This document shows, piece by piece, positions 1 through 64,000 of a stretch of 64,000 nucleotides of DNA. The notes beneath the pieces were generated by a model that saw nothing but the letters and a program-made list of their open reading frames with translations, did no database searches and had not been told where the DNA came from. Within the stretch, counting starts at the first letter, position 1, and every line of letters starts with the position of its first letter. Source of the stretch: Octopus vulgaris (lineage: Eukaryota); contig OX597832.1 in the NCBI GenBank assembly GCA_951406725.2, positions 1,178,001 to 1,242,000 of the forward strand, in the 5' to 3' direction. A program made the translations under genes and the position numbers.

Positions 1-1778
1 TCGGGATTTATACGTATACTATAAGCGCGAAGATGCTGAAAAAGCTGAGAAAGGTGCTGGAGATGATTTTCACGTGTGTCGCTCGCAATGAGTATATCAT
101 CGACATAGGCAAACACAAAATCAAGACCGCGGACAACCTCATCAATGAAACGCTGGAAAGTGCTAGTAGCATTCCGCAAACCGAACCTCATATATAAAAA
201 CTCAAAACACCCAAAGGGGGTAGTGATCGCAGTTTTCGGAACGTCGGCTGGGTTGACCGGTATTTGATGGTACGCGCGTATAAGGTCGACCTTCGAAAAA
301 ATGGTACAACCATGGAGATTTGCCGTAAAGTCCCGCAGATTTCTAATCGGATAGCGGTCGGCTATTGTGATGGCATTGAGGCGTCGATAGTCTCCTACCG
401 GGCGAAAATCAGACTCGCCCTTTCGCGCCAAATGAAGGGGAGATGCCCATGGGCTGGTGGAGGGGCGTATAAGGCCAAGTTGAAGCATGTGCTCAAACTC
501 GGCCCTGGCTGTTTTTAGTCGGTATGGCGCAAGGCGCCGTGGGCGTGAAAATACAGGCGGCCCAGTGGTGGTGATGAAATGGAGAGTCGAGTGGGTAGGC
601 TTTTCCGGTTTAAAGGCAATGTCCACTAGCTCCGGAAATGAAACCAAAAGACAGTGAAAAGGGTCTCCAGAGGTGGCAACAAAGAATGTCGGGCTAAGGA
701 CCGCAATGGTGGAACTCCCAGTCGGTGTAGAGAGCGACGTCGTGCTATCAAGAAGCCTCCGACGCCTGACATCCACCAATAGATTAAACCTATCCAGGAA
801 ATCAGTGCCGAGAATAGGATGCGGGATGTCAGCGATGACGAAAACCCATTGAAAGTCTCGACGAAGGTTGAGGTCGAGGCGCAGCGAAATCTGACCGTAA
901 GTGGTTATGAGAGACGAGTCAATAGCATGCAAGACGATTGAAGAGCGCTTGGGCTTGTCTGCAGCCAGACGAAGGGGCCAGATGCTGCAACAGGAGCCGG
1001 TGTCCACCATGAAGAATTTCTTCGACACCAGTTCTTTTACAAAGAATGCACGATGTTTGGGAAACGAGATGGAAGAAGGTGACGTGCTCACCTCCTCCGG
1101 ATTTAGTTTTCCGAGGGCTTGAAAGTGCACGGCTGGGTACACCGATCTGCCTTTTCGGCATACTTCGAATGGTACCAGCACCAGCCGGAACGAGAGTCAC
1201 TCCGACTACGGGAAATAGAGCTACTGCGAGATTGGCGCCCGATCGCACGGCACAGCTCGTCGATTCTCTGCGTAAGCGCATCGATCTTCTCGGCTAGTTT
1301 ATCGTTCGTCGGAGGTGGCTCTGTACATGAGTACAGGTCCCGCGAGGGAGATGGTAGCGAAAATTCAAATGTTTGTGAATGAGGCAAACTTGATTTAGCC
1401 ATGTTTTTGTCGGAAGGAATCTGTCAGAAAGGGGCAGAAGGTATGATCGAGAAATGGAGAGAGAACACGTGGAACCGACAAAGCAAATCAAAATTGTGTT
1501 TTGTGTACTGTTGTGTGTGTGAGTGCACCTCGTGGGTAGCAAAAAATAAGTGTGTGTGTGTACAAAGGAAAACAAAACACAGAAAAGGAAAAAAAATGAA
1601 TGTGTGTGTGTTTTCTTTTTTTTCTTTTTTTTTGTGTACTGAGTGCGATGAATAAGCTTGTTTGTACCCACCTCACCGTACTGAAAGAAGAGAAAAAATG
1701 AAAAAAAATGAATGTTCAGTGCTCAATCTGGAAAAAGCCTGTTCGCTGCGTCTTCTGTTCTGTTCTTTTTTTTTCAGC

Positions 1779-1790
1779 TTGGGGTCACCA
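1779..1790 (-). promoter_or_regulatory. Primer binding site, tRNA-Trp type
   Basis: TGGTGACCCC lies 2 nt inside the LTR and is complementary to the tRNA-Trp 3' end (...GGGGTCACCA). The same PBS is at 30929-30940. Confidence 0.85.
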
Positions 1791-1792
1791 AT

Positions 1793-2197
1793 TGTAACGA
1801 GGATCTGTTATCGATTCACTGAAAGGGTGTCGATATCCGATCTAGTCACATGCAATTTTATAAGACAATACAGACGAAGTCAGGTTGTAGGTAAAAGACA
1901 GCAGTTCGTTTATTTATTGCGATGTCGTACGTGTGTCTGATGGGAGAAGGACAGCCTCTGATGTACAGCTTCTTGTTAGTTTGTTGATGGTCGTTGGCGG
2001 CTATGTCGGTGAGGTTGTCAGAGCCTGTTGAATGTACGTCCGATCGCGATGAGCTGGCTTGCCGGAGAGAAAGATTTGAGTTTGGCGGGTAAGGGAACGT
2101 TTCCCGCACATGCGCATGGGGAAGACTTCCGGTGGCCACCCGGAAGTAGTCCCATTCTGCGCATGCGCGCTGAACCCTACACAGTAGCATCACTACA
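1793..2197 (-). repeat. 5' LTR of Gypsy family A (subfamily variant)
   Basis: On the minus strand it begins TGTAGTGATGCTACTG and ends GTTACA. The ends match the LTRs at 26151 and 30943, but the middle is diverged. Confidence 0.9.
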
Positions 2198-3543
2198 TAT
2201 TCCTGGGTTCAACTTTACTCTAATTACGCCTTTCCTACCTGCCAACATATTTTCCGTATTTTTGTCCTTGTCGTATAACATTACCACTCTGTGTTTCTTT
2301 CCCTTGGGTCTTCCTCCTCTCTTACAAGCTTTCAACAGCTCTTTCATTCTTCTGTCCCATTCTTCCTCTGCTGTTAGTTTTAGCGGTTCACTCCCTTCCG
2401 CTTTTGTATCCTCTTCTCCCGTTCGGTTTTCCTTCTCGTCAGTAATCTTATTTTTCGCTTTTTTCTTCTTCTTTTTTTGTTCTTTAGGTGGTGATTACAC
2501 CAGCGTTCTTTTTCTATTTTCTTTCTCCAACTCTTCACCACTTTCTGCATTATCTGTAGTAACGATTTCTCCCTCCTCCACACACGCATTTTGCAACTCA
2601 TTCGTTAAAGTCTCCAGTGCTATCGTTTTCTCCTGCACTTCTCCCAGCGGACACACATCCTTCATGTGGCCTCTTATTTTGCATTTGTAACACACTGGGG
2701 GTCTCCCTTCCACGACGACTCTGAGACGTGTCTCGTCGGGCAACACCAACTCCTCCGGGATGTTATACAGGTCAGGCATTGTAACGTGGACTAACGCCTG
2801 CACTGCATAACCCCACCACTTTACATCTTTTGATTTTTCGACTTTCAATATTTCCACGTTTTCTTTGCAGTTAAACACCACTGCTGCTAAAATCCTTTCC
2901 ATATTTAGTTCGGGCGAAATCTTGCTTATTCTTATTCTTACTGCCCTTTTCCCGCAGTAGCTTGGTAAACACATCTATCAGTTTTTAAAATTTTCGTTGC
3001 GTTCTTCTTCGCCTCGTCTTCACTTTTAAAGTGGACGACCACCGTTGCGAACTTTCTACCTCTGTTGTAGTAGGTAGACTCTCCTTCTATTCCTTTAAGA
3101 CAGCATTCAACTTCCTCTATCGGTGCCACTTCTATCTTTTTCGAAGTCACGCTCCACGTTTTGTACGTTATAATCCGTTTCTCCGCTTCTTCCGCTTCTT
3201 CTTCGGGTGGTGTGACCTTCACACAGTTACCCTCCCTCTTCAAGCTGTCGAAATATTTGTTCAAAGTCTCCTTCTCGACGATGAATTCTTCTAACTGCAA
3301 TTCGTTCGCAACCAAGCCCTTGCCTGCTGCATCCGCATAGGTCTGAGTTTCCATTTTCGAGAAAAAATCTCAAGAACTCCCCCACGCCGCAACAACTTCC
3401 ACCACCGGATTCGATCTCACGAACCGCGACACCACAATAACGTAGTCAAAATTTTTCCGACGCCAAAAAAATACAGCTACACACCAATAACGTAATCCGA
3501 AATATCCTACACCAAAATTCAAAAAGCAGGTGTCGCTACTGAA
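2198..3543 (-). pseudogene. Zinc-knuckle ORF1/gag-like unit, copy 1 (frameshifted; 3' end interrupted by the Gypsy LTR)
   Basis: ORFs 2938-3354 and 2495-2974 together match the 435-aa ORF. A 4-nt deletion near 2975 (acacatctatc vs acacatccatctatc) causes the frameshift. The CX2CX4HX4C motif is CYKCKIRGHMKDVC and the N-terminus is METQTYADAA. Confidence 0.85.
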
Positions 3544-3739
3544 ATCTTTATTATAGGCACTAAGGCCCGAATTAAGAGGGGACATTACAAGACAGGACGT
3601 GGGGTACATAAAGTTAAAAAAATCGAAAATTATGAATTGAAATGGATATTTATAATGGATTAGATGGAACGGTTTACAAGCCCCCCAAAACTCGCAGTTT
3701 CATTTAAAATACAATTTTACAATTACATATATTACTCTG

Positions 3740-5047
3740 CTACGTCGGGTACTCGTCTGCATAGACTGGTCTTTCATCTGTTATATACTCTATTAAGCCA
3801 TCCTGATCCACATCAGCTGGTAAGGTGTCATAACGTAAATATAACCATTCAAATGCGCTATATTCATTCATTTTGCGTACTATCTCTTTCTCCACGATTA
3901 CCGCCTTCCAAAATTTATCAAATATTCCTGGGGTCAACTTTACTCTAATTAAGTCTTTCCTACCTGGCAACATCTTTTCCGTATTTTTGTCCTTGTCGTA
4001 TAACATTACCACTCTGTGTTTCTTTCCCTTGGGTCTTCCTCCTCTCTTACAAACGCTCAACTGCTCTTTCATTCTTCTGTCCCATTCTTCCTCTGCTGTT
4101 AGTTTTAGCGGTTCACTCCCTTCCGCTTTTGTATCCTCTTCTCCCGTTCGGTTTTCCTTCTCGTCAGTAATCTTATTTTTCGCTTTTTTCTTCTTCTTTT
4201 TTTGTTCTTTAGGTGGTGATTCCACCCGCGTTCTTTTTCTATTTTCTTTCTCCAACTCTTCACCACTTTCCGCATATTCTGTAGTAACGATTTCTCCCTC
4301 CTCCACACACGCATTTTGCAACTCATTCGTTAAAGTCTCCAGTGCTATCGTTTTCTCCTGCACTTCTCCCAGCGGACACACATCCTTCATGTGGCCTCTT
4401 ATTTTGCATTTGTAACACACTGGAGGTCTCCCTTCCACCACGACTCTGAGACGTGTCTCGTCGGGCAACACCAACTCCTCCGGGATGTTATACAGGTCAG
4501 GCATTGTAATGTGGACTAACGCCTGCACTGCATAACCCCACCACTTTACATCTTTTGGTTTTTCGACTTTCAATATTTCCACGTTTTCTTTGCAGTTAAA
4601 CACCACTGCTGCTAAAATCCTTTCCATATTTAGTTCGGGCGAAATCTTGCTTATTCTTATTCTTACTGCCCTTTTCCCGCAGTAGCTTGGTAAACACATC
4701 CATCTATCAGTTTTTAAAATTTTCGTTGCGTTCTTCTTCGCCTCGTCTTCACTTTTAAAGTGGACGACCACCGTTGCGAACTTTCTACCTCTGTTATAGT
4801 AGGTAGACTCTCCTTCTATTCCTTTAAGACAGCATTCAACTTCCTCTATCGGTGCCACTTCTATTTTTTTCGAAGTCACGCTCCATGTTTTGTACGTTAT
4901 AATCCGTTTCTCCGCTTCTTCTTCGGGTGGTGTGACCTTCACACAGTCACCCTCCTTCTTCAAACTGTCGAAATACTTGTTCAACGTCTCCTTCTCGACG
5001 ATGACTTCTTCTAACTGCAATTCGTTTGCAACCAGGCCCTTCACCAC
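3740..5047 (-). CDS. LINE ORF1-like nucleic-acid-binding protein with a CCHC zinc knuckle, copy 2 (435 aa open; native start deleted)
   Basis: Long open frame containing RVVVEGRPPVCYKCKIRGHMKDVCP and a Lys-rich tract. An AATAAA lies about 190 nt after the stop (3547-3552). No RT ORF follows. Confidence 0.75.
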   Translation of the reverse strand: MVKGLVANELQLEEVIVEKETLNKYFDSLKKEGDCVKVTPPEEEAEKRIITYKTWSVTSKKIEVAPIEEVECCLKGIEGESTYYNRGRKFATVVVHFKSEDEAKKNATKILKTDRWMCLPSYCGKRAVRIRISKISPELNMERILAAVVFNCKENVEILKVEKPKDVKWWGYAVQALVHITMPDLYNIPEELVLPDETRLRVVVEGRPPVCYKCKIRGHMKDVCPLGEVQEKTIALETLTNELQNACVEEGEIVTTEYAESGEELEKENRKRTRVESPPKEQKKKKKKAKNKITDEKENRTGEEDTKAEGSEPLKLTAEEEWDRRMKEQLSVCKRGGRPKGKKHRVVMLYDKDKNTEKMLPGRKDLIRVKLTPGIFDKFWKAVIVEKEIVRKMNEYSAFEWLYLRYDTLPADVDQDGLIEYITDERPVYADEYPT

Positions 5048-5496
5048 GCCGTAACAACTTCCACCGCCGGATTCGATCTCACGAACCGCGACACCACAAT
5101 AACGTAGTCAAAATTTTTCCGACGCCAAAAAAATACAGCTACACACGAATAACGCAATCAGAAATCTCCGTCACCAAAAAACAAAAAGCGGGCGTCGCTA
5201 CCTATCGTCCTATTTCGAAGGCTTTATTTACCTAGTTTCAGTGGAATACATCCACTTGTTTTCAATAATAGAAATATTAAAATTACTAAGTCTCTCTAAA
5301 GGAGATTACGGCAGCGTTACTGGAAATTAATAGTTATCGCCATACTAATATGGCAGTCTTATAAATATAAGACTAAAGCTGTCGCTGATTAGCTCCAAGA
5401 GGCCACCGCCTCAAGCTAGCTATTTGACACACAACCTGCGTCCATTACAAACCTTCGAACAAGGGAGGTCAGCCGCTTCATCCTGCCAGTCAGACA

Positions 5497-5539
5497 GCTA
5501 CAGACATGTTTCAGGGTTGTTGCCCCTTATCAATGCAGC
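5497..5539 (-). ncRNA. Minimal type I hammerhead ribozyme motif (degenerate core)
   Basis: GCTGCA-TTGATAA-GGGGCAACAACCCT-GAAACATGTC-TGTAGC. Stems I and II pair and stem III is the palindromic ACATGT. The core has two changes from CUGAUGA. Confidence 0.7.
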
Positions 5540-7379
5540 GTAGTCAGACTTGCTGGTGTCGCTACTGATCGTTCCAGTAAATTCTTTGATGCGCAGGTGT
5601 AGTTATATATTATGACAAAAGTGTGTCCCGACTGGAATTTGTATATTGTTCCTTCAACGAGGCGGCTGCAAGTCCTGCAGTTGGAACGACCACATTTTTT
5701 TATGGTGGGTGGTGGGCTTGTGTTGGGTAATTTTGCATTGGGGAGTAGGTCTTTTAGGGATTTGGGTTGTCTTTTGCTTTTTATTATTTTATGGGTTGCG
5801 AGCACTTTTTTAGACGTGGGTCTTGATTCAGCTGTGGGATGTTCTTGAATATAATTGTGTAAGCTTCTGCATTTCTTGGATTGTGTGTTGAGAGATAGGG
5901 GAGACTATTTACTGTACCGTGAGTGTGTTTCAATTTTCGTAAGTCTTGGGTACATAGTAATTGTCTTGGTCTGTTCTATTCCATTGTCAACTAATGATGC
6001 TGGGTAATGTCTTTTGAGAAGAATTGCCTTTAGTTCTTGGAGTCTTTTATTTCGTGTTCTATAATTTGAGACAGTAGTACAGATTCTTCTCGTTAGGTTG
6101 AAGGGGATGTTTGTCTTCGTGTACTTTGAGTGATTGGACGTGAACAGAAGGTATTGTTTGGAATCAGTTGGTTTTAGTACCCATTGCAGTCCCTGATACC
6201 TGTCTGTAGGCGTTATTATTAAAATTCAAAAAGTTGTTTTGGAGAATAAACTTATGGCCCTCGATGATGAATTCTTTTTTACCCTTTCCGGGACTTCATT
6301 GGGGTATTTTTCTAGCCAGAATTTTATGGCCTCCAGTCCATATTCATGTGGGATCATAGTGTAAAGGTTTATTACATGAAAGGAGATAATTAAAATGTTT
6401 TCATTGGTATGTTTGGGGAGACGATTTAATAGGTCCGGGTCATCTCTTACAATACTTGGTATGTGTTTAAGTATTGATTTTAAGAGGATATCGATAAAGT
6501 TGCTTAATCTGTGTGTTTCACAGTTTGGGCCTGCCACAATTGGTCTCAGTTTGAAATCAGTGGGATGTGGCACAGTAATGCAGGTTGAAGTAGACTTTTT
6601 GCAAGCTTCGGTAATAATTTTGCTCTTGTGGATTTTTGTAAGCCTGTAGAGGATGTTGGTTTTGCAGTTAAAGTTTGTTATGTAGCTGCATTCCATTGCT
6701 GTTAAGTTATTTTGATGTTGGCAAATGAGTGTGCTTAATTTGGTCATTGTTTTTGATTGTTTGTAGTTGACTACTCTTTCATAGTAGGTAGTATCTTGTA
6801 AAAGGTGAAATACAGAGTTTTTGTATTGTTCAGTATCCGTAATGACGACAGTACTACCCTTATCTGCTTCCTTGATTGTGAAGTCATGATTGTTTCGTAA
6901 CTTATAGATGATTTCCCATTCCCTTTTACTGTTGTTGGGTTTGGTTGCGGAAGTTCACTATAAGGAAAGTTTCAAATGTAGTCACAAAATTTGTCCGAAG
7001 TTTTGTTTCTGCCTTTTGTGGGATTATAACTGCTTTTGTTATGAACCATTGTTTCGTCGTTATTGATTTCTTTGTCAAAAAATTCCTCTGTGAGGCGTAA
7101 TTTTCTGCAAAAGTGTGAGACATCATCCTGTATTTTACTCAGGTTAGGGTATTGTGGAGTTGGAGTGAATTTTAGTCCTTTTGAAAGGATTCTGATTTGT
7201 TGGGTCGACAGGTTTAGGTTTGAGAGATTCACTATTTTTGGTTTTTCAAGGTTGGTATTTACTATCTGGTGTCGTGGATCCTGTTGCCCTGGTCTAAAAA
7301 ATGATTTCTGGGGATTCTTCTGTCTGCGGTATTTTGGTGTGTGTTAGTCTTTCCCCCATTGATGTGTTGCCTACTAAAG

Positions 7380-7665
7380 GGGTTTTGGTTATTCCGGGGT
7401 CTGGGTTGTTGGTGTGGCTTACTAGAGAAGCTTTGGTTATTCTGGGGTCTGGGTTGGGCGTACTGGGTGTAATTTTGGTTCCTTAGAGTGGGTTGGAACC
7501 TACAATCGTGGTTTAGAGGTGAATTCTTTTATGGTGGGTGGGATCTACGATGCTGGAACGGTTTGGGTTGGGACCCACAATCATGGTTTTGAGGTGAATT
7601 CCTATGTGATGGGTGGAATCTCCGATTTTGGAACGGTTCTTTGTGTGGGCTGGGATCTACAGTGT
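7380..7665. repeat. Degenerate minisatellite in the 5' region of the PLE
   Basis: Repeated ggggtctgggttg blocks and repeated ctacaatcgtggtttagaggtgaattc/ggaacggtt blocks. Confidence 0.55.
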
Positions 7666-7794
7666 CTGGTAAAGTTTTGTCTTGGGTTGGTGGGTGCCTG
7701 GGTTCTTTTGATAGGGTTATAGTGCTGTCTGTAAGTTCTGTTATTGTTGTTAAAGTTAGGAGTGGTGCGTGTTTGATGTTTTATGATTTGTTTT

Positions 7795-10518
7795 CTTTGT
7801 TGTTGGCGAGGTGCTTTCGATGTGAACATGGGGTCATATGATGGAGCAGGCACATGCGATCTTATTGGACTATTCCTACTCGATACGTTGGGCAAGACCT
7901 TTCCTGACGAATATTTCGCCATTCACAAAGATGATGCCCTCGCCTTAACCGCAAATACTAATGGGCCAGCACAGGATCGGTTTAGGAAGGACATTATCCA
8001 TTTGATGAAGACCTTCGGTCTTAGCATACCAACCTGACTGTTGTCAATTTCCTAGATGTATCCTTAGATCTAAATAAGAACATTTATAAGCCTTATAGGA
8101 AGCCCAACGACAGACTTAGTTATATTAATGAGGGTTCCTGCCGTCCCTCCATAGTGTTTAAAAATTTACTTAAAAACATTAGCAAAAGAATTTCTAGCCT
8201 CTCCTCCGATAGGGACATTTTTAATAGTGTGGCCCCCAGTATATAATAAGGATCTAAAAGATAGTGGACTTAGCAAGGAAATAACCTATACACCTGCCAC
8301 CAGTCCAATAATAAAGAGGAAACCTATGTTTCCTCTTTATTATTGGACTGGTGGCAGGAATTGGAAAACTATCTGGTTTTGCCTATATTGAAGGTCATCT
8401 ACTCACCCGAGGTGACCTTCAATATAGGCAAGTATTTCTTAGCACTGATAGATAGACATTTTCCAGTCAAATAGAAAGTTCTTCAATAGACATACTTTAA
8501 AAATCAATTTCAGCTCAACTACTAATTTTTAAAATATAATCGCACACAACACACAAAAACTACAATACGAAACCAGCTGTTCATGCAGGAATAAAAATTT
8601 GGAGCTTGCATGTCTGAGACCATCATTTATGAAGCCACTGTGGACTCTATATCCACGGTTTCGACGAAGAAATATGTGGGCCTTACAGAGGGTAATTTCA
8701 AGGCCAGGTTCAATAATCACACCTTGAGGTTCAGGCACTGGGATAAAAGGAAAACGACCAAATTATCCAGTCATATAGGGTCTTTAAAAGATAAAGGTGT
8801 CAGTTACAATATCCATTAGAAGATCTTAGCCAAGTGTAAGCCCTACGCCAACAGCAGTGGAAAGTGCGGTCTTTGTGATATGGAAAGATGGCTCAACTGG
8901 AAAAGCTACGTCTGAATTCAAGAACTGAACTTTTCGGATCATGCCCATACGTGGCTAAATATTTGTTACGTTTTTAGCCCCCTGAGATTACAGATAGGAC
9001 TTGCTTTCCATATTATGTCCACGTACAAGCTTTTTATCTCTTTATACTTATATTTCTTATATATTTTTATACATATTTATACATTTTTTCTGTATTCTAC
9101 CTTCCACCCTGCATTTTCCCTGTGCGTATATAGACGTGTATATGGAGTCTTTTGTGGGCGCGTGTGGATGTGTGGGGGTATGTGCGTATATAGATGTGTG
9201 CGTGTATGCGAGTATGTGCGTATATAGACGTGTTTTACTCGTACTTTTTTTAAATACACATTTTCCTGTATTTTGCCTTTAGCCCTGTTTTTTCTTGTGC
9301 ATGTCCCCTCATCATAATCATCATTTAACGTCTGCTTTCCATGCTGGCATGGGTTGGACGGAGGACTGGCAAGCCAGGAGGCTAAACCAGGCACCATCTG
9401 ATCGGGCAAGGTTTTTATAGCTGGACACCCTTCCTAACACCGACCACTCAGAGAGTGTAGTGGGTGCCTTTTATCTGCCACCAGCATGGGAAGTAGTCAG
9501 GCAACATTGTCAAAGACGTGTATGAACTTTTTTGTGCACGAGTGGCTGTGTGGTAAGTAGCTTGTTTACAAACCACATGGTTCCAGGTTCAGTCCCACTG
9601 TGTGGCACCTTGGGCAAGTATCTTCTACTATAGCCTCGGGCCGACCAAAGCCTTGTGAGTGGATTTGGTAGACGGAAACTGAAAGAAGCCCGTCGTATAT
9701 ATATATATACGCGTGTGTGTGCTAGTGTGTCAGTGTTTGTCCCCCTTGACAACTGATGCTTGTGTGTTTATGTCCCCGTTACTTAGCGGTTCAGCAAAAG
9801 AGACCGATAGAATAAGTACTGGGCTTACAAAAGAATAAGTCCCGGGGTCGAGTTGCTCGATTAAAGGCGGTGCTCCAGCATGGCCGCAGTCAAATGACTG
9901 AAATAAGTAAAAGAGTATATAGACGTGTGCGGGTATGCACGTATATAGACGTCTGTGTGTGCATGCATACGGGTATGTGCGTATATAGATATGTTTTACT
10001 CTTATTGCTTGTTTTTTTAATCTTTTACACTTTTTCCTGTATTGTTGCCCTTAGTTCTGTTTTTTCTCGTGCATGTGCGTATGAACCTTTTCGGTGCGAG
10101 CGTGTGTGCGAGATTGTATGTATATATATATAGATATTTTTGGCAAATGGTGTGGGTGAGAATGTGTGTGTTTCAAGTGAGGGTGGATGAGTGTATACTT
10201 ATAGGCGCATGTGTATGGACATGCGCGCTTACGCGAATACTATGAACATTTTTACTCCCTTCCCTCACTTAGCGGTCATTCAAATAGCTCTTTTGTCTTA
10301 ATAACGGTCAATCACACAGTAATTTCCCTTTGTTTAACAGTCATTTTCATAGCATTTTTTCCAATTGCCGGATAACTGAAGAGATGGCGTCGACAACCAA
10401 AACTTGGAGTTTTATCATGGCTACCGAATTATTGTCGCATATTACATTTACAGATAAATTCCTCTATTTACATAATATCGAGGTCTCTTTCATTCTTTTG
10501 TTGTCTTACCATTTCTAT

Positions 10519-10520
<2 letters not shown>
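7795..10520 (+). mobile_element. Penelope-like element (Naiad-like), 5'-truncated, with a nested RTE tail and SINE
   Basis: RT motif FDVNMGSYDGAGTCDLIGLFLL...HKDD and GIY-YIG motif IIYEATV...YVGLTEGNFKARFNNH, followed by a long 3' region with an HHR-like motif at 10371-10416. The clade label comes from recalled motifs. Confidence 0.8.
9537..9912 (+). mobile_element. tRNA-derived SINE
   Basis: Box A-like TGGCTGTGTGG and box B-like GGTTCAGTCCC. The body recurs at 11281, 21377, 42305 and 49690. Confidence 0.85.
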
Positions 10521-10559
<39 letters not shown>

Positions 10560-10561
<2 letters not shown>

Positions 10562-10858
10562 TGTGACCGACCAGGCTATCAGATGTTGCTACACATCGCT
10601 GGTCACAATGCGTTTCGCATTGTTTAAGCCTTCAAATGACGCCACCCCAAGGCTAAGCGAGCAGGCCAACAGAAGAAAGAGGGAGAGAAAGTTGTGGCGA
10701 AAGAGTACAGCAGCAATCGCCACCACCCCCTGCTGGAGCTTCGTGGAGCTTTAGGTGTTTTCGCTCAATAAACACTGACAACGCCCGGTTTGGGAATCGA
10801 AACCGCGATCCTACGACCGCAAGTCCGCTGCCCCTAACTACTGGGCCATTGCGCCTCT
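10560..10858 (-). mobile_element. tRNA-derived SINE, second family
   Basis: The minus strand begins GAGGCGCAATGGCCCAGTAGTTAGG...GGTTTCGATTCCC (boxes A and B). It is flanked by (TA)n and (CA)n. Confidence 0.8.
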
Positions 10859-10878
10859 ACACACACACACACATATAT

Positions 10879-10911
<33 letters not shown>

Positions 10912-10923
10912 AATTTATATATG

Positions 10924-10968
<45 letters not shown>

Positions 10969-11047
10969 AAATATTAGGGAATAAATCCAAACTTACGGGG
11001 AAAAATCAGATTTAGGATTGAATCCAATTTTATAGTAAAATATTATA

Positions 11048-11260
11048 TTACATTAAATTAGAGATAAAACCACTATTAGGCAAATCATACAATGAAAAAC
11101 TTAAGCCAATACATAAGATTATTTAATTTATATTATTTAAATATATAACAAAATTATTAAAAAAGATAATTAATGTATTTAAATAATATAAATTAAATAA
11201 TCTTAAGTTTTTCATTGTATGATTTGCCTAATAGTGGTTTTATCTCTAATTTAATATAAT
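11048..11260. repeat. AT-rich fold-back inverted repeat in a (TA)n tract
   Basis: attaaattagagataaaaccactattaggcaaatcatacaatgaaaaacttaag is mirrored by cttaagtttttcattgtatgatttgcctaatagtggttttatctctaatttaat. Confidence 0.9.
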
Positions 11261-11280
11261 ATATATATATATATACATAT

Positions 11281-11445
11281 ATACGACGGGCTTCTTTCAG
11301 TTTCCGTCTACCAAATCCACTCACAAGGCTCTGGTCGGCCCAAGGCTATAGTAGAAGACACTTGCCCAAGGTGCCACGCAGTGGGACTGAACCCGGAACC
11401 ATGTAATTGGTAAGAAAGCTACTTACCACACAGCCACTCTTGCGC

Positions 11446-11448
<3 letters not shown>
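11281..11448 (-). mobile_element. tRNA-derived SINE head
   Basis: Reverse complement of the 5' half of the SINE at 9537. Confidence 0.85.
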
Positions 11449-11499
<51 letters not shown>

Positions 11500-11540
11500 G
11501 TATAATATATATATGTATATATATATGTGTATATATATAT

Positions 11541-13335
11541 ATCATCATCATCGTTTAGCGTCCGCTTTCCATGCTAGCATGGGTTGGACGGTTCTACTGG
11601 GGTCTGTGAAGCCAGAAGGCTTCATCAGGCCCAGTCAAATCTGGCAGTGTTTCTACGGCTGGATGCCCTTCCTAACGCCAACCACTCCGTGAGTGTAGTG
11701 GGTGCTTTTTACGTGCCACCCGCACAGGTGCCAGACAGAGCTGGCAAACGGCCACGAACGGATGGTGCTTTTTATGTGCCACCGGCACGAGGGCCAGGCG
11801 AGGCTGGCAACGGACACGAAACGGGGCGGTGCTGGCAACGGTCGCGAAACGGAAGGTTCTCTTACATGCCACCGGCACTGGTAACACATCTGCAATTTCC
11901 ATTGATCGATTTCGATTCTGATCCTCACTTGCCTCAACGGGTCTTCACAAGTAGAGTTTCGACATGCCACCGGCACTGGTAACACATCTGCAATTTCCAT
12001 TGATCGATTTCGATTCTGATCCTCACTTGCCTCAACAGGTCTTCACAAGTAGAGTTTTGTGTCCCAAGAAGGGAAGGTATGCATACGTAGGCTGGCTCCA
12101 TCCCATGTAGAAGGCCACGGATTATGGACTCACTTGTCCTGCCGGGTCTTCTCGCGCACAGCACACTTCCAGAGGTCTCGATCTCTAGTCATTTCCTCAG
12201 TGAGACCTAAAGTTCGAAGGTCGTGCTTCACCACCTCGTCCCAGGTTTTCCTGGGTCTGCCTCTTCCACAGGTTCCCTCAACCGCTAGGGTGTGGCACTT
12301 TTTTACACAACTATCTTCATCCATTCTCGCCACATGACCATACCAGCGCAAACGTCTCTCTTGCACACAACTGATGCTTCTTAGGTCCAGCTTTTCTCTC
12401 AAGGTACTTACACTCTGCCGAGTCAGAGTACTGACATTACACATCCATCGGAGCATACTGGCTTCATTTCTTGCGAGCTTACGCATATCCTCAGCAGTCA
12501 CGGCTTGGGTACCAGTCAGGTGGCACTGGCATTGGCCATGACTACAATTTCGTTTGACTCAACAGGTCTTCTCAAGCACAGCATATTGCCTAATGATTGA
12601 AGGGTACTTTTGAATGGGTCAATTATGCGACACTGACATCGGCTACAGCTATAATCTCATTTGCTGGGTCTTCTCAAACACAGCATATCTCCAAAGGTCT
12701 CAGTTGCTTGTCATTGCTTCTGTAAAGCCTAATGTTTGAAGGTCGTGCTTCACCATCTCATTCCACATCTTCCTGGATTTACCTCTTCTACAGGCTCCTT
12801 CCACTGTTAGGGTGTGACACTTCTTCACACAGCTGTCCCCATCCATACACAACACATGACCTTACCAGTGCAATCATCACTTTTGCACACCACATCTGAT
12901 GCTTCTAATGTCCAACTTTTTTCTTATGGCACTTACACTGTCATGCATGCACACTGACATTATACATCCAGCAGAGCATATCTTTCAAGCCTACACATGT
13001 CCTCAGCAGTCACAGCCCATATTTCACTGCTGTGTAGCATGGCTCTTTGCACACATGCATCATACAGTCTACCTTTCACTCTGAGCAAGAGGCCGTTTGT
13101 TACCAACAGAGGTAGGATCTCCCTGAACTTTGCCCAGGTTATTCTTATTCTAGCAGCTACACTCTCAGACCATCTATCCTGACTACTGTCTTCGTTACCT
13201 AGGTAATGGAAGTTATCAACTACTTCTAGTTTTTACCCCCAGCATGTGATGGAATCTGTTCTCTGTACACCTTTGGTGTTTATTGCCCCTGTACCTCTGC
13301 CACATACAAAAACTATCTTCCGAGTTAAACTTCTT
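11541..13335 (-). mobile_element. Two adjacent 5'-truncated RTE LINE 3' fragments (about 11541-12505 and 12506-13335)
   Basis: RT C-terminus RRLRWYGHVARM...GRGRPRKTW and a (GAT)n tail. There is an internal tandem duplication of about 98 bp at 11863-12058. Confidence 0.88.
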
Positions 13336-13864
13336 TGATATTAAACAATATAACATCTAGAGTCACTTAACAATGGTGAAAAAAGAAAGAAAAAGAAAGA
13401 AAACAATTTTCATGGGCATTCTTTCCTTTCACAAACATGGATGAACTAAAACCTAAACTGCTTAAATGAATATGTTTCTCTGAAAGTATTTCTGAATTCC
13501 AAATATATTTCAGTAATTAGAAAAAAGATCTTGCTTTCATTTGTAGCAGATAAAATTATATCTGAATTTCCAATTAATAGGTGAACTTTTTAAAATGTTC
13601 AAAATGATAAAATATGTCAACAAATAACAGGGCATTCACTTAATCAACTAAATCCCTTATTTTTTTTTATTGAACTCTCAATGACATTTTTAAAAATGTA
13701 TTTACATTACAAATGTTTTAATTTTTTAAAAATTTAAAAATTACAATATTATGCAAATTGAAATTGGTGTTAATGTTGGTCAGGCATCTTTAGAAATACA
13801 ATGAATATTTTTGTTTTAGATAAGACATTCTATGTAAATGTTTACTGCAATGATTTTTAAAATA

Positions 13865-15076
13865 CAAGGGTAGGCTGAAAAGTTGATAGGTTGACTATGA
13901 TGGAGTGATGCTAGAGCTGTGAAATGTTGCATGCATTAATTTCAACCCTTCTTATTAATAACTGCATTGTTTCTTTCCAGGTAAACTGACACCTGACAGT
14001 TCAAAGAAGACTTCAAACATAACTAGTAGCAATTTCTCTTTAAAATGGAGAAAATTTGGTGTTATCAAATACCTGAAGAAAAAGGGTTTAGCCCTCAGCG
14101 ACATTCATGCTGACATGGTTGCTACATAATAGGATCATGCTTCAGCTTTATCAACAGTGCAAAAGTGTGCAGTTGAATTTAGGAGGGGAAGGGAGAGTCT
14201 TGAAGATGACCCAAATCTGGACGTCCTGCAACTACCACCAAGAAAAGAATATTGAGTGTTTATTACATGGATGACAGGTGATTGACTATAAATCAAATAG
14301 CCAATGCAATTAGCATCTCCTGCAAGAGAGTTGAGAATATTCTGCTTGGCAGGATGAAGGTTTCTGCTTGGTGGGTGCAACATCTGAAACCTGATTAAAA
14401 ACATAGACTGATCACATCATAGGAAAATCTGACATTGTTTGAGACAGAATAAGCGATTTTCTTGAACATTTCCTAACTCAGAATGAGTGTTGGGTTCAGC
14501 ACTTTGAGCTAGAGACAAAGAGACAATTCATTCAGTGGAAACACCTCTATTCACCTGTACCAAATAAGGCCAAGATCATTTCATCTGCAGGAAAGGTGAT
14601 GGCCTTAGTTTTTTAGGGGGATGCAAAGGGCATTGTGTTCATTTACTATCTTCAAAAGGGCACACCATCAACAGAAAATACTATGCCAACTTCCTGAGAC
14701 AATTATGAAAGGCTTATCAAGACAAAACACCCAAGTAAACTGATAAAAGTCTTTTGTTTCAATAGCAGCTGTGCATGACTGGCTTGAAATAGCTAATCAC
14801 CCTTCCTATTCTCCTGATTTGGTCCCATCAGACTATTATCTGTTCCCCAACATGGAAAAGCACTTGGCTGGGAACCAACATCACAGTGATGATAATGTCA
14901 TATCTGCTGTTGATGACTTTTTGGCTAACAGGATAAAAACTTCAGCAATGGGATCCAAGCACTGATGGAAGAAGTGTATGAACCACAGGGGGGAACTATG
15001 TTGAAAAATAAATCTCATTTGGTTACTTTCCATGGGAGTATCTTTGTCAGCCAATGAACTTTTTAGCTGGCCCTTG
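13865..15076 (+). mobile_element. Mariner DNA transposon, full length but degenerate
   Basis: TA-flanked TIRs (caagggtaggctgaaaagtt / aactttttagctggcccttg). A WVPH-like motif and YSPDLVPSDYYLF are present, with multiple stops. Confidence 0.92.
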
Positions 15077-15109
15077 TATTTTAATGCAGAATGAATTTTT
15101 AGAAAAGTA

Positions 15110-17966
15110 GGGAAGACCGGGGTAAGTTGACACATTTTCTCTAGAGAAAATGCGAAACTACTTTCGGACGGTTTAATGACATCATAGTAGTGCTGTTAGT
15201 ATAAGCTTCCCCTCATTTGATTTTGTTGCCGTTGTGAGAGTTTGTCTGCTACATGTGGACAACATTGGAATTTTCCACTTGGTAAGTTATTTTTGACATT
15301 TTTGATAATTAGTTATTTTGGATATTAAGACTGCATTATGTGTATTAAACCATAAGGAGTTAGTAAAATATCACGATCCTACACAAATGGATTCTTGTGA
15401 AACCCTAGTGGTTTTTTTCTCAGTGTTTACATTTTTGAGGGAAATGGGGTCGGGGCAAGTTGACACATGTAAACAGGGGCACGTTGACACAGTGTGTCAA
15501 CTTGCCCCGGCTTGTGATAAAGTTGTAGGTTGCTTACATTGATTCACAGACTGTATCTATCCTATTTTAACTAAGAGTGTTTGCTATTTGATTCATGTCT
15601 GGTACAGTGGATCAATTCATTGAGTAATTTATGTATTGCTTGCTATAGTTTTAGATCAGCTATCTTTATCTATACCAACTTATTCTAACTTCATACTGCT
15701 ACCTACTTAGTCAGCAGCTTGTATACTGCCTCAGCTTTGTAACCTGTACCACTGATATATAAGCATAAAGTTATGCCATGACCAGGCATGCTTGAAACTA
15801 AAAAGTAGGTAAACACTCAGAGCTTCGTTTTGCTTCCACAGTTGGATTATGCAATGAGCTAAATTGCATTTTTTTCTTCATCTCTCTCTCTCTTTACAGA
15901 ACTAGATCAACAATTGTCATGGTGCGACACTATAACCGCGAAAGCGAGAGGGCAACCCTTCCACAGGATGTAATCCAACAGGCTATTCAACAGATCCGAG
16001 CTCGTGTCATCTCCTTGCGGGAAGCTTCGAGGACATTTGGCATCCCTTTAAAATCTCTGTCTCGCTACTGCACTAAGGCCGCTGAAGCAAACAACAATGA
16101 TCACAGTCTTAGTGGATACAAAAAGCCACAGCAAGTTCTCACCGACGAGTTCGAGAATCAGTTAGAGGCTTATGTTTTGGCTGCCGCAGAAATTTACTAT
16201 GGGCTTGCTCCAAAGGATGTGCGGAAATTGGCTTTTCAGATGGCAAAGGCACATGGATGTAATATCCCTCCAACCTGGCATGAGACAGAAATAGCAGGCG
16301 AAGACTGGTTTTCAACGACAAGAATTTATCCATAAGAAGTCCACAGGCAACAAGCTTGGCACGAGCAACTAGTTTCAACAAGACAAATGTTACTATGTTT
16401 TTCAACCAACTTGCTGAGCTGATGCTTCAGTATAAATTTGATCCATTCAATATCTACAACATGGATGAAACTGGCATAACAACTGTGCTGTGCCCCGATA
16501 GAATTATTGCCAGAAAAGGAACAAAGCAAGTGGGAAAAATGACAAGTGCAGAGAGGGGAACTTTGGTCACATTGGCATGCTGTGTAAATGCTGCTGGAAA
16601 CAGCATATCACCGTTTTTTGGAAGAACTTTAGGCCACATTTCCTGAACAATGGACCATCAGGCAGCAATGAAGGTGCTAATCCATCTGGTTGGATGTGTG
16701 AGGAGCAGTTTGTGAAATTCCTTCAACACTTTGTGAGGAATGTGAAATGTTCAAAGCAGTCAACGTGCCTTCTCTTGCTGGACAATCACAATTCCTACCT
16801 TAGTATTGAAGGGCTGACTTATGCATCAGAAAATGGCATCACTATGCTCTCTTTCCTACCTCACTGCACACATAGGTTACAGCCGTTGGACAAAGCGGTC
16901 TATGGACCTCTGAAGAAGTACACAAACACTGCCATTGATGACTGGCATATCAACCATTCTGGCCAGACCATGACCATTTATGACGTTCTGTGAATTGTCA
17001 AAACTGCATGGCCACTGACTGCAACTCCAACGAACATTCTTAGTGGCTTTTCTTCTACAGGAATATGCCCTTTTAATCGCAACATTTTCAGAGACAGCAA
17101 CTTTACACCAAGCTATGTCACTGACCGACCGGATCCTGCACTTTCAGCACCTGGGCCTTCAGCACCTACAACACCTGGGCCTTCAAGCAACATAGCTGCC
17201 AGGTCTTTTCTTTCACCATTTCAAATCCATCCACTGCCCAAAGCAGGCCCTAGGAAAGAATCAACCAGAGGAAGAAAGAAACGTTGTTCTGAAATCCTCA
17301 CTGACTCGCCGGTTAAAAGAGCAATCATAGAAGAAAAGACAAAAAGTAAAAGTAAAAAGAAGGCAAACATTGATAAAGGAACGATAGGAAAGGGACTCAG
17401 TAAGGGCAGGTCAATGAAGGGAAAAGGTCCAACTGTTAAGAAAAAAGTTCAACTTCAAGAAAGTGATGCCTCTGATGAGGAAGAGTGCTATTGCTTAGTG
17501 TGCAGCAAGCCTTTTTCCAACAGCAAAGGAAGTGAAGTGTGATTTCAATGCTCTGATTGTAAAGGTTGGGCTCACGAGGCATGCACACCAGGTCTGACAA
17601 TATTCACATGCCCAAATTGTGACTCTGATGATGATTTGTAATGAAACCGTAATAAAGGCCCTTGATCAAACCAACAAGCTTATATCATGTGTTTCTGTCC
17701 ACTAACATGTATGTTCCAAGAAAATGCATTCATGTGTCAACATACCCCATTATGTGTCAACTTGCCCCAGTATCAGGGCAAGTTGACACATTTAAGTGGT
17801 CTTAGAAAATGCACAAAATATAAATCCAGACAATAAGCAGATGAGATCTCTAGCTTTGTAAGTCTTCTGCTATGGTTGATTTATGCGTGTAATACAAGAT
17901 GCAGTAGAATACATTGCTCTGTCAGTGAAAATGTAAAAAATGTAGTCAACTAACCCCGGTCTCCCC
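15110..17966 (+). mobile_element. pogo/Fot1-like DNA transposon with a C-terminal PHD finger
   Basis: TA TSD and TIRs GGGAAGACCGGGGTAAGTTGAC / GTCAACTAACCCCGGTCTCCCC, with subterminal CAAGTTGACACA repeats at both ends. Confidence 0.92.
15919..17641 (+). pseudogene. pogo-type transposase (HTH, DDE_1, PHD) with frameshifts and stops
   Basis: HTH ISLREASRTFGIP; catalytic motifs NIYNMDETG, LLLLDNH and LQPLDKAVYGPLK; C-terminal CLVC...QCSDCKGWAHEAC...CPNC. A polypyrimidine-AG acceptor ends at 15899, just before the ATG. Confidence 0.9.
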
Positions 17967-18076
17967 TATATAGAATGTAGATTACATTTAATGTAGAATG
18001 AATTTCTAGAAAAATATATATATTACATACAATACACAATGTCTATTTTTCAAATGGGTTTGATATTGAAATGTTT

Positions 18077-18264
18077 TCACAGATGAAGTACAAGTAAAAT
18101 ATATGTCAACAATAATAAATTAAATGGTAAATTTCTTCTGGAACTATTACAACGATTTTCCTCACAAAAGCAATAGTTGATTTTAACTCCATATGGGTTG
18201 CTGTAAAGATGGCATCCTAGAAGTTTTCCTGGTGTTACAGGGTCATCCAGATTAATTGATGGGT
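18077..18264 (-). CDS. Host gene terminal coding exon: end of the Ly6/uPAR domain plus GPI signal
   Basis: Acceptor ttcttttacttttag, phase 1. Translates DPSINLDDPVTPGKLLGCHLYSNPYGVKINYCFCEENRCNSSRRNLPFNLLLLTYILLVLHL*. Confidence 0.9.
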
Positions 18265-19229
18265 CTAAAAGTAAAAGAATAAATGAACTTAAAAACAGAT
18301 ACTATGTATGCATGTGTGTGTGTATTTTTTTCACATGTACCCATTCACAGCAAAAGTGTTAAAAGTATAATTTAAAAGGCACTTACAAACATGAAAAAAG
18401 GGAAATGAACTGCTGCTAAACATGTTTCAAAAAGTAAATACACCCAACTGAAAAGGATTAAGCAAATAAATTGCTTCCCCAAAGGTAAACTGGTAGAAAA
18501 AGAAAAGAAAGCACAACAAATAATACAACAGTTGGTGTGACTCCAAAACTATTCACAAAAACATGCTTAGCCACTACAAATAAACATAGAAACCTAAACT
18601 TGTTATTCCACATACCACTATTATTGAATATTAGAAGTTCTTTACAACTTAATAACATAGGTATAATTCTTTACCTATGAAACGAGAGCAGAGTTCATAA
18701 AAATATCTCTAAAGATTGCTGAAGAACAAAATATCTCAAATAAATTAAATATATATCTCTCTATAAGGAAAAGAAAAACATTTTAAAAAATCACATGGAA
18801 ATTTAAAATGAAATAAAATTTTCCACAAAATGAAAGGATACAAAGGCCATTGTCTGACAGAAATAGGTCACTTAGTACATCTTGTAGGAAGGCAAGCAAA
18901 GTACTGAATGATGAAGTTTTTTCCTTTATACTGCGAATAACATGTAAATGACAGAACCAGTTGACTTTATTAATATCAGAACTTTGCAAAAGAAAGTGGC
19001 CCAAGTTTCCTGTGAATAAAAAGCTCCCAAAGAAAAAAAAAGTGTCTGTGTGTGTGTTTTCTTTAATGGAAGAAGAAAGAGTAAATGCTAAGAATTACAA
19101 ATTCATAATAAGAGAATAATTTAATGATTTGTAAAGTGGCACTCAACTCAATTTCTGTTCAGTTAGAAACTGCCATACATAGCTGTAGTATCATTGCACT
19201 GAATATTAAAACAGCTACTTAACTAGTCA

Positions 19230-19960
19230 AATGTAGATGTGGTATCTCTGGACTTCGCAAAGGCTTCATCAAAATTGATTATAAGATAATATACTAGAAA
19301 CTAAATGACTCCAGCCGAAATGTAAAATTATGAGAGCAGTTGTACACAATATTCTAAAAGACAGAAATGAAGTTGTCGTGATCTATGATTACTTTTCAAA
19401 ATAACAGCAATCCAGTGTAACATGTCCTAAAGAAGTGTTTTGGATCCATTACAATTGTAAAATATCTTGCAAATTCAGATAACAGTACATCTATCTTAAA
19501 TAGCTATGTTACTGATACAATAAATTTCAAAGACATTTAAGAGTCCCATGATACCAGAATGACATAAATAGGAGAGTTGAACAAAAAAAGCATGTAATTA
19601 AATGTTGAAAAGTTTCAAGTGCTTTGCTATTAACCCTCTGACACATTGCAGACTAGATACACTGGGTCCAGTAGAGATTGAAACCTCAGTCAGAATTTTT
19701 GCCAAACTTGGAAATTATCATTTTCTTATTACTTTAAAACCAGCAGAATTGTGTAGATAACTAACTAGGTGGATCCTGATAGCATTTAGAACAAAAGAGC
19801 AGTTTCATACCAAGTCCATCATTTAATTGAAAATTATTCAATAATCTTATACAACAAAGATTAATTCTATGTACTAACCAAACTACAGGGAATGACTGAT
19901 ACTTTAAGACTCTATTGTAGTGTAAAAGAGAGAAACAGAAAATAACACCAATACTTAAAA
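19230..19960 (+). mobile_element. Old CR1/L2-like LINE RT remnant
   Basis: gtagatgtggtatctctggacttcgcaaaggct reads VDVVSLDFAKA, resembling the VDxxYLDFxKAF motif. The rest is heavily decayed. Confidence 0.5.
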
Positions 19961-21376
19961 GAGCTTGGAAGGATACTGACCATGTGTGACATAGAAAAGT
20001 TATGCAACTGTCCCAAGTGGACCCTACTGCACTGTGCCAAATATTGTCCTATAATTCCTGAATTAGAACTAGATATTGCAAAAGTCTTATGCTCAAAAGG
20101 GCTTCAACTGTTTCCTGTCATCAAAAAGCATAGGAAATATCTATGGAAAAGATGTCAGAATATCAGATAAATTTATATCACTCTAGGTACCAAATATGTA
20201 AACAATAGTATCAAACTTCATCAAATATCAACTATAAAGACAATAACAGCATTATTGAGAACACCTAATTAAAGGAGAAAATAGAAATATGAAAACAAGT
20301 AAAGAATGTGTTTATGCATGCATGCATACATCATACATGCATACACATATACTGGAACAAACTCTGACAAGTTATAATGCTTCCTTGCTTTGAGAGTAAT
20401 TCAACAGAGAGAATAAGTTGGTTTTTATGAATTAAGCATTCATACAGAAAAGCAGAATGTAAGTATTAATACAATACACCAGACATTATAAACATTATAC
20501 ACACACAAATCATATATAAATTATACTATATAAATCAAATGCACAACAATAGAAAAGATGAGCACATCAAGACTCTCATAAAAAGATAACACAAAATGCA
20601 AAACTAATCATAAACTACAAAAACACTTGAATATAAAAAAAAAAAATCAACTATTGAACACCAAACCATAAGTATGTGAACCTGGAAACAAGCTACAAAT
20701 GACAGTTGGAAACTTCATGACTTCTACTGCTACACAAGCAGAATACTCATGCACAAGCTCACCATGCAGATGAGAGAATAAAACAAAATTAGAGAGAGAA
20801 GTTATGAGTGGACAATAAATCCAATGTCTTCCTCAATTGTTCAACTGACCAACTAACCAATGAATCTAAGAAGCCAGAGCTCATAGATTTAAACCTCATT
20901 TTAAAGTTTTCTCAACATGGCTCTGCCTAATGTTTAAAGAACAATCAGTTCAGTAGGGTCCTCAGCTATTGAATAAAAGGATATGCATAATTGTAGAAAC
21001 AACTAATGTAAATCAGAAAATGGAATGAATAAAACTTGGTATAGACAGAAAGTACAAAAGATTAAAAATTTAGAAAAAAAACAACATTGTAATCAGTTGC
21101 TGACAAAACCTGTAGTATACAGTTCATGCAATGTCAACTGCATAATGTTAAATATTGGTGAATGAAACATTGCCTCATTCTAAATGTTTTTATGATATTT
21201 AAAAAAAGGGGGAAAAAACGAACAGGAGGAGATATGTGGGATGGAGAGTTGCTAAAGGGGCCACAGGAAGTGTGAAAAAGATTTCCAGATAAAAAACGCT
21301 ACCAATGTTAATAATTTCTTTACAGTTGAAAAGAAGCTAATTCAACATAGATTAGATTAGATGATTCATATATTTA

Positions 21377-21528
21377 TAGGTGCAGGTGTAGCTGTGTGGT
21401 AAGAAGCTTGCTTCCCAATCACATGATTGTGGGTTCAATCCCACTGCATGACATTTTCTACTATAGCCTTGGGCCAACCAAAGCATTGTGAGTAGCTTTG
21501 GTAGATCAAAACTGAAAGAAGCCTGTCA
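21377..21528 (+). mobile_element. tRNA-derived SINE head
   Basis: Same family as the SINE at 9537. Confidence 0.8.
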
Positions 21529-21810
21529 TATATATATATATATATATATAGGGGTTATGAGAGGTAATGGTGTCATTGAGACCCAAAGGTGTCAGGTAAG
21601 CTGAATAAGTGCTATAGATAGACCATCGTTAAGTTCCAGGTTCAGTGATTATGCAAATAAGGGGTTCAACATAGGTCATATAACAGCGTGTGTATATAAA
21701 AATTTTTTTTTCCCGTAATGAGATAAAACACCAAGGCTGTGTAAATGTTCTAAAATCTACACAGCCTTGGTTTTTTATATCTCATTACAAAAAAAAATTA
21801 TATATATATA

Positions 21811-24800
21811 TCATCATCATCGTTTAACATCCGTTTTCCATGCTAGCATGGGTTGGACGGTTCAACTGGGGTCTGGGAAGCTAGGAGGCTGCACCAGGCT
21901 CCAGTCTGATCTGGCAGTGTTTCTACAGCTGGATGCCCTTCCTAATGCCAACCACTCCATGAGTGTAGTGGGTGCTTTTTAAGTGACAGGCAAGGCTGGA
22001 AACGGCCATGATTGGTTGGTGCTTTTTACGTGCCACCGGCACGGAGGCCAGTCGAGGCGGCACTGGCAACAGCCATGTTCGGATGGATCTTTTTACGTGC
22101 CACTGGCAATGGTATCACAACTACAATTTCCATTGAATTTTTGATTGATTTCGATTTCGCTTGCCTCAACAGGTCTTCACAAGTAGAGTTTTGTGTCCCA
22201 AGGAGGAAAGGTATGCATAAATGGACTGGCTACATCCCATGTAAAGGCCACGGGTTATGGTCTCACTTGTCCTGCCGGGTCTTCTCACGCACAGCATATT
22301 TCCAAAGGTCTCAGTCTCTAGTCATCTCCTCGGTGAGACCTAAAGTTTGAAGGTCGTGCTTCACCACCTCGTCCCAGGTCTTCCTGGATCTACCTCTTCC
22401 ACAGGTTCCCTCAACCGCTAGGGTATGGCACTTTTTCACACACCTATCTTCATCTATTCTCGCCACATGACCATACCAGCGCAAACGTCTCTCTAGCACC
22501 CTACAATTGATGCTTCTTAGGTCCAACTTTTCTCTCGAGGTACTTACACTCTGCCGAGTATGCACACTGACATTACACATCCATCGGATCATACTGGCTT
22601 CATTCCTTGTGAGCTTACACATGTCCTCAACAGTCACAGCCCATGTTTCACTGCCATGTAGCATGGCTGTTCGTACACATGCGTCATACAATCTACCTTT
22701 TACTCTGAGCGAGAGGCCTTTTCTCACCAGCAGAGGTAAGAGCTCTCTGAACTTTGCCCAGGCTATTCTTACTCTAGCAGTTACACATTCAGCACACCTG
22801 CTCCCGCTACTGACTTGGTCACCTAGGTAACGGAAGCTATCAACTACTTCTAGTTTTTCACCCTGGAATGTAGCGGAAGTTGTTCTCTGCACATTTTCAG
22901 TGTTTATTGCTCCTGAGCATCTGCCACATACAAAAACTATCTTCCTAGTTAGCCTTCCTTTGACATTGCTGCACCTCTTATGTGTCCATAGCTTACACTG
23001 GGTACATCTGTTATTGCCTGGAGAACTATGATAAATAGGAGGGGGCTGAGGACTGAACCTTGGTGGACCCCTACCTCTACCCGGAATTCTTCACTGTACT
23101 TGTTGCCAACCCTCACCTTACTTACAGCGTCCCTGTACATGGCTCGCACAGCTCTCACTAGCCATTCATCTATCCCTAGTTTCCTCATTGACCACCAGAT
23201 AAGGGATTGGGTGACTCTGTCAAAGGCTTTCTCCATGTCAACGAAAGCCAGGTACAGAGGTTTATCTTTGGCTAGGTATTTCTCCTGAAGCTGTCTTACC
23301 AGGAATATAGCATCAGTGGTACTTTTCCCTGGCACGAACCCAAACTGCATCTCATCTAAACTGACTCTCTCTCTAATTGATTGGGCTATGACCCTCTCCG
23401 TGACCTTTATTACTTGACCCAGCAGCTTGATACCTCTGTAATTATTTGTATCTAAGGCGTCACCTTTACTTTTGTAGCAGTTGACTATGGTGCTGCTACA
23501 CCAGTCATTGGGTATGACTCCTACGTGTATCACTTGGTTAACTATATGGGTGACTAGGCTATAGCCGACATTGCCAGATATTTTTAGCAACTCTGCAGTG
23601 ATTCCTGATGGGCTGGGGGCTTTCCCTGTCTTCATACTCTTGATTGCTTTATCTACCAAGGTACTGTCAATTCAGATAGCTGGTCCCTCTGTTGGGTCAA
23701 CATTCGGCAGACACTCTTTCTCCCATTCATTCTCTTTATTGAGCAACCTTTCATAGTGGCGTCTCCAAACCTCTCTCTTTGTAGCCTCATTTAGTGCAAG
23801 TGAAACATCATCCATATGGACACATTCTCTCCTATGACATCACGATTCTCTCTCACACACTGTCTTGCAACACGAAATACTTCAAGTCTTTGGTCCTCAC
23901 AGCGCAGAACATTGGCAAATTTTTTCTTATCTGCTTCCCCTCTGGCTAAATAAACCTGTCTCCTAGCTTCTCTCTGGCAGTCTGATACAATTCCCTGCTA
24001 CCTCCATTCTTCCAGCCCCTCCAAGCCTGTTTCTTTTGTTTAATAGCCCTGTCAACCACATTGTTCCACCACCACATTACCTTGGGTCGAGATGGGACTT
24101 TGCACCATCCACAGATCTGGTCAGTGGCTCTCAGCAGGTTGTTCTGTAGAAACCTCCAGTTGTCTTCCACATTATGTGAAGCTATATCCCCTTCTATTTC
24201 AACGAAGGCTTCGAGTAATACGTCTCTAAATCTCTGTCAATTTGCAGGATCTTTAAGCTTCCAGACCCTTCTCCTTCAAGCTGGTCTTCTTCTGGGCATC
24301 AACTTAGCTCTGATCCTGAAGTCGCTAACTACTAATCTATGTTGAGGGGTACATTCTTCACCTAGGAATGTTTTGGCATTTATAAGCAGCCCTCTTTCCT
24401 TTTTTCTGGTGAGGATGTAGTCAATTTGGCTAGTGTGTCTGCCAGAACGGTAGGTGACTAGGTGGGAGGCGGGTTTCCTGAAGTTGGTATTGCAAACCAT
24501 AAGATCATTTCCATCGCAAAACTCCAGCGGCCTGGTTCCCTCCTCATTGCGAAAACCCAAACCATAGCCTCTATGTATGCCATGGAAGCCCCCGACATGT
24601 TGACCAACATGTCCATTGAAGTCACCATCCACAAAGAGAAGGTCTCTGTCATTTGTCAACGAAGTAGTCTGCAATAGGGTGTCATAGAATCGGTCTTTCT
24701 GCACCTCTTGTAGCCCCGGTTGAGGGGCATAGGCCGAGATAATGGTAGCTGACCTATGGTGAAGCACTAATCTAATCTTAAGTACTCTGTCACATACTCT

Positions 24801-25345
24801 GACTACCTCGATTACCTTATCAACCCATTTCTCCGCAAGAAATATACCCACGCCCCTGACCCCATCAGTGCTCCCTGCCCAGAAAATCTTGTACCTGTGT
24901 TCTTTGCCTGTAAGGAACTTAGCAGAACCTCCTCTCCACCTTACTTCTTGGATGCAGCACAAATCTACATGTCTCCGTTCAAGCATCTCAACAATCTCAC
25001 CAGACCTACCTTTCAGTGTGCCAACGTTGAGTGTGCCAACTCTGAGGGTGTGGGAGGTGTGGGCCTGTGAGACCCTGGGATGAGGGACAGCAGTGTCATG
25101 TACCTGAAAAGAAAGCTTGCATTTGGCAGAATTCATAAAGAAACACTAGACTACAACCTACATACACTACACCATTTTTATGCGCTAAATGATCAAATGA
25201 ACCCTACATAGGGGTGTAGGTAGCATTTGGCCCTTAGAAGTGTTCGCGGGAGGTAGAGAAGGAAGACATAGGTTAGTAACTTCCGGTTAAAGGTGGAGGG
25301 GGTGCGAGGGCGAAACAGCAAGTTTAGACTAGAGCATCGTCTTCT
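21811..25345 (-). mobile_element. Near full-length RTE LINE (APE endonuclease plus RT), disrupted
   Basis: APE motifs GTLNVGT...CIQE...AYAP...GDFN...IDY; RT motifs KAP, QFGF, FVDMEKAFD and GVHQGSVLSPLLF; C-terminal RLRWYGH; (GAT)n tail. An internal deletion removes the YADD region. Confidence 0.95.
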
Positions 25346-25897
25346 GCACTTGTAAACAATGGTTAAATAAATTTAGAGAGAATGAAATAATGAAATGATA
25401 ACCTTGAATAAAATAGAAATAAAATATAACGATTAACAGATATGCATGATCTTAAGACAAACAAGGAAGATGAAGCTATCGGAACTATGTTTACATGATA
25501 AAGAAATATATAGATAATATATATACATGTAAGTGGACAAAGAAAGGGCACTCAACACATTAATTGGGAGCTACATGTATTGAACAAAACAATTTGATTC
25601 CAATTCCATGCTTTTTAAACTTTTAAAGCCTCTAATCAGGGCCTTATGCTGGTGGAAATCTGAACAAATAGGGAGGTGCAAGAAGTCTAAGATGGCTGCT
25701 GGTAGATGGGCTGTGGTTGGCCAAGGATGCTTGTGTGTGTTCATGTGCTTGCTGTTGCATGTGCAGTCCCTATATATGAGGCACACATGCAATAGTAACC
25801 ACATATGGACACACAGAAGCATCCATGTGCATGCACACCACCCCGTACATAAACATGCATGCCCCACCCCCTTACATGGCCAATGATACACACATTC

Positions 25898-25966
<69 letters not shown>

Positions 25967-26150
25967 TGTATGTATGCGGGTGAATATGTCTCTGTGTTCA
26001 TGTGTGTGTGGGTGCATGCATGTGTATGAATGTGAATGTGCATGTACATATACATGTTTGCATGCATACAGAATGCATAAGCACCACACCAACCATGCCA
26101 GGCCACACAAATCCACATCCCTTTTATATGCACATATACCCACATGCCCC

Positions 26151-29100
26151 TGTAACAGGATCTGGAATTGGTATCACTGAAGGGGTGTCCGATCCGATCC
26201 CACCACATTCAATTTAGTTAAATATAACAGACGAAGTCAGGTTATCTGGGAAAGACAGCAAATGTTGTTTTATTACTCGTGATGGTGTTGATCTGGTGTG
26301 CCTATTTCTGAGGGGGACCGACAGCTGTATCTGTTGTGCTGCTTCTTGTAGGCTGGTCGAAGTGGTTCGATGTGTCCGCTGCTAAGTCGATGCGTAGTTC
26401 TCAGAAACTTCTAATGCACGTCTGTTCACGAGCGCTGTTGGGACCAGAGAGAGTGAGTGAGTGGACTGTGCCTTAGGGGGTCAGTTTCCCGCACATGTGC
26501 ATGGGGAAGACTTCCGGTGGCCACCCGGAAGTAGTCCCATTCTGCGCATGCGCGCTGAACCTTACACAGTAGCATCACTACATGGCTCCCCCTCGAGTGT
26601 GGAAGTACGAAAACAAGAAAATTTGTAGTGGTGCTGCAGAAAAACAGATGGCTTGCCGATCCCCCAGAAGATTTGGTACACAATATGATACAAAAAACAA
26701 GAAATTTGAAAGAAAGAAAGTTAAATATAAATTGTCTTTGAAAGTTTCTTGGGCCAATGCACTGTTCTGCCCGATCTTGTAATATACGGTGTGCTCAGGG
26801 CACCCGTTGACGGCGAAGGTGGTGTTGTGGGAGCCGGTGAAGGCAAAGGTGTCTGTGCAGGTGAAGGTGTTGTTAAAGGTGCATAGGTGGGTGAGGCAAG
26901 GTTGTCATCAAAAGATGAAGACATCTCAAAGTATGCTTTCTTCAGTCGGTCCATGGAAACGGTCTCCGAATGACCATTTATTTCAATGGTGAAAACCTTA
27001 GGTGTGCGAGAAAGCACAAGGAAAAGTCCTTTAAAGGGAGAAACAAGTGGTCCCTTGACAGAGTCGTCCCGAACAAAAACATGCGACCAAGTGTCCATAT
27101 CCGGTGGGAGATGGAATGGTGGAGATTGTTTCCTGGGAACCATGGGTGGAAGATTCGAAAAATAGGAACGCAGTCTGGCGACATAGGTCGCCGGATCATG
27201 GGGCTGGGAAGTGTCTGGCACCAACATCGTACCAGGCAATGCCAGTGTGGTACCATACAGTAGCTCTGCAGAAGAAAACCCCAGGTCTGCCTTGACAGCA
27301 GTGCGACAACCGAGAAGCACAATGGGCAGAAACTCAATCCAGGACTGTGGATCCGAGGAGGCACGAAGAGCGGCCTTGAGCTGTCTTTGGAACCGTTCAA
27401 CTAATCCATTAGACGCTGGATGATAGCTGGTAGTGTGAATATGATGCACACCTAAAATGCGCGACAATTCGCGAAATAGCGAAGCTTCAAACTGACGTCC
27501 ATGATCAGTAGTCAATCTGGACGGAACTCCGAAACGGGAAATCCAGTTCGAAACGAAGGCTCGCGCAACAGTCTCAGCAGAAATGTCTGCTATTGGAATG
27601 GCTTCTGGCCAGCGGGAAAAACGATCGACACAAGTTAACAGATAAGAAAACCAGATCGATGTGGACATGGCAAAAACGGCCCTCCGTAGGGGGAAAATGT
27701 CCAAGCGGGGCACGAACGTGCCGTTGAATCTTGGACTGTTGACACTTGGAGCAGGTGCGTGTCCAAGAAGTAATAGTGGGACACATATTCAGCCAGAAAA
27801 ACCGAGCTTAAGGGTGGCAGCGATGCCAGGATGTGATAAGGAGTGCAGTACTTCAAACACTGAGCGTTGATGATTCTCAGGCACGAGTGGCCTGGGAGAA
27901 CCAGTGGAAGTATCACAAAGAATGGTGCCTTCGGCTGACGGAAACGGACGGTAGGAAAACTGGCAACAAGAGAACTTGGGAGAAGTTAAATCTAACGACG
28001 CCAAAGGTGGCTGCTCCTGCGAGATGGCAGTTAAGTCGATAGCAGCAGGAGACGAAAGGGCGCAAACTGGAAGGCGAGAGAGAGCGTCAGCAGGAACGTT
28101 CTCCTTTCCAGGTATGTGTCGAATGTTACTAGTGAATTGAGAGATAAAATCCAGGTGCCGGAAAGCACGAGGCAAGAGTTTGTCCGTTTTTGAACACAGG
28201 GCAAACGTAAGGGGCTTGTGATCCGTATAGATCACAAAATCTCGCCCTTCAAGTTGATGCTGGAAATGACGAACCGATAGATAGATCGCTAGGAGCTCAC
28301 GATCAAAGGTGCTGTATCGTCGTTCAGCTGGTTGCAGTTGGCGGGAAAAGAAAGCCAGAGGTCGAATATGATTATCCACTGTGTGTTGTAACATAGTGCC
28401 AATCGTAGTGTCCGATGCGTCTAGAGTCAAAGAGAGAGAAGCACCAGGAACCGGATGTGCAAGCAAAGAAACAGAAGCCAGCTCCTTAATGAACTCAAAG
28501 GCTGTCAGTGCCTCAACAGAGAGGGTAACTTGACCGTCCTTTCTAGGAGTGTCCTTTAATAGCCTGTGAGAGGAAGTAGCTTATCTGCACAACCGGGAAT
28601 AAAACGTCAGTAGAAATTGATCATCCCTAGATAATGCCTGAGCTGGCGCAAGAAAGTGGGAGGTGCGATGCGTTGAATGGCATCGACCTTTGATGACAGA
28701 GGGCTGATTCCACTCGAATCAATCAAAAAAATCAAGAAAATCTAGAGAAGAGCGTCCGAAAACACACTTGTCGGGATTTATACGTATACTATAAGCGCGA
28801 AGATGCTGAAAAAGCTGAGAAAGGTGCTGGAGATGATTTTCATGTGTGTCGCTCGCAATGAGTATATCATCGACATAGGCAAACACAAAATCAAGACTGT
28901 GGACAACCTCATCAATGAAACGCTGGAAAGTGCTGGTAGCATTCCGCAAACCGAAACTCAATACAAAAGCTCAAAACACCCAAAAGGGGTAGTGATTGCA
29001 GTTTTCGGAACATCGGCTGGGTTGACCGGTATTTGATGGTACGCGTGTATAAGGTCGACCTTCGAAAAAATGGTGCAACCATGGAGATTTGCCGTAAAGT

Positions 29101-31373
29101 CCTGTAGAATTCTGATTGGATACTTGTCGGCTATTGTTACGGCATTGAGGCGTCGATAGTCTCCTACCGGGCGAAAATCAGACTCGTCCTTTCGCGCTAA
29201 ATGAAGGGGAGACGCCCATGGGCTGGTGGAGGGGCGTATAAGGCCAAGTTGAAGCATGTGCTCAAACTCGGCCCTAGCCGCTTTTAGTTGGTCAGGCGCA
29301 AGGCGCCGTGGGCGCGAAAATACAGGCGGCCCAGTGGTGGTGATAAAATGGAGGGTCGAGTGGGTAGGCTTTTCTGGTTGAAAGGCAATGTCCACTAGCT
29401 CCGGAAACGAAGCCAAAAGAGAGTGAAAAGCGTCTCCAGAGGTGGCAACAAAGAATGTCGGGCTAAGGACCGCATCGGTGGAACTCCCAGTGAGCGATGA
29501 GAGTGACGTCGTGCTGTCAAGAAGCCTCCGACGCCTGACATCCACCAATAGATTAAACCTATCCAAGAAATCAGCGCCGAGAATAGGATGCAGGATGTCA
29601 GCGATGACGAAAACCCATTGAAAATCTCGACGAAGGTTGATGTCGAGGCGCAGCGAAATCTGACCGAAGGTGGTTATAGGAGACGAGTCAATGGCATGCA
29701 AGACAATTGAAGAGTGCTTGGGCTTGTCTGCAATCAGACAAAGGGGCCAGATGCTGCAACAAGAGCCGGTGTCCACCATGAAGAATTTCTTCGACACCAG
29801 ATCTTTTACAAAGAACGCACGATTTTTGGGAAACGAGACGGAAGAAGGTGACGTGCTCACCTCCTCCGGATTTAGTTTCCCGAGGGCTGAAAAGTGCACG
29901 GCTGGGTACACCGTTCTGCCTTTTCAGCAGAGCCACTGCGACTACAACTGCGTGGTCGACGCCCGATCGCACGGCACAGATCATCAATTCGCCGTGTGAG
30001 CGCAGCGAGCCGCTCGGCTAATGAATTATGCATCGGAGAAACTGTCGGAGGGGGCTCTGTACATGCGCACAGGCCTCGCGATGGAGATGGTTTCGGAAAT
30101 TCCAATATTTTGTCTGCCATCGTGGCAATCTGGTCTACTGACACAGACTCCAGTGCCGTGGCCAACATTGTCTGCATGTGGGCAGGCAACCTGGAGAAGA
30201 AAATCCTCCGTAAGAGCGGGGCGTCTGCTGCGTTCCCGCTCAGCTCCCTTAGGTGGCACAGGAACTGGGATGGAGTCCTGTATCCCAACTGTTCCTCGGC
30301 CATCAGCTCCTTAAAATTACTCTCCTCCGACCGCATGTTGCGGTGGAGGATTTCGGCTCTTACGGACGCGTATGTGGCGTCCGGGTGGGGACTTATTATG
30401 AGATCCCTGACCGATGTGGCGAGTCGGGGATGCAAACTTGAATATAGCAGATGCAACTGCTGCTGTGGAGGAACGGCATGTGCGTCAAAATGCGATTCCA
30501 CCTGGGCAAACCACAGACCTGCATCCCATGTGAATAAAGGCAAACCTGATGCAGCCATGTTTGTCCGAAAAAACGCCTGTCAGAAAGGGGGCAGAAGGAA
30601 GAACGAGAAGTGGAGAACACGTGAAACCGACAAAGCAAATAAAAAAAAAATCGTGTTTTGTGTACTCGTGTGTGTGTGTGTGTGTGTGTGTGTGCACCTC
30701 GTGGGTAGTAAAGAATAGGTGTGTGTGTGTGCACACAAAGGAAAAACAAAGGCTACAGAAAAGAAAAAATGATGTGTGTGTGTGTTTTTTTTTTTTCAGT
30801 GTACTGAGTGCGATGGATAAACTTTTGTTTGTACGAAAAAATGAAAGTGAAAACTGAGTGTTCAGCGTGCTAACTGGCAAAACCTGTTCGCTGCGTCTTC
30901 TGTTCTTTCTTTTTTTCTTTTTTTTTACTCGGGGTCACCAATTATAACAGGATCTGGAATCGGTATCACTGAAGGGGTGTCCGATCCGATTCCGTCACAT
31001 TCAATTTAGTTAAATATAACAGACGAAGTCAGGTTATCTGGGAAAGACAGCAAATGTTGTTTTATTACTTGTGATGGTGTTGATCTGGTGTGCCTATTTC
31101 TGAGGGGGACCGACAGCCGTATCTGTTGTACTGCTTCTTGTAGGCTGGTCGAAGTGGTTCGATGTGTCCACTGCTAAGTCGATGCATAGTTCTCAGAGAC
31201 TTCTAATGCACGTCTGTTCACGAGCGCTGTTGGGGCCAGAGAGAGTGAGTGAGTGGACTGTGCCTTAGGGGTCAGTTTCCCGCACATGCGCATGGGGAAG
31301 ACTTCCGGTGGCCACCCGGAAGTAGTCCCATTCTGCGCATGCACGCTGAACCTTACACAGTAGCATCACTACA
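26151..31373 (-). mobile_element. Full-length Ty3/Gypsy provirus (family A): gag-PR-RT-RNaseH-IN, frameshifted
   Basis: LTRs at 26151-26582 and 30943-31373, TSD CCCC, tRNA-Trp PBS and PPT GAGGGGGAGCCA. ORFs are gag 29872-30558, PR/RT 28958-29911, RNase H 27789-28466 and IN 26721-27713. Confidence 0.97.
29840..29881 (-). promoter_or_regulatory. Putative -1 ribosomal frameshift signal at the gag/pol junction
   Basis: Slippery heptamer G GGA AAC immediately before the gag TAA, followed by the hairpin GGAGGAGGTGA-GCACG-TCACCTTCTTCC. Confidence 0.75.
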
Positions 31374-31842
31374 CCCCTTTGACCCTACACCCAGACGCCA
31401 TCAATTTCTTGTCCAACCATGGCCAAACTCCCATTTTTCTCAAGTATCTGCTGTTGTTTGCTTATTAATATTGACATCATGTGACATCTCTTGACCAATC
31501 GCAGCCAATCTGCCACCAGCCATCTTGGACTTCCTACCCCTCTCCATTTATTCTGATTTCCACTTGCCTGAGGAAAGCCCTACCCTCTTCCATTAGGGGC
31601 TTTGAATCTTTAAGTAGTACGGAATCAGAATTAAACTGTTTTGAACTATATATATGTATGTGTGTGTGTTTGTATATCTATGTGTGTGTCTTGTGTCTAT
31701 GTTTGTCCCCCATCACTGCTTGACAACTCAACTAGTACTGATGTGTTTATGTCCCCATAACTTAGCAGTTCGGCAAAAGAAATGATAGAATAAGTACACG
31801 GCTTAAAAAAAGTCCTGGGGTTGATCTGTTCAACTAATACCC

Positions 31843-32608
31843 TTGATGCTGGGTGTTTCATCTCGGAGGTCACAGTGTCTCTAGAAAAAATGAGACAGGG
31901 AGGTAGAGTTCTCTCTATCCCTGGATCTGAATGAGTGCATATGCTGGGAGTATCTTCCCTTGAAGTTATTGGCTGTCATACCTGTATAGTGCCTGGTAAT
32001 GCCATCAGATGGTGTAAGGGTGGCTCTGCATATTACAGCCCCTGAGAGGCAGGATCATTCTAGATGGCACATGGTGGGGTTTCGGCAGGTTGGGGTTGGG
32101 GTGGTGCGAGTGCATTTTTATGTCTGTTGATGCATGCGATGTTGGATATACGTTGTCTAATCAGGAGTAGCTCACCTTGATATTATGGGGGTTGAAGAGT
32201 TTGTAATACTATTGGTCTCTGGGGAAGAGTTTCTTAATTAATGATAGGAAGCCCCTAGCTATGTTGGTGGAAATATCTGGGTTGAAAGGGATGTTATACC
32301 ATATCATTTTCCTTTTCCTAATCTTTTTGGGGTGAGGAGAGGGTGTTGTCCCCATAAGTGAGCTTCTCAGTAACCCCACCCCTAGCCAAAGCATTGTTGT
32401 AGTGGGGGTCAGCCTTGTTAAAGATATCTCTATTGGTTGAGAGATTAGACAGTCGTTTCTAATGCCTGGAACCAGGTTTTTAATTGAGCTCGTGGATGTA
32501 TAGTGTTTCCTCATTAGGCTTCCTGTATGGGACACAGAGAACTCTACTTCCCTGTTTCATTTTCTCTGGAGACTCTGTGACCTCTGAGATGAAACACCCA
32601 GCATCAAG
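31843..32608. mobile_element. PLE RT-thumb fragment bracketed by about 77-bp inverted repeats
   Basis: Minus-strand YRKPNEETLYI and RKRKMIWYNIPFNP motifs. The arms are at 31843-31921 and 32529-32608. Confidence 0.65.
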
Positions 32609-33685
32609 TGAACTATTGTTGACAGAGCACCACCATATTCTCCCAGTGCCCCCAAACTGCCAACTCTGCCTCCACATAAAACTGCATATCCTCCAACAAC
32701 CTGCAGTATCCATCAATAAGAAATATGATTTATCTTATTGCTGTCACCAGCGGTATGCCCTTCTGGCAAATTTCAAGCCTCTGACTGCTGACAACCTGGA
32801 TATATCACCTTAGTACCAGCTGCTACTCTGCACCAAGGTCACCATCACCAACCAACCCCATGAGCAGGACCACCAGTTACCAATCCTCAATGCTTACCAA
32901 TTCTCAACACTTACCAACTCCAAATGCTTGTTATGCACTCACTAATATGCATGTGTGCAAGTCTGTTCATATACATATATAGTTGTGTGTGTGAGAATAT
33001 GCATCCATATACAGCTGTGCACACTTGCATCAATGCAGACATGCATGCAAAACCATATGAGTGTATCTACACACCCACATATACAACTATATACTTGCAT
33101 ATGCTGCCCCTTCCTACCTCCCCTCCAACAACCTGACTGATTTCCTGTTCACCAACATCAAACCATGACACTACGTGACCTTCCTTGACCAATCACAGCC
33201 CACCTTATGGTAATAACAATCAACTTCTTTCATTCAAATTCAAAATGGCTGAAAATTATCATCACACTTAGAACTCTCGGGGTACCAACGAATTTGAATC
33301 AACCTGTTTTGATCCACACACACATATACATATTCTAATCTAACAAAAATATATATACATAGTGTTTTCAACCAAATACTATTTGGCTCCATTCTTGCTT
33401 TATCTTCATTAAATAACTCTTCAAAGCAATACAAATAGCAATTAAGGAAGACATGCATTTTTCTATTTGAAAAAGAAATCCAAAACAGGTTGTTAAAAAC
33501 AAAAAACAGGAGAGGTTCAGTGAATATCAATTAACAGATATTTTCTTTGTATTGAATTTTATCTGTAAAAGCAGTGGAAATAATAGACATGATTGTTAAT
33601 ATTTAGCAGTATAATAAAAGTAAAATTTCAGTGTTAAATGAAATATGCAATAAAATAAAAAAATATTTTTTGAATAAATGCTTAC

Positions 33686-33754
33686 CTTTAATTCTGCGGA
33701 TTAGACTGAGATAGGATCTTTGAGAATAGCATGTCCTCTGGGCTGTATTATAAG
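33686..33754 (-). CDS. Host gene internal exon (middle of the Ly6/uPAR domain)
   Basis: Acceptor tttctctttgtatag and donor gtaagc; 69 nt, phase 1-1. Translates SYNTAQRTCYSQRSYLSLIRRIK. Confidence 0.85.
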
Positions 33755-34719
33755 CTATACAAAGAGAAATGGAAAATGCTGAATTTATTGCAGTAATAAT
33801 TAGCTAAAAATATCAAAATTCTAAGTATTCAAAAGTGGTTAATGGCAGAATTAATGGACCATTAGACAACATATCTTACAGCTTTTACATATATTCCTTT
33901 ATGCTGAGATCATATGTGTTTTTTTATACTTCTTGGTCTAATACAATAAATCTGCCAACTATTTTCCACCTCCAGAATATTATTAGAGGCTAGATGACTA
34001 TGATAGGAATTAACACAATACTTTCTCTACACAAAAAATTGAAATATTTCACACCTGCCCATCCTCTAAAAATTAGTATACAATTGATTTTCTTTAATAT
34101 AGTGTATTTTTATAAAATAAGTTGAAGTCTATTACATTTAATATATGTCTACTTATGATAGAATGAACAGAATGATATAAATAGCTCTGAACCGTTCTGA
34201 CCATCGTCCTCATAACTTTAACATATATTTTCCTATACTGGTATGAGTAACAAGGGTCTAAAACAACAACATAACTTCATGCATTTCATCCCTCACAACC
34301 TTGAGAGATGGAATATAAATACTCATTTCCAAGTTTTCTCAGATTACTTACTATTACCTCACTACTAGCTAATACCATTAATTATCCTGCATGCATCATC
34401 AATACCTATGCATTTATCACTACAGCATGTTGTCCTTTTTATTAATGGCATTATTGTGCCCTTATCAGTTATATATTTTCAACACCAATAGATGCTAATT
34501 CATGTGTGAACACATATATATGTATACACAGCCATGCTGGAGCACTGCCTTGAAGAATTTCAGTTAAATGAATTGATCCAAGTACTTTTTTCTTTTAAGC
34601 CTGGTACTTTGCCAAACCACTAAGTTATGGGGATGTAAACACACCAACACCAGTTGTCAAGCAGTGGTAGGGGACAAACACAAACACACACACACATATA
34701 TATATATATATATCCAATT

Positions 34720-37140
34720 TTTCTCTTAAATCATTTGCTGTCTTACATGCACACCAACATTACCTATCCGGTGGAGCATGCTGGCTTCATTCCTTTCAAA
34801 CCTTCACATGTCCTCTGTAGTCATAGCCTACGTTTCACTGCCATGCAGCATAGCTGTACATATATGGGTATCATACAATCTTTTTCTCTGAGGGAGAAGT
34901 CCTTTGTTACTAACAAAAGTAATAGCTCTCTGAACTTTGCCCACTCCATTATTATTCTAGCAATTACACTTTCAGAACTTCCTCCTCCACTGCTAACTTG
35001 GATGCCTAGATAAAAGAAGCTATCTACTACACTAAGGAGCCCCTTGGAAATTTGTTGAAGTCTGTTATCTATAAACTCTTAGTACTTATTGTACCTGCAC
35101 ATCTGCCACACACACAAAGACTACTTTCTCTGTTAATTATCTTGTGACATTGCTGCACCTCTTATGTGTCCATAGCTTGCACTGGGTACACCATATGGAG
35201 TTTCTACCAACACCTTTTTGTACATATTGTGGAGGGCCATCTCTCTGAAAAGATTAGTGATTTATCTGTTTCCCTACTTACTAGGAATTTGGTCTTTGCT
35301 AAATTAATTCTAAGGCCCTTTGGCTCCAGACCTTGCTCCCACACCTGAAATTTCCTCTCTAGTTCAGGTAGTGACTCTTTGTACACTAACTTCATTGCTA
35401 ACCTTTATTTTACTGACATCATCTAAGTACGTGGCTTGTACAGTTGACACCAACCACTCATCTATCCCTAGCTTGTGCATTGACCTTCAGATGAGGGAGT
35501 GAGAGTCTCTGTTAAAGGCTTTCTCCATTTAAAAAAAAGCCAAGTACTAAATGCTTCTTCTGCAGTTGCCTTGCCAGGAAGACTGTCAGTAGTGCTTCTC
35601 CCCGGCATGAAACTGAACTGCATCTCATCTAGGCTAACTCTCTTCCTGATTTATTGAGCTATGATCCTCTCTATAACTTTCATGACGTGGTCTAGCAATT
35701 TTATACCTCTGTAATTATTTCTGTCAAAGGCATCACCTTTACCTTTGTAACAGTTGACTACAGCTACACTAGTTGTTGGGTATGACTCCCTTGTGAACAA
35801 CCTTAATTTTGTGTGTGTATGTTATCATCATCATCATCATTATTGTTTAACATCCACTTTTCATGCTGGCACGAGTTGGATGGTTTGACTGAGAACTGGT
35901 AAGCTGCACCAGTCTGATTTGGCAAGGTTTCTACAGCTGAAAGCCCTTCCTAATACCACTCTGTGAGTTTGGTGGGTGCTTTTTACGTGCCACCAGCAAG
36001 GGTGCCAGTCAGGTGGCACTGATATTGGCTCAAATGGTGCTTCTTACATGCCACCGGCGTGGGTGCTAGTAAGACAGCACTGGATTGGCCATGCTTGAAT
36101 GGTGCCTTTTATGTGCCACAGGCTTGGGTGCCAGTCAGGCAGCACTAGCATTGGCCATGCTCAAATGGTGCTTTTTATATGTCACAAGCATGTGTACTAG
36201 TCAGGCGGCACTGGCATTGATTTCACTTGGTTCAACAGGTCTTCACAAGCACAGCATATTGCCTGACGATTGGAAGGTGCTTTTAAATGGGCCAGTTATG
36301 ATTGTAATCAGTCATGATTATGATCTCACCTGGCTTTTCGGGTCTTCTCAAACATGGCATATCTCCATAGGTCGTCTCAATTGTTTGTTATTGCTTCTGT
36401 GAGACTCAACGTTCGAAGGTTGTGCTTCACCACCTCATCCTATGTCTTCCAGGGTTTACCTCTTCCACAAGTTTCCTCCACCTTTAGGGTGTGACACATC
36501 CTCATCCATATGCATCACATGACCTGCCAGCGCAGTCATCTCTCTTGCACACACCATCTGATGCTTCTTATGTCCAACTTTTCTCTCAGGATGCTTACAC
36601 TTTGTTGTGCATGCACACTGACATTACACATCCAGCGGAGTATACTAGCTTCATTTCTTTCAAGTCTCTGCATATCCTCAGCAGTCACACCCCATGTTTC
36701 ACTGCCGTGTAGCATGGCTGTTCACACACAGACATCAAACAGTCTACCTTTCACATTCAGCGAGAGGTCCTTTGTTACCAGCAGAGGTAGGATCTCTCTG
36801 AACTTTGCCCAAGCCTATTCTTATTCTAGCAGCTATGCTCCCAGAGTATCCACTTCCACTACTCACCTGGTCACCTAGGTAACACAAGCTATCAACTACT
36901 TCTAGTTTTTTCCCCCTGGTATGTGATGGAATCTGTTTTCTGTACATTTTCAGTGCTTATTGCCCTTGTGCATCTGCCACACACAAAAACTATCTTCCCA
37001 GTTAACCTTCTGTTGATATTGCTGCACCTCTTATGTGTCCACAGCTTATACAGGGTACATCTTATGAGTTTCTACCTATGCCTTTTCCATAGATTGAGCA
37101 GGGTCATCTACCTGAAGGGATTTATGATTTGTCCTTCTTC
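34720..37140 (-). mobile_element. Two decayed RTE LINE fragments (about 34720-35790 and 35823-37140)
   Basis: Homologous to 21811-23600, including KKLEVVDSLCYLGDQVSSG, with a (GAT)n tail at 35823. Confidence 0.85.
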
Positions 37141-37439
37141 GTTGTAGAGTTGTATATTCTTGGTTATGGCATACAACTGGTCAGTCACAAAGTTGCTATT
37201 TATTTTGCATTGAATGCTGCACTTAGCAATACCGATGACTAAGAACACATTGTCTCTTTAATGTTAACTGTAAATATACAATCTTGGTCAGCTCATTTGT
37301 GAAATGAAATGAAACAAAAAAAAAACCTATCTGAGAAGGGAATAATTGCTTCCTATTGTATGATTCCAGCTATGGCTGAATGGGGTCAGCTGTGCTGGTG
37401 TACATATTTTTGGTTCTTCGGTTTTAAAAAGGGGGACAT

Positions 37440-39020
37440 GCTTTCAAAATAAATTTTCTATCGTAAGGGCAATGACTAAAAATTTCACTTTTTGAGTTCA
37501 AAAAGGTACCTGGACTGTATGAATTTTTAAAGATTATTCTTCTCTCATATAAGTAAAGCTTAGTTGCTTCTGTTCAGATATAGCTCAGGTTGTGCCAGCA
37601 GCTTCTTGTTGATTTTATATGGTGTTCCTTCCTCTTTTAATCACTATATATAAGCGGTTAATATTATAATGTTGCACCTCTCTTGGATCCTAAAAGAGGG
37701 CTTGTGATTATTTAGCCTAGCTTTAAAGGGGGCCTCTATTGCCTCAACATATTTCTGAGTATGCATTCCTCCTTTGCTGCTATTGTTTGATAGTACTACC
37801 TCTGCTTCATACACCACACCCTTGGTGTTACACCAACCTTTCACTGAACACTGGCTGCTAATCCTACATGAACATCATGCCTCTGTACAACACTTTGAAG
37901 TGTATTCTAATATCTTTTTGACACTAGGTGCACATCTGAATGCAGCCCTTAAGTTATGTCTACTGAATAATCTCCTATACCTATGGGACAATGTGAAATG
38001 CTTATCTAACAATCTAAGGAAGGCACTTTACACATAGATTTTATGTTGAGTGTGAAGGGTATGGCAAACCAGAAGACTTTACAGTGGCATTTTTCTCTTG
38101 TGGATATTAGGGCCAGTCATATAAGTAGTTCAGTTCTTAAACCTACTGGTTGCAAGAGCCTCATTGTTATAGGGGGCTATTACATCAAAAACATCTTTAT
38201 TCAAGAATAAGTTGGAAATAATCTTAATGACACACTTTGAGGTTTTTAAAGACTATATATATAGGTGAGTGCCAGGAGGCTGTGTTGATATATGACAACC
38301 TTTCATTAGGTTTGCAGTATAGATTATATGAATCAGTGCTCAAATTGAGTGTTATATCTAAGGTAACTTTGGTTTCAATGGTAACCTTAAGTTCAATGGA
38401 GTTAAGGTTGTGAATCAAGTCTTTCCTAAGCTTGTTCAAGGTGTGCCCATTTCTGCCTATAGAGATGGCTTAAACATCATCCCTATATAGACCAAAGTTG
38501 GTTGATGGGACAACCTGTTTATTTATATTTGACACTTTAAGGTGTCACAAATAATCTTATGAGGTCACAGATATCTGCACTGTCAAATGCTTCCATCACC
38601 ACATCGAAAAAATCTTCTTGGTTAGTTTGTTTGAGGCAGGCTGAACCTTTGTTGAACAGCAGGGTTTTTCTGGCATGAATTATTACCTCTATATCCCTAT
38701 TACTAACACTGGTAAACTTATTAGTGAAAATAATGTCTTTGATGCAGATGAATAAACAACCACTATATTGAATTGAACCTTGCTCTATTTCTACTTTGGC
38801 TTGCTTTAATCCATTAAATTACTTCATTGTTATTGTCATAAGACAGGATATCTTCCTTATATCATTGCTTATCTTCCTCAATTCTGATTTAGACGGGTCA
38901 ATCAGGTGGAACTTGGGGTTGGAGGTGAAGTTTGACTTATGATCTTTGGTGATAATAAAAGCATTCCTCTCAGCTAAGGCTTTTACTTTATCAGCTATAT
39001 CTAACAATTAGCTAAATATT
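37440..39020 (-). mobile_element. Decayed Penelope-like element (Naiad-like)
   Basis: Motifs AFIITKDHKSNFTSNPKFHLIDPSKSE, FGLYRDD, KPNERLSYIN and VVYEAEV...FKARLNNH. Confidence 0.8.
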
Positions 39021-41336
39021 TTGGTACATTATTTATGCCATCATATGAGGGAAGCTCATCTATAGTGATAATTTACAAAAGACGAAGATGGGTGTGTAAA
39101 CAACAAACAGATGTATTAGTTTAATGCTCGGGAAGTGAGAAAGTCTTTTACGTTTTGAGCTTACACTCTTTGACAGAAAGGAACAAAGAAATAAACAAGG
39201 AAAGAAAATAGAAAAAGGTTTAGTGGCTAGCGATCTATCATCTAAAGTTTTGTGTGATGCTATCCCCAAAGAGCCTCATCATATGTGCTGGTTTTTACTT
39301 AGGATTTTGGTTTTATCTGAGAAAAGCAAAGCCCAGTCTGAATCTTTAAGGAAATGTATATTTGAAGTGAGCTTGCACTGAAGCAGGTTAGAGAACTTCT
39401 GGTATTTCAGTTTGAAGATGATGCCAGTAAATCTGCTTTGGAGGCTTTCAGTTCTTTGATTCTGGGAAGAAACCTTCCAGATTTGATGTTATAAAAAATG
39501 GAATCTGAGTGTGATGTTGTTTGGTCATAGGAGTAGGCTTTGCATTTCATGCATCTTATAAGGTCAATGAACTTCCCTCAGTGCATCCTTATGTCCAGCT
39601 TGTTTGATGACACAGGTATGGTTTTGGTAGAATAACCAAGATCATATATTTCCATATCCATAAAGAGCATATAAAACAAGTCCTTTCATGACAATATATA
39701 GGTGCACAATCAGAGAGGCAGCTATAAAGCACAAACCATGTGATACACTCTGTAACAAGAGAAGTGTTGTCCATAAGTCAGAAAAAACACATTCTAAAAG
39801 AGAATTTGAGCAGTTATATTTTTATATTGTTGAATAGTATATTCTTGATTATGGCATATAAATAAATGATCAGAGAATTACCATTGGTCTTGCATCTGCT
39901 ATTGCACTTGGCAATACTGATGAGTCTTCAGACATTCTGGCTGGAACACATAACCTTTTAATGCTGGAGGTAATTATACAGTCTTGGTTTGGTTTAGTGG
40001 TGATAAAAAAAGTGAAATGGAAAAGAAAACTTTCTGGGAGGGGAAGAAGACTTGCCTCCTATTGTATGATTAAAGTCATAGACATGTTTTCTGTTCTTTA
40101 GTCCAAAAAAAGGGGGATACCACATATCAAATGAATTTTCTATTATGAGAAGTAAATTCAAGGTTGTATTGTCAAATGCAATAACAGACAAAACCAATGG
40201 TAACTTTCTTACTGGTTATAAACTTTAACCAAGAATATACTACTCAACAATATATGACCATTCAAATTCTCTTTTAGAGTATGCTTTTTTCCTGACTTAT
40301 GGACAACTGATTGATTACATACACACACACACATCTATCTACTCACACATATTCATACAGATTTATATATGAGTATACATGCTTACATTCATACACACAT
40401 ATGGGCATATCCCTTGTACGTTTTTACACCTATCAGTTTCTATATACACAAATACATATATCTGTCCATACATGTAAATAGAAACATACTTGTGCATTCT
40501 TATTTACATGTGCAACCATATAGATGGGCATGTATACAGCAATATTTTCACATATATATATTATATATATATAAGTATCAGTACATCTAACTATACATGC
40601 AAATCAAATATGGAAGAAGAATTATAAATGTAAAATTTAATTTATGAGACAATCATTTGAAAATCGTCTCGACTTTATTAATCAAGTGAAGTTAAGACTT
40701 GACTTGTCTAATCCTATTTATTTTCTCTTCCTCATTCTCAAATCTCTTATGAACTAAGTGTTGTTGGTGTAGCCTATTAGCAGTTTCCAGATTTTACTCT
40801 GAAATGGTCCTTCATGCATTTGTAAGGAAAGAAATTATTAAGATATGCTATTCTCTTTTACTTGCTTCAGTCATTTGACTGTGGCCATGCCAGAGTACCA
40901 CCTTTAGTTGAACGAATTGACCCCAGGCTTATTCTTTGTAAGCCTAGTACTTATTCTATCGGTCTCTTTTACTGAACCACTAAGTTATGGGGATGTAAAC
41001 ACACCAACATCAGTTGTCAAGCGATGGTGGGGGGACAAACACAGATACACAAACATATTTATATATATATATAATTAAAGTCAAAATGAGGGTGAAAAAA
41101 TTGGATATTAATTTAATAACATCAATTTAAACACCAGTGGCCTAGCGTATAAAAGACTGAGATTCAGTAAATATTATTAATACACAACTATGAGAGAATC
41201 CACTATATGGATGCTCTTACGCTAGATATAGATCTGCAAAGGGACTCAACCACTAAGAATTGTTCTCAAGAAATAATTCAACACACCAAGAATGTAAGCG
41301 AGCAGGACAAATGAAAAATAACGAAAATAAAGATTA

Positions 41337-41412
41337 ACCCCATAAAATTGTTTCACCGTTAATAAATTATGTAATATTACTTACATAAATATCCTCGGAT
41401 CATCAGTGGAGT
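41337..41412 (-). ncRNA. Type I hammerhead motif with a long stem II
   Basis: ACTCCA-CTGATGA-(stem II)-GAAACAATTTTA-TGGGGT. Stem III carries a G-to-T change relative to the sister copy. Confidence 0.7.
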
Positions 41413-41941
41413 ACGTCATGAAAAATATAATTTGTCGAACTGCACGCCATATAAATTAATATGTTCTCAAACTGGCGTAAACTACTGCAGTAAATTACTT
41501 ATGCAGTATTTATTTCCGGGAATTTAGCTCGCCAGAACGAGGGCATTTGAATGTAACTGTGAATATAATCGGCCGAACTGTTCGTCTCTCTGACCTCATG
41601 TTAATATTGGCATGCAGTTCAACAAATTATATTTTTTATGTAATACTATTTACTGAATCTCAGTTTTTTTATATGCTAGACCACCGGTGTTCAAATTGAT
41701 GATATCAAATTAATATCCAATTTTTCACCCTTATTTTAATTTTAATTTTAAATTAATACATTCTCAAACCAGCAAAGGCTACTGCAGTGAATTATTTTAT
41801 GCAGTATAATTTCTGGTAATTTAGCATGCCTAAATGAAAACTTTTGAAAAGTAACCACAAATGTAATGGGTAGAACTGCATGCATTTTTGACCTCATGTT
41901 GATGTCTGCCGTGTAGTTCTACGAATTATATTCGTGTAGAC

Positions 41942-42020
41942 GATCATACTGAAGATCTACAGATAAATTATGTAAGTAAAATTACGTAATTTGTTGATAG
42001 TGAAACAATTGTTTGTGATT
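41942..42020 (+). ncRNA. Type I hammerhead motif with a long stem II
   Basis: GATCATA-CTGAAGA-(46-nt hairpin)-GAAACAATTGTT-TGTGATT, with palindromic stem III ACAATTGT. Confidence 0.8.
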
Positions 42021-42678
42021 AATCTATATTTTTGTTATTTTTCATTTGTCTTGCTCACTTACGTTTCTGGTGTTTGCTAAAATTTTCTAGAGAACAATTC
42101 TTAGTGGTTAAGACCATAGCAGATCTTCTTCTAGCATAAGGGTTTCCACATAGTGGTAAAATTCCCTCTTATATTTATGTATGTAATACTATTTACTGAA
42201 TCTCAGTTTTTTTATATGCTAGACCACTGGTGTTAAAATTGATGTTATGAAATTAATATCCAATTTTTCACCCTCATTTTAATTTTAATATATATATATA
42301 TATACACGAAGGGCTTCTTTCAATTTCTGTCTAACAAATCCACTCACAAGGTTTTGGTCAGCCCAAGGCTATAGTAGAAGACACTTGCTCAAGTTGCCAT
42401 GCAGTGGAACTGAACCCGGAATTGTGTGGTTAGGAAGCAAGCTTCTTACCACAGCCATGCCTGTTTAGCATTTAATATTTTTATCAATGCAATCTTCTGC
42501 GTTATTATCAAAAGATTACTTTTGGCTTTTAAACTTTTATATTGTAGAAATAAATTAGTTCATAGCATGTAGATAACAGCAATATTTGGCAGCTGTCATA
42601 CAGCTACAGGTAAGCCTTAAAGGAAGAGAAAGCTGATGGTTCTCTTCAAATAAAACATGTTAAGGCCATAAAACTTAC

Positions 42679-42900
42679 ATATATCCCATTGTTTGGCACA
42701 AATGTAGCAACCGGCAGCCATAGTGAAGACATCTCGGTCCCAATCAAAATCTTCAAGAGAACAGCTAGCACACTCAACACACTCAATGCCTTCATAACTT
42801 TTCTCTAGGTCTTGACCTGGTCTTGATAAAGAACTTCCTGGAACACTGACTTGGAGATCCCATGTCCATTGAAATAAAGATGTAACACCATCATTCCATC
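42679..42900 (-). CDS. Host gene internal exon (linker plus start of the Ly6/uPAR domain)
   Basis: Acceptor ttttaaatttcag and donor gtaagt; 222 nt, phase 1-1. Translates GWNDGVTSLFQWTWDLQVSVPGSSLSRPGQDLEKSYEGIECVECASCSLEDFDWDRDVFTMAAGCYICAKQWDI. Confidence 0.9.
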
Positions 42901-43415
42901 CTGAAATTTAAAATGCATTAAATTTACAATGATTTCTTATAAAATGGTTTACAAGAAATATAAGCATTTTATATTCATGCCTTCCACAAATACATAAAAA
43001 TGAAATTCCTGAAAATATAGTGCAATTTCAAGGCAACAAATATAATGAGTAGATGTGGAAAGCAGTGATGGGGAGTAAACAAACTTAAGTTTAAGTTGAA
43101 GAGAACTAATGAGCTTGAAATGCATTCACCAGTCCAATTGAGTGTTCTGAGCAGACTATGGTGTTCTAACACTGCTTTGTCTCATGTGCAAATGTTTTCA
43201 ACACAACAAACTGCAGTGAAAAGCCTTTACAGGTTCAAATATTTCTCAGACATATTTGAATTGGCTTTAAGTTTGTTTACTCTCTATCACTGCTTCATGC
43301 ACCTACTCATGATAATATTAATAATAAAGTGATTGTTTCTTATCAGGAACAAAATGTTTAATAGGACTGCTATAGAAGTGCTCAATTAAATGAGACAAAT
43401 ATATTATTAAACTAT

Positions 43416-43536
43416 GGTTGCAGAACAAACAAATATAAGGTCATCCACGTAACATGAAAGAAAAAGCATTATGTGATTAAATGTTCGAGATATGAAATGT
43501 TACGTGGATGACCTTATATTTGTTTGTTCTGCAACC
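43416..43536. repeat. Perfect 40-bp inverted repeat with a 41-nt spacer
   Basis: ggttgcagaacaaacaaatataaggtcatccacgtaacat at 43416-43455 and its reverse complement at 43497-43536. Confidence 0.95.
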
Positions 43537-43570
43537 TACTCATGATATTACATATATATACAAATATATA

Positions 43571-45373
43571 AAAGTAATAAAGGTAATGTCTGGTCATAGA
43601 GTGACCAATGGTTTCATAGCCATAGCGTGGAAAACGGATGTTAAACGATGATGATGATGATGAAAGCTGTAGCTTTGTGGATGTCTTATCAGACTCTACT
43701 CTGAAGACAAATTTAACTCTTCACTACTTGGAGTTGGAAAGTTGTTACAGTCAATGGTCAAAAGGTCATCAGAGTATAAAAAGTCCGGTGATAGTGAGGA
43801 CAGGTTATCTCCCCTTGACCAGCTATTTGGAGAGGAGAATAAGCAATCTATCCCTTGGTTTGCTAATGGATTGTAAGGACTCCTCCAGGTTTAGTCAGTG
43901 AATGTGGTATCCCATGTTTGCAGCAGGTAATGCTTGAAATGGATGTATAGGGTGAAGATTTCTTGGTGAGTGTTCAGTGACCTAGGTCTCAGGGAGTCTT
44001 TAAGTATCCTAGCTCACTCAGCTATGCAGAGCTTGCAGCATCTGCTCCTGTTTGATGTAGGGGCTTGGCTGTTCTAAGATCTTCCACTCAATATCATATA
44101 GGGTTCCATGATTTTTGAGGTGCCACACATGGCTGGACAGGGGTGTGACAAATTGTCTTTCTGGCATCCTGAAGGAGGACCTGTGGTTGTACAAGCATTG
44201 CATGAATACTAGACCAGCTGATCCAATGTATTTCTAGGTTTGGGTGTTAGCTATGTTCAAATTACTGATGCATCTCTGGTTGGCTCTGGGCCTGGGGATA
44301 TTGTTGTTGGAGCTGCTGTCAGTGCTGTTATCACTGATGTGCAGGTCTGGCAATGCAGCTGTAGTTATCGTTGTGGTAGTCATCCCTAGCCATAGGCTAG
44401 GTGTTATTGCTGCTGGTAGTGGTGTGGGTGCCATTGATTGTAAAGTTGGGTGTGAGACTGGTAGCTTCACTGGTATTGGGGCTGTTGGTGTCAGTGCCGG
44501 TGTTTCTGCTGCTGTGGCTGCCGACGTTGTTAGATGATCCACTGCTGCTATTACTATGGTTGCTAGGCCTGGGTGTCACCACAGCTTCATAGATGACTCC
44601 CTCGGCTTCGCATTGGCCTCCCACTGGACAGTCATTGTACACCTACAAGAGCAACCTGTATCTTTCCACGTTTTATGGGTGTTAGCTAATAACTTTTCAT
44701 GTTAGATGCAACAGGAACAACCTAAGGGCCTCCTTTAGATATGCATCTAACATGAAAAGTTATTAGCTAACACCCATAGACTCCTGCCACCCACCTCTCA
44801 TGTTCAAGAACTTTGTGAAGGGTGTGAGCAAGAGGATTTCGAATCTATCCTCTAGTCAAGATATCTTTGATGATGATGCTCTCTACTACAAGGCACTAGC
44901 ATCCAGTGGGTTTAGGAAGTCCATGGTGGTGAGATTCATCTCCATAGTAATTTTGAGTCACATAGAGCCTAGTACACTAATCGGGTCCTTTCTAAGCCTA
45001 TCAAGTGTGTGCCTATTGGCTCCCCTACAGATGGCTAGAGCATTATACCTGCAGAAACTGAAGTGCCTTGATCAGCAACCCTTTCAATATCACCGGTTAA
45101 AAATTGTATGAACCTTGCTCTTCCCCTCTCCCAGTTAGCATGAAACCATGAGGCCACTTCTTTGGTACTGCACCATAGAGTGAAGATGGAAGCTCTCCTT
45201 GTATGTCGTTTTTATTCTCTGATGACCATTGACTGTAACAATTTTCCATCTCTGAGATGTGAAGAGTTAAATTTGTCTTTGGACTAGAGTCTGATGAGTA
45301 ATTCATGAAGCTACAAGTTGTGGATGGGAAACCATTGGTCACTCTATGACCAGACATTAAGTTTATTATTTTA
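43571..45373. mobile_element. Rearranged PLE with inverted pLTRs
   Basis: GIY-YIG on the minus strand (CPVGGQCEAEGVIYEAVV, CLYNHRSSFR) and RT thumb on the plus strand (KNFVKGVSKRISNLSSS). Inverted termini at 43571-43770 and 45222-45373 each carry an HHR. Confidence 0.8.
45285..45346 (+). ncRNA. Type I hammerhead ribozyme with a canonical core
   Basis: TAGAGT-CTGATGA-(stem II)-GAAACCATTGGTC-ACTCTA. Stem I is a perfect 6 bp and the GUC cleavage triplet ends at 45340. Confidence 0.88.
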
Positions 45374-46162
45374 ATACTTCACTGCTCTCTACTTTAGAGT
45401 GTGTTTCTTATTCAGATATATGATACATTGACATTCCATATATACATATATATATACACATACAGATTAGATAATAAATCATATGGTGTACACCTAAGGG
45501 TGTTTATACATCCATATCTTTTAATGGTTATATTTAATACATTTTTTGCTGAATTGGGTATTTGTTTCTTTTTGCATCTGTTAAATATTATTGATCTTCT
45601 ATATCCCTTAATTTGCTGCTTTTCTATACACAAACCAAAAAGATGACTTGCGGAACAATCATAATTTTAATGAAATTAGTCTTGAATCACCTAGAGACAC
45701 ATCTACACTGACAGATACTCCTAAGCCAGTTGTTAGTATCCTACCCATAAGGGATTGATGCTAAATGGGTCAAAACAATTGTGGTGATTAACAAATATTC
45801 TCATATCTTCTATCATATATATATATAACAATAATTAAGGGTTTAGCAACAAGTTGCTTGACCACATACCGAAAAATTTAGAAATAGCAGCCAAAAGGCC
45901 GTTATTTCTTATCACTACAAAATATGACTCACAGACAATCCTCTCTGAAATAATTAATAATTATAATAATTATATATATATACATGAGTGAGTGGACAGA
46001 CAAAAGAAGGGCATTCAACTAATTTATTGGGAGTTACATGTATGCATCAAAATAGTTTGATTCAAATTTGTTGGTACTCTTGAGTTTCAAGTGTGAAATG
46101 GCTGACTAGCACCATACATGAAACTCAAGAGTACCAATGAATTTAAATAAAACTGTTTTGAT

Positions 46163-46221
<59 letters not shown>

Positions 46222-46305
46222 TCTACTGCATTGATTGGTAACTGCTGCAATTGCAACCTTACTATAATACCAGTGCAGTAGAAACATGTGCAGATCTATT
46301 TGAGG

Positions 46306-46344
<39 letters not shown>

Positions 46345-46345
<1 letters not shown>

Positions 46346-47350
46346 TAGCAGTATCGCCCGGCGTTGCTCGGGTTTGTAAGGGAAATAACTATATAAGCAT
46401 TTTTTGAGAGTTACTTCCCTTATAGATGCCAATTCGGGCTTTCTTAGTCATTTCTGTTTTGGTGTTTTCAAGCCATGAAGTCGTTGTTCTAAAAGAACGC
46501 TGGTCTCCTTGACAACGCTTTACGACGTTGATTTCATTACACTCCCTTCCCCACAGCTTCACGAGGGAGGGAAGAAGGGGGAGAAGCAAACAGGTGCAGG
46601 TGTGACCATGGACGCCAACTCCGCCGCCATCGACACACGAAAAATTATGCATTAAAATGGAATAAAAAATGATGTTAAATTATTTTTAAAATCGTAGACT
46701 CATCGTAGACGCGCGCTAATACCCAGACAGGCTCGATATGAATCACGACTATAAGATACCCGAATTTGGTTAAACTCCACCGCAAAATGTGGGAGTAGTT
46801 AGGAATCTAAATCGAAGGGGACAGACACTCACACAACTACAGTTTTATATATATACTAGCAGTATCGCCCGGCGTTGCTCGGGTTTGTAAGGGAAATAAC
46901 TATATAAGCATTTTTAGAAAGTTACTTCCCTTATAGATGCCAATTCGGGCTTTCTTAGCCATTTCTGTTTTGGTGTCTTCAAGCCATGAAGTCGTTGTTC
47001 TAAAAGAACGCTGGTCTCCTTGACAACGCTTTACGACGTTTTTTCCTTACACTCACTTCCCCACAGCTTCACGAGGGAGGGAAGAAGGGGGAGAAGCAAA
47101 CAGGTGCAGGTGTGACCATGGACGCCAACACGAAAAATTATGCATTAAAATGGAATAAAAAATGATGTTAAATTATTTTTAAAATCGTAGACTCATCGTA
47201 GACGCGCGCTAATACTCAGACGGGCTCGATATGAATCACGACTATAAGATACTCGAATTTGGTTAAACTGCACCGCAAAATGTGGGAGTAGTTAGGAATC
47301 TAAATCGAAGGGGACAGACACTCACATAACTCCAGTTTTATATATATAGA
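46345..47350 (-). mobile_element. Two head-to-tail non-autonomous Helitron copies of about 500 bp (46345-46854 and 46856-47350)
   Basis: The minus strand begins TCTATATATATAAAAC and ends with a CCCGAGCAACGCCGGG hairpin and CTAG. Inserted in (TA)n. Confidence 0.85.
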
Positions 47351-47569
47351 TAGATATATATATATATATACAATTTATTATAAAAAATGCAAAATTTCCA
47401 CAGAGCATTTTTGCGAATATTTTGTAGCTTTTATAATAAAGCATATTACTCTACCCTTGGTATTTGAGAACTATTTTATCCACATTGTTTTGCACTTATT
47501 TTCCTAACTTGTATTAATATTAATTCTAATAATAATAATAATTATAATCCAACCTTAACACCTATTTTA

Positions 47570-48050
47570 CAGATGGGTGTTAGTAGAAATTCTTATAACT
47601 ATGAGGGCAATTTACAAGTGAACAAATCCATGTGTAATTGTGTAAACAAAACTTCATACCCTTCAGAAAATCAGTGTTTAAAGAAGGATATAGTATATGA
47701 GTGTGAAGTAATAACTAGACATCATAAGTATTGTTATATTGGTTCTTCTGCTACTAGTTGGAAATCTAGATTTTATCATTCTAATTCCTTCAAATATAGA
47801 AGAAAATGTAATTCTACTAATCTTAGCAAAAGCATTTGGAATTTAAAGGATAGGATTAAGTAGAATTTAAAGTGGTTCATTATTAGTTATGCACTGTCGT
47901 ATAATATTGGTAATTCTACTTGTGATCTTCGTGTTGAAGAATTGTATTTTATAATCACTTCTAAATTAATTTAATTGAATTTCAATGGACACTTAACTTT
48001 AAGATATTGCCATAAATTTAGAAAGACATTTAAATATTTCAATTATTAAT
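47570..48050 (+). mobile_element. PLE GIY-YIG fragment
   Basis: CNCVNKTSYPSENQCLKKDIVYECEV...YIGSSATSWKSRFYH. Confidence 0.75.
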
Positions 48051-48720
48051 TATAATTTAAAAATTAACTATTATAGAATAAGGTTAATTCCTAATAAAAT
48101 GTTTAATATAATGAGTAATTAATTATAGCGATGTAAAGTATTGAAGCTTCAATTAAGCATAATGTAAAATTCTTATCTATAATTTTTATTCTTTAATTAT
48201 CCATTGAGATCATCAAGAATTGTATATATTATTAATTATAATAATTTTTCAATTATTATATACTTATCTTAATTCCTATAAAAGGGTATGATATAATAAT
48301 AAATAGGTATTTAATTATCTGTCAATTTTATTCTTTAGTTATCCAGCTTAGTCATCAATAATTGTATACAATGTTAATTATAATAATTTTTCAATTAATA
48401 TATAATAAGGTTAATTCCTATAACAAAAATTTAATATAATGAATTAGTATTTAGTTGTCTTCAATTTTTATTTTTTGATTATCCAGAGAGGTCATCAGTG
48501 CTTGTACATGTTGCTGAATATAATAATTTTTCAGTTATTATATAAGGCTAATTCCTATAGAAGGGTTTATTATATTAAATAAATAGGTAATTAATTATTG
48601 TGATGTAAAATATCTAAGTCTCTATTAAGAATTATTATCTGTAGTTTTTATTCTTGAGTTATCTATTAAGTATAATGTAGAATTCTTGTCAACAGTTTTT
48701 GTTCTTTAGATGTCCTGTGA
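48050..48720. repeat. Degenerate AT-rich tandem repeat with units of about 115-120 bp
   Basis: Recurring aaggttaattcctataa...taatataat...aatttttattcttt...ttatcca...tcatca...ttataataatttttcaatt. Confidence 0.65.
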
Positions 48721-49016
48721 TGTCATTTGTAGATAAATATACTCGTATTTTAGTTTTTTTTCTATGTAGATTTCAAATTGTCAAAAACAATATGGAATTA
48801 GTATGGTATTTTTTATATTTTATTTTCATAAAGTAAATTAGTTATTCAATGATGTTGCTCTTGGTTGAATGAAGTTAAATTTAGTTTAGCATTTTTTTTT
48901 GTTAGTGTTTTTTAACAGTTAAAATTTTTGCAGATGTTCAGTTAGGATTTCACCAATTTGAATTACTTTGATAATGTGTTGACATAAATTTTCGTAGATA
49001 TTATTAATTTTAATAA

Positions 49017-50327
49017 TCTATATATATAAAACTAAGAATGTATGTCTGTCTGTGTGAATCCCTAAAACTTGAGAACTACACAACCAATTTCATTTAAATT
49101 TTACACATTCCTTACTTAGGGTCCATGAAGTGTCATGGGCAAACATTTTTTAAACTTTTTGCCTAGTACAATCCCACAGCAATATCATATCTTCTCCACT
49201 ATTTCAGTATTACATGTCAAAAGTGAAACAAAAACATCTCTCTATTGTCATGTCACATGCTTTCACTTTAATACTGAAACTATTAAAGAGAAACTATCAT
49301 ACAACAGGGATGAATTGTAGCTGGACATGCTAGATAAAGATCCGCTATGGTCTTATATGCTACACCACTGGTTTTAAATTCATATTAATCAAATTAATAT
49401 TTAATTTTTCACCCTTATTATTTTAAAATTAAATTTACATATATATATATATATATATAGATGTATACATATAGCTGTATATATATATATATATGTATAT
49501 AGATATAGATGTATATGTATAGCTGTATATGTATACATGTATATATATAGATGCATTTCTATAGATATAGATGTATATGTATACGTGTGTAGATGTATAT
49601 ATAGATGTACAGGTAATATGTATACATATATATACACATATATACATGCATACATATATACACTCATACAAACACACACCCACACATACATAGGTGCAGC
49701 TGTGGCTGTGTGGTAATAAACTTAGTTCCAAAACACATGGTCCTGAGTTCAGTCCCACTGTGTGGTAACTTGGCATGTGTCTTCTGCTATAACCTCAGAC
49801 CAACCAAAGCCTTGTCAGTGGATTTTGTAGACAGAAACTGAAACAAATCAATCGTATATATATGTATGTATATATGTAAGTCTATGTGTGTGTCTTTGTG
49901 TTTCTCCCTCATCACTGCTTCACAACTGGTGTTTGTTTATTTACATCCCCATAACTTACTGGTTTCACAAGAAGAAACTGATAGAATAAGTACCAGGCTT
50001 ATCAAAATAAAAAAAGCATTAGGCAGTGTCTCATATTATTGTTTGCCCACTCAGTTGTATCTATCAATTTATATATGGATTTCGTAGACAGGAACTGAAA
50101 CAAATCAATCGTATATATATGTATGTATATATGTAAGTGTATGTGTGTGTCTTTGTCTCTGTGTTTCGCCCTCATCACTGCTTCACAACTGCTGTTCATT
50201 TATTTACATCCCCATAACTTACTGGTTTCACAAGAAAAACTAATAGAATAAGTACCAGGCTTATCAACATAAAAAAAAGCAGTGTCTCATATTTTTGTTT
50301 GCCCACTCAGTTGTATCTATCAATTTT

Positions 50328-50375
<48 letters not shown>

Positions 50376-51685
50376 CAAAACACCCTAATGGGGGCCTTAA
50401 CTCCCAAATTTTAGTCATTTCTTATATGATCCAAAACTAGGTCAAAAGTACTGAATGGATCTTTATGAAATTATATTCTATGCATAAGGGCCATAACCCC
50501 CATGACAATTCATATATTTTTGCTGTTGATGAAATTTTAACCATACATAGTAGACACAAATGAAGTAATATTTATAATATTTCATCTTACAAGATAGAAA
50601 GACCCCTCCATAGGGACATAACACCCACAATTTTGTGATTTTATCTAAGCAAAGACGAATACAGTTGTACTCTTGGAAGCTGTAGGGTTACCTGAGCATA
50701 AAAGATGAGCATTATTTGTAATTCAATGGTACAACAGTGTAACACTTTGCTTTGACATACACTTACATTGTGATTTCTGCAATCATCATCATCATCATCA
50801 TCATCATTTAGCGTCCGCTTTCCATGCTAGCGTGGTGCATAAATTGTCAAGTAAGTGAGAGGCATCTTTGCCTCCACTGATTCAGTTGCAAAGTGTTGAG
50901 TAAAGTTATTTGATTGCAGACTTCCTTTCAGTCTTTTTATTATCATTGGGTCACACATAGTCCCCAGATGGTAATATTGATTGATTTCAAAGACATTTAT
51001 AGATTGTAAATTTATTCTGTCCAGTTATGTATCAGTATAGTGGTCATTTGCAAACTCCAGAGGTGACACTTTCATTTCTCCTTAGCCCTCATGTCACACA
51101 GTTGTTAATGTTTATTTGAGTTGGGTCACGCCCTTCCAATTGCTATAGATTCATAATGCATCTTACGGCTGTGCCTGTCACCTGCTTGGTGAGGAATCCT
51201 ACATTGGGAGTGGTAACGACTAGGGTAGGGTAGCTGACTGCTTATTGTGATCATTCGTCTTTTGGTTTCCTGTAGCTTTGCTCTCTTTTACAAACCTAGT
51301 GAACATATGTTTCCTATTTCAAAAAATTCAAACAATAGATATAAGACCCAAGTTAAAAAGATTCTCAACAATCCAACTTCTCTGCTTGACATTAAGACAC
51401 CCATCCCCAACAGGATCCTTAACTCTCACATTTTAGTGCTCCATGACCTTCATTTTTCAGGTTCAATAAGACTGGATTTTGGAATATGCACATAAAAATC
51501 AGTAGTATGGGATGCATGTGGCATGATTACAATTTTTTTAGGGTGTGTAAAGAGGGAAATAACCCTCATCTGCAATTTAGATGAAATTCAAAACATAGAT
51601 ATTCCAGTTCATTACAGAAAATATAACAGAAAAGTCTAATTCTTCAATTGCATGTAACATGGGCAACGCCGGGTATCTCTGCTAG
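49017..51685 (+). mobile_element. Non-autonomous Helitron with nested SINEs and repeats
   Basis: Starts A^TCTATATATATAAAAC and ends GGGCAACGCCGGGTATCTCTGCTAG^T. The termini are related to the 46-47 kb Helitrons; that the two ends belong to one element is inferred. Confidence 0.65.
49690..50325 (+). mobile_element. tRNA SINE with a tandem duplication of about 260 bp
   Basis: SINE head at 49690. 49820-50070 is repeated at 50077-50325. Confidence 0.8.
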
Positions 51686-51728
<43 letters not shown>

Positions 51729-52048
51729 CAATGGCCATTTTTACTAGAGAACAATGATTGAAACAGGGAGAGAAAACTAATGTTTTAGGGACAGGGAAAG
51801 AAAACTAATGTTTTAGGGAATAGCACATGTTAGTATTATGGGTTAGATGAATGAACGAAGCAACTAAAATGAGAGAAAATACACATGGCTGGTTTACTAG
51901 AGAACGATGATGTAAACATTATGAAACAGGGAGAGAGAACTAAGGTTTTAGGGAATAGTACATGTTAGTATTATGGGTTACATGAATGAATGCATGAAGC
52001 AATTAAAACAAGAAATTTTTTTAGCTTAGCTGTGATGTGTGTATGTTT

Positions 52049-52101
<53 letters not shown>

Positions 52102-52689
52102 TATATAAACACACGTTATTGGTAATTCCCAGAAAAGTGGGGTTTATCTCTTGGTCCGTTCTCATAAATATTTCACTAATCCAGTAGCAACAATACAAAA
52201 TATGTAGCCTTAAAAGAGTTTTTGTGCATTTACAGAGAATACTGAACTGTCTCACATAGGATCTTGTTTTTAGGAAATTCCAGTAAGTTATGGATACCAA
52301 AACCCTGAAGTCAGTTATGTAATAACATGCAAATTAGTTACCTGATATTAAGAATTCAAATAAAGTAGCCCTGATAAGAGCTTTGATGCACTCCCAGAAT
52401 GTATAGAATTTAGGAGGAAATACTAATAAGGTATTTATACCAAAATTGTTAAGCATGTTGCGTAATAACAGGCAAATTGAATATGAGAGAATAACAATTC
52501 AAAATAAGTAACTCTGAAAAGTTCTTAATGCAGCGCTTGTCAATTGGCTGAAGTGACATGAAAGGCATCGTCATTCATGGTATATTGGTGAATAAGTCAC
52601 TAAATGAAATAAGTGGATCTATTGTTGAGGAAAATACTATTTACTTGTTTAAGGGTTGTTCTGGGTAAAGTGCAAAAATAAACCTACCA

Positions 52690-53095
52690 GGGATCTTTTC
52701 GGTTTGAACGGCAGTTTTTTAAAATAATTTCCATGTAACTAAACACTTTTAAACTTCGTATACTGGTAGAATGTGTTTATAAAACATCTTTTTCTTGTGG
52801 CTTTGAGAAAATTCTATAGTTTGTAAGATATTTGTTGTTTTTTTCTTCAATTTCAACTAATCAATGACGTCTATTGAGGTGAAAACATTCTGTGCTGAAT
52901 GAATATGTCCCTCGTTTAAGAAACAGATTGGGTTTATTTACATTTCTGAAGAAAAAAAGATACCCTTCCCCCCACCCCTAACCCTAACCCTAAAACAGAT
53001 TGAAATGCAATAGATTGATACTAGGGTCATAATTATGGGTGACAATTTCATATGACACCGCTAGAAAAAACTGCCGCTCAAACCGAAAAGATCCC
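52690..53095. mobile_element. MITE with about 30-bp TIRs and a 6-bp TSD
   Basis: TIRs GGGATCTTTTCGGTTTGAACGGCAGTTTTT / AAAAAACTGCCGCTCAAACCGAAAAGATCCC, with CTACCA on both flanks. Confidence 0.9.
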
Positions 53096-53374
53096 CTACC
53101 AGTTCAAATGCTAAGAAATAAACATACTCAACTTGATTTATATCAAATAAAATGTAATATTTTGAAAATTTTTTGCACAGTTGCCATGGAAACAGTATGT
53201 TAATGGTAAAGTTTGCAAATAAATTGTGGCATTGACATATCCATAACTCATGGTGAGATTTAATTCAACTTTGTTTTAAATGAAAGATCTAAGGAAGGTC
53301 TATGAAATGTCATTAAATTTATATATTGAATTAGGACAGAGGTTAGATTGATAGTATCACTGATCTTGTCTGAC

Positions 53375-56300
53375 TGTGGGATGACGTCAGCAGCTGGGGA
53401 GCTGACCGGAACTTGGGGCTGACCGGAAGAGGAAGGGGCAGGAGTGACGCGGGCGCAAGCAGGAAAGGATTGGGACTTTTCGATCGAGGTAGTCAAAGGA
53501 GTCAGACGCGTCAGCACGTTGTTAAGGTAGAGGAGAAGCAGCTGCTATTTCTAGTGTTCGGATCGAGCTGTGTTGAAGGGTCCATTACCACTGAGTGGTC
53601 TCCGTTGAACGAAGAGAAGCTAGGTGTCCATATTTCGGCGCTCCATATAAGACGTCACCACGATGGCAGCGAAAATCAGGATCGCCAGCGACATTATCAG
53701 ATTCTTTAATGGTGAGGGCAATGTTGTGGCCTGGATTCGTAAAATCAGGCTGGTGGCAAGACTGCAAGGCATAAGCGATGTGGCAAGTCTTATGGTGCTG
53801 TATTTGGAAGGAAAGCAGATGGACGAGGAAGAACGTCTGAGCGAGGAGAAGATCGAGCAACGCCTGAGAGATGCTTACACCGAGTGTGAGTATACAGCTT
53901 TTGTTAAGCTGGGTACGATTAGATGGACGGGAGGACAGGTGAACGAATACGTGGCAGAAGTGCGAAGGTTAGCCACGCTGGCTGGTTTTACAGGAGAAGG
54001 GCTGGAGAGAGCAGTGCGACTGGCATTCGTAAATGGGTTTTCCGACGACGTAGGGATTCGCCTACAACAATTGCCCGGGAGTAAAAAGATGGTGCTGAGT
54101 GAACTTGTGACTCAAACCCGAGTGTTGTCGTGACACACTGGGCGGAAGGCGATAGTGATGGCAGTAACAGAGGTGCATAAAGACGGCCGGAGAAAGACGT
54201 GAAGAAGCCTACTGTGTAACGACAGCGGCCAGTCTCAGGTCAGTGTTTTAGATGTCAGGGGTCACACAGGGCGAGGGAGTGTACACAACCGGGGCCCGTT
54301 TGCTATCGATGCAGGCAGACAGAGCACATCGCCTGCGATTGCGACCAGGGAAACGACCATGGGGAAATTGCTGCCTCTCGAACTTTCCCCGCAAGTAGAG
54401 GCGATTTTGGAGATGCAGCCCTTAATTGATATCGGGGCCGAGGGGAAGACTTCAAGGCATTCATGGATACGGGTTGCACGACCACCCTTGTGACTTCAAG
54501 AGTGGCGAAGAAATGGATAGGGGCAAGTAGCGTCCGGGGAGTCGACGGCAGCGAAATCCGTTGCAAAGGCAACAGCAAGGTAGAGATAGTGGTGTGAGGC
54601 ATGACGCTAAGGCTGCAGGTAATTGTGGCTGAATGCGTGATAGATGGGGTTGATGTGGTGATGGGGATGGACGCCATTAACCGCCTCAGTGGCGTCAGTA
54701 TTGTGGGAGATGAGGTCACATTCGCCAGAGAGAGCAGAGCTCTGCGAGGGATTGCGCCGCTTACACCATCGAAGACAAAGATTTTCAGGCGGCGTTCGAT
54801 GGTCAGCGGTGGACAATAGAGTGGCAATGGAAAGACAAGCCCCCGATGCTGAAAAACAGCGTGAGCTGCTACCAGCATACCCTGAAAGGTCATGCCAGGG
54901 TCGAGTTTGAAGACAAGGTGGAGAGGTGGATTGAGGAAGGGGTCCTTGTCCCTTGGGAGGAGGAGGTAGTGGGCAGAGTGCTACCCCTGATGGTGGTGGT
55001 GCAGCCTACAAAGGGAAAAGTCAGACCGGTGCTGGACTTCAGGGAGCTAAACCAACATCATGTCACACGGGAGGTGAGGCGACGGAAGTTTGTGGCGAGA
55101 CGTTACGTGCGTGGAGACAGTCGATCAAGGCAGCGACGATTGTCGACTTGAAATCGGCATACTTGCAGCTCCGTGTAAGCGACAAACTGTGGCGATATCA
55201 GCTGGTGCGGTACAAAGGCTGGACGTACTGTTTAACCAGGCTGGGTTGCAGACTGAATTCCGTTCCGAAGATCATGGCGGCAGTGCTTAAGTCCGTCCTA
55301 GGGAAAGACGGCAAGATTAGAAAGGCCACCAGTTCCTACATAGATAACATTTTGGTGGACGAAACTGTAGTGCCAGCCAACGAGGTAGTTAGACATCTGG
55401 AGAAGTTCGGACTTATTGTGAAGCCACCAGAGTCGATGGAAGGGGGAGCTGCACTGGGGCTGAAGCTGCAAAGAGATAGATTGGGTGAGTTGGTGTTCTG
55501 GAGAGGGAATGAAATCCCAGAGCTGAGTTCCAGTGTCAGCAGGAGAGAGCTGTTCTCGGTGCGTGGGATGTTGGTCGGTCACTACCTGATCGCTAGATGG
55601 CTGTGCACAGCGTGCAGTTACACCAAGAGATGAGCAGAGGAGGAGAGTTGGGGCGAGAAGGTGGGAGAAGGGACGGTGGTGATGATGCAGGAAATCCTAG
55701 AGAGGACGAAAGCGGAAGACTCGCTCAGGGGGAACTGGTATGTGCCCAAGACGGAATGCGGGACCGTCTGGTGTGATGCTAGCAGTATAGCAATAGGGGT
55801 TGCGTTGGCGATCGAAGGCGTTTCGGAAAGCAGATGACTTCAACCACATCAATGTTGCCGAATTAGATGCGGTGCTAAACGGGGTGAACTTGGCCCTGAA
55901 ATGGGGGCTTCACTGTGCTTGGCTGGGTAAGATCGGTGATCACCTGTGAAAGGAGAGTTCGGACTGAAGCTGAACGTGGTTTTCGTGCCTTCGGAGAAAA
56001 ACAGGGTGGACGCACTGACCAGGGTGAAAAGGGCGTGGTTGGAGGAGCCGGAGGAGGCTCGGAAAGGGATAGCTGTGGCATGTCGGTTGGATGACTCTGA
56101 ACTGAAGAGACAGCATGCTATGCATCACTCTGGTGAAGAAAATTGATGCTGATGTCACTAGGAGAAGCATCCGGAAAGTGGTCGAGAGATGCGACAGGTG
56201 TCATGCGGGCATGAGCAAGGAAATCTTTCGGTGGAGCACAACTGGAAAAGGCTAGCTGTGGATATGACGCACTACCGTCAGGGAATGTATCTCTCCACGG

Positions 56301-57298
56301 TCGACTGCGGGCCGGCTGGCCATTTGGAGGGAGTTGAGAACGAGTAATGCTGATGAGATTGCGCAGATTTTGAATGGGATATTTTTAGAGAGAGGTCCCA
56401 TGGAAGAACTGCTAATGGACAACGGGGCGGCATTTCATTCGGAAGCATTGAGGGATATCCTCGACCGGTGGAAAGTGCGTCGCTTGTTCAGAGCAGCATA
56501 TAGGCCGAGCGGTAACGGGATCATAGAGAGGCACCATCGAACAGTCAAGACCATAGCAGAAAGAGGACACATTTCGCCGCTGGAAGCAGTTTTTTGGTAC
56601 AACTTGTCTCCCCGATCTGGACAAGCTGAAGAATCTGTGCCGCAGAGAGCTGTATTTAAATATGAATGGAGGCACCCGAGTAAAGCACCGGAGGGCCACG
56701 AGGAAGAGAAGGGACCTGCTTGCGTGAAAATAGGGGAGGAAGTCTGGGTTAAGCCACTGAAGGCGCACTGTACATCTCAATGGAACAGAGGAACGGTGAC
56801 GGCGGTCAATTCCAGAAACAATGTCTCCATGGATGGAATGCCGCGACATGTCTTGGACCTACGCAGGATTGTCGCTTCATCGGAAGACGATTATGGGGAG
56901 GGGGAGAACGAGGTGCCTAGCCTGAGAAGATCTCAACGCGCAAGGCGCTCTCCCAGTTGGATGGTGGACTACGACGTGGAGTAGAGAGATTGTGATCTTT
57001 AAGATCAGGGTGGCGTGTGGGATGATGTCAGCAGCTGGGGAGCTGACCAGAACTTGGGGCTGACTGGAAGAGGAAGGAGCAGGAGTGACGTGCGCGCAGG
57101 CAGGGCAGGATTGGGCCTTTTCGATTGAGGTAGCCGAAGGAGTCAGACGTGTGAGCACGTTGTTATGGTAGGGGAGAAGCAGCTGCTATTTCTAGTGTTC
57201 GGGTCAGGCTGCGTTGAAGGGTCCATTACCACTGAGCGATCTCCGTCAAGTGAAGAGAACGTAGGTGTTCTTATTTCGAATCTCTCGTATACACCACA
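53375..57298 (+). mobile_element. Compact Ty3/Gypsy element (family B), degenerate
   Basis: LTRs at 53375-53662 and 57016-57298; flanks ctgac/atgac; PBS TGGCAGCG. Contains gag with CCHC remnants, protease FMDTGCT, RT (VDLKSAYLQ, YIDN), RNase H (WCDAS) and IN (MDNG...NGIIER). Confidence 0.93.
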
Positions 57299-57657
57299 AT
57301 GACAACTTCTTGTAACAAAGTCCACATAATGTAGAATGCACATGTATTTATACAATGTAACCATTGGCAATCGGTCACTCTAATATTATTGCTTCTCTAA
57401 TAAATGGAGGGAGAAAAACAAAGAAAAATGAATGGGTTATTTCCTTTTGGCCGTTAAAGGAAAATAGGTCGGTTACATCTGGACCCCTTCTAGGGGCCCT
57501 AGCCATCCAATTATAAATTTTTACTAAACTACAATGAGCCTAGTAGCAAACTGGATGTAGGTTTAACATGTATAAAAAGTTTCATGAAGATTCGTTAATG
57601 GGTGTAGATGGCAACTTGACACTAACAGACAACCAAACAAATTGCCATTTATGTGTG

Positions 57658-57723
<66 letters not shown>

Positions 57724-57786
57724 AATATATAAAATTGAATAATTTAGGGTCAACAGGAAGGAATCCAGTTTGACAGTTATTTTTTA

Positions 57787-57892
57787 ATCATGACAAATGT
57801 TTCCACACAACATAGTTCTTCATACATACAGGTATTTGATTATGCTACTGTTTACCTGTATAATGGGATCTAGTTGTATTTCTTCAGATGAT
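57787..57892 (-). ncRNA. Type I hammerhead with an about 77-nt extended stem II
   Basis: ATCAT-CTGAAGA-(long hairpin)-GAAACATTTGTC-ATGAT. Confidence 0.8.
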
Positions 57893-58105
57893 ATTCAATT
57901 GCTGTCTCTGTTAGTAAAAAGCCTCTGACTTCGATGCTAGCACATCCATCTACTTTGTTTGAATTTACTACTCATGGCAGGCACGTTGAAGCACATTAAC
58001 AGCAACCAGAATGAAACTGCCAGCATCTACTAAATTCAAACAAGGCAGATGGATGTGCTAGCATCAAAGTCAGAGGTTTTTTACTAACAGAGACAGCAAT
58101 TGAAT

Positions 58106-58211
58106 ATCACCTGAAGAAATACAAATGGATCTCATTATACAGATAAACAGTTATATAATCAAAAACTTGGACATATGAAGAACTATGTTGTGTGGAAATA
58201 TTTGTCATGAT
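58106..58211 (+). ncRNA. Hammerhead copy (partly mutated)
   Basis: ATCAC-CTGAAGA...GAAATATTTGTC-ATGAT, with a mismatch in stem I and a wobble pair in stem III. Confidence 0.65.
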
Positions 58212-58682
58212 TAAAAAATAACTGTCAAACTGGATTCCTTCCTGTTGTCCCTAAATTATTCAATTTTATTTTCACACGACGAATGCCAAAATCTAGATTT
58301 GGAAGTATATCATAATACTACCAGCTATCTGGTAATTCTAAGGGTGAACAAGCTCTATACTGTACTCTGCTATGTTCCTAATGGAATACACCTTAAATAA
58401 CACTGACAAAAACTAGAAGTCGCTTTTTTTTGAATCAGAGTACTACAAAGGGTCAAAGGATGGAAAAACTAAATCTAGACTTCTCACTAAAGGACATCTC
58501 CATTCCAACTAAAAATGAATATTTCAGATAATAAAATTTCACATGTGCAGCCCAACATAAGGAACAGATCAAAAATTAACAGCATGCAGAATGAAACTGC
58601 CAGCATCTACTAAATTCAAACAAAGCAGATGAATATGCTAGCATTAAAGTTGGAAGTTTTTTTACAGAGACAGCAATTGAAT

Positions 58683-58788
58683 ATCATCTGAAGAAATACA
58701 AATGGATCCCATTATACAGGTAAACAGTAGCATAATCAAATACCTGTATGTATGAAGAACTATGTTGTGCGGAAACATTTGTCATGAT
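58683..58788 (+). ncRNA. Type I hammerhead with an extended stem II
   Basis: ATCAT-CTGAAGA...GAAACATTTGTC-ATGAT; the GUC triplet ends at 58783. Confidence 0.8.
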
Positions 58789-58958
58789 TAAAAAATAACT
58801 GCCCAACCGAATTCCTTCCTATTGACTCTAACTTATTCAATTTTATGACGAATGCCAAAATCTAGACTTGGAAGTATATCATAATACTACCAGCTATTTG
58901 GTAATTCTAAGGGTGAATGAGCTCTACACTGTACTCTGCTACGTCCCTAACAAAATAA

Positions 58959-59025
<67 letters not shown>

Positions 59026-59109
59026 AAATATGTGAGAGTTAGGTATATTTGAGAAAAGAATGACTTCACTGGTTGATCTAATCAGTTCGAATTATTATTT
59101 TTTAACTTT

Positions 59110-59912
59110 TTAATAATGAGCAACTGGTAAAGCTTAGGTACACAAATTGCAACAATGTTTGGGTACCACATGAGTTGAGTGAGAAGAACCTTTTGGATTG
59201 CATTTCCATCTGTGATTCGCTTTATAAATGGAATGAAAACATGCCTTTTTTAAAGCAAATTGTGAGAGGTGACGAGAAATGGATTATCTACCGAAATGTT
59301 CAGTGAAAGCGATCCTGGAGTAAGCGACATGAGCCACCCTTAGCCACTCCAAAAGCAGGTCTTCACCCTAAAAAAAGTCTTGCTTTGTGTCTGGTGGGAT
59401 TGGAAAGGAATTCTGTACTATGAGCTTCTCCCAAGTAACCAGACAATTAATTCTGAGAAATACTGCACACAACTGGACGAGTTAAAAGCAGCAATTCAAG
59501 AGAAATGTCCAGAATTGGCCAACAGGAGGAGTGTTGTTATCCAACATGATAATGCAAGATCGCACATTTCTTTGGGAACCAGACAAAAATTGCTGCAGCT
59601 CAGCTGGGATGTGTTACCCCACCCTCCATATTCACCAGATATTCCTCCTTCGGATTTCCACTTATTCAGGTCTCTGCAGAATAGTCTTAATGGTAAAAAT
59701 TTCAATTCCTTGGATGACGTAAAAAAATACCATGATGAATTCTTTGCCATGAAACCATCTCAATTCTGGGAAGAGGATATTTTCAAGTTAAAGGAAGGAT
59801 GGAGAATCATTGTGCAACAAAATGGTTCATATTTGGTTGATTAAAAATGTAATGGCAAGTATTTATTGACCATTTTCTTTCCTTTAAAAATCGGCACAAA
59901 CTTTCCGGACAT
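59110..59912 (+). mobile_element. Mariner fragment (3' two-thirds)
   Basis: Motifs WVPHELSE, GDEKWI, QHDNAR and HPPYSPDIPPSDFHLF. Confidence 0.92.
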
Positions 59913-61672
59913 TATTTTTTACCTGTTTCAGCCATTAGACTGTGGCCACCACCTTGAAAAATTTTAGCATGAACAAAGTGACCCCAGTATTTTTTAAGCC
60001 TGGTTTTTATTCTCTGTCTCTTTTATTGAACTGCTAAGCTATGGAGATGTTTTAAACACACCAACACCAGCTGATCCTGCCACTGTAGAATGTTGACAAA
60101 CTTCTTACTCTCTGTTGCTGCCATTGTGAAACAATTTTCTTGACTTCCAGTAATTTGTTGCCTATGCTATTACTTCTCCCTAAGGCGTCTCCTTTACCTT
60201 CCTGCACAACATGATGGTCACCTAACTTCCTGTCTCAGTTACCTGTTATAGTTCTCTGTTGGCTCCTTTCTCGCAGTTTTTTCAGCAAGTTGACTGAAAG
60301 AACTTCCAAATGTCATCTATGCTAAATGTTGCTATCTCTTCTACCATCTTGTCAAATGTTTCACTTAGTACTTCTCTAAATTTCTGACTCTTCAATGGAC
60401 CTTTAAGCATTACTTGTGTAGACACAAAAAATGTTAATGAAGGGTAAAGGAGAATTTGAAATATTTACACATTTATAAGTGTCAGGAAATAAGCTGTAGT
60501 GTTATTAAAACCATGCCATGTATTTGCCTTGGTATGAGCTAACATGTATTCTACAGCACTTGCTACTGCTTTCACAAATATTAATAAATTATTTGGGTTT
60601 ATAAGGTTTAAATGTAGCATGTGTTATACTGCTGTGCAGATTATGAACAATGTGTGATGTCTGTAAGCTAACTGAAACTCAGATTGACATAAGTGACTCT
60701 ATATATTTAACTAAGAATAACAATTTTATTGATAAATATTAGCATATACAAATCTAGAGGATAAGCCTGTAGTTGTCACTAGGATGCTAGTCTACAGTGT
60801 CAGTAGTCTGTATTCCACAAGAGTGCCTGAATTTGGTTTCTACAATGTTAAGTGTGTAACAGAAAAAAAAGTCTTTCTGGAGAGAACAGTAATCAGTAGA
60901 ATATAGCAAAGAACTCTAATGCTCCCAGAGTTCTGAGTCTATATTAGCCTCATTTTGATCATACCACCCCTTTTGTATACTCATTATTTACATTTACAAT
61001 GCAATACTTGACACCTCCAATTTTGAAATAGAAAGCAGATGTCCCTCTGTATTTATCACCAAATGGTGTAAAAACAAAAGAAACCATTCATGCTTCTGTA
61101 TATTGAAATATTTTTACTTTCAATACTAGCTTTGATGTAAAGACAGCTAAGTGTATGATAAAAAGATAACCTCATTCTATAATATCTAAGTGAGGAAACA
61201 ATGTGAACATTCCTCACTGATGCTTTCAGAGCCTTCTACAAGATCTGTACTTCTCACTGTTTTCATACCTCTGATTTTGCATAGTGTTGAATATATGAAA
61301 AACATTTCTCAGACAGAACAGTAATATATTGTAGATAACATTCTCAGCAAAGTGCTTCAAAAAATTATATATGCAAGAGTTTTATTATTTATTAATCTCA
61401 CTATGATCACAGCAACTCTATTGTACATTACCATTTGCATTAACTTTACAATACTTGGCACTCTCAATTTTAAGATACATCTACTATTCCTTTGCACTTA
61501 CCATTGGCCAGCACTTCAATATATATGCTAGAATTTCTATGATCATATCTGTTTTTACTGCCGTAATTGATTTTTTAGCACCACAAATACAAACCTGATT
61601 CTCTACAGAATAGGCTATCTTTGAATGACAATATTAAATAAACAGAAAATAAAAGAAAATATTTGAACCTAC

Positions 61673-61894
61673 CACCAGGATTAAATCCTCCACGTTGAGA
61701 GTTGACAGGACTTTTCCATTCATGCTGCCAAATTTTGATAGAAAATCCTTCGCGTTTCTCATTACTTGAACTTTCAATTTTGAAACGAACAGTCAAATAG
61801 TTACGACTGGTTTTAAATGATGTTTCTAAAGGCAATGAACTTCCACAAAGTCCTTCCATTGGAGTAAGGATGTTAGCATTGTCAACTCGTGGAC
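61673..61894 (-). CDS. Host gene exon: C-terminal half of a CUB-like domain
   Basis: Acceptor tttttgttttatgaaaaag and donor gtaggt; 222 nt, phase 1-1. Translates GPRVDNANILTPMEGLCGSSLPLETSFKTSRNYLTVRFKIESSSNEKREGFSIKIWQHEWKSPVNSQRGGFNPG, matching the CUB pattern LCG...S.N.L.V.F...GF. Confidence 0.85.
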
Positions 61895-62215
61895 CTTTTT
61901 CATAAAACAAAAAGTATTAAGCAAAAATTTGTAGTAAATATGTTAATTTGATTCTCATTAAATCATTTAGTAATATTGTAGTAATATTTTGACAGAATTG
62001 CTAATCTCACACTCATCTCAAAAACTGTGTATGTCTGTATGCTTATATGACAAATACCGGTTGCTCAGTTCATAAAGAGTATAAAGCAGACAAATTTACA
62101 AATGAAACTTGTGGACAAATATAAATATACAACCTGTGACAAATATAAATATACAAACTGGAAGAGAGTTACAGCTCATGAATAAAATACCTAGTGTAAA
62201 CATATATACATAATT

Positions 62216-63910
62216 GTGATGGAAATGTAACTGACCAGAAGGGAGGGGGAGAGATGGTGCAGGAAGACTGGAAGGGATAAGATGACGTCACACTGGTGAG
62301 CGACAAGGAAAGTCACCCTCTTCTTTATGCTGTCAGTGACAGAGGCCAGATGTGGTGTGAAGAGATCGGTCATGTCAATATGTAATAATAACTGAATGAT
62401 CTGCTGGCAGTAGCTGATTGCAAGTTAAAGTAAGAGCAACTCTATTTTTGTACCTTTAAACCATAAGCTATTCTGACAAAATGTTACCAACTATGAGGTT
62501 ATGTCTGTGAACTAGATTTTTAAATTTTTTATGTTGCTCTTATTCTTCTTCATTTTTTTTTTTTTGCAATAGCCACAAAAATCAGAATTGGTAGTGATGT
62601 GTTGAGACCTTTCACTGGGGAAGGTGATGCAGTGGCCTAGATAAAGAAAGTGAGACTCATGGTGAAGGTGCAGGGAATAGAAGATGTGGCTAGCCTTATG
62701 CTATTGTACTTAGAAGGCAGTGTGCTGAATCTGTACTTGGAGAGGGAAGAAGCAGACCAATAGAAAGCAGAAAAAAACTGAAGAGCAGCTGAAAGATGCA
62801 TGCATGGAGGGGCTTTTAAAACCTACAGCAAGCTTGGGATAGTGAAGACGACTATGTGAGTAAGATTAGGAGGTCGGTGGCATAGCAGGGTTTATTGGAT
62901 GGTGAAGCTGTCTTTTGCGACCAGCTTCCCCGATCATATCTCTCTACGTCTGCAGCAGATCCCAGACATTGAAACAATGTCAGTAGGAGAGATGATTGAC
63001 AAATTGCGGGTGTTGTTGCAAAGTGACACACATGATGTAGTGGCAACAGTGACAGTGGATACAAGTGGGATGAAAGGCACAGGTAGTAAACAATGACAGC
63101 AAGAGTCTGGCAAGGTGAATGGTCAAAGGACCATGCTTCAAATGTTGAAGTTCACACATGGTCAGGGAATGCATGGAACCAAAGCCAACACTGGTGTTAC
63201 TGATGCAGCCACCCTGGACACATAGTGAATAACTGAAAGCCGAGCAACAAGCAGAGAGGAACTACTGTGCTACTAGTTCCCTTCATGACCAATTGAAAGT
63301 GCACCACCGAATGTTGCCTGGATACTGTGTTGAAAAGTGTCAAACTAGCATTGAGATAGGGACTGAAAACTGTTGAGGTATGGATTGATTCTGCCACAGT
63401 GCAAGGGTGGGTGGAATCAGTAATCACCAACTGGAAGAGGATTTGCACAAAAGGGGCCATAAGAATGGTGATTAAGTATCGCCTGGGAATCCTGAGGGAG
63501 CAAGCTGCCGAGTTTGACCAGTAGTTGCATGTGGTTTTATGCCCTCAGAAAAGAATGAGGTGGATATTCTAACCAGAGTGAAAAAGCATTTGATGGAAAC
63601 AGCAGAGAATATTCTGAGTGGGGTAGCAGTGGTTTGTTGACTGGAAGATACAGAACTAAGGAGCTGCACAACATGCACCATGTGAGAGTTGACAGGATGG
63701 CTGACCCCAGTGTCACCGGGGAGAGCATTTGGAGGATAGTGGGGAATTGCAACTGGTGCCAATCGATTGATCTCACCCTGAGCACACACGAACCAGGAAA
63801 GATTCAAGTAGAGGAAGATTGGAAGAGGCTAGCCATTGATGTGAGGCGCTATCAGGGAAAGGTGTAGACCAGGGAAAATAGCTATATGGAGAGAAATCAG
63901 GGTGGAGGCT
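62216..63910 (+). mobile_element. Old, internally deleted relative of Gypsy family B
   Basis: Decayed gag (FTGEGDAVA*IKKVRL; VKLSFATSFPDHISLRLQQIP) and an IN zinc-finger remnant (HHVRVDR...CNWCQS...WKRLAIDV). Confidence 0.75.
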
Positions 63911-64000
63911 GCTGTTGTTGTTTTTTAACTTTTTCTCCACATTTGAAGCATCTGGGTCTACATTCCTCGACAGATACTCTAGCGCTTAGTCCTTCCCTTA

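Follow-up and report, generated by a model that had tools for sequence, protein, structure and literature searches.

The question raised by this locus is what protein is encoded by four minus-strand exons spread over positions 18077-61894 of the window (the 64,000-nucleotide stretch of Octopus vulgaris DNA analysed here, G000:C19:1178001-1242000), and what that protein might do. When spliced, the four exons form one open frame ending in a TGA stop at 18077; as the first-pass annotation had it, each exon is preceded by an AG acceptor, a GT donor follows all but the last, and all junctions are in phase 1. The frame equals residues 106-338 of the annotated 338-residue protein CAI9736462.1, and each of the two Cys patterns tested has a single occurrence in the six frames of the window, so the four-exon frame is not a product of chance. 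The gene had been described as hidden but is already annotated in GenBank/RefSeq, with the full product of 338 residues appearing as O. vulgaris CAI9736462.1 and O. sinensis XP_029648188.1, both annotated as uncharacterised. The 5′ exons expected past the right window edge are two further coding exons at continued coordinates 70883-71134 and 78254-78317, and CAI9736462.1 can be rebuilt exactly from six coding exons with GT-AG introns of 7,119, 8,988, 18,772, 8,924, and 15,421 nt, the last three having been put at ∼18.8, 8.9, and 15.4 kb. The CUB domain assigned to the window is present, but only its C-terminal half lies there. The features of the gene are as follows:

G000:C19:1256254-1256317, minus strand, outside the window: coding exon 1 from the ATG; signal peptide, residues 1-22
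Before exon 1, minus strand: 5′ UTR of ∼62 nt, the 5′ boundary of exon 1 being placed from an AG only
G000:C19:1248883-1249134, minus strand, outside the window: coding exon 2; N-terminal half of CUB, residues 22-106
61895..64000, minus strand: 3′ part of intron 2, continuing past the right edge
61673..61894 (222 nt), minus strand: coding exon 3; C-terminal half of CUB and start of linker, residues 106-180
42679..42900 (222 nt), minus strand: coding exon 4; conserved linker core (residues 180-203) and LU Cys1-5, residues 180-254
33686..33754 (69 nt), minus strand: coding exon 5; LU Cys6 and the helix inserted in LU, residues 254-277
18077..18264 (188 nt with the stop), minus strand: coding exon 6; LU Cys7-10, CN end, and GPI-like signal, residues 277-338
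14264..18076, minus strand: putative 3′ UTR of ∼3.8 kb, ending near the first AATAAA (14,264)

The extent of the 3′ UTR is estimated from contig sizes and not from an alignment: two transcript contigs of 4,887 and 4,890 nt would end at ∼14,277 if colinear with the genome after exon 5. Only the six exons match in the genome (6 of 30 candidates), which rejects an octopus paralogue or processed copy; O. vulgaris has a single locus and no intron-less copy. No neighbouring CUB or LU genes were seen across 264 kb, and the six QVR-like exon matches in the genome all lie on other contigs. Three Quiver-like exon matches fall within 130 kb of one another (G000:C5:49957042-50083940), a probable LU gene cluster elsewhere.

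The C-terminal module carries the ten cysteines reported for it (residues 220, 223, 226, 244, 247, 262, 294, 308, 310, and 315), followed by N-S-S and a 22-residue tail, the S-S and the hydrophobic nature of the tail being as reported, and the expected three-finger fold is found in the predicted structure. This is the 8-10-cysteine core ending in C-N that serves as the criterion for the Ly6/uPAR superfamily. Ten cysteines are present in 31/31 full-length rows, and all ten, together with N316, are invariant. The resemblance to Quiver/Sleepless proteins that had been claimed stands as far as the ten cysteines, the C-x-C-x4-C-N end, and the GPI-like tail are concerned, but not at the level of the Pfam family: none of the 22 proteins scanned passes the PF17064 (QVR) cut-off of 27.3 bits, with sub-threshold, near-full-profile matches of 12.1-15.9 bits in four of them. 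The LU model matches a QVR cluster with a structure TM of 0.63. By its predicted fold, the octopus protein is a member of the LU superfamily that lies outside the Quiver family as Pfam defines it. With Quiver/Sleepless, Lynx1, Lynx2/Lypd1, and Lypd6 it shares a ten-Cys domain ending in C-x-C-x4-C-N with a GPI-like tail directly after it, and with the Quiver/Sleepless-type single-LU proteins also the conserved C5-x-K and R-x-C6; unlike the latter, among which the Quiver/Sleepless members are single-domain GPI proteins regulating Shaker or nicotinic receptors, the octopus family carries CUB at its N-terminus, then a linker of 50 residues, and has a Cys spacing of 2-2-17-2-14 and a helical insertion of 20-31 residues between Cys6 and Cys7. 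A GPI-like pattern (i.e., small-residue omega site, spacer, and terminal hydrophobic tail, judged by hydropathy) fits 14/14 tails, and the protein is predicted to be secreted and GPI-anchored; several Mytilus models have an extended C-terminal tail. Pfam matches of the octopus protein to PH_met_RdRP, DUF7626, and BRO1 are sub-threshold and were rejected.

The N-terminal domain has the ∼110-residue beta-sandwich fold of a CUB domain in the prediction. PF00431 does not match the octopus protein (exon 3 alone reaches 13.4 bits against a cut-off of 21.4), and its cut-off is passed by 1/5 orthologues in one set and 14/17 in another. By profile, the nearest CUB relatives are CUB-LDLa proteins (probability 99.5%). 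When 1.84 billion representatives were searched by profile, 125 matched; of these, 28 mid-sized ones were chosen for scanning, and 23 of the 28 are CUB-LDLa proteins. Like Neto/SOL-2, Drosophila Loaf, Culd, and their small relatives, the octopus family has a signal peptide and a distal CUB domain; unlike them, it has an unrelated linker and LU domain where LDLa sits, and most of its members have no cytoplasmic tail. No LDLa module was matched by Pfam in any of the 22 proteins scanned, and, going by domain content, the octopus family is not part of the CUB-LDLa group.

A calcium-binding subset of CUB domains carries a Tyr-Glu-Asp-Asp motif (PMC6829435), the positions of which we placed by profile alignment to cubilin rather than from a metal-bound model. 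In the octopus CUB domain Y63 and D99 are kept, the first acidic site is R90, and the full motif is absent; all three acidic ligands are found in 0/7 cephalopod rows, whereas the motif is complete in 38/47 bivalve and gastropod rows (a set that includes near-duplicates), the other nine having Asn at the third site. The net charge of the linker shifts in the same rows, from −4 to −11 in 47/47 non-cephalopod rows to −2 to +3 in the 7 cephalopod rows. Because the rows are related, the loss of the motif and the charge shift probably reflect a single change along the long stem of the coleoids. The motif loss is specific to cephalopods and offers a ready natural comparison. A divergent orthologue is represented by two exon fragments (P0031 and P0045, longest contig 2,660 nt each). 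Around the second pair of CUB cysteines P0031 is cephalopod-like, but its third calcium Asp is retained, and P0031 could date the loss of the site if its source lineage were placed.

Between the two domains lies the most conserved part of the protein. The linker core (residues 179-203, G-G-W-N-D-G-x4-F-Q-x2-W-x2-Q-x3-P-G) has 11/25 columns conserved at ≥90%, compared with 22/144 in CUB and 17/100 in LU, octopus and non-cephalopod sequences are 47% identical in it, compared with 32% and 34% in the domains, and the motif is present in 54/54 rows. AlphaFold leaves the linker unfolded both with CUB and LU (pLDDT 33-37) and with LU alone (∼38-42). Conservation in a segment that the models leave unfolded suggests a motif that becomes ordered on a partner, although a shallow alignment or a missing ion could also give a conserved-but-unfolded linker. 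A homodimer prediction (residues 23-317, two copies, run without an alignment) scored 0.00 twice and is neutral on binding. That the linker is a cysteine-less LDLa remnant is not supported (the CUB-LDLa profile match ends at residue 163, and the linker has no conserved Cys), nor is the linker modelled as a part of the LU or CUB fold in either prediction, though it may fold with a partner or ion.

Orthologues with the same layout, for which a search was proposed at first pass, are found in three mollusc classes: in cephalopods (Octopus, Argonauta, and Sepia, the last as a model with a broken end), in bivalves (Pinctada, four scallop genera, Mercenaria, Mytilus, oysters, and Tegillarca), and in gastropods (Patella, Gigantopelta, Pomacea, Babylonia, Nucella, Aplysia, Elysia, Plakobranchus, and pulmonates). 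The suggestion that the architecture may be lineage-specific fits the named matches, a few of the 125, in that each of them extending past CUB is molluscan. The O. vulgaris and O. bimaculoides proteins are 95% identical. In a 29-row tree, cephalopods (100/100) and gastropods (100/98) each fall on one side of a branch and bivalves do so weakly (77/75), and the cephalopod stem branch is long. Fragments from genomic contigs that consist of a single exon end at shared profile positions (about 108, 183, and 257), which suggests that the positions of the introns are conserved. As all introns are in phase 1, the origin of the gene would most simply be exon shuffling that joined a CUB domain of the CUB-LDLa class to a Quiver-like LU-GPI gene in a mollusc ancestor. 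Two Saccostrea species have two near-identical models each, which may be haplotypes. One cluster (P0185) is a database chimera of a snail family member and bacterial cytochrome c1, joined at a shared six-residue stretch, an assembly artefact that pulls cytochrome c1 sequences into the cluster.

A literature search by 17 family gene identifiers and by topic, with most subscription journals outside its scope, returned no description of the family, and the supplements of PMC9712504, PMC9699675, and PMC12328594 gave no family match, a blank that carries no information on expression. A 2026 survey of LU proteins covered 387 invertebrate genomes, 25 of them molluscan (Paramonov et al., PMC13719153), and lists Kunitz, C1q, fibrinogen, Ig, MAM, thioredoxin, permease, and 7TM as LU fusion partners. 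The octopus family resembles these fusions as a phylum-restricted combination of LU with another extracellular module, but CUB is not among the listed partners: ‘cub’ occurs 0 times in the main text of the survey and is absent from its Fig. 2 legend. It should be noted that the survey set its threshold at E 100 (database size 81.5 million; PMC13719153), and that the best family score, E 0.027 against 24,736 profiles, scales to ∼89 and is thus just at the threshold, so a family member could be in the survey lists. The combination of CUB, conserved linker, and LU is apparently an undescribed architecture and family. Its LU domain is invisible to Pfam, and databases therefore label the family ‘uncharacterized’ or ‘CUB domain-containing’. 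Aplysia, Lymnaea, Pomacea, oyster, and octopus all offer tractable systems in which to study such a single-copy surface protein, whose motif is invariant and unexplained.

The protein has two domains for interaction but neither an enzyme domain nor a cytoplasmic part, and so must work through a partner. Modulation of membrane receptors is typical of GPI-LU proteins (PMC11595613); among CUB-LDLa proteins, Neto proteins govern glutamate-receptor localisation and activity, and Loaf and Culd act in synaptic targeting and trafficking (PMC8205486). We therefore favour, with confidence that we put at about even, the reading that the protein serves one conserved membrane receptor or ion channel of molluscs as its accessory subunit or co-receptor; a neuronal channel would be the likeliest single class of partner, though a tentative choice when taken by itself. 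Given the layout of signal peptide, CUB, conserved linker, LU, and predicted GPI anchor, the membrane-proximal LU domain would dock from the side onto a protein of the same membrane, in the manner of GPI-LU proteins, and the distal CUB domain would grip an extracellular domain or ligand; in bivalves and most gastropods the grip would use the calcium site, which is incomplete in coleoid cephalopods. The Trp/Gly linker, which is unfolded by itself, would be a third binding element that is ordered on the partner, and the protein would act by altering how the partner is delivered to the surface, clusters, captures ligand, or gates. A more specific version, which we regard as speculative, is a mollusc-wide single-copy subunit that fuses two kinds of channel-tuning module which animals elsewhere deploy apart (a Neto-like CUB and a Sleepless/Lynx-like LU), with a new conserved disordered motif binding the partner; the calcium site would have been lost on the coleoid stem, and the interface thus rewired in those molluscs whose nervous system was rebuilt. 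If the protein is a channel or receptor subunit, it bears on how molluscan receptors behave in native neurons and on their heterologous expression.

The same parts could instead form a surface platform on which a secreted enzyme or ligand is captured, in the way that GPIHBP1 holds lipoprotein lipase and uPAR urokinase; the acidic, disordered linker and LU would hold a secreted basic protein and keep it stable, with CUB giving a second grip. Both structure searches with the LU model ranked GPIHBP1 first, a protein with an acidic disordered region beside its LU domain, and the acidity of the linker throughout the non-cephalopod rows, in a segment left unfolded by AlphaFold, fits such a role. We consider it unlikely, however, as the GPIHBP1 match lies within 1 Z of other three-finger chains, with which it is tied (18% identity over the aligned part and no sign of orthology), and the acidity is gone in cephalopods though the Trp/Gly/Gln motif is kept; GPIHBP1 also has no CUB domain. 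A structural surface role, by analogy with adhesion at epithelial junctions (the Drosophila Ly6 protein Coiled at septate junctions) or synaptic partner matching (Loaf), would draw on the fact that both parent domain families include such members (PMC11595613; PMC8205486) and would suit a single conserved copy with a basic tissue role; it too seems rather unlikely, in that a pan-bilaterian junction role leaves the mollusc restriction among named matches unexplained.

A role in shell, mantle, or radula, exerted through a calcium-binding CUB domain and an acidic linker and partly relaxed in coleoids with the loss of the external shell, would account for the calcium motif and linker acidity being reduced in the same cephalopod rows and for the long cephalopod stem branch. 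This change is probably one event and hence one observation, two shell-less octopuses share an intact gene at 95% identity, the cuttlefish cluster is also without the acidic residues although cuttlefish have a calcified cuttlebone, and sea slugs keep the acidic linker, all of which makes the role improbable. A gamete- or immune-recognition protein, like Bouncer or spermadhesins, is very improbable for a single-copy gene that changes so slowly between octopus species, most recognition genes being fast-evolving or expanded.

The 42679/33754 junction, for which reads had been sought, is joined at the predicted splice sites in contigs of 4/4 runs (4 studies), presumed to be RNA, with 8,924 nt skipped and CT..AC ends; the genome has no intron-less copy. 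Exon 4 is present in 19/24 listed runs, none of them on record as RNA, whose library, tissue, and organism fields are blank or coded. Upstream of exon 4, two contigs have 609-610 nt, which fits either isoform (600 nt with exon 3, 378 without). An annotated isoform, CAI9736461.1 (P0004), skips exon 3 in frame and so lacks half of CUB; the skip leaves unpaired cysteines, and a regulated isoform and annotation noise are both possible. That the CUB and LU exons of O. vulgaris belong to two genes, or that the exon-3-skipped form dominates, so that no main transcript carries both, is a reading for which CAI9736461.1 speaks but to which we attach hardly any weight: the skip is seen in that one protein only among the family proteins profiled, and the fusion is backed indirectly by full-length gene models from O. 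sinensis, O. bimaculoides, and Argonauta and by cephalopod and snail two-domain proteins of 344-351 residues on contigs of only 1.2-4.6 kb, as fits spliced mRNA.

The window also holds mobile elements and a duplicated ORF:

26153-31373, minus strand (host-gene orientation): Gypsy-like LTR retrotransposon in intron 5
15802-17542, plus strand: broken pogo/Tigger-like transposase (HTH_psq, DDE_1)
53651-56984, plus strand (antisense to the host gene): second retroelement in intron 3 (DUF7047, integrase core)
59344-59844: mariner-type transposase fragment
22095-25145, 11962-13342, and 34710-37133: LINE fragments, with endonuclease and RT at 22952-25145
2197-3321 and 3922-5107, minus strand: tandem duplicate ORF, 96% identical over 1.1 kb

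The terminal repeats of the Gypsy-like element (26153-26582 and 30945-31373) are 96.7% identical, and its RT, RNase H, and integrase are in separate, interrupted ORFs; a related copy (88%) lies at 1-1374 and continues past the left edge. The pogo/Tigger-like remnant would sit antisense inside the putative 3.8-kb 3′ UTR. The tandem-duplicate ORF, of up to 455 residues, has no Pfam match and carries a CxxCxxxxHxxxxC knuckle; it resembles a non-LTR ORF1 protein.

What the first reader, a model, noticed from the sequence alone, without database searches (positions are those of the whole stretch)
41075..42288. Second fold-back hammerhead element with compensatory stem changes
Seen: two diverged inverted arms each retain an HHR. 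Stem I differs in sequence yet still pairs in both (ACTCCA/TGGGGT vs GATCATA/TGTGATT), as does the stem II base (CCG/CGG vs CTA/TAG), which points to structure-level conservation. Stem III is the palindrome ACAATTGT, suited to the dimeric folding known for PLE hammerheads. The plus-strand unit has direct terminal repeats of about 105 bp (period about 543 nt) and no ORF. I see no sequence similarity to the 57.7-kb element beyond the core.
Basis: partly seen in the sequence, partly recalled or inferred. Interest (0 to 1): 0.7.

Follow-up and report, generated by a model that had tools for sequence, protein, structure and literature searches.

The report
Two-subfamily hammerhead retrozyme, Penelope-type insertion
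This is an old, patched-together copy of a very common protein-free jumping repeat with a predicted self-cutting RNA motif, a known kind of element, whose young relatives show scars suggesting that a Penelope-type enzyme likely copies one small RNA circle from both cut DNA strands.

Summary
Both hammerhead motifs are real, but the arms are not one element's diverged repeats. The locus is a one-off fusion of two subfamilies (A and B, about 75% identical) of a 533-543-nt non-coding repeat. The junction is a 14-nt microhomology at 41627-41640. Across 72 copies from five subfamilies, 6 of 7 stem I pairs and 4 of 4 stem II base pairs change on both sides. The palindromic stem III is intact only in the plus arm. 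The two ribozymes lie on opposite strands, so they cannot dimerise with each other.

A 31-nt motif occurs 2,533 times in the genome (control 0). Young subfamily C forms head-to-head multimers in (TA)n; units within a locus share variants. In 47 of 49 fold-backs with two canonical ends, the arms end at two different fixed sites 108-130 nt apart. This fits a non-LTR retrozyme copied by a Penelope-like enzyme, probably from a circle. No autonomous partner was found, and cleavage and circularity are untested. The scan reported this pattern before, in hammerhead repeats of other unit lengths in this genome. Known kind, new family.

The parts
41060..41074 (.). (TA)n tract at the left outer end (target sequence)
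   Evidence: sequence
41075..41449 (-). Subfamily B inverted arm (unit positions about 158-540); its 3' end is fixed site S2
   Evidence: 95% to nearest B copies, 80% to A
41337..41412 (-). Type I hammerhead of subfamily B: GUA-type site with cut position between 41343 and 41342; G16.2 replaced by U at 41345; U10.1-U11.1
   Evidence: same G-to-T in nearest relative L032
41450..41640 (+). Subfamily B direct arm (unit junction to about position 190), truncated just before its hammerhead
   Evidence: 92-94% to B copies, 73% to A
41627..41640 (+). B-to-A fusion point, about 14-nt AT-rich microhomology, close to A's site S1
   Evidence: B hits cover 1-81 and A hits 68-141 of the query; only the window spans it among 40 scored candidates
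41632..41746 (+).
   Evidence: 115 nt, 94% to 42175-42289
41750..42289 (+). Subfamily A full unit (period 543), non-coding, GC 30%; 3' end at S2
41942..42020 (+). Type I hammerhead of subfamily A: long stem II, U10.1-U11.1, palindromic stem III 42005-42012, GUU site with predicted cut after 42013
42175..42289 (+). Segment between fixed end S1 (about 42181) and fixed end S2 (about 42289)
   Evidence: end mapping of 104 loci
42290..42304 (.). (TA)n tract at the right outer end; no target-site duplication can be told inside TA
   Evidence: sequence
42679..42901 (-). Host-gene exon (AG before, GTAAGT after); the element lies in the intron that follows it. Context, not part of the element
   Evidence: contigs of 4,748 and 4,883 nt lie on exactly this stretch with 0 differences; splice signals and open frame

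Best explanation
The locus is a fused, aged copy of two subfamilies of a 533-543-nt non-coding hammerhead repeat, a non-LTR retrozyme that is likely copied in trans by a Penelope-like (GIY-YIG plus RT) enzyme. Likely cycle: (1) a tandem copy is transcribed (inferred; contigs of probable RNA runs cover subfamily C); (2) neighbouring hammerheads pair through the palindromic stem III and cut out a monomer (predicted); (3) the monomer is ligated to a circle (inferred from published retrozymes and from locus homogeneity); (4) the enzyme nicks both strands of a (TA)n tract and primes one strand at internal site S1 and the other at S2 of the same RNA, running round it several times (inferred; the S1/S2 ends, TA targets and shared variants are shown); (5) the two cDNAs join head to head (the architecture is shown). 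In this window a B fold-back and an A copy were joined at a microhomology, most likely by a second insertion with loss of the distal B arm. This locus is probably no source element: it has one sense hammerhead per strand, the arms sequester each other, and the B motif has lost a stem III pair.
For: Covariation over 72 copies: 89.6% of cells paired against 82.0 +/- 0.4 shuffled and 34-40% with slid partners; 185 cells with double-sided change against 51.8. 2,533 exact matches of a 31-nt motif, 0 for the reversed control. C copies are 97-100% identical, in dispersed multimers, one run of 13 motifs at about 534-nt spacing. 90 full units in 20 loci differ by 0.57 substitutions within and 3.94 between loci, 0 of 5,000 permutations as low; 12 haplotypes in 20 loci; locus-private fixed variants in 6 of 20, on both arms in 3. 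Of 104 loci, 61 are fold-backs and 49 have both ends at canonical sites: 47 are S1+S2, 2 are S2+S2 (this window and L051), 0 are S1+S1; 16 of 16 in the C set, p=3e-5. Ends lie far from the ribozyme cut site, as with internal RT initiation at two sites (PMC11167929). An intact 781-aa RT plus GIY-YIG Penelope-type family with 97-99.5% identical copies also ends in (TA)n, at two sites 40 nt apart. Circular folds are more stable than shuffles on the sense strand (z -6.2 A, -2.5 B, -5.7 C). Junction uniqueness.
Against: No autonomous PLE shares sequence with the unit (42 GIY-YIG loci examined; only 150 of 6,136 candidates were scored). No cleavage or circle was measured; contigs cannot tell a circle from a tandem transcript. 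In none of 6 motifs folded is the active fold the minimum-energy fold. A carries a GUU site and U.U at 10.1/11.1; 17 of 33 complete B cores have U4C, which lowers activity in vitro (PMC3088659). In Anolis PAc, ribozyme mutants still inserted in vitro (PMC11167929). 'Private' variants are private only among 20 sampled loci and may mark homogeneous master arrays. The covariation counts are not independent events, and the two pair-type measures did not beat shuffles clearly (36/500 and 53/500). The C minus strand folds as well as the plus strand (z -6.6). The A and B parts of the window cannot be dated apart.
Confidence: 0.78

Rival explanations
1. The family is a non-autonomous Penelope derivative copied from linear tandem transcripts by internal priming; the hammerhead is inherited from the pLTR and no circle is needed.
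For: In vitro, PAc uses uncut RNA and ribozyme mutants still insert (PMC11167929, main text read). Weakened cores spread in B and A. A and B copies are mostly 1-2 units long.
Against: Long arrays that are homogeneous for locus-specific variants on both arms need a monomer bottleneck or conversion. Stems I and II keep pairing through many changes across subfamilies 60-75% identical. The youngest subfamily has the most canonical core (G10.1-C11.1, GUC).
Confidence: 0.14
2. The window locus was made in one event, in which the RT switched from an A RNA to a B RNA at the microhomology. This concerns only how the fusion arose.
For: No TA tract at the junction; A and B parts show similar divergence (1.9-3.3% private substitutions); a second A/B fusion without TA exists in L032.
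Against: Both outer ends are S2, against the S1+S2 rule. Only about 30 nt of B's arms overlap, as expected after deletion in an inverted repeat. The junction is unique, and such fusions are rare (1 among the 56 other A/B loci).
Confidence: 0.3
3. The arms are the inverted pLTRs of one decayed autonomous PLE, and their ribozymes work together as a dimer.
For: Inverted plus partial-tandem layout is typical of PLE insertions (PMC8557442 and PMC3846280, passages).
Against: The arms belong to different subfamilies; they are on opposite strands; tblastn found only scattered PLE fragments, in flanks of 6 of 152 family loci (two of them duplicates of one place) and not in a consistent position.
Confidence: 0.04
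4. The repeat spreads as DNA (satellite or fold-back DNA transposon), with arrays made by unequal exchange.
For: Tandem units and inverted arms.
Against: Short dispersed arrays on many chromosomes, variable 5' truncation with fixed 3' ends, strand-polar RNA structure under covariation.
Confidence: 0.04

Closest known systems
Metazoan non-LTR retrozymes (PMC7229834; bioRxiv 10.64898/2026.07.22.740005)
   Same: Non-coding, low-GC tandem units with one type I hammerhead each; co-occur with PLEs. The motif resembles axolotl HHR_Amex2 (two-pair helix III with tetraloop, U.U at the base of helix II).
   Different: Unit 533-543 nt against 150-450 bp; long stem II (about 45 nt); head-to-head fold-backs with two fixed ends are not mentioned in the parts I read (0 hits for 'inverted' in PMC7229834); circles not shown here.
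EN+ Penelope-like elements and their insertion structure (PMC8557442, PMC3846280, PMC11167929)
   Same: 5' truncation, partial tandems, inverted 5' copy, a 'tail' at one end only, AT/(TA)n targets, hammerhead upstream of the two RT start sites.
   Different: No ORF; the tail is 108-130 nt against 30-40; multimers on both arms.
Minimal dimer-type PLE hammerheads (PMC4209133; variants in PMC3088659)
   Same: Type I, short palindromic stem III, long helix II, families rich in compensatory changes.
   Different: 10.1-11.1 is mismatched in 59 of 72 copies rather than G-C; U4C is common in B. No Rfam family matches.
Non-autonomous Chlamys elements such as MRC1 (PMC8557442, passage)
   Same: Non-coding PLE dependants with multicopy head-to-tail insertions.
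   Different: Those generally share 3' sequence with an autonomous partner; none was found here. The N-terminal-EN PLEs lack canonical hammerheads.

Membership tests
Type I hammerhead ribozyme | Core CUGANGA / GAAA / UH around three stems, open at stem I | tested here: met
   the window B copy keeps A15.1-U16.1 but lacks C15.2-G16.2
Type I hammerhead ribozyme | Stems supported by covariation | tested here: met
   stem I 6 of 7, stem II base 4 of 4 pairs with double-sided changes; stem III invariant, and partly selected for by my extraction pattern
Type I hammerhead ribozyme | Self-cleavage | not testable with these tools
   no assay; active fold is not the MFE in 6 of 6 motifs
Type I hammerhead ribozyme | Match to an Rfam hammerhead model | tested here: not met
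   no hammerhead family among 129 matches at E<=10
Non-LTR retrozyme | Non-coding tandem unit with one hammerhead per unit | tested here: met
   for the family; the window holds 1.2 A units with one sense motif
Non-LTR retrozyme | Two consecutive intact motifs at a locus ('active' criterion of the 2026 preprint) | tested here: not met
   not met at this locus; met at C loci and some B loci such as L033, L035, L044
Non-LTR retrozyme | Circular monomer RNA | tested here: inconclusive
   end-to-start joint in contigs of 4 of 4 runs; tandem and circle cannot be told apart
Non-LTR retrozyme | Unit of 150-450 bp | tested here: not met
   533-543 nt; a reported size range rather than a defining trait
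EN+ Penelope-like element (autonomous) | RT plus GIY-YIG ORF between pLTRs | tested here: not met
PLE-mobilised non-autonomous element | Partial tandem, inverted 5' copy, tail at one end, microsatellite target | tested here: met
PLE-mobilised non-autonomous element | Terminus shared with an autonomous PLE | tested here: inconclusive
   none in 42 GIY-YIG loci; the search scored 150 of 6,136 candidates

The most novel reading that the evidence does not exclude
A still-active viroid-sized (533-nt) circular RNA lineage in this animal is written into the genome by a dimeric Penelope enzyme that primes both strands of one cut from two fixed sites on the same circle and rolls round it. The lineage is ADAR-edited, and the enzyme can swap between circles of different subfamilies, as frozen in this window and in L032.
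Probability: 0.25. Interest if true: 0.7.

Novelty: new member of a known kind. Interest (0 to 1): 0.42.

Why it matters
How Penelope-like elements make their tandem and inverted insertions is described as open (PMC8557442), and their role in moving animal retrozymes has been argued from co-occurrence and phylogeny. This family gives a countable footprint (47 of 49 fold-backs with one end at each of two fixed sites; both arms sharing variants) and a short, young, natural template for an in vitro test. Five subfamilies also give a natural series of hammerhead variants (G-C, A-U, U.U, C.C and A.C at 10.1/11.1; GUC, GUA and GUU sites). The window copy itself is an ordinary aged fusion.

Tried and rejected
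Rfam: no match at gathering scores in the window, and no hammerhead family at E<=10 in 5 loci.

Autonomous partner: the GIY-YIG search, 42 loci and tblastn of three PLE proteins against 152 family loci gave no shared terminus. PLE fragments near L003, L024, L036, L037 and L043 are not consistently placed and are taken as separate insertions.

Intron idea: the GTAAGT at the stem II apex looks like a splice donor, but no joint from it was listed in the contigs. This is no proof of absence.

Sequencing runs: no RNA holder listed on record; all 14 RNA-labelled holders are guesses. Run X1 left most of the A unit and the exon uncovered, which says nothing.

Host selection against the intronic sense B ribozyme: rejected, because the nearest relative L032 carries the same G-to-T, so it probably predates this insertion.

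Host gene identity: no Pfam or PDB match for the exon; no Atlas result was obtained.

Dating A against B in the window: not separable.

Fixed RNA edits: A>G makes up 4 of 14 locus-fixed variants against 1 of 55 singletons (p=0.005), but polarity depends on the reference copy, so this is a hint only.

The extraction pattern missed 29 of 34 A copies; the count was redone by alignment column. Lunse et al. on dimeric PLE hammerheads could not be read; I saw only its citation. No supplements were read; their alignments could hold this motif. No covariance model was built and R-scape was not available.

Full report
1. The observation. The window holds a type I hammerhead on + at 41942-42020 and another on - at 41412-41337. 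A strict descriptor finds 3 such motifs in the window (the third at 57.9 kb) and none in 100 block shuffles. The 115-nt, 94% direct repeat with period 543 is there, and there is no ORF over 51 aa. Rfam has no match.

2. The locus is a fusion. The plus unit and the minus arm retrieve different sets of genomic copies (4,659 and 2,584 first-look candidates, 40 scored each). Of 57 distinct loci from these two searches, contiguous A/B mixtures occur only here and in L032; the other 'mixed' flags were separate insertions or near-ties between B and E. From left to right the window reads: (TA)n, B inverted arm, B direct arm, A partial tandem, A full unit, (TA)n. B and A overlap in about 14 nt at 41627-41640, and no other locus among 40 scored spans that junction. 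A and B are about 75% identical, and each is about 60% identical to a third subfamily, C. Private substitutions in the A unit and the two B parts are 1.9-3.3%, so the parts cannot be dated apart.

3. Covariation. A pattern search that fixed only the 3' half of the motif revealed subfamilies D and E, whose 5' stem I strands match their different 3' strands. I aligned 72 copies; copies lacking the 5' half or failing my extraction pattern, duplicates and most identical C copies were left out. In that alignment 89.6% of cells pair (shuffled 82.0; slid partners 34-40), and 185 cells change on both sides (shuffled 51.8). Six of 7 stem I pairs and 4 of 4 stem II base pairs vary on both sides. These are counts of related sequences, not of events, and the pair-type measures were reached by 36 and 53 of 500 shuffles. 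Position 10.1-11.1 is mismatched in 59 of 72. In the unfiltered set of 74, stem III is a perfect 8-nt palindrome in 11 of 34 A, 29 of 38 B and 2 of 2 C copies. Another 19 A copies keep a self-complementary form (ACATTGT, ACATTTGT, ACATGTGT, ACATGT). U.U at the base of stem II is known and tolerated (PMC3088659, passages; axolotl HHR_Amex2 in PMC7229834, parts 2-3 of 6 read).

4. The family. A 31-nt motif occurs 2,533 times (reversed control 0), mostly C among the first 100 listed. C copies are 97-100% identical and form dispersed multimers, usually head to head, with TA tracts on both sides. I took 20 multimeric C loci from the 40 scored candidates. Their 90 full units differ by 0.57 substitutions within and 3.94 between loci (0 of 5,000 permutations as low). 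There are 12 haplotypes; 6 loci have fixed variants not seen in the other 19, and in 3 of these both arms carry them.

5. The two ends. 3' ends fall at two fixed sites, S1 and S2, 108 nt (A) to 130 nt (C) apart and 170-280 nt beyond the ribozyme cut. Of 104 loci, 61 are fold-backs; 12 have one non-canonical end. Five C ends that BLAST over-extended into TA were reassigned to S1. Of the 49 remaining, 47 are S1+S2, 2 are S2+S2 (this window, and L051, whose short arm has no TA flank) and none is S1+S1. The A and B queries favour S2 ends; the C set does not and gives 16 of 16 (p=3e-5). A tail at only one end of PLE insertions is published (30-40 bp; PMC8557442 and PMC3846280, passages), as is RT initiation at two internal sites with cutting of both strands (PMC11167929, main text read).

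6. The enzyme. The genome has a young Penelope-type family with an intact 781-aa RT plus GIY-YIG frame. It also ends in (TA)n, at two sites 40 nt apart. It shares no sequence with A, B or C and has a different hammerhead (U3-A8). No partner was found in 42 GIY-YIG loci, a small sample of 6,136 candidates.

7. RNA. No run is on record as RNA. Contigs in X4 and X13 of 4.9 and 4.7 kb lie exactly on 42679-42901, which has splice signals on the minus strand. I infer that these runs hold spliced mRNA and that the element lies in an intron. All four runs cover the C unit and join its end to its start; in X1 it is a single self-closing contig with no loose ends. This fits a circle or a tandem transcript equally. 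Low-depth contigs in X4 and X13 carry A>G clusters at 15 sites, only 1 of which shows A>G in the genomic C copies checked; editing is likely but needs matched DNA.

8. At this locus. One strand carries only one sense ribozyme, and a read-through RNA is predicted to fold into about 290 long-range pairs that bury it. The host pre-mRNA would carry the B motif in sense, which lacks a stem III pair. The locus is therefore probably inert as a source, though it may form intronic double-stranded RNA (inference).

9. Comparison and novelty. It works like a metazoan non-LTR retrozyme with PLE-type insertion (PMC4209133, parts 1-2 of 4; bioRxiv 10.64898/2026.07.22.740005, part 1 of 5 and passages; PMC6765202, passages). 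It differs in unit size, tail length and stem II length. The repeat landscape looks like that of an octopus (recalled; earlier scan notes say cephalopod). Searches for 'retrozyme' with 'cephalopod' and for 'octopus' with 'hammerhead ribozyme' and 'Penelope' returned only PMC8557442. The scan had already noted the same two-site, fold-back pattern in repeats of 360, 485 and 490 nt in this genome, after I had seen it. Verdict: a new family of a known kind, with useful mechanistic footprints; interest 0.42.

Noticed in passing
window 5533-7300 (-): Broken Penelope-type element, 43-57% identical to the 781-aa protein, with a U3-A8 hammerhead at 5533.
   Followed up: partly
window 57729-58968: Unrelated or distantly related hammerhead fold-back. 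Its stem III is ACATTTGT, its tail is about 120 nt, and both its ends have CCCT 12-20 nt before the end, as S2 (and, loosely, S1) does here.
   Followed up: partly
window 49353-49455: Decayed fragment of the same family's tail segment, about 80% identical, ending in (TA)n.
   Followed up: no
window 42305-42465: Very abundant SINE-like repeat directly after the right TA tract, with huge depth in all four runs.
   Followed up: no
window 42679-42901 (-): 223-nt exon of an unidentified gene; 74-aa open frame with no Pfam or PDB match.
   Followed up: partly
L144 581-4281: The young PLE family has a 479-aa open frame upstream of and overlapping the 781-aa RT plus GIY-YIG frame, with a 138-nt internal repeat; no clear Pfam match.
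   Followed up: no
L032 1496-2178: Second A/B fusion: A's S2 end is joined without TA to a 5'-truncated B arm.
   Followed up: partly
L114, L118, L119: Further distinct hammerhead families with palindromic stem III (ACTCGAGT, ACACATGT, ACGATCGT) near GIY-YIG hits.
   Followed up: no
window 41975-41980 (+) and 42058-42063 (-): GTAAGT donor-like motifs, one at the conserved apex of stem II and one on the minus strand, the host pre-mRNA's sense; no use was seen in contigs.
   Followed up: partly
window 53600-57300, 59340-59840, 16280-17540: Open frames that look like LTR-retrotransposon, mariner-type and other transposase fragments (names recalled, not tested).
   Followed up: no
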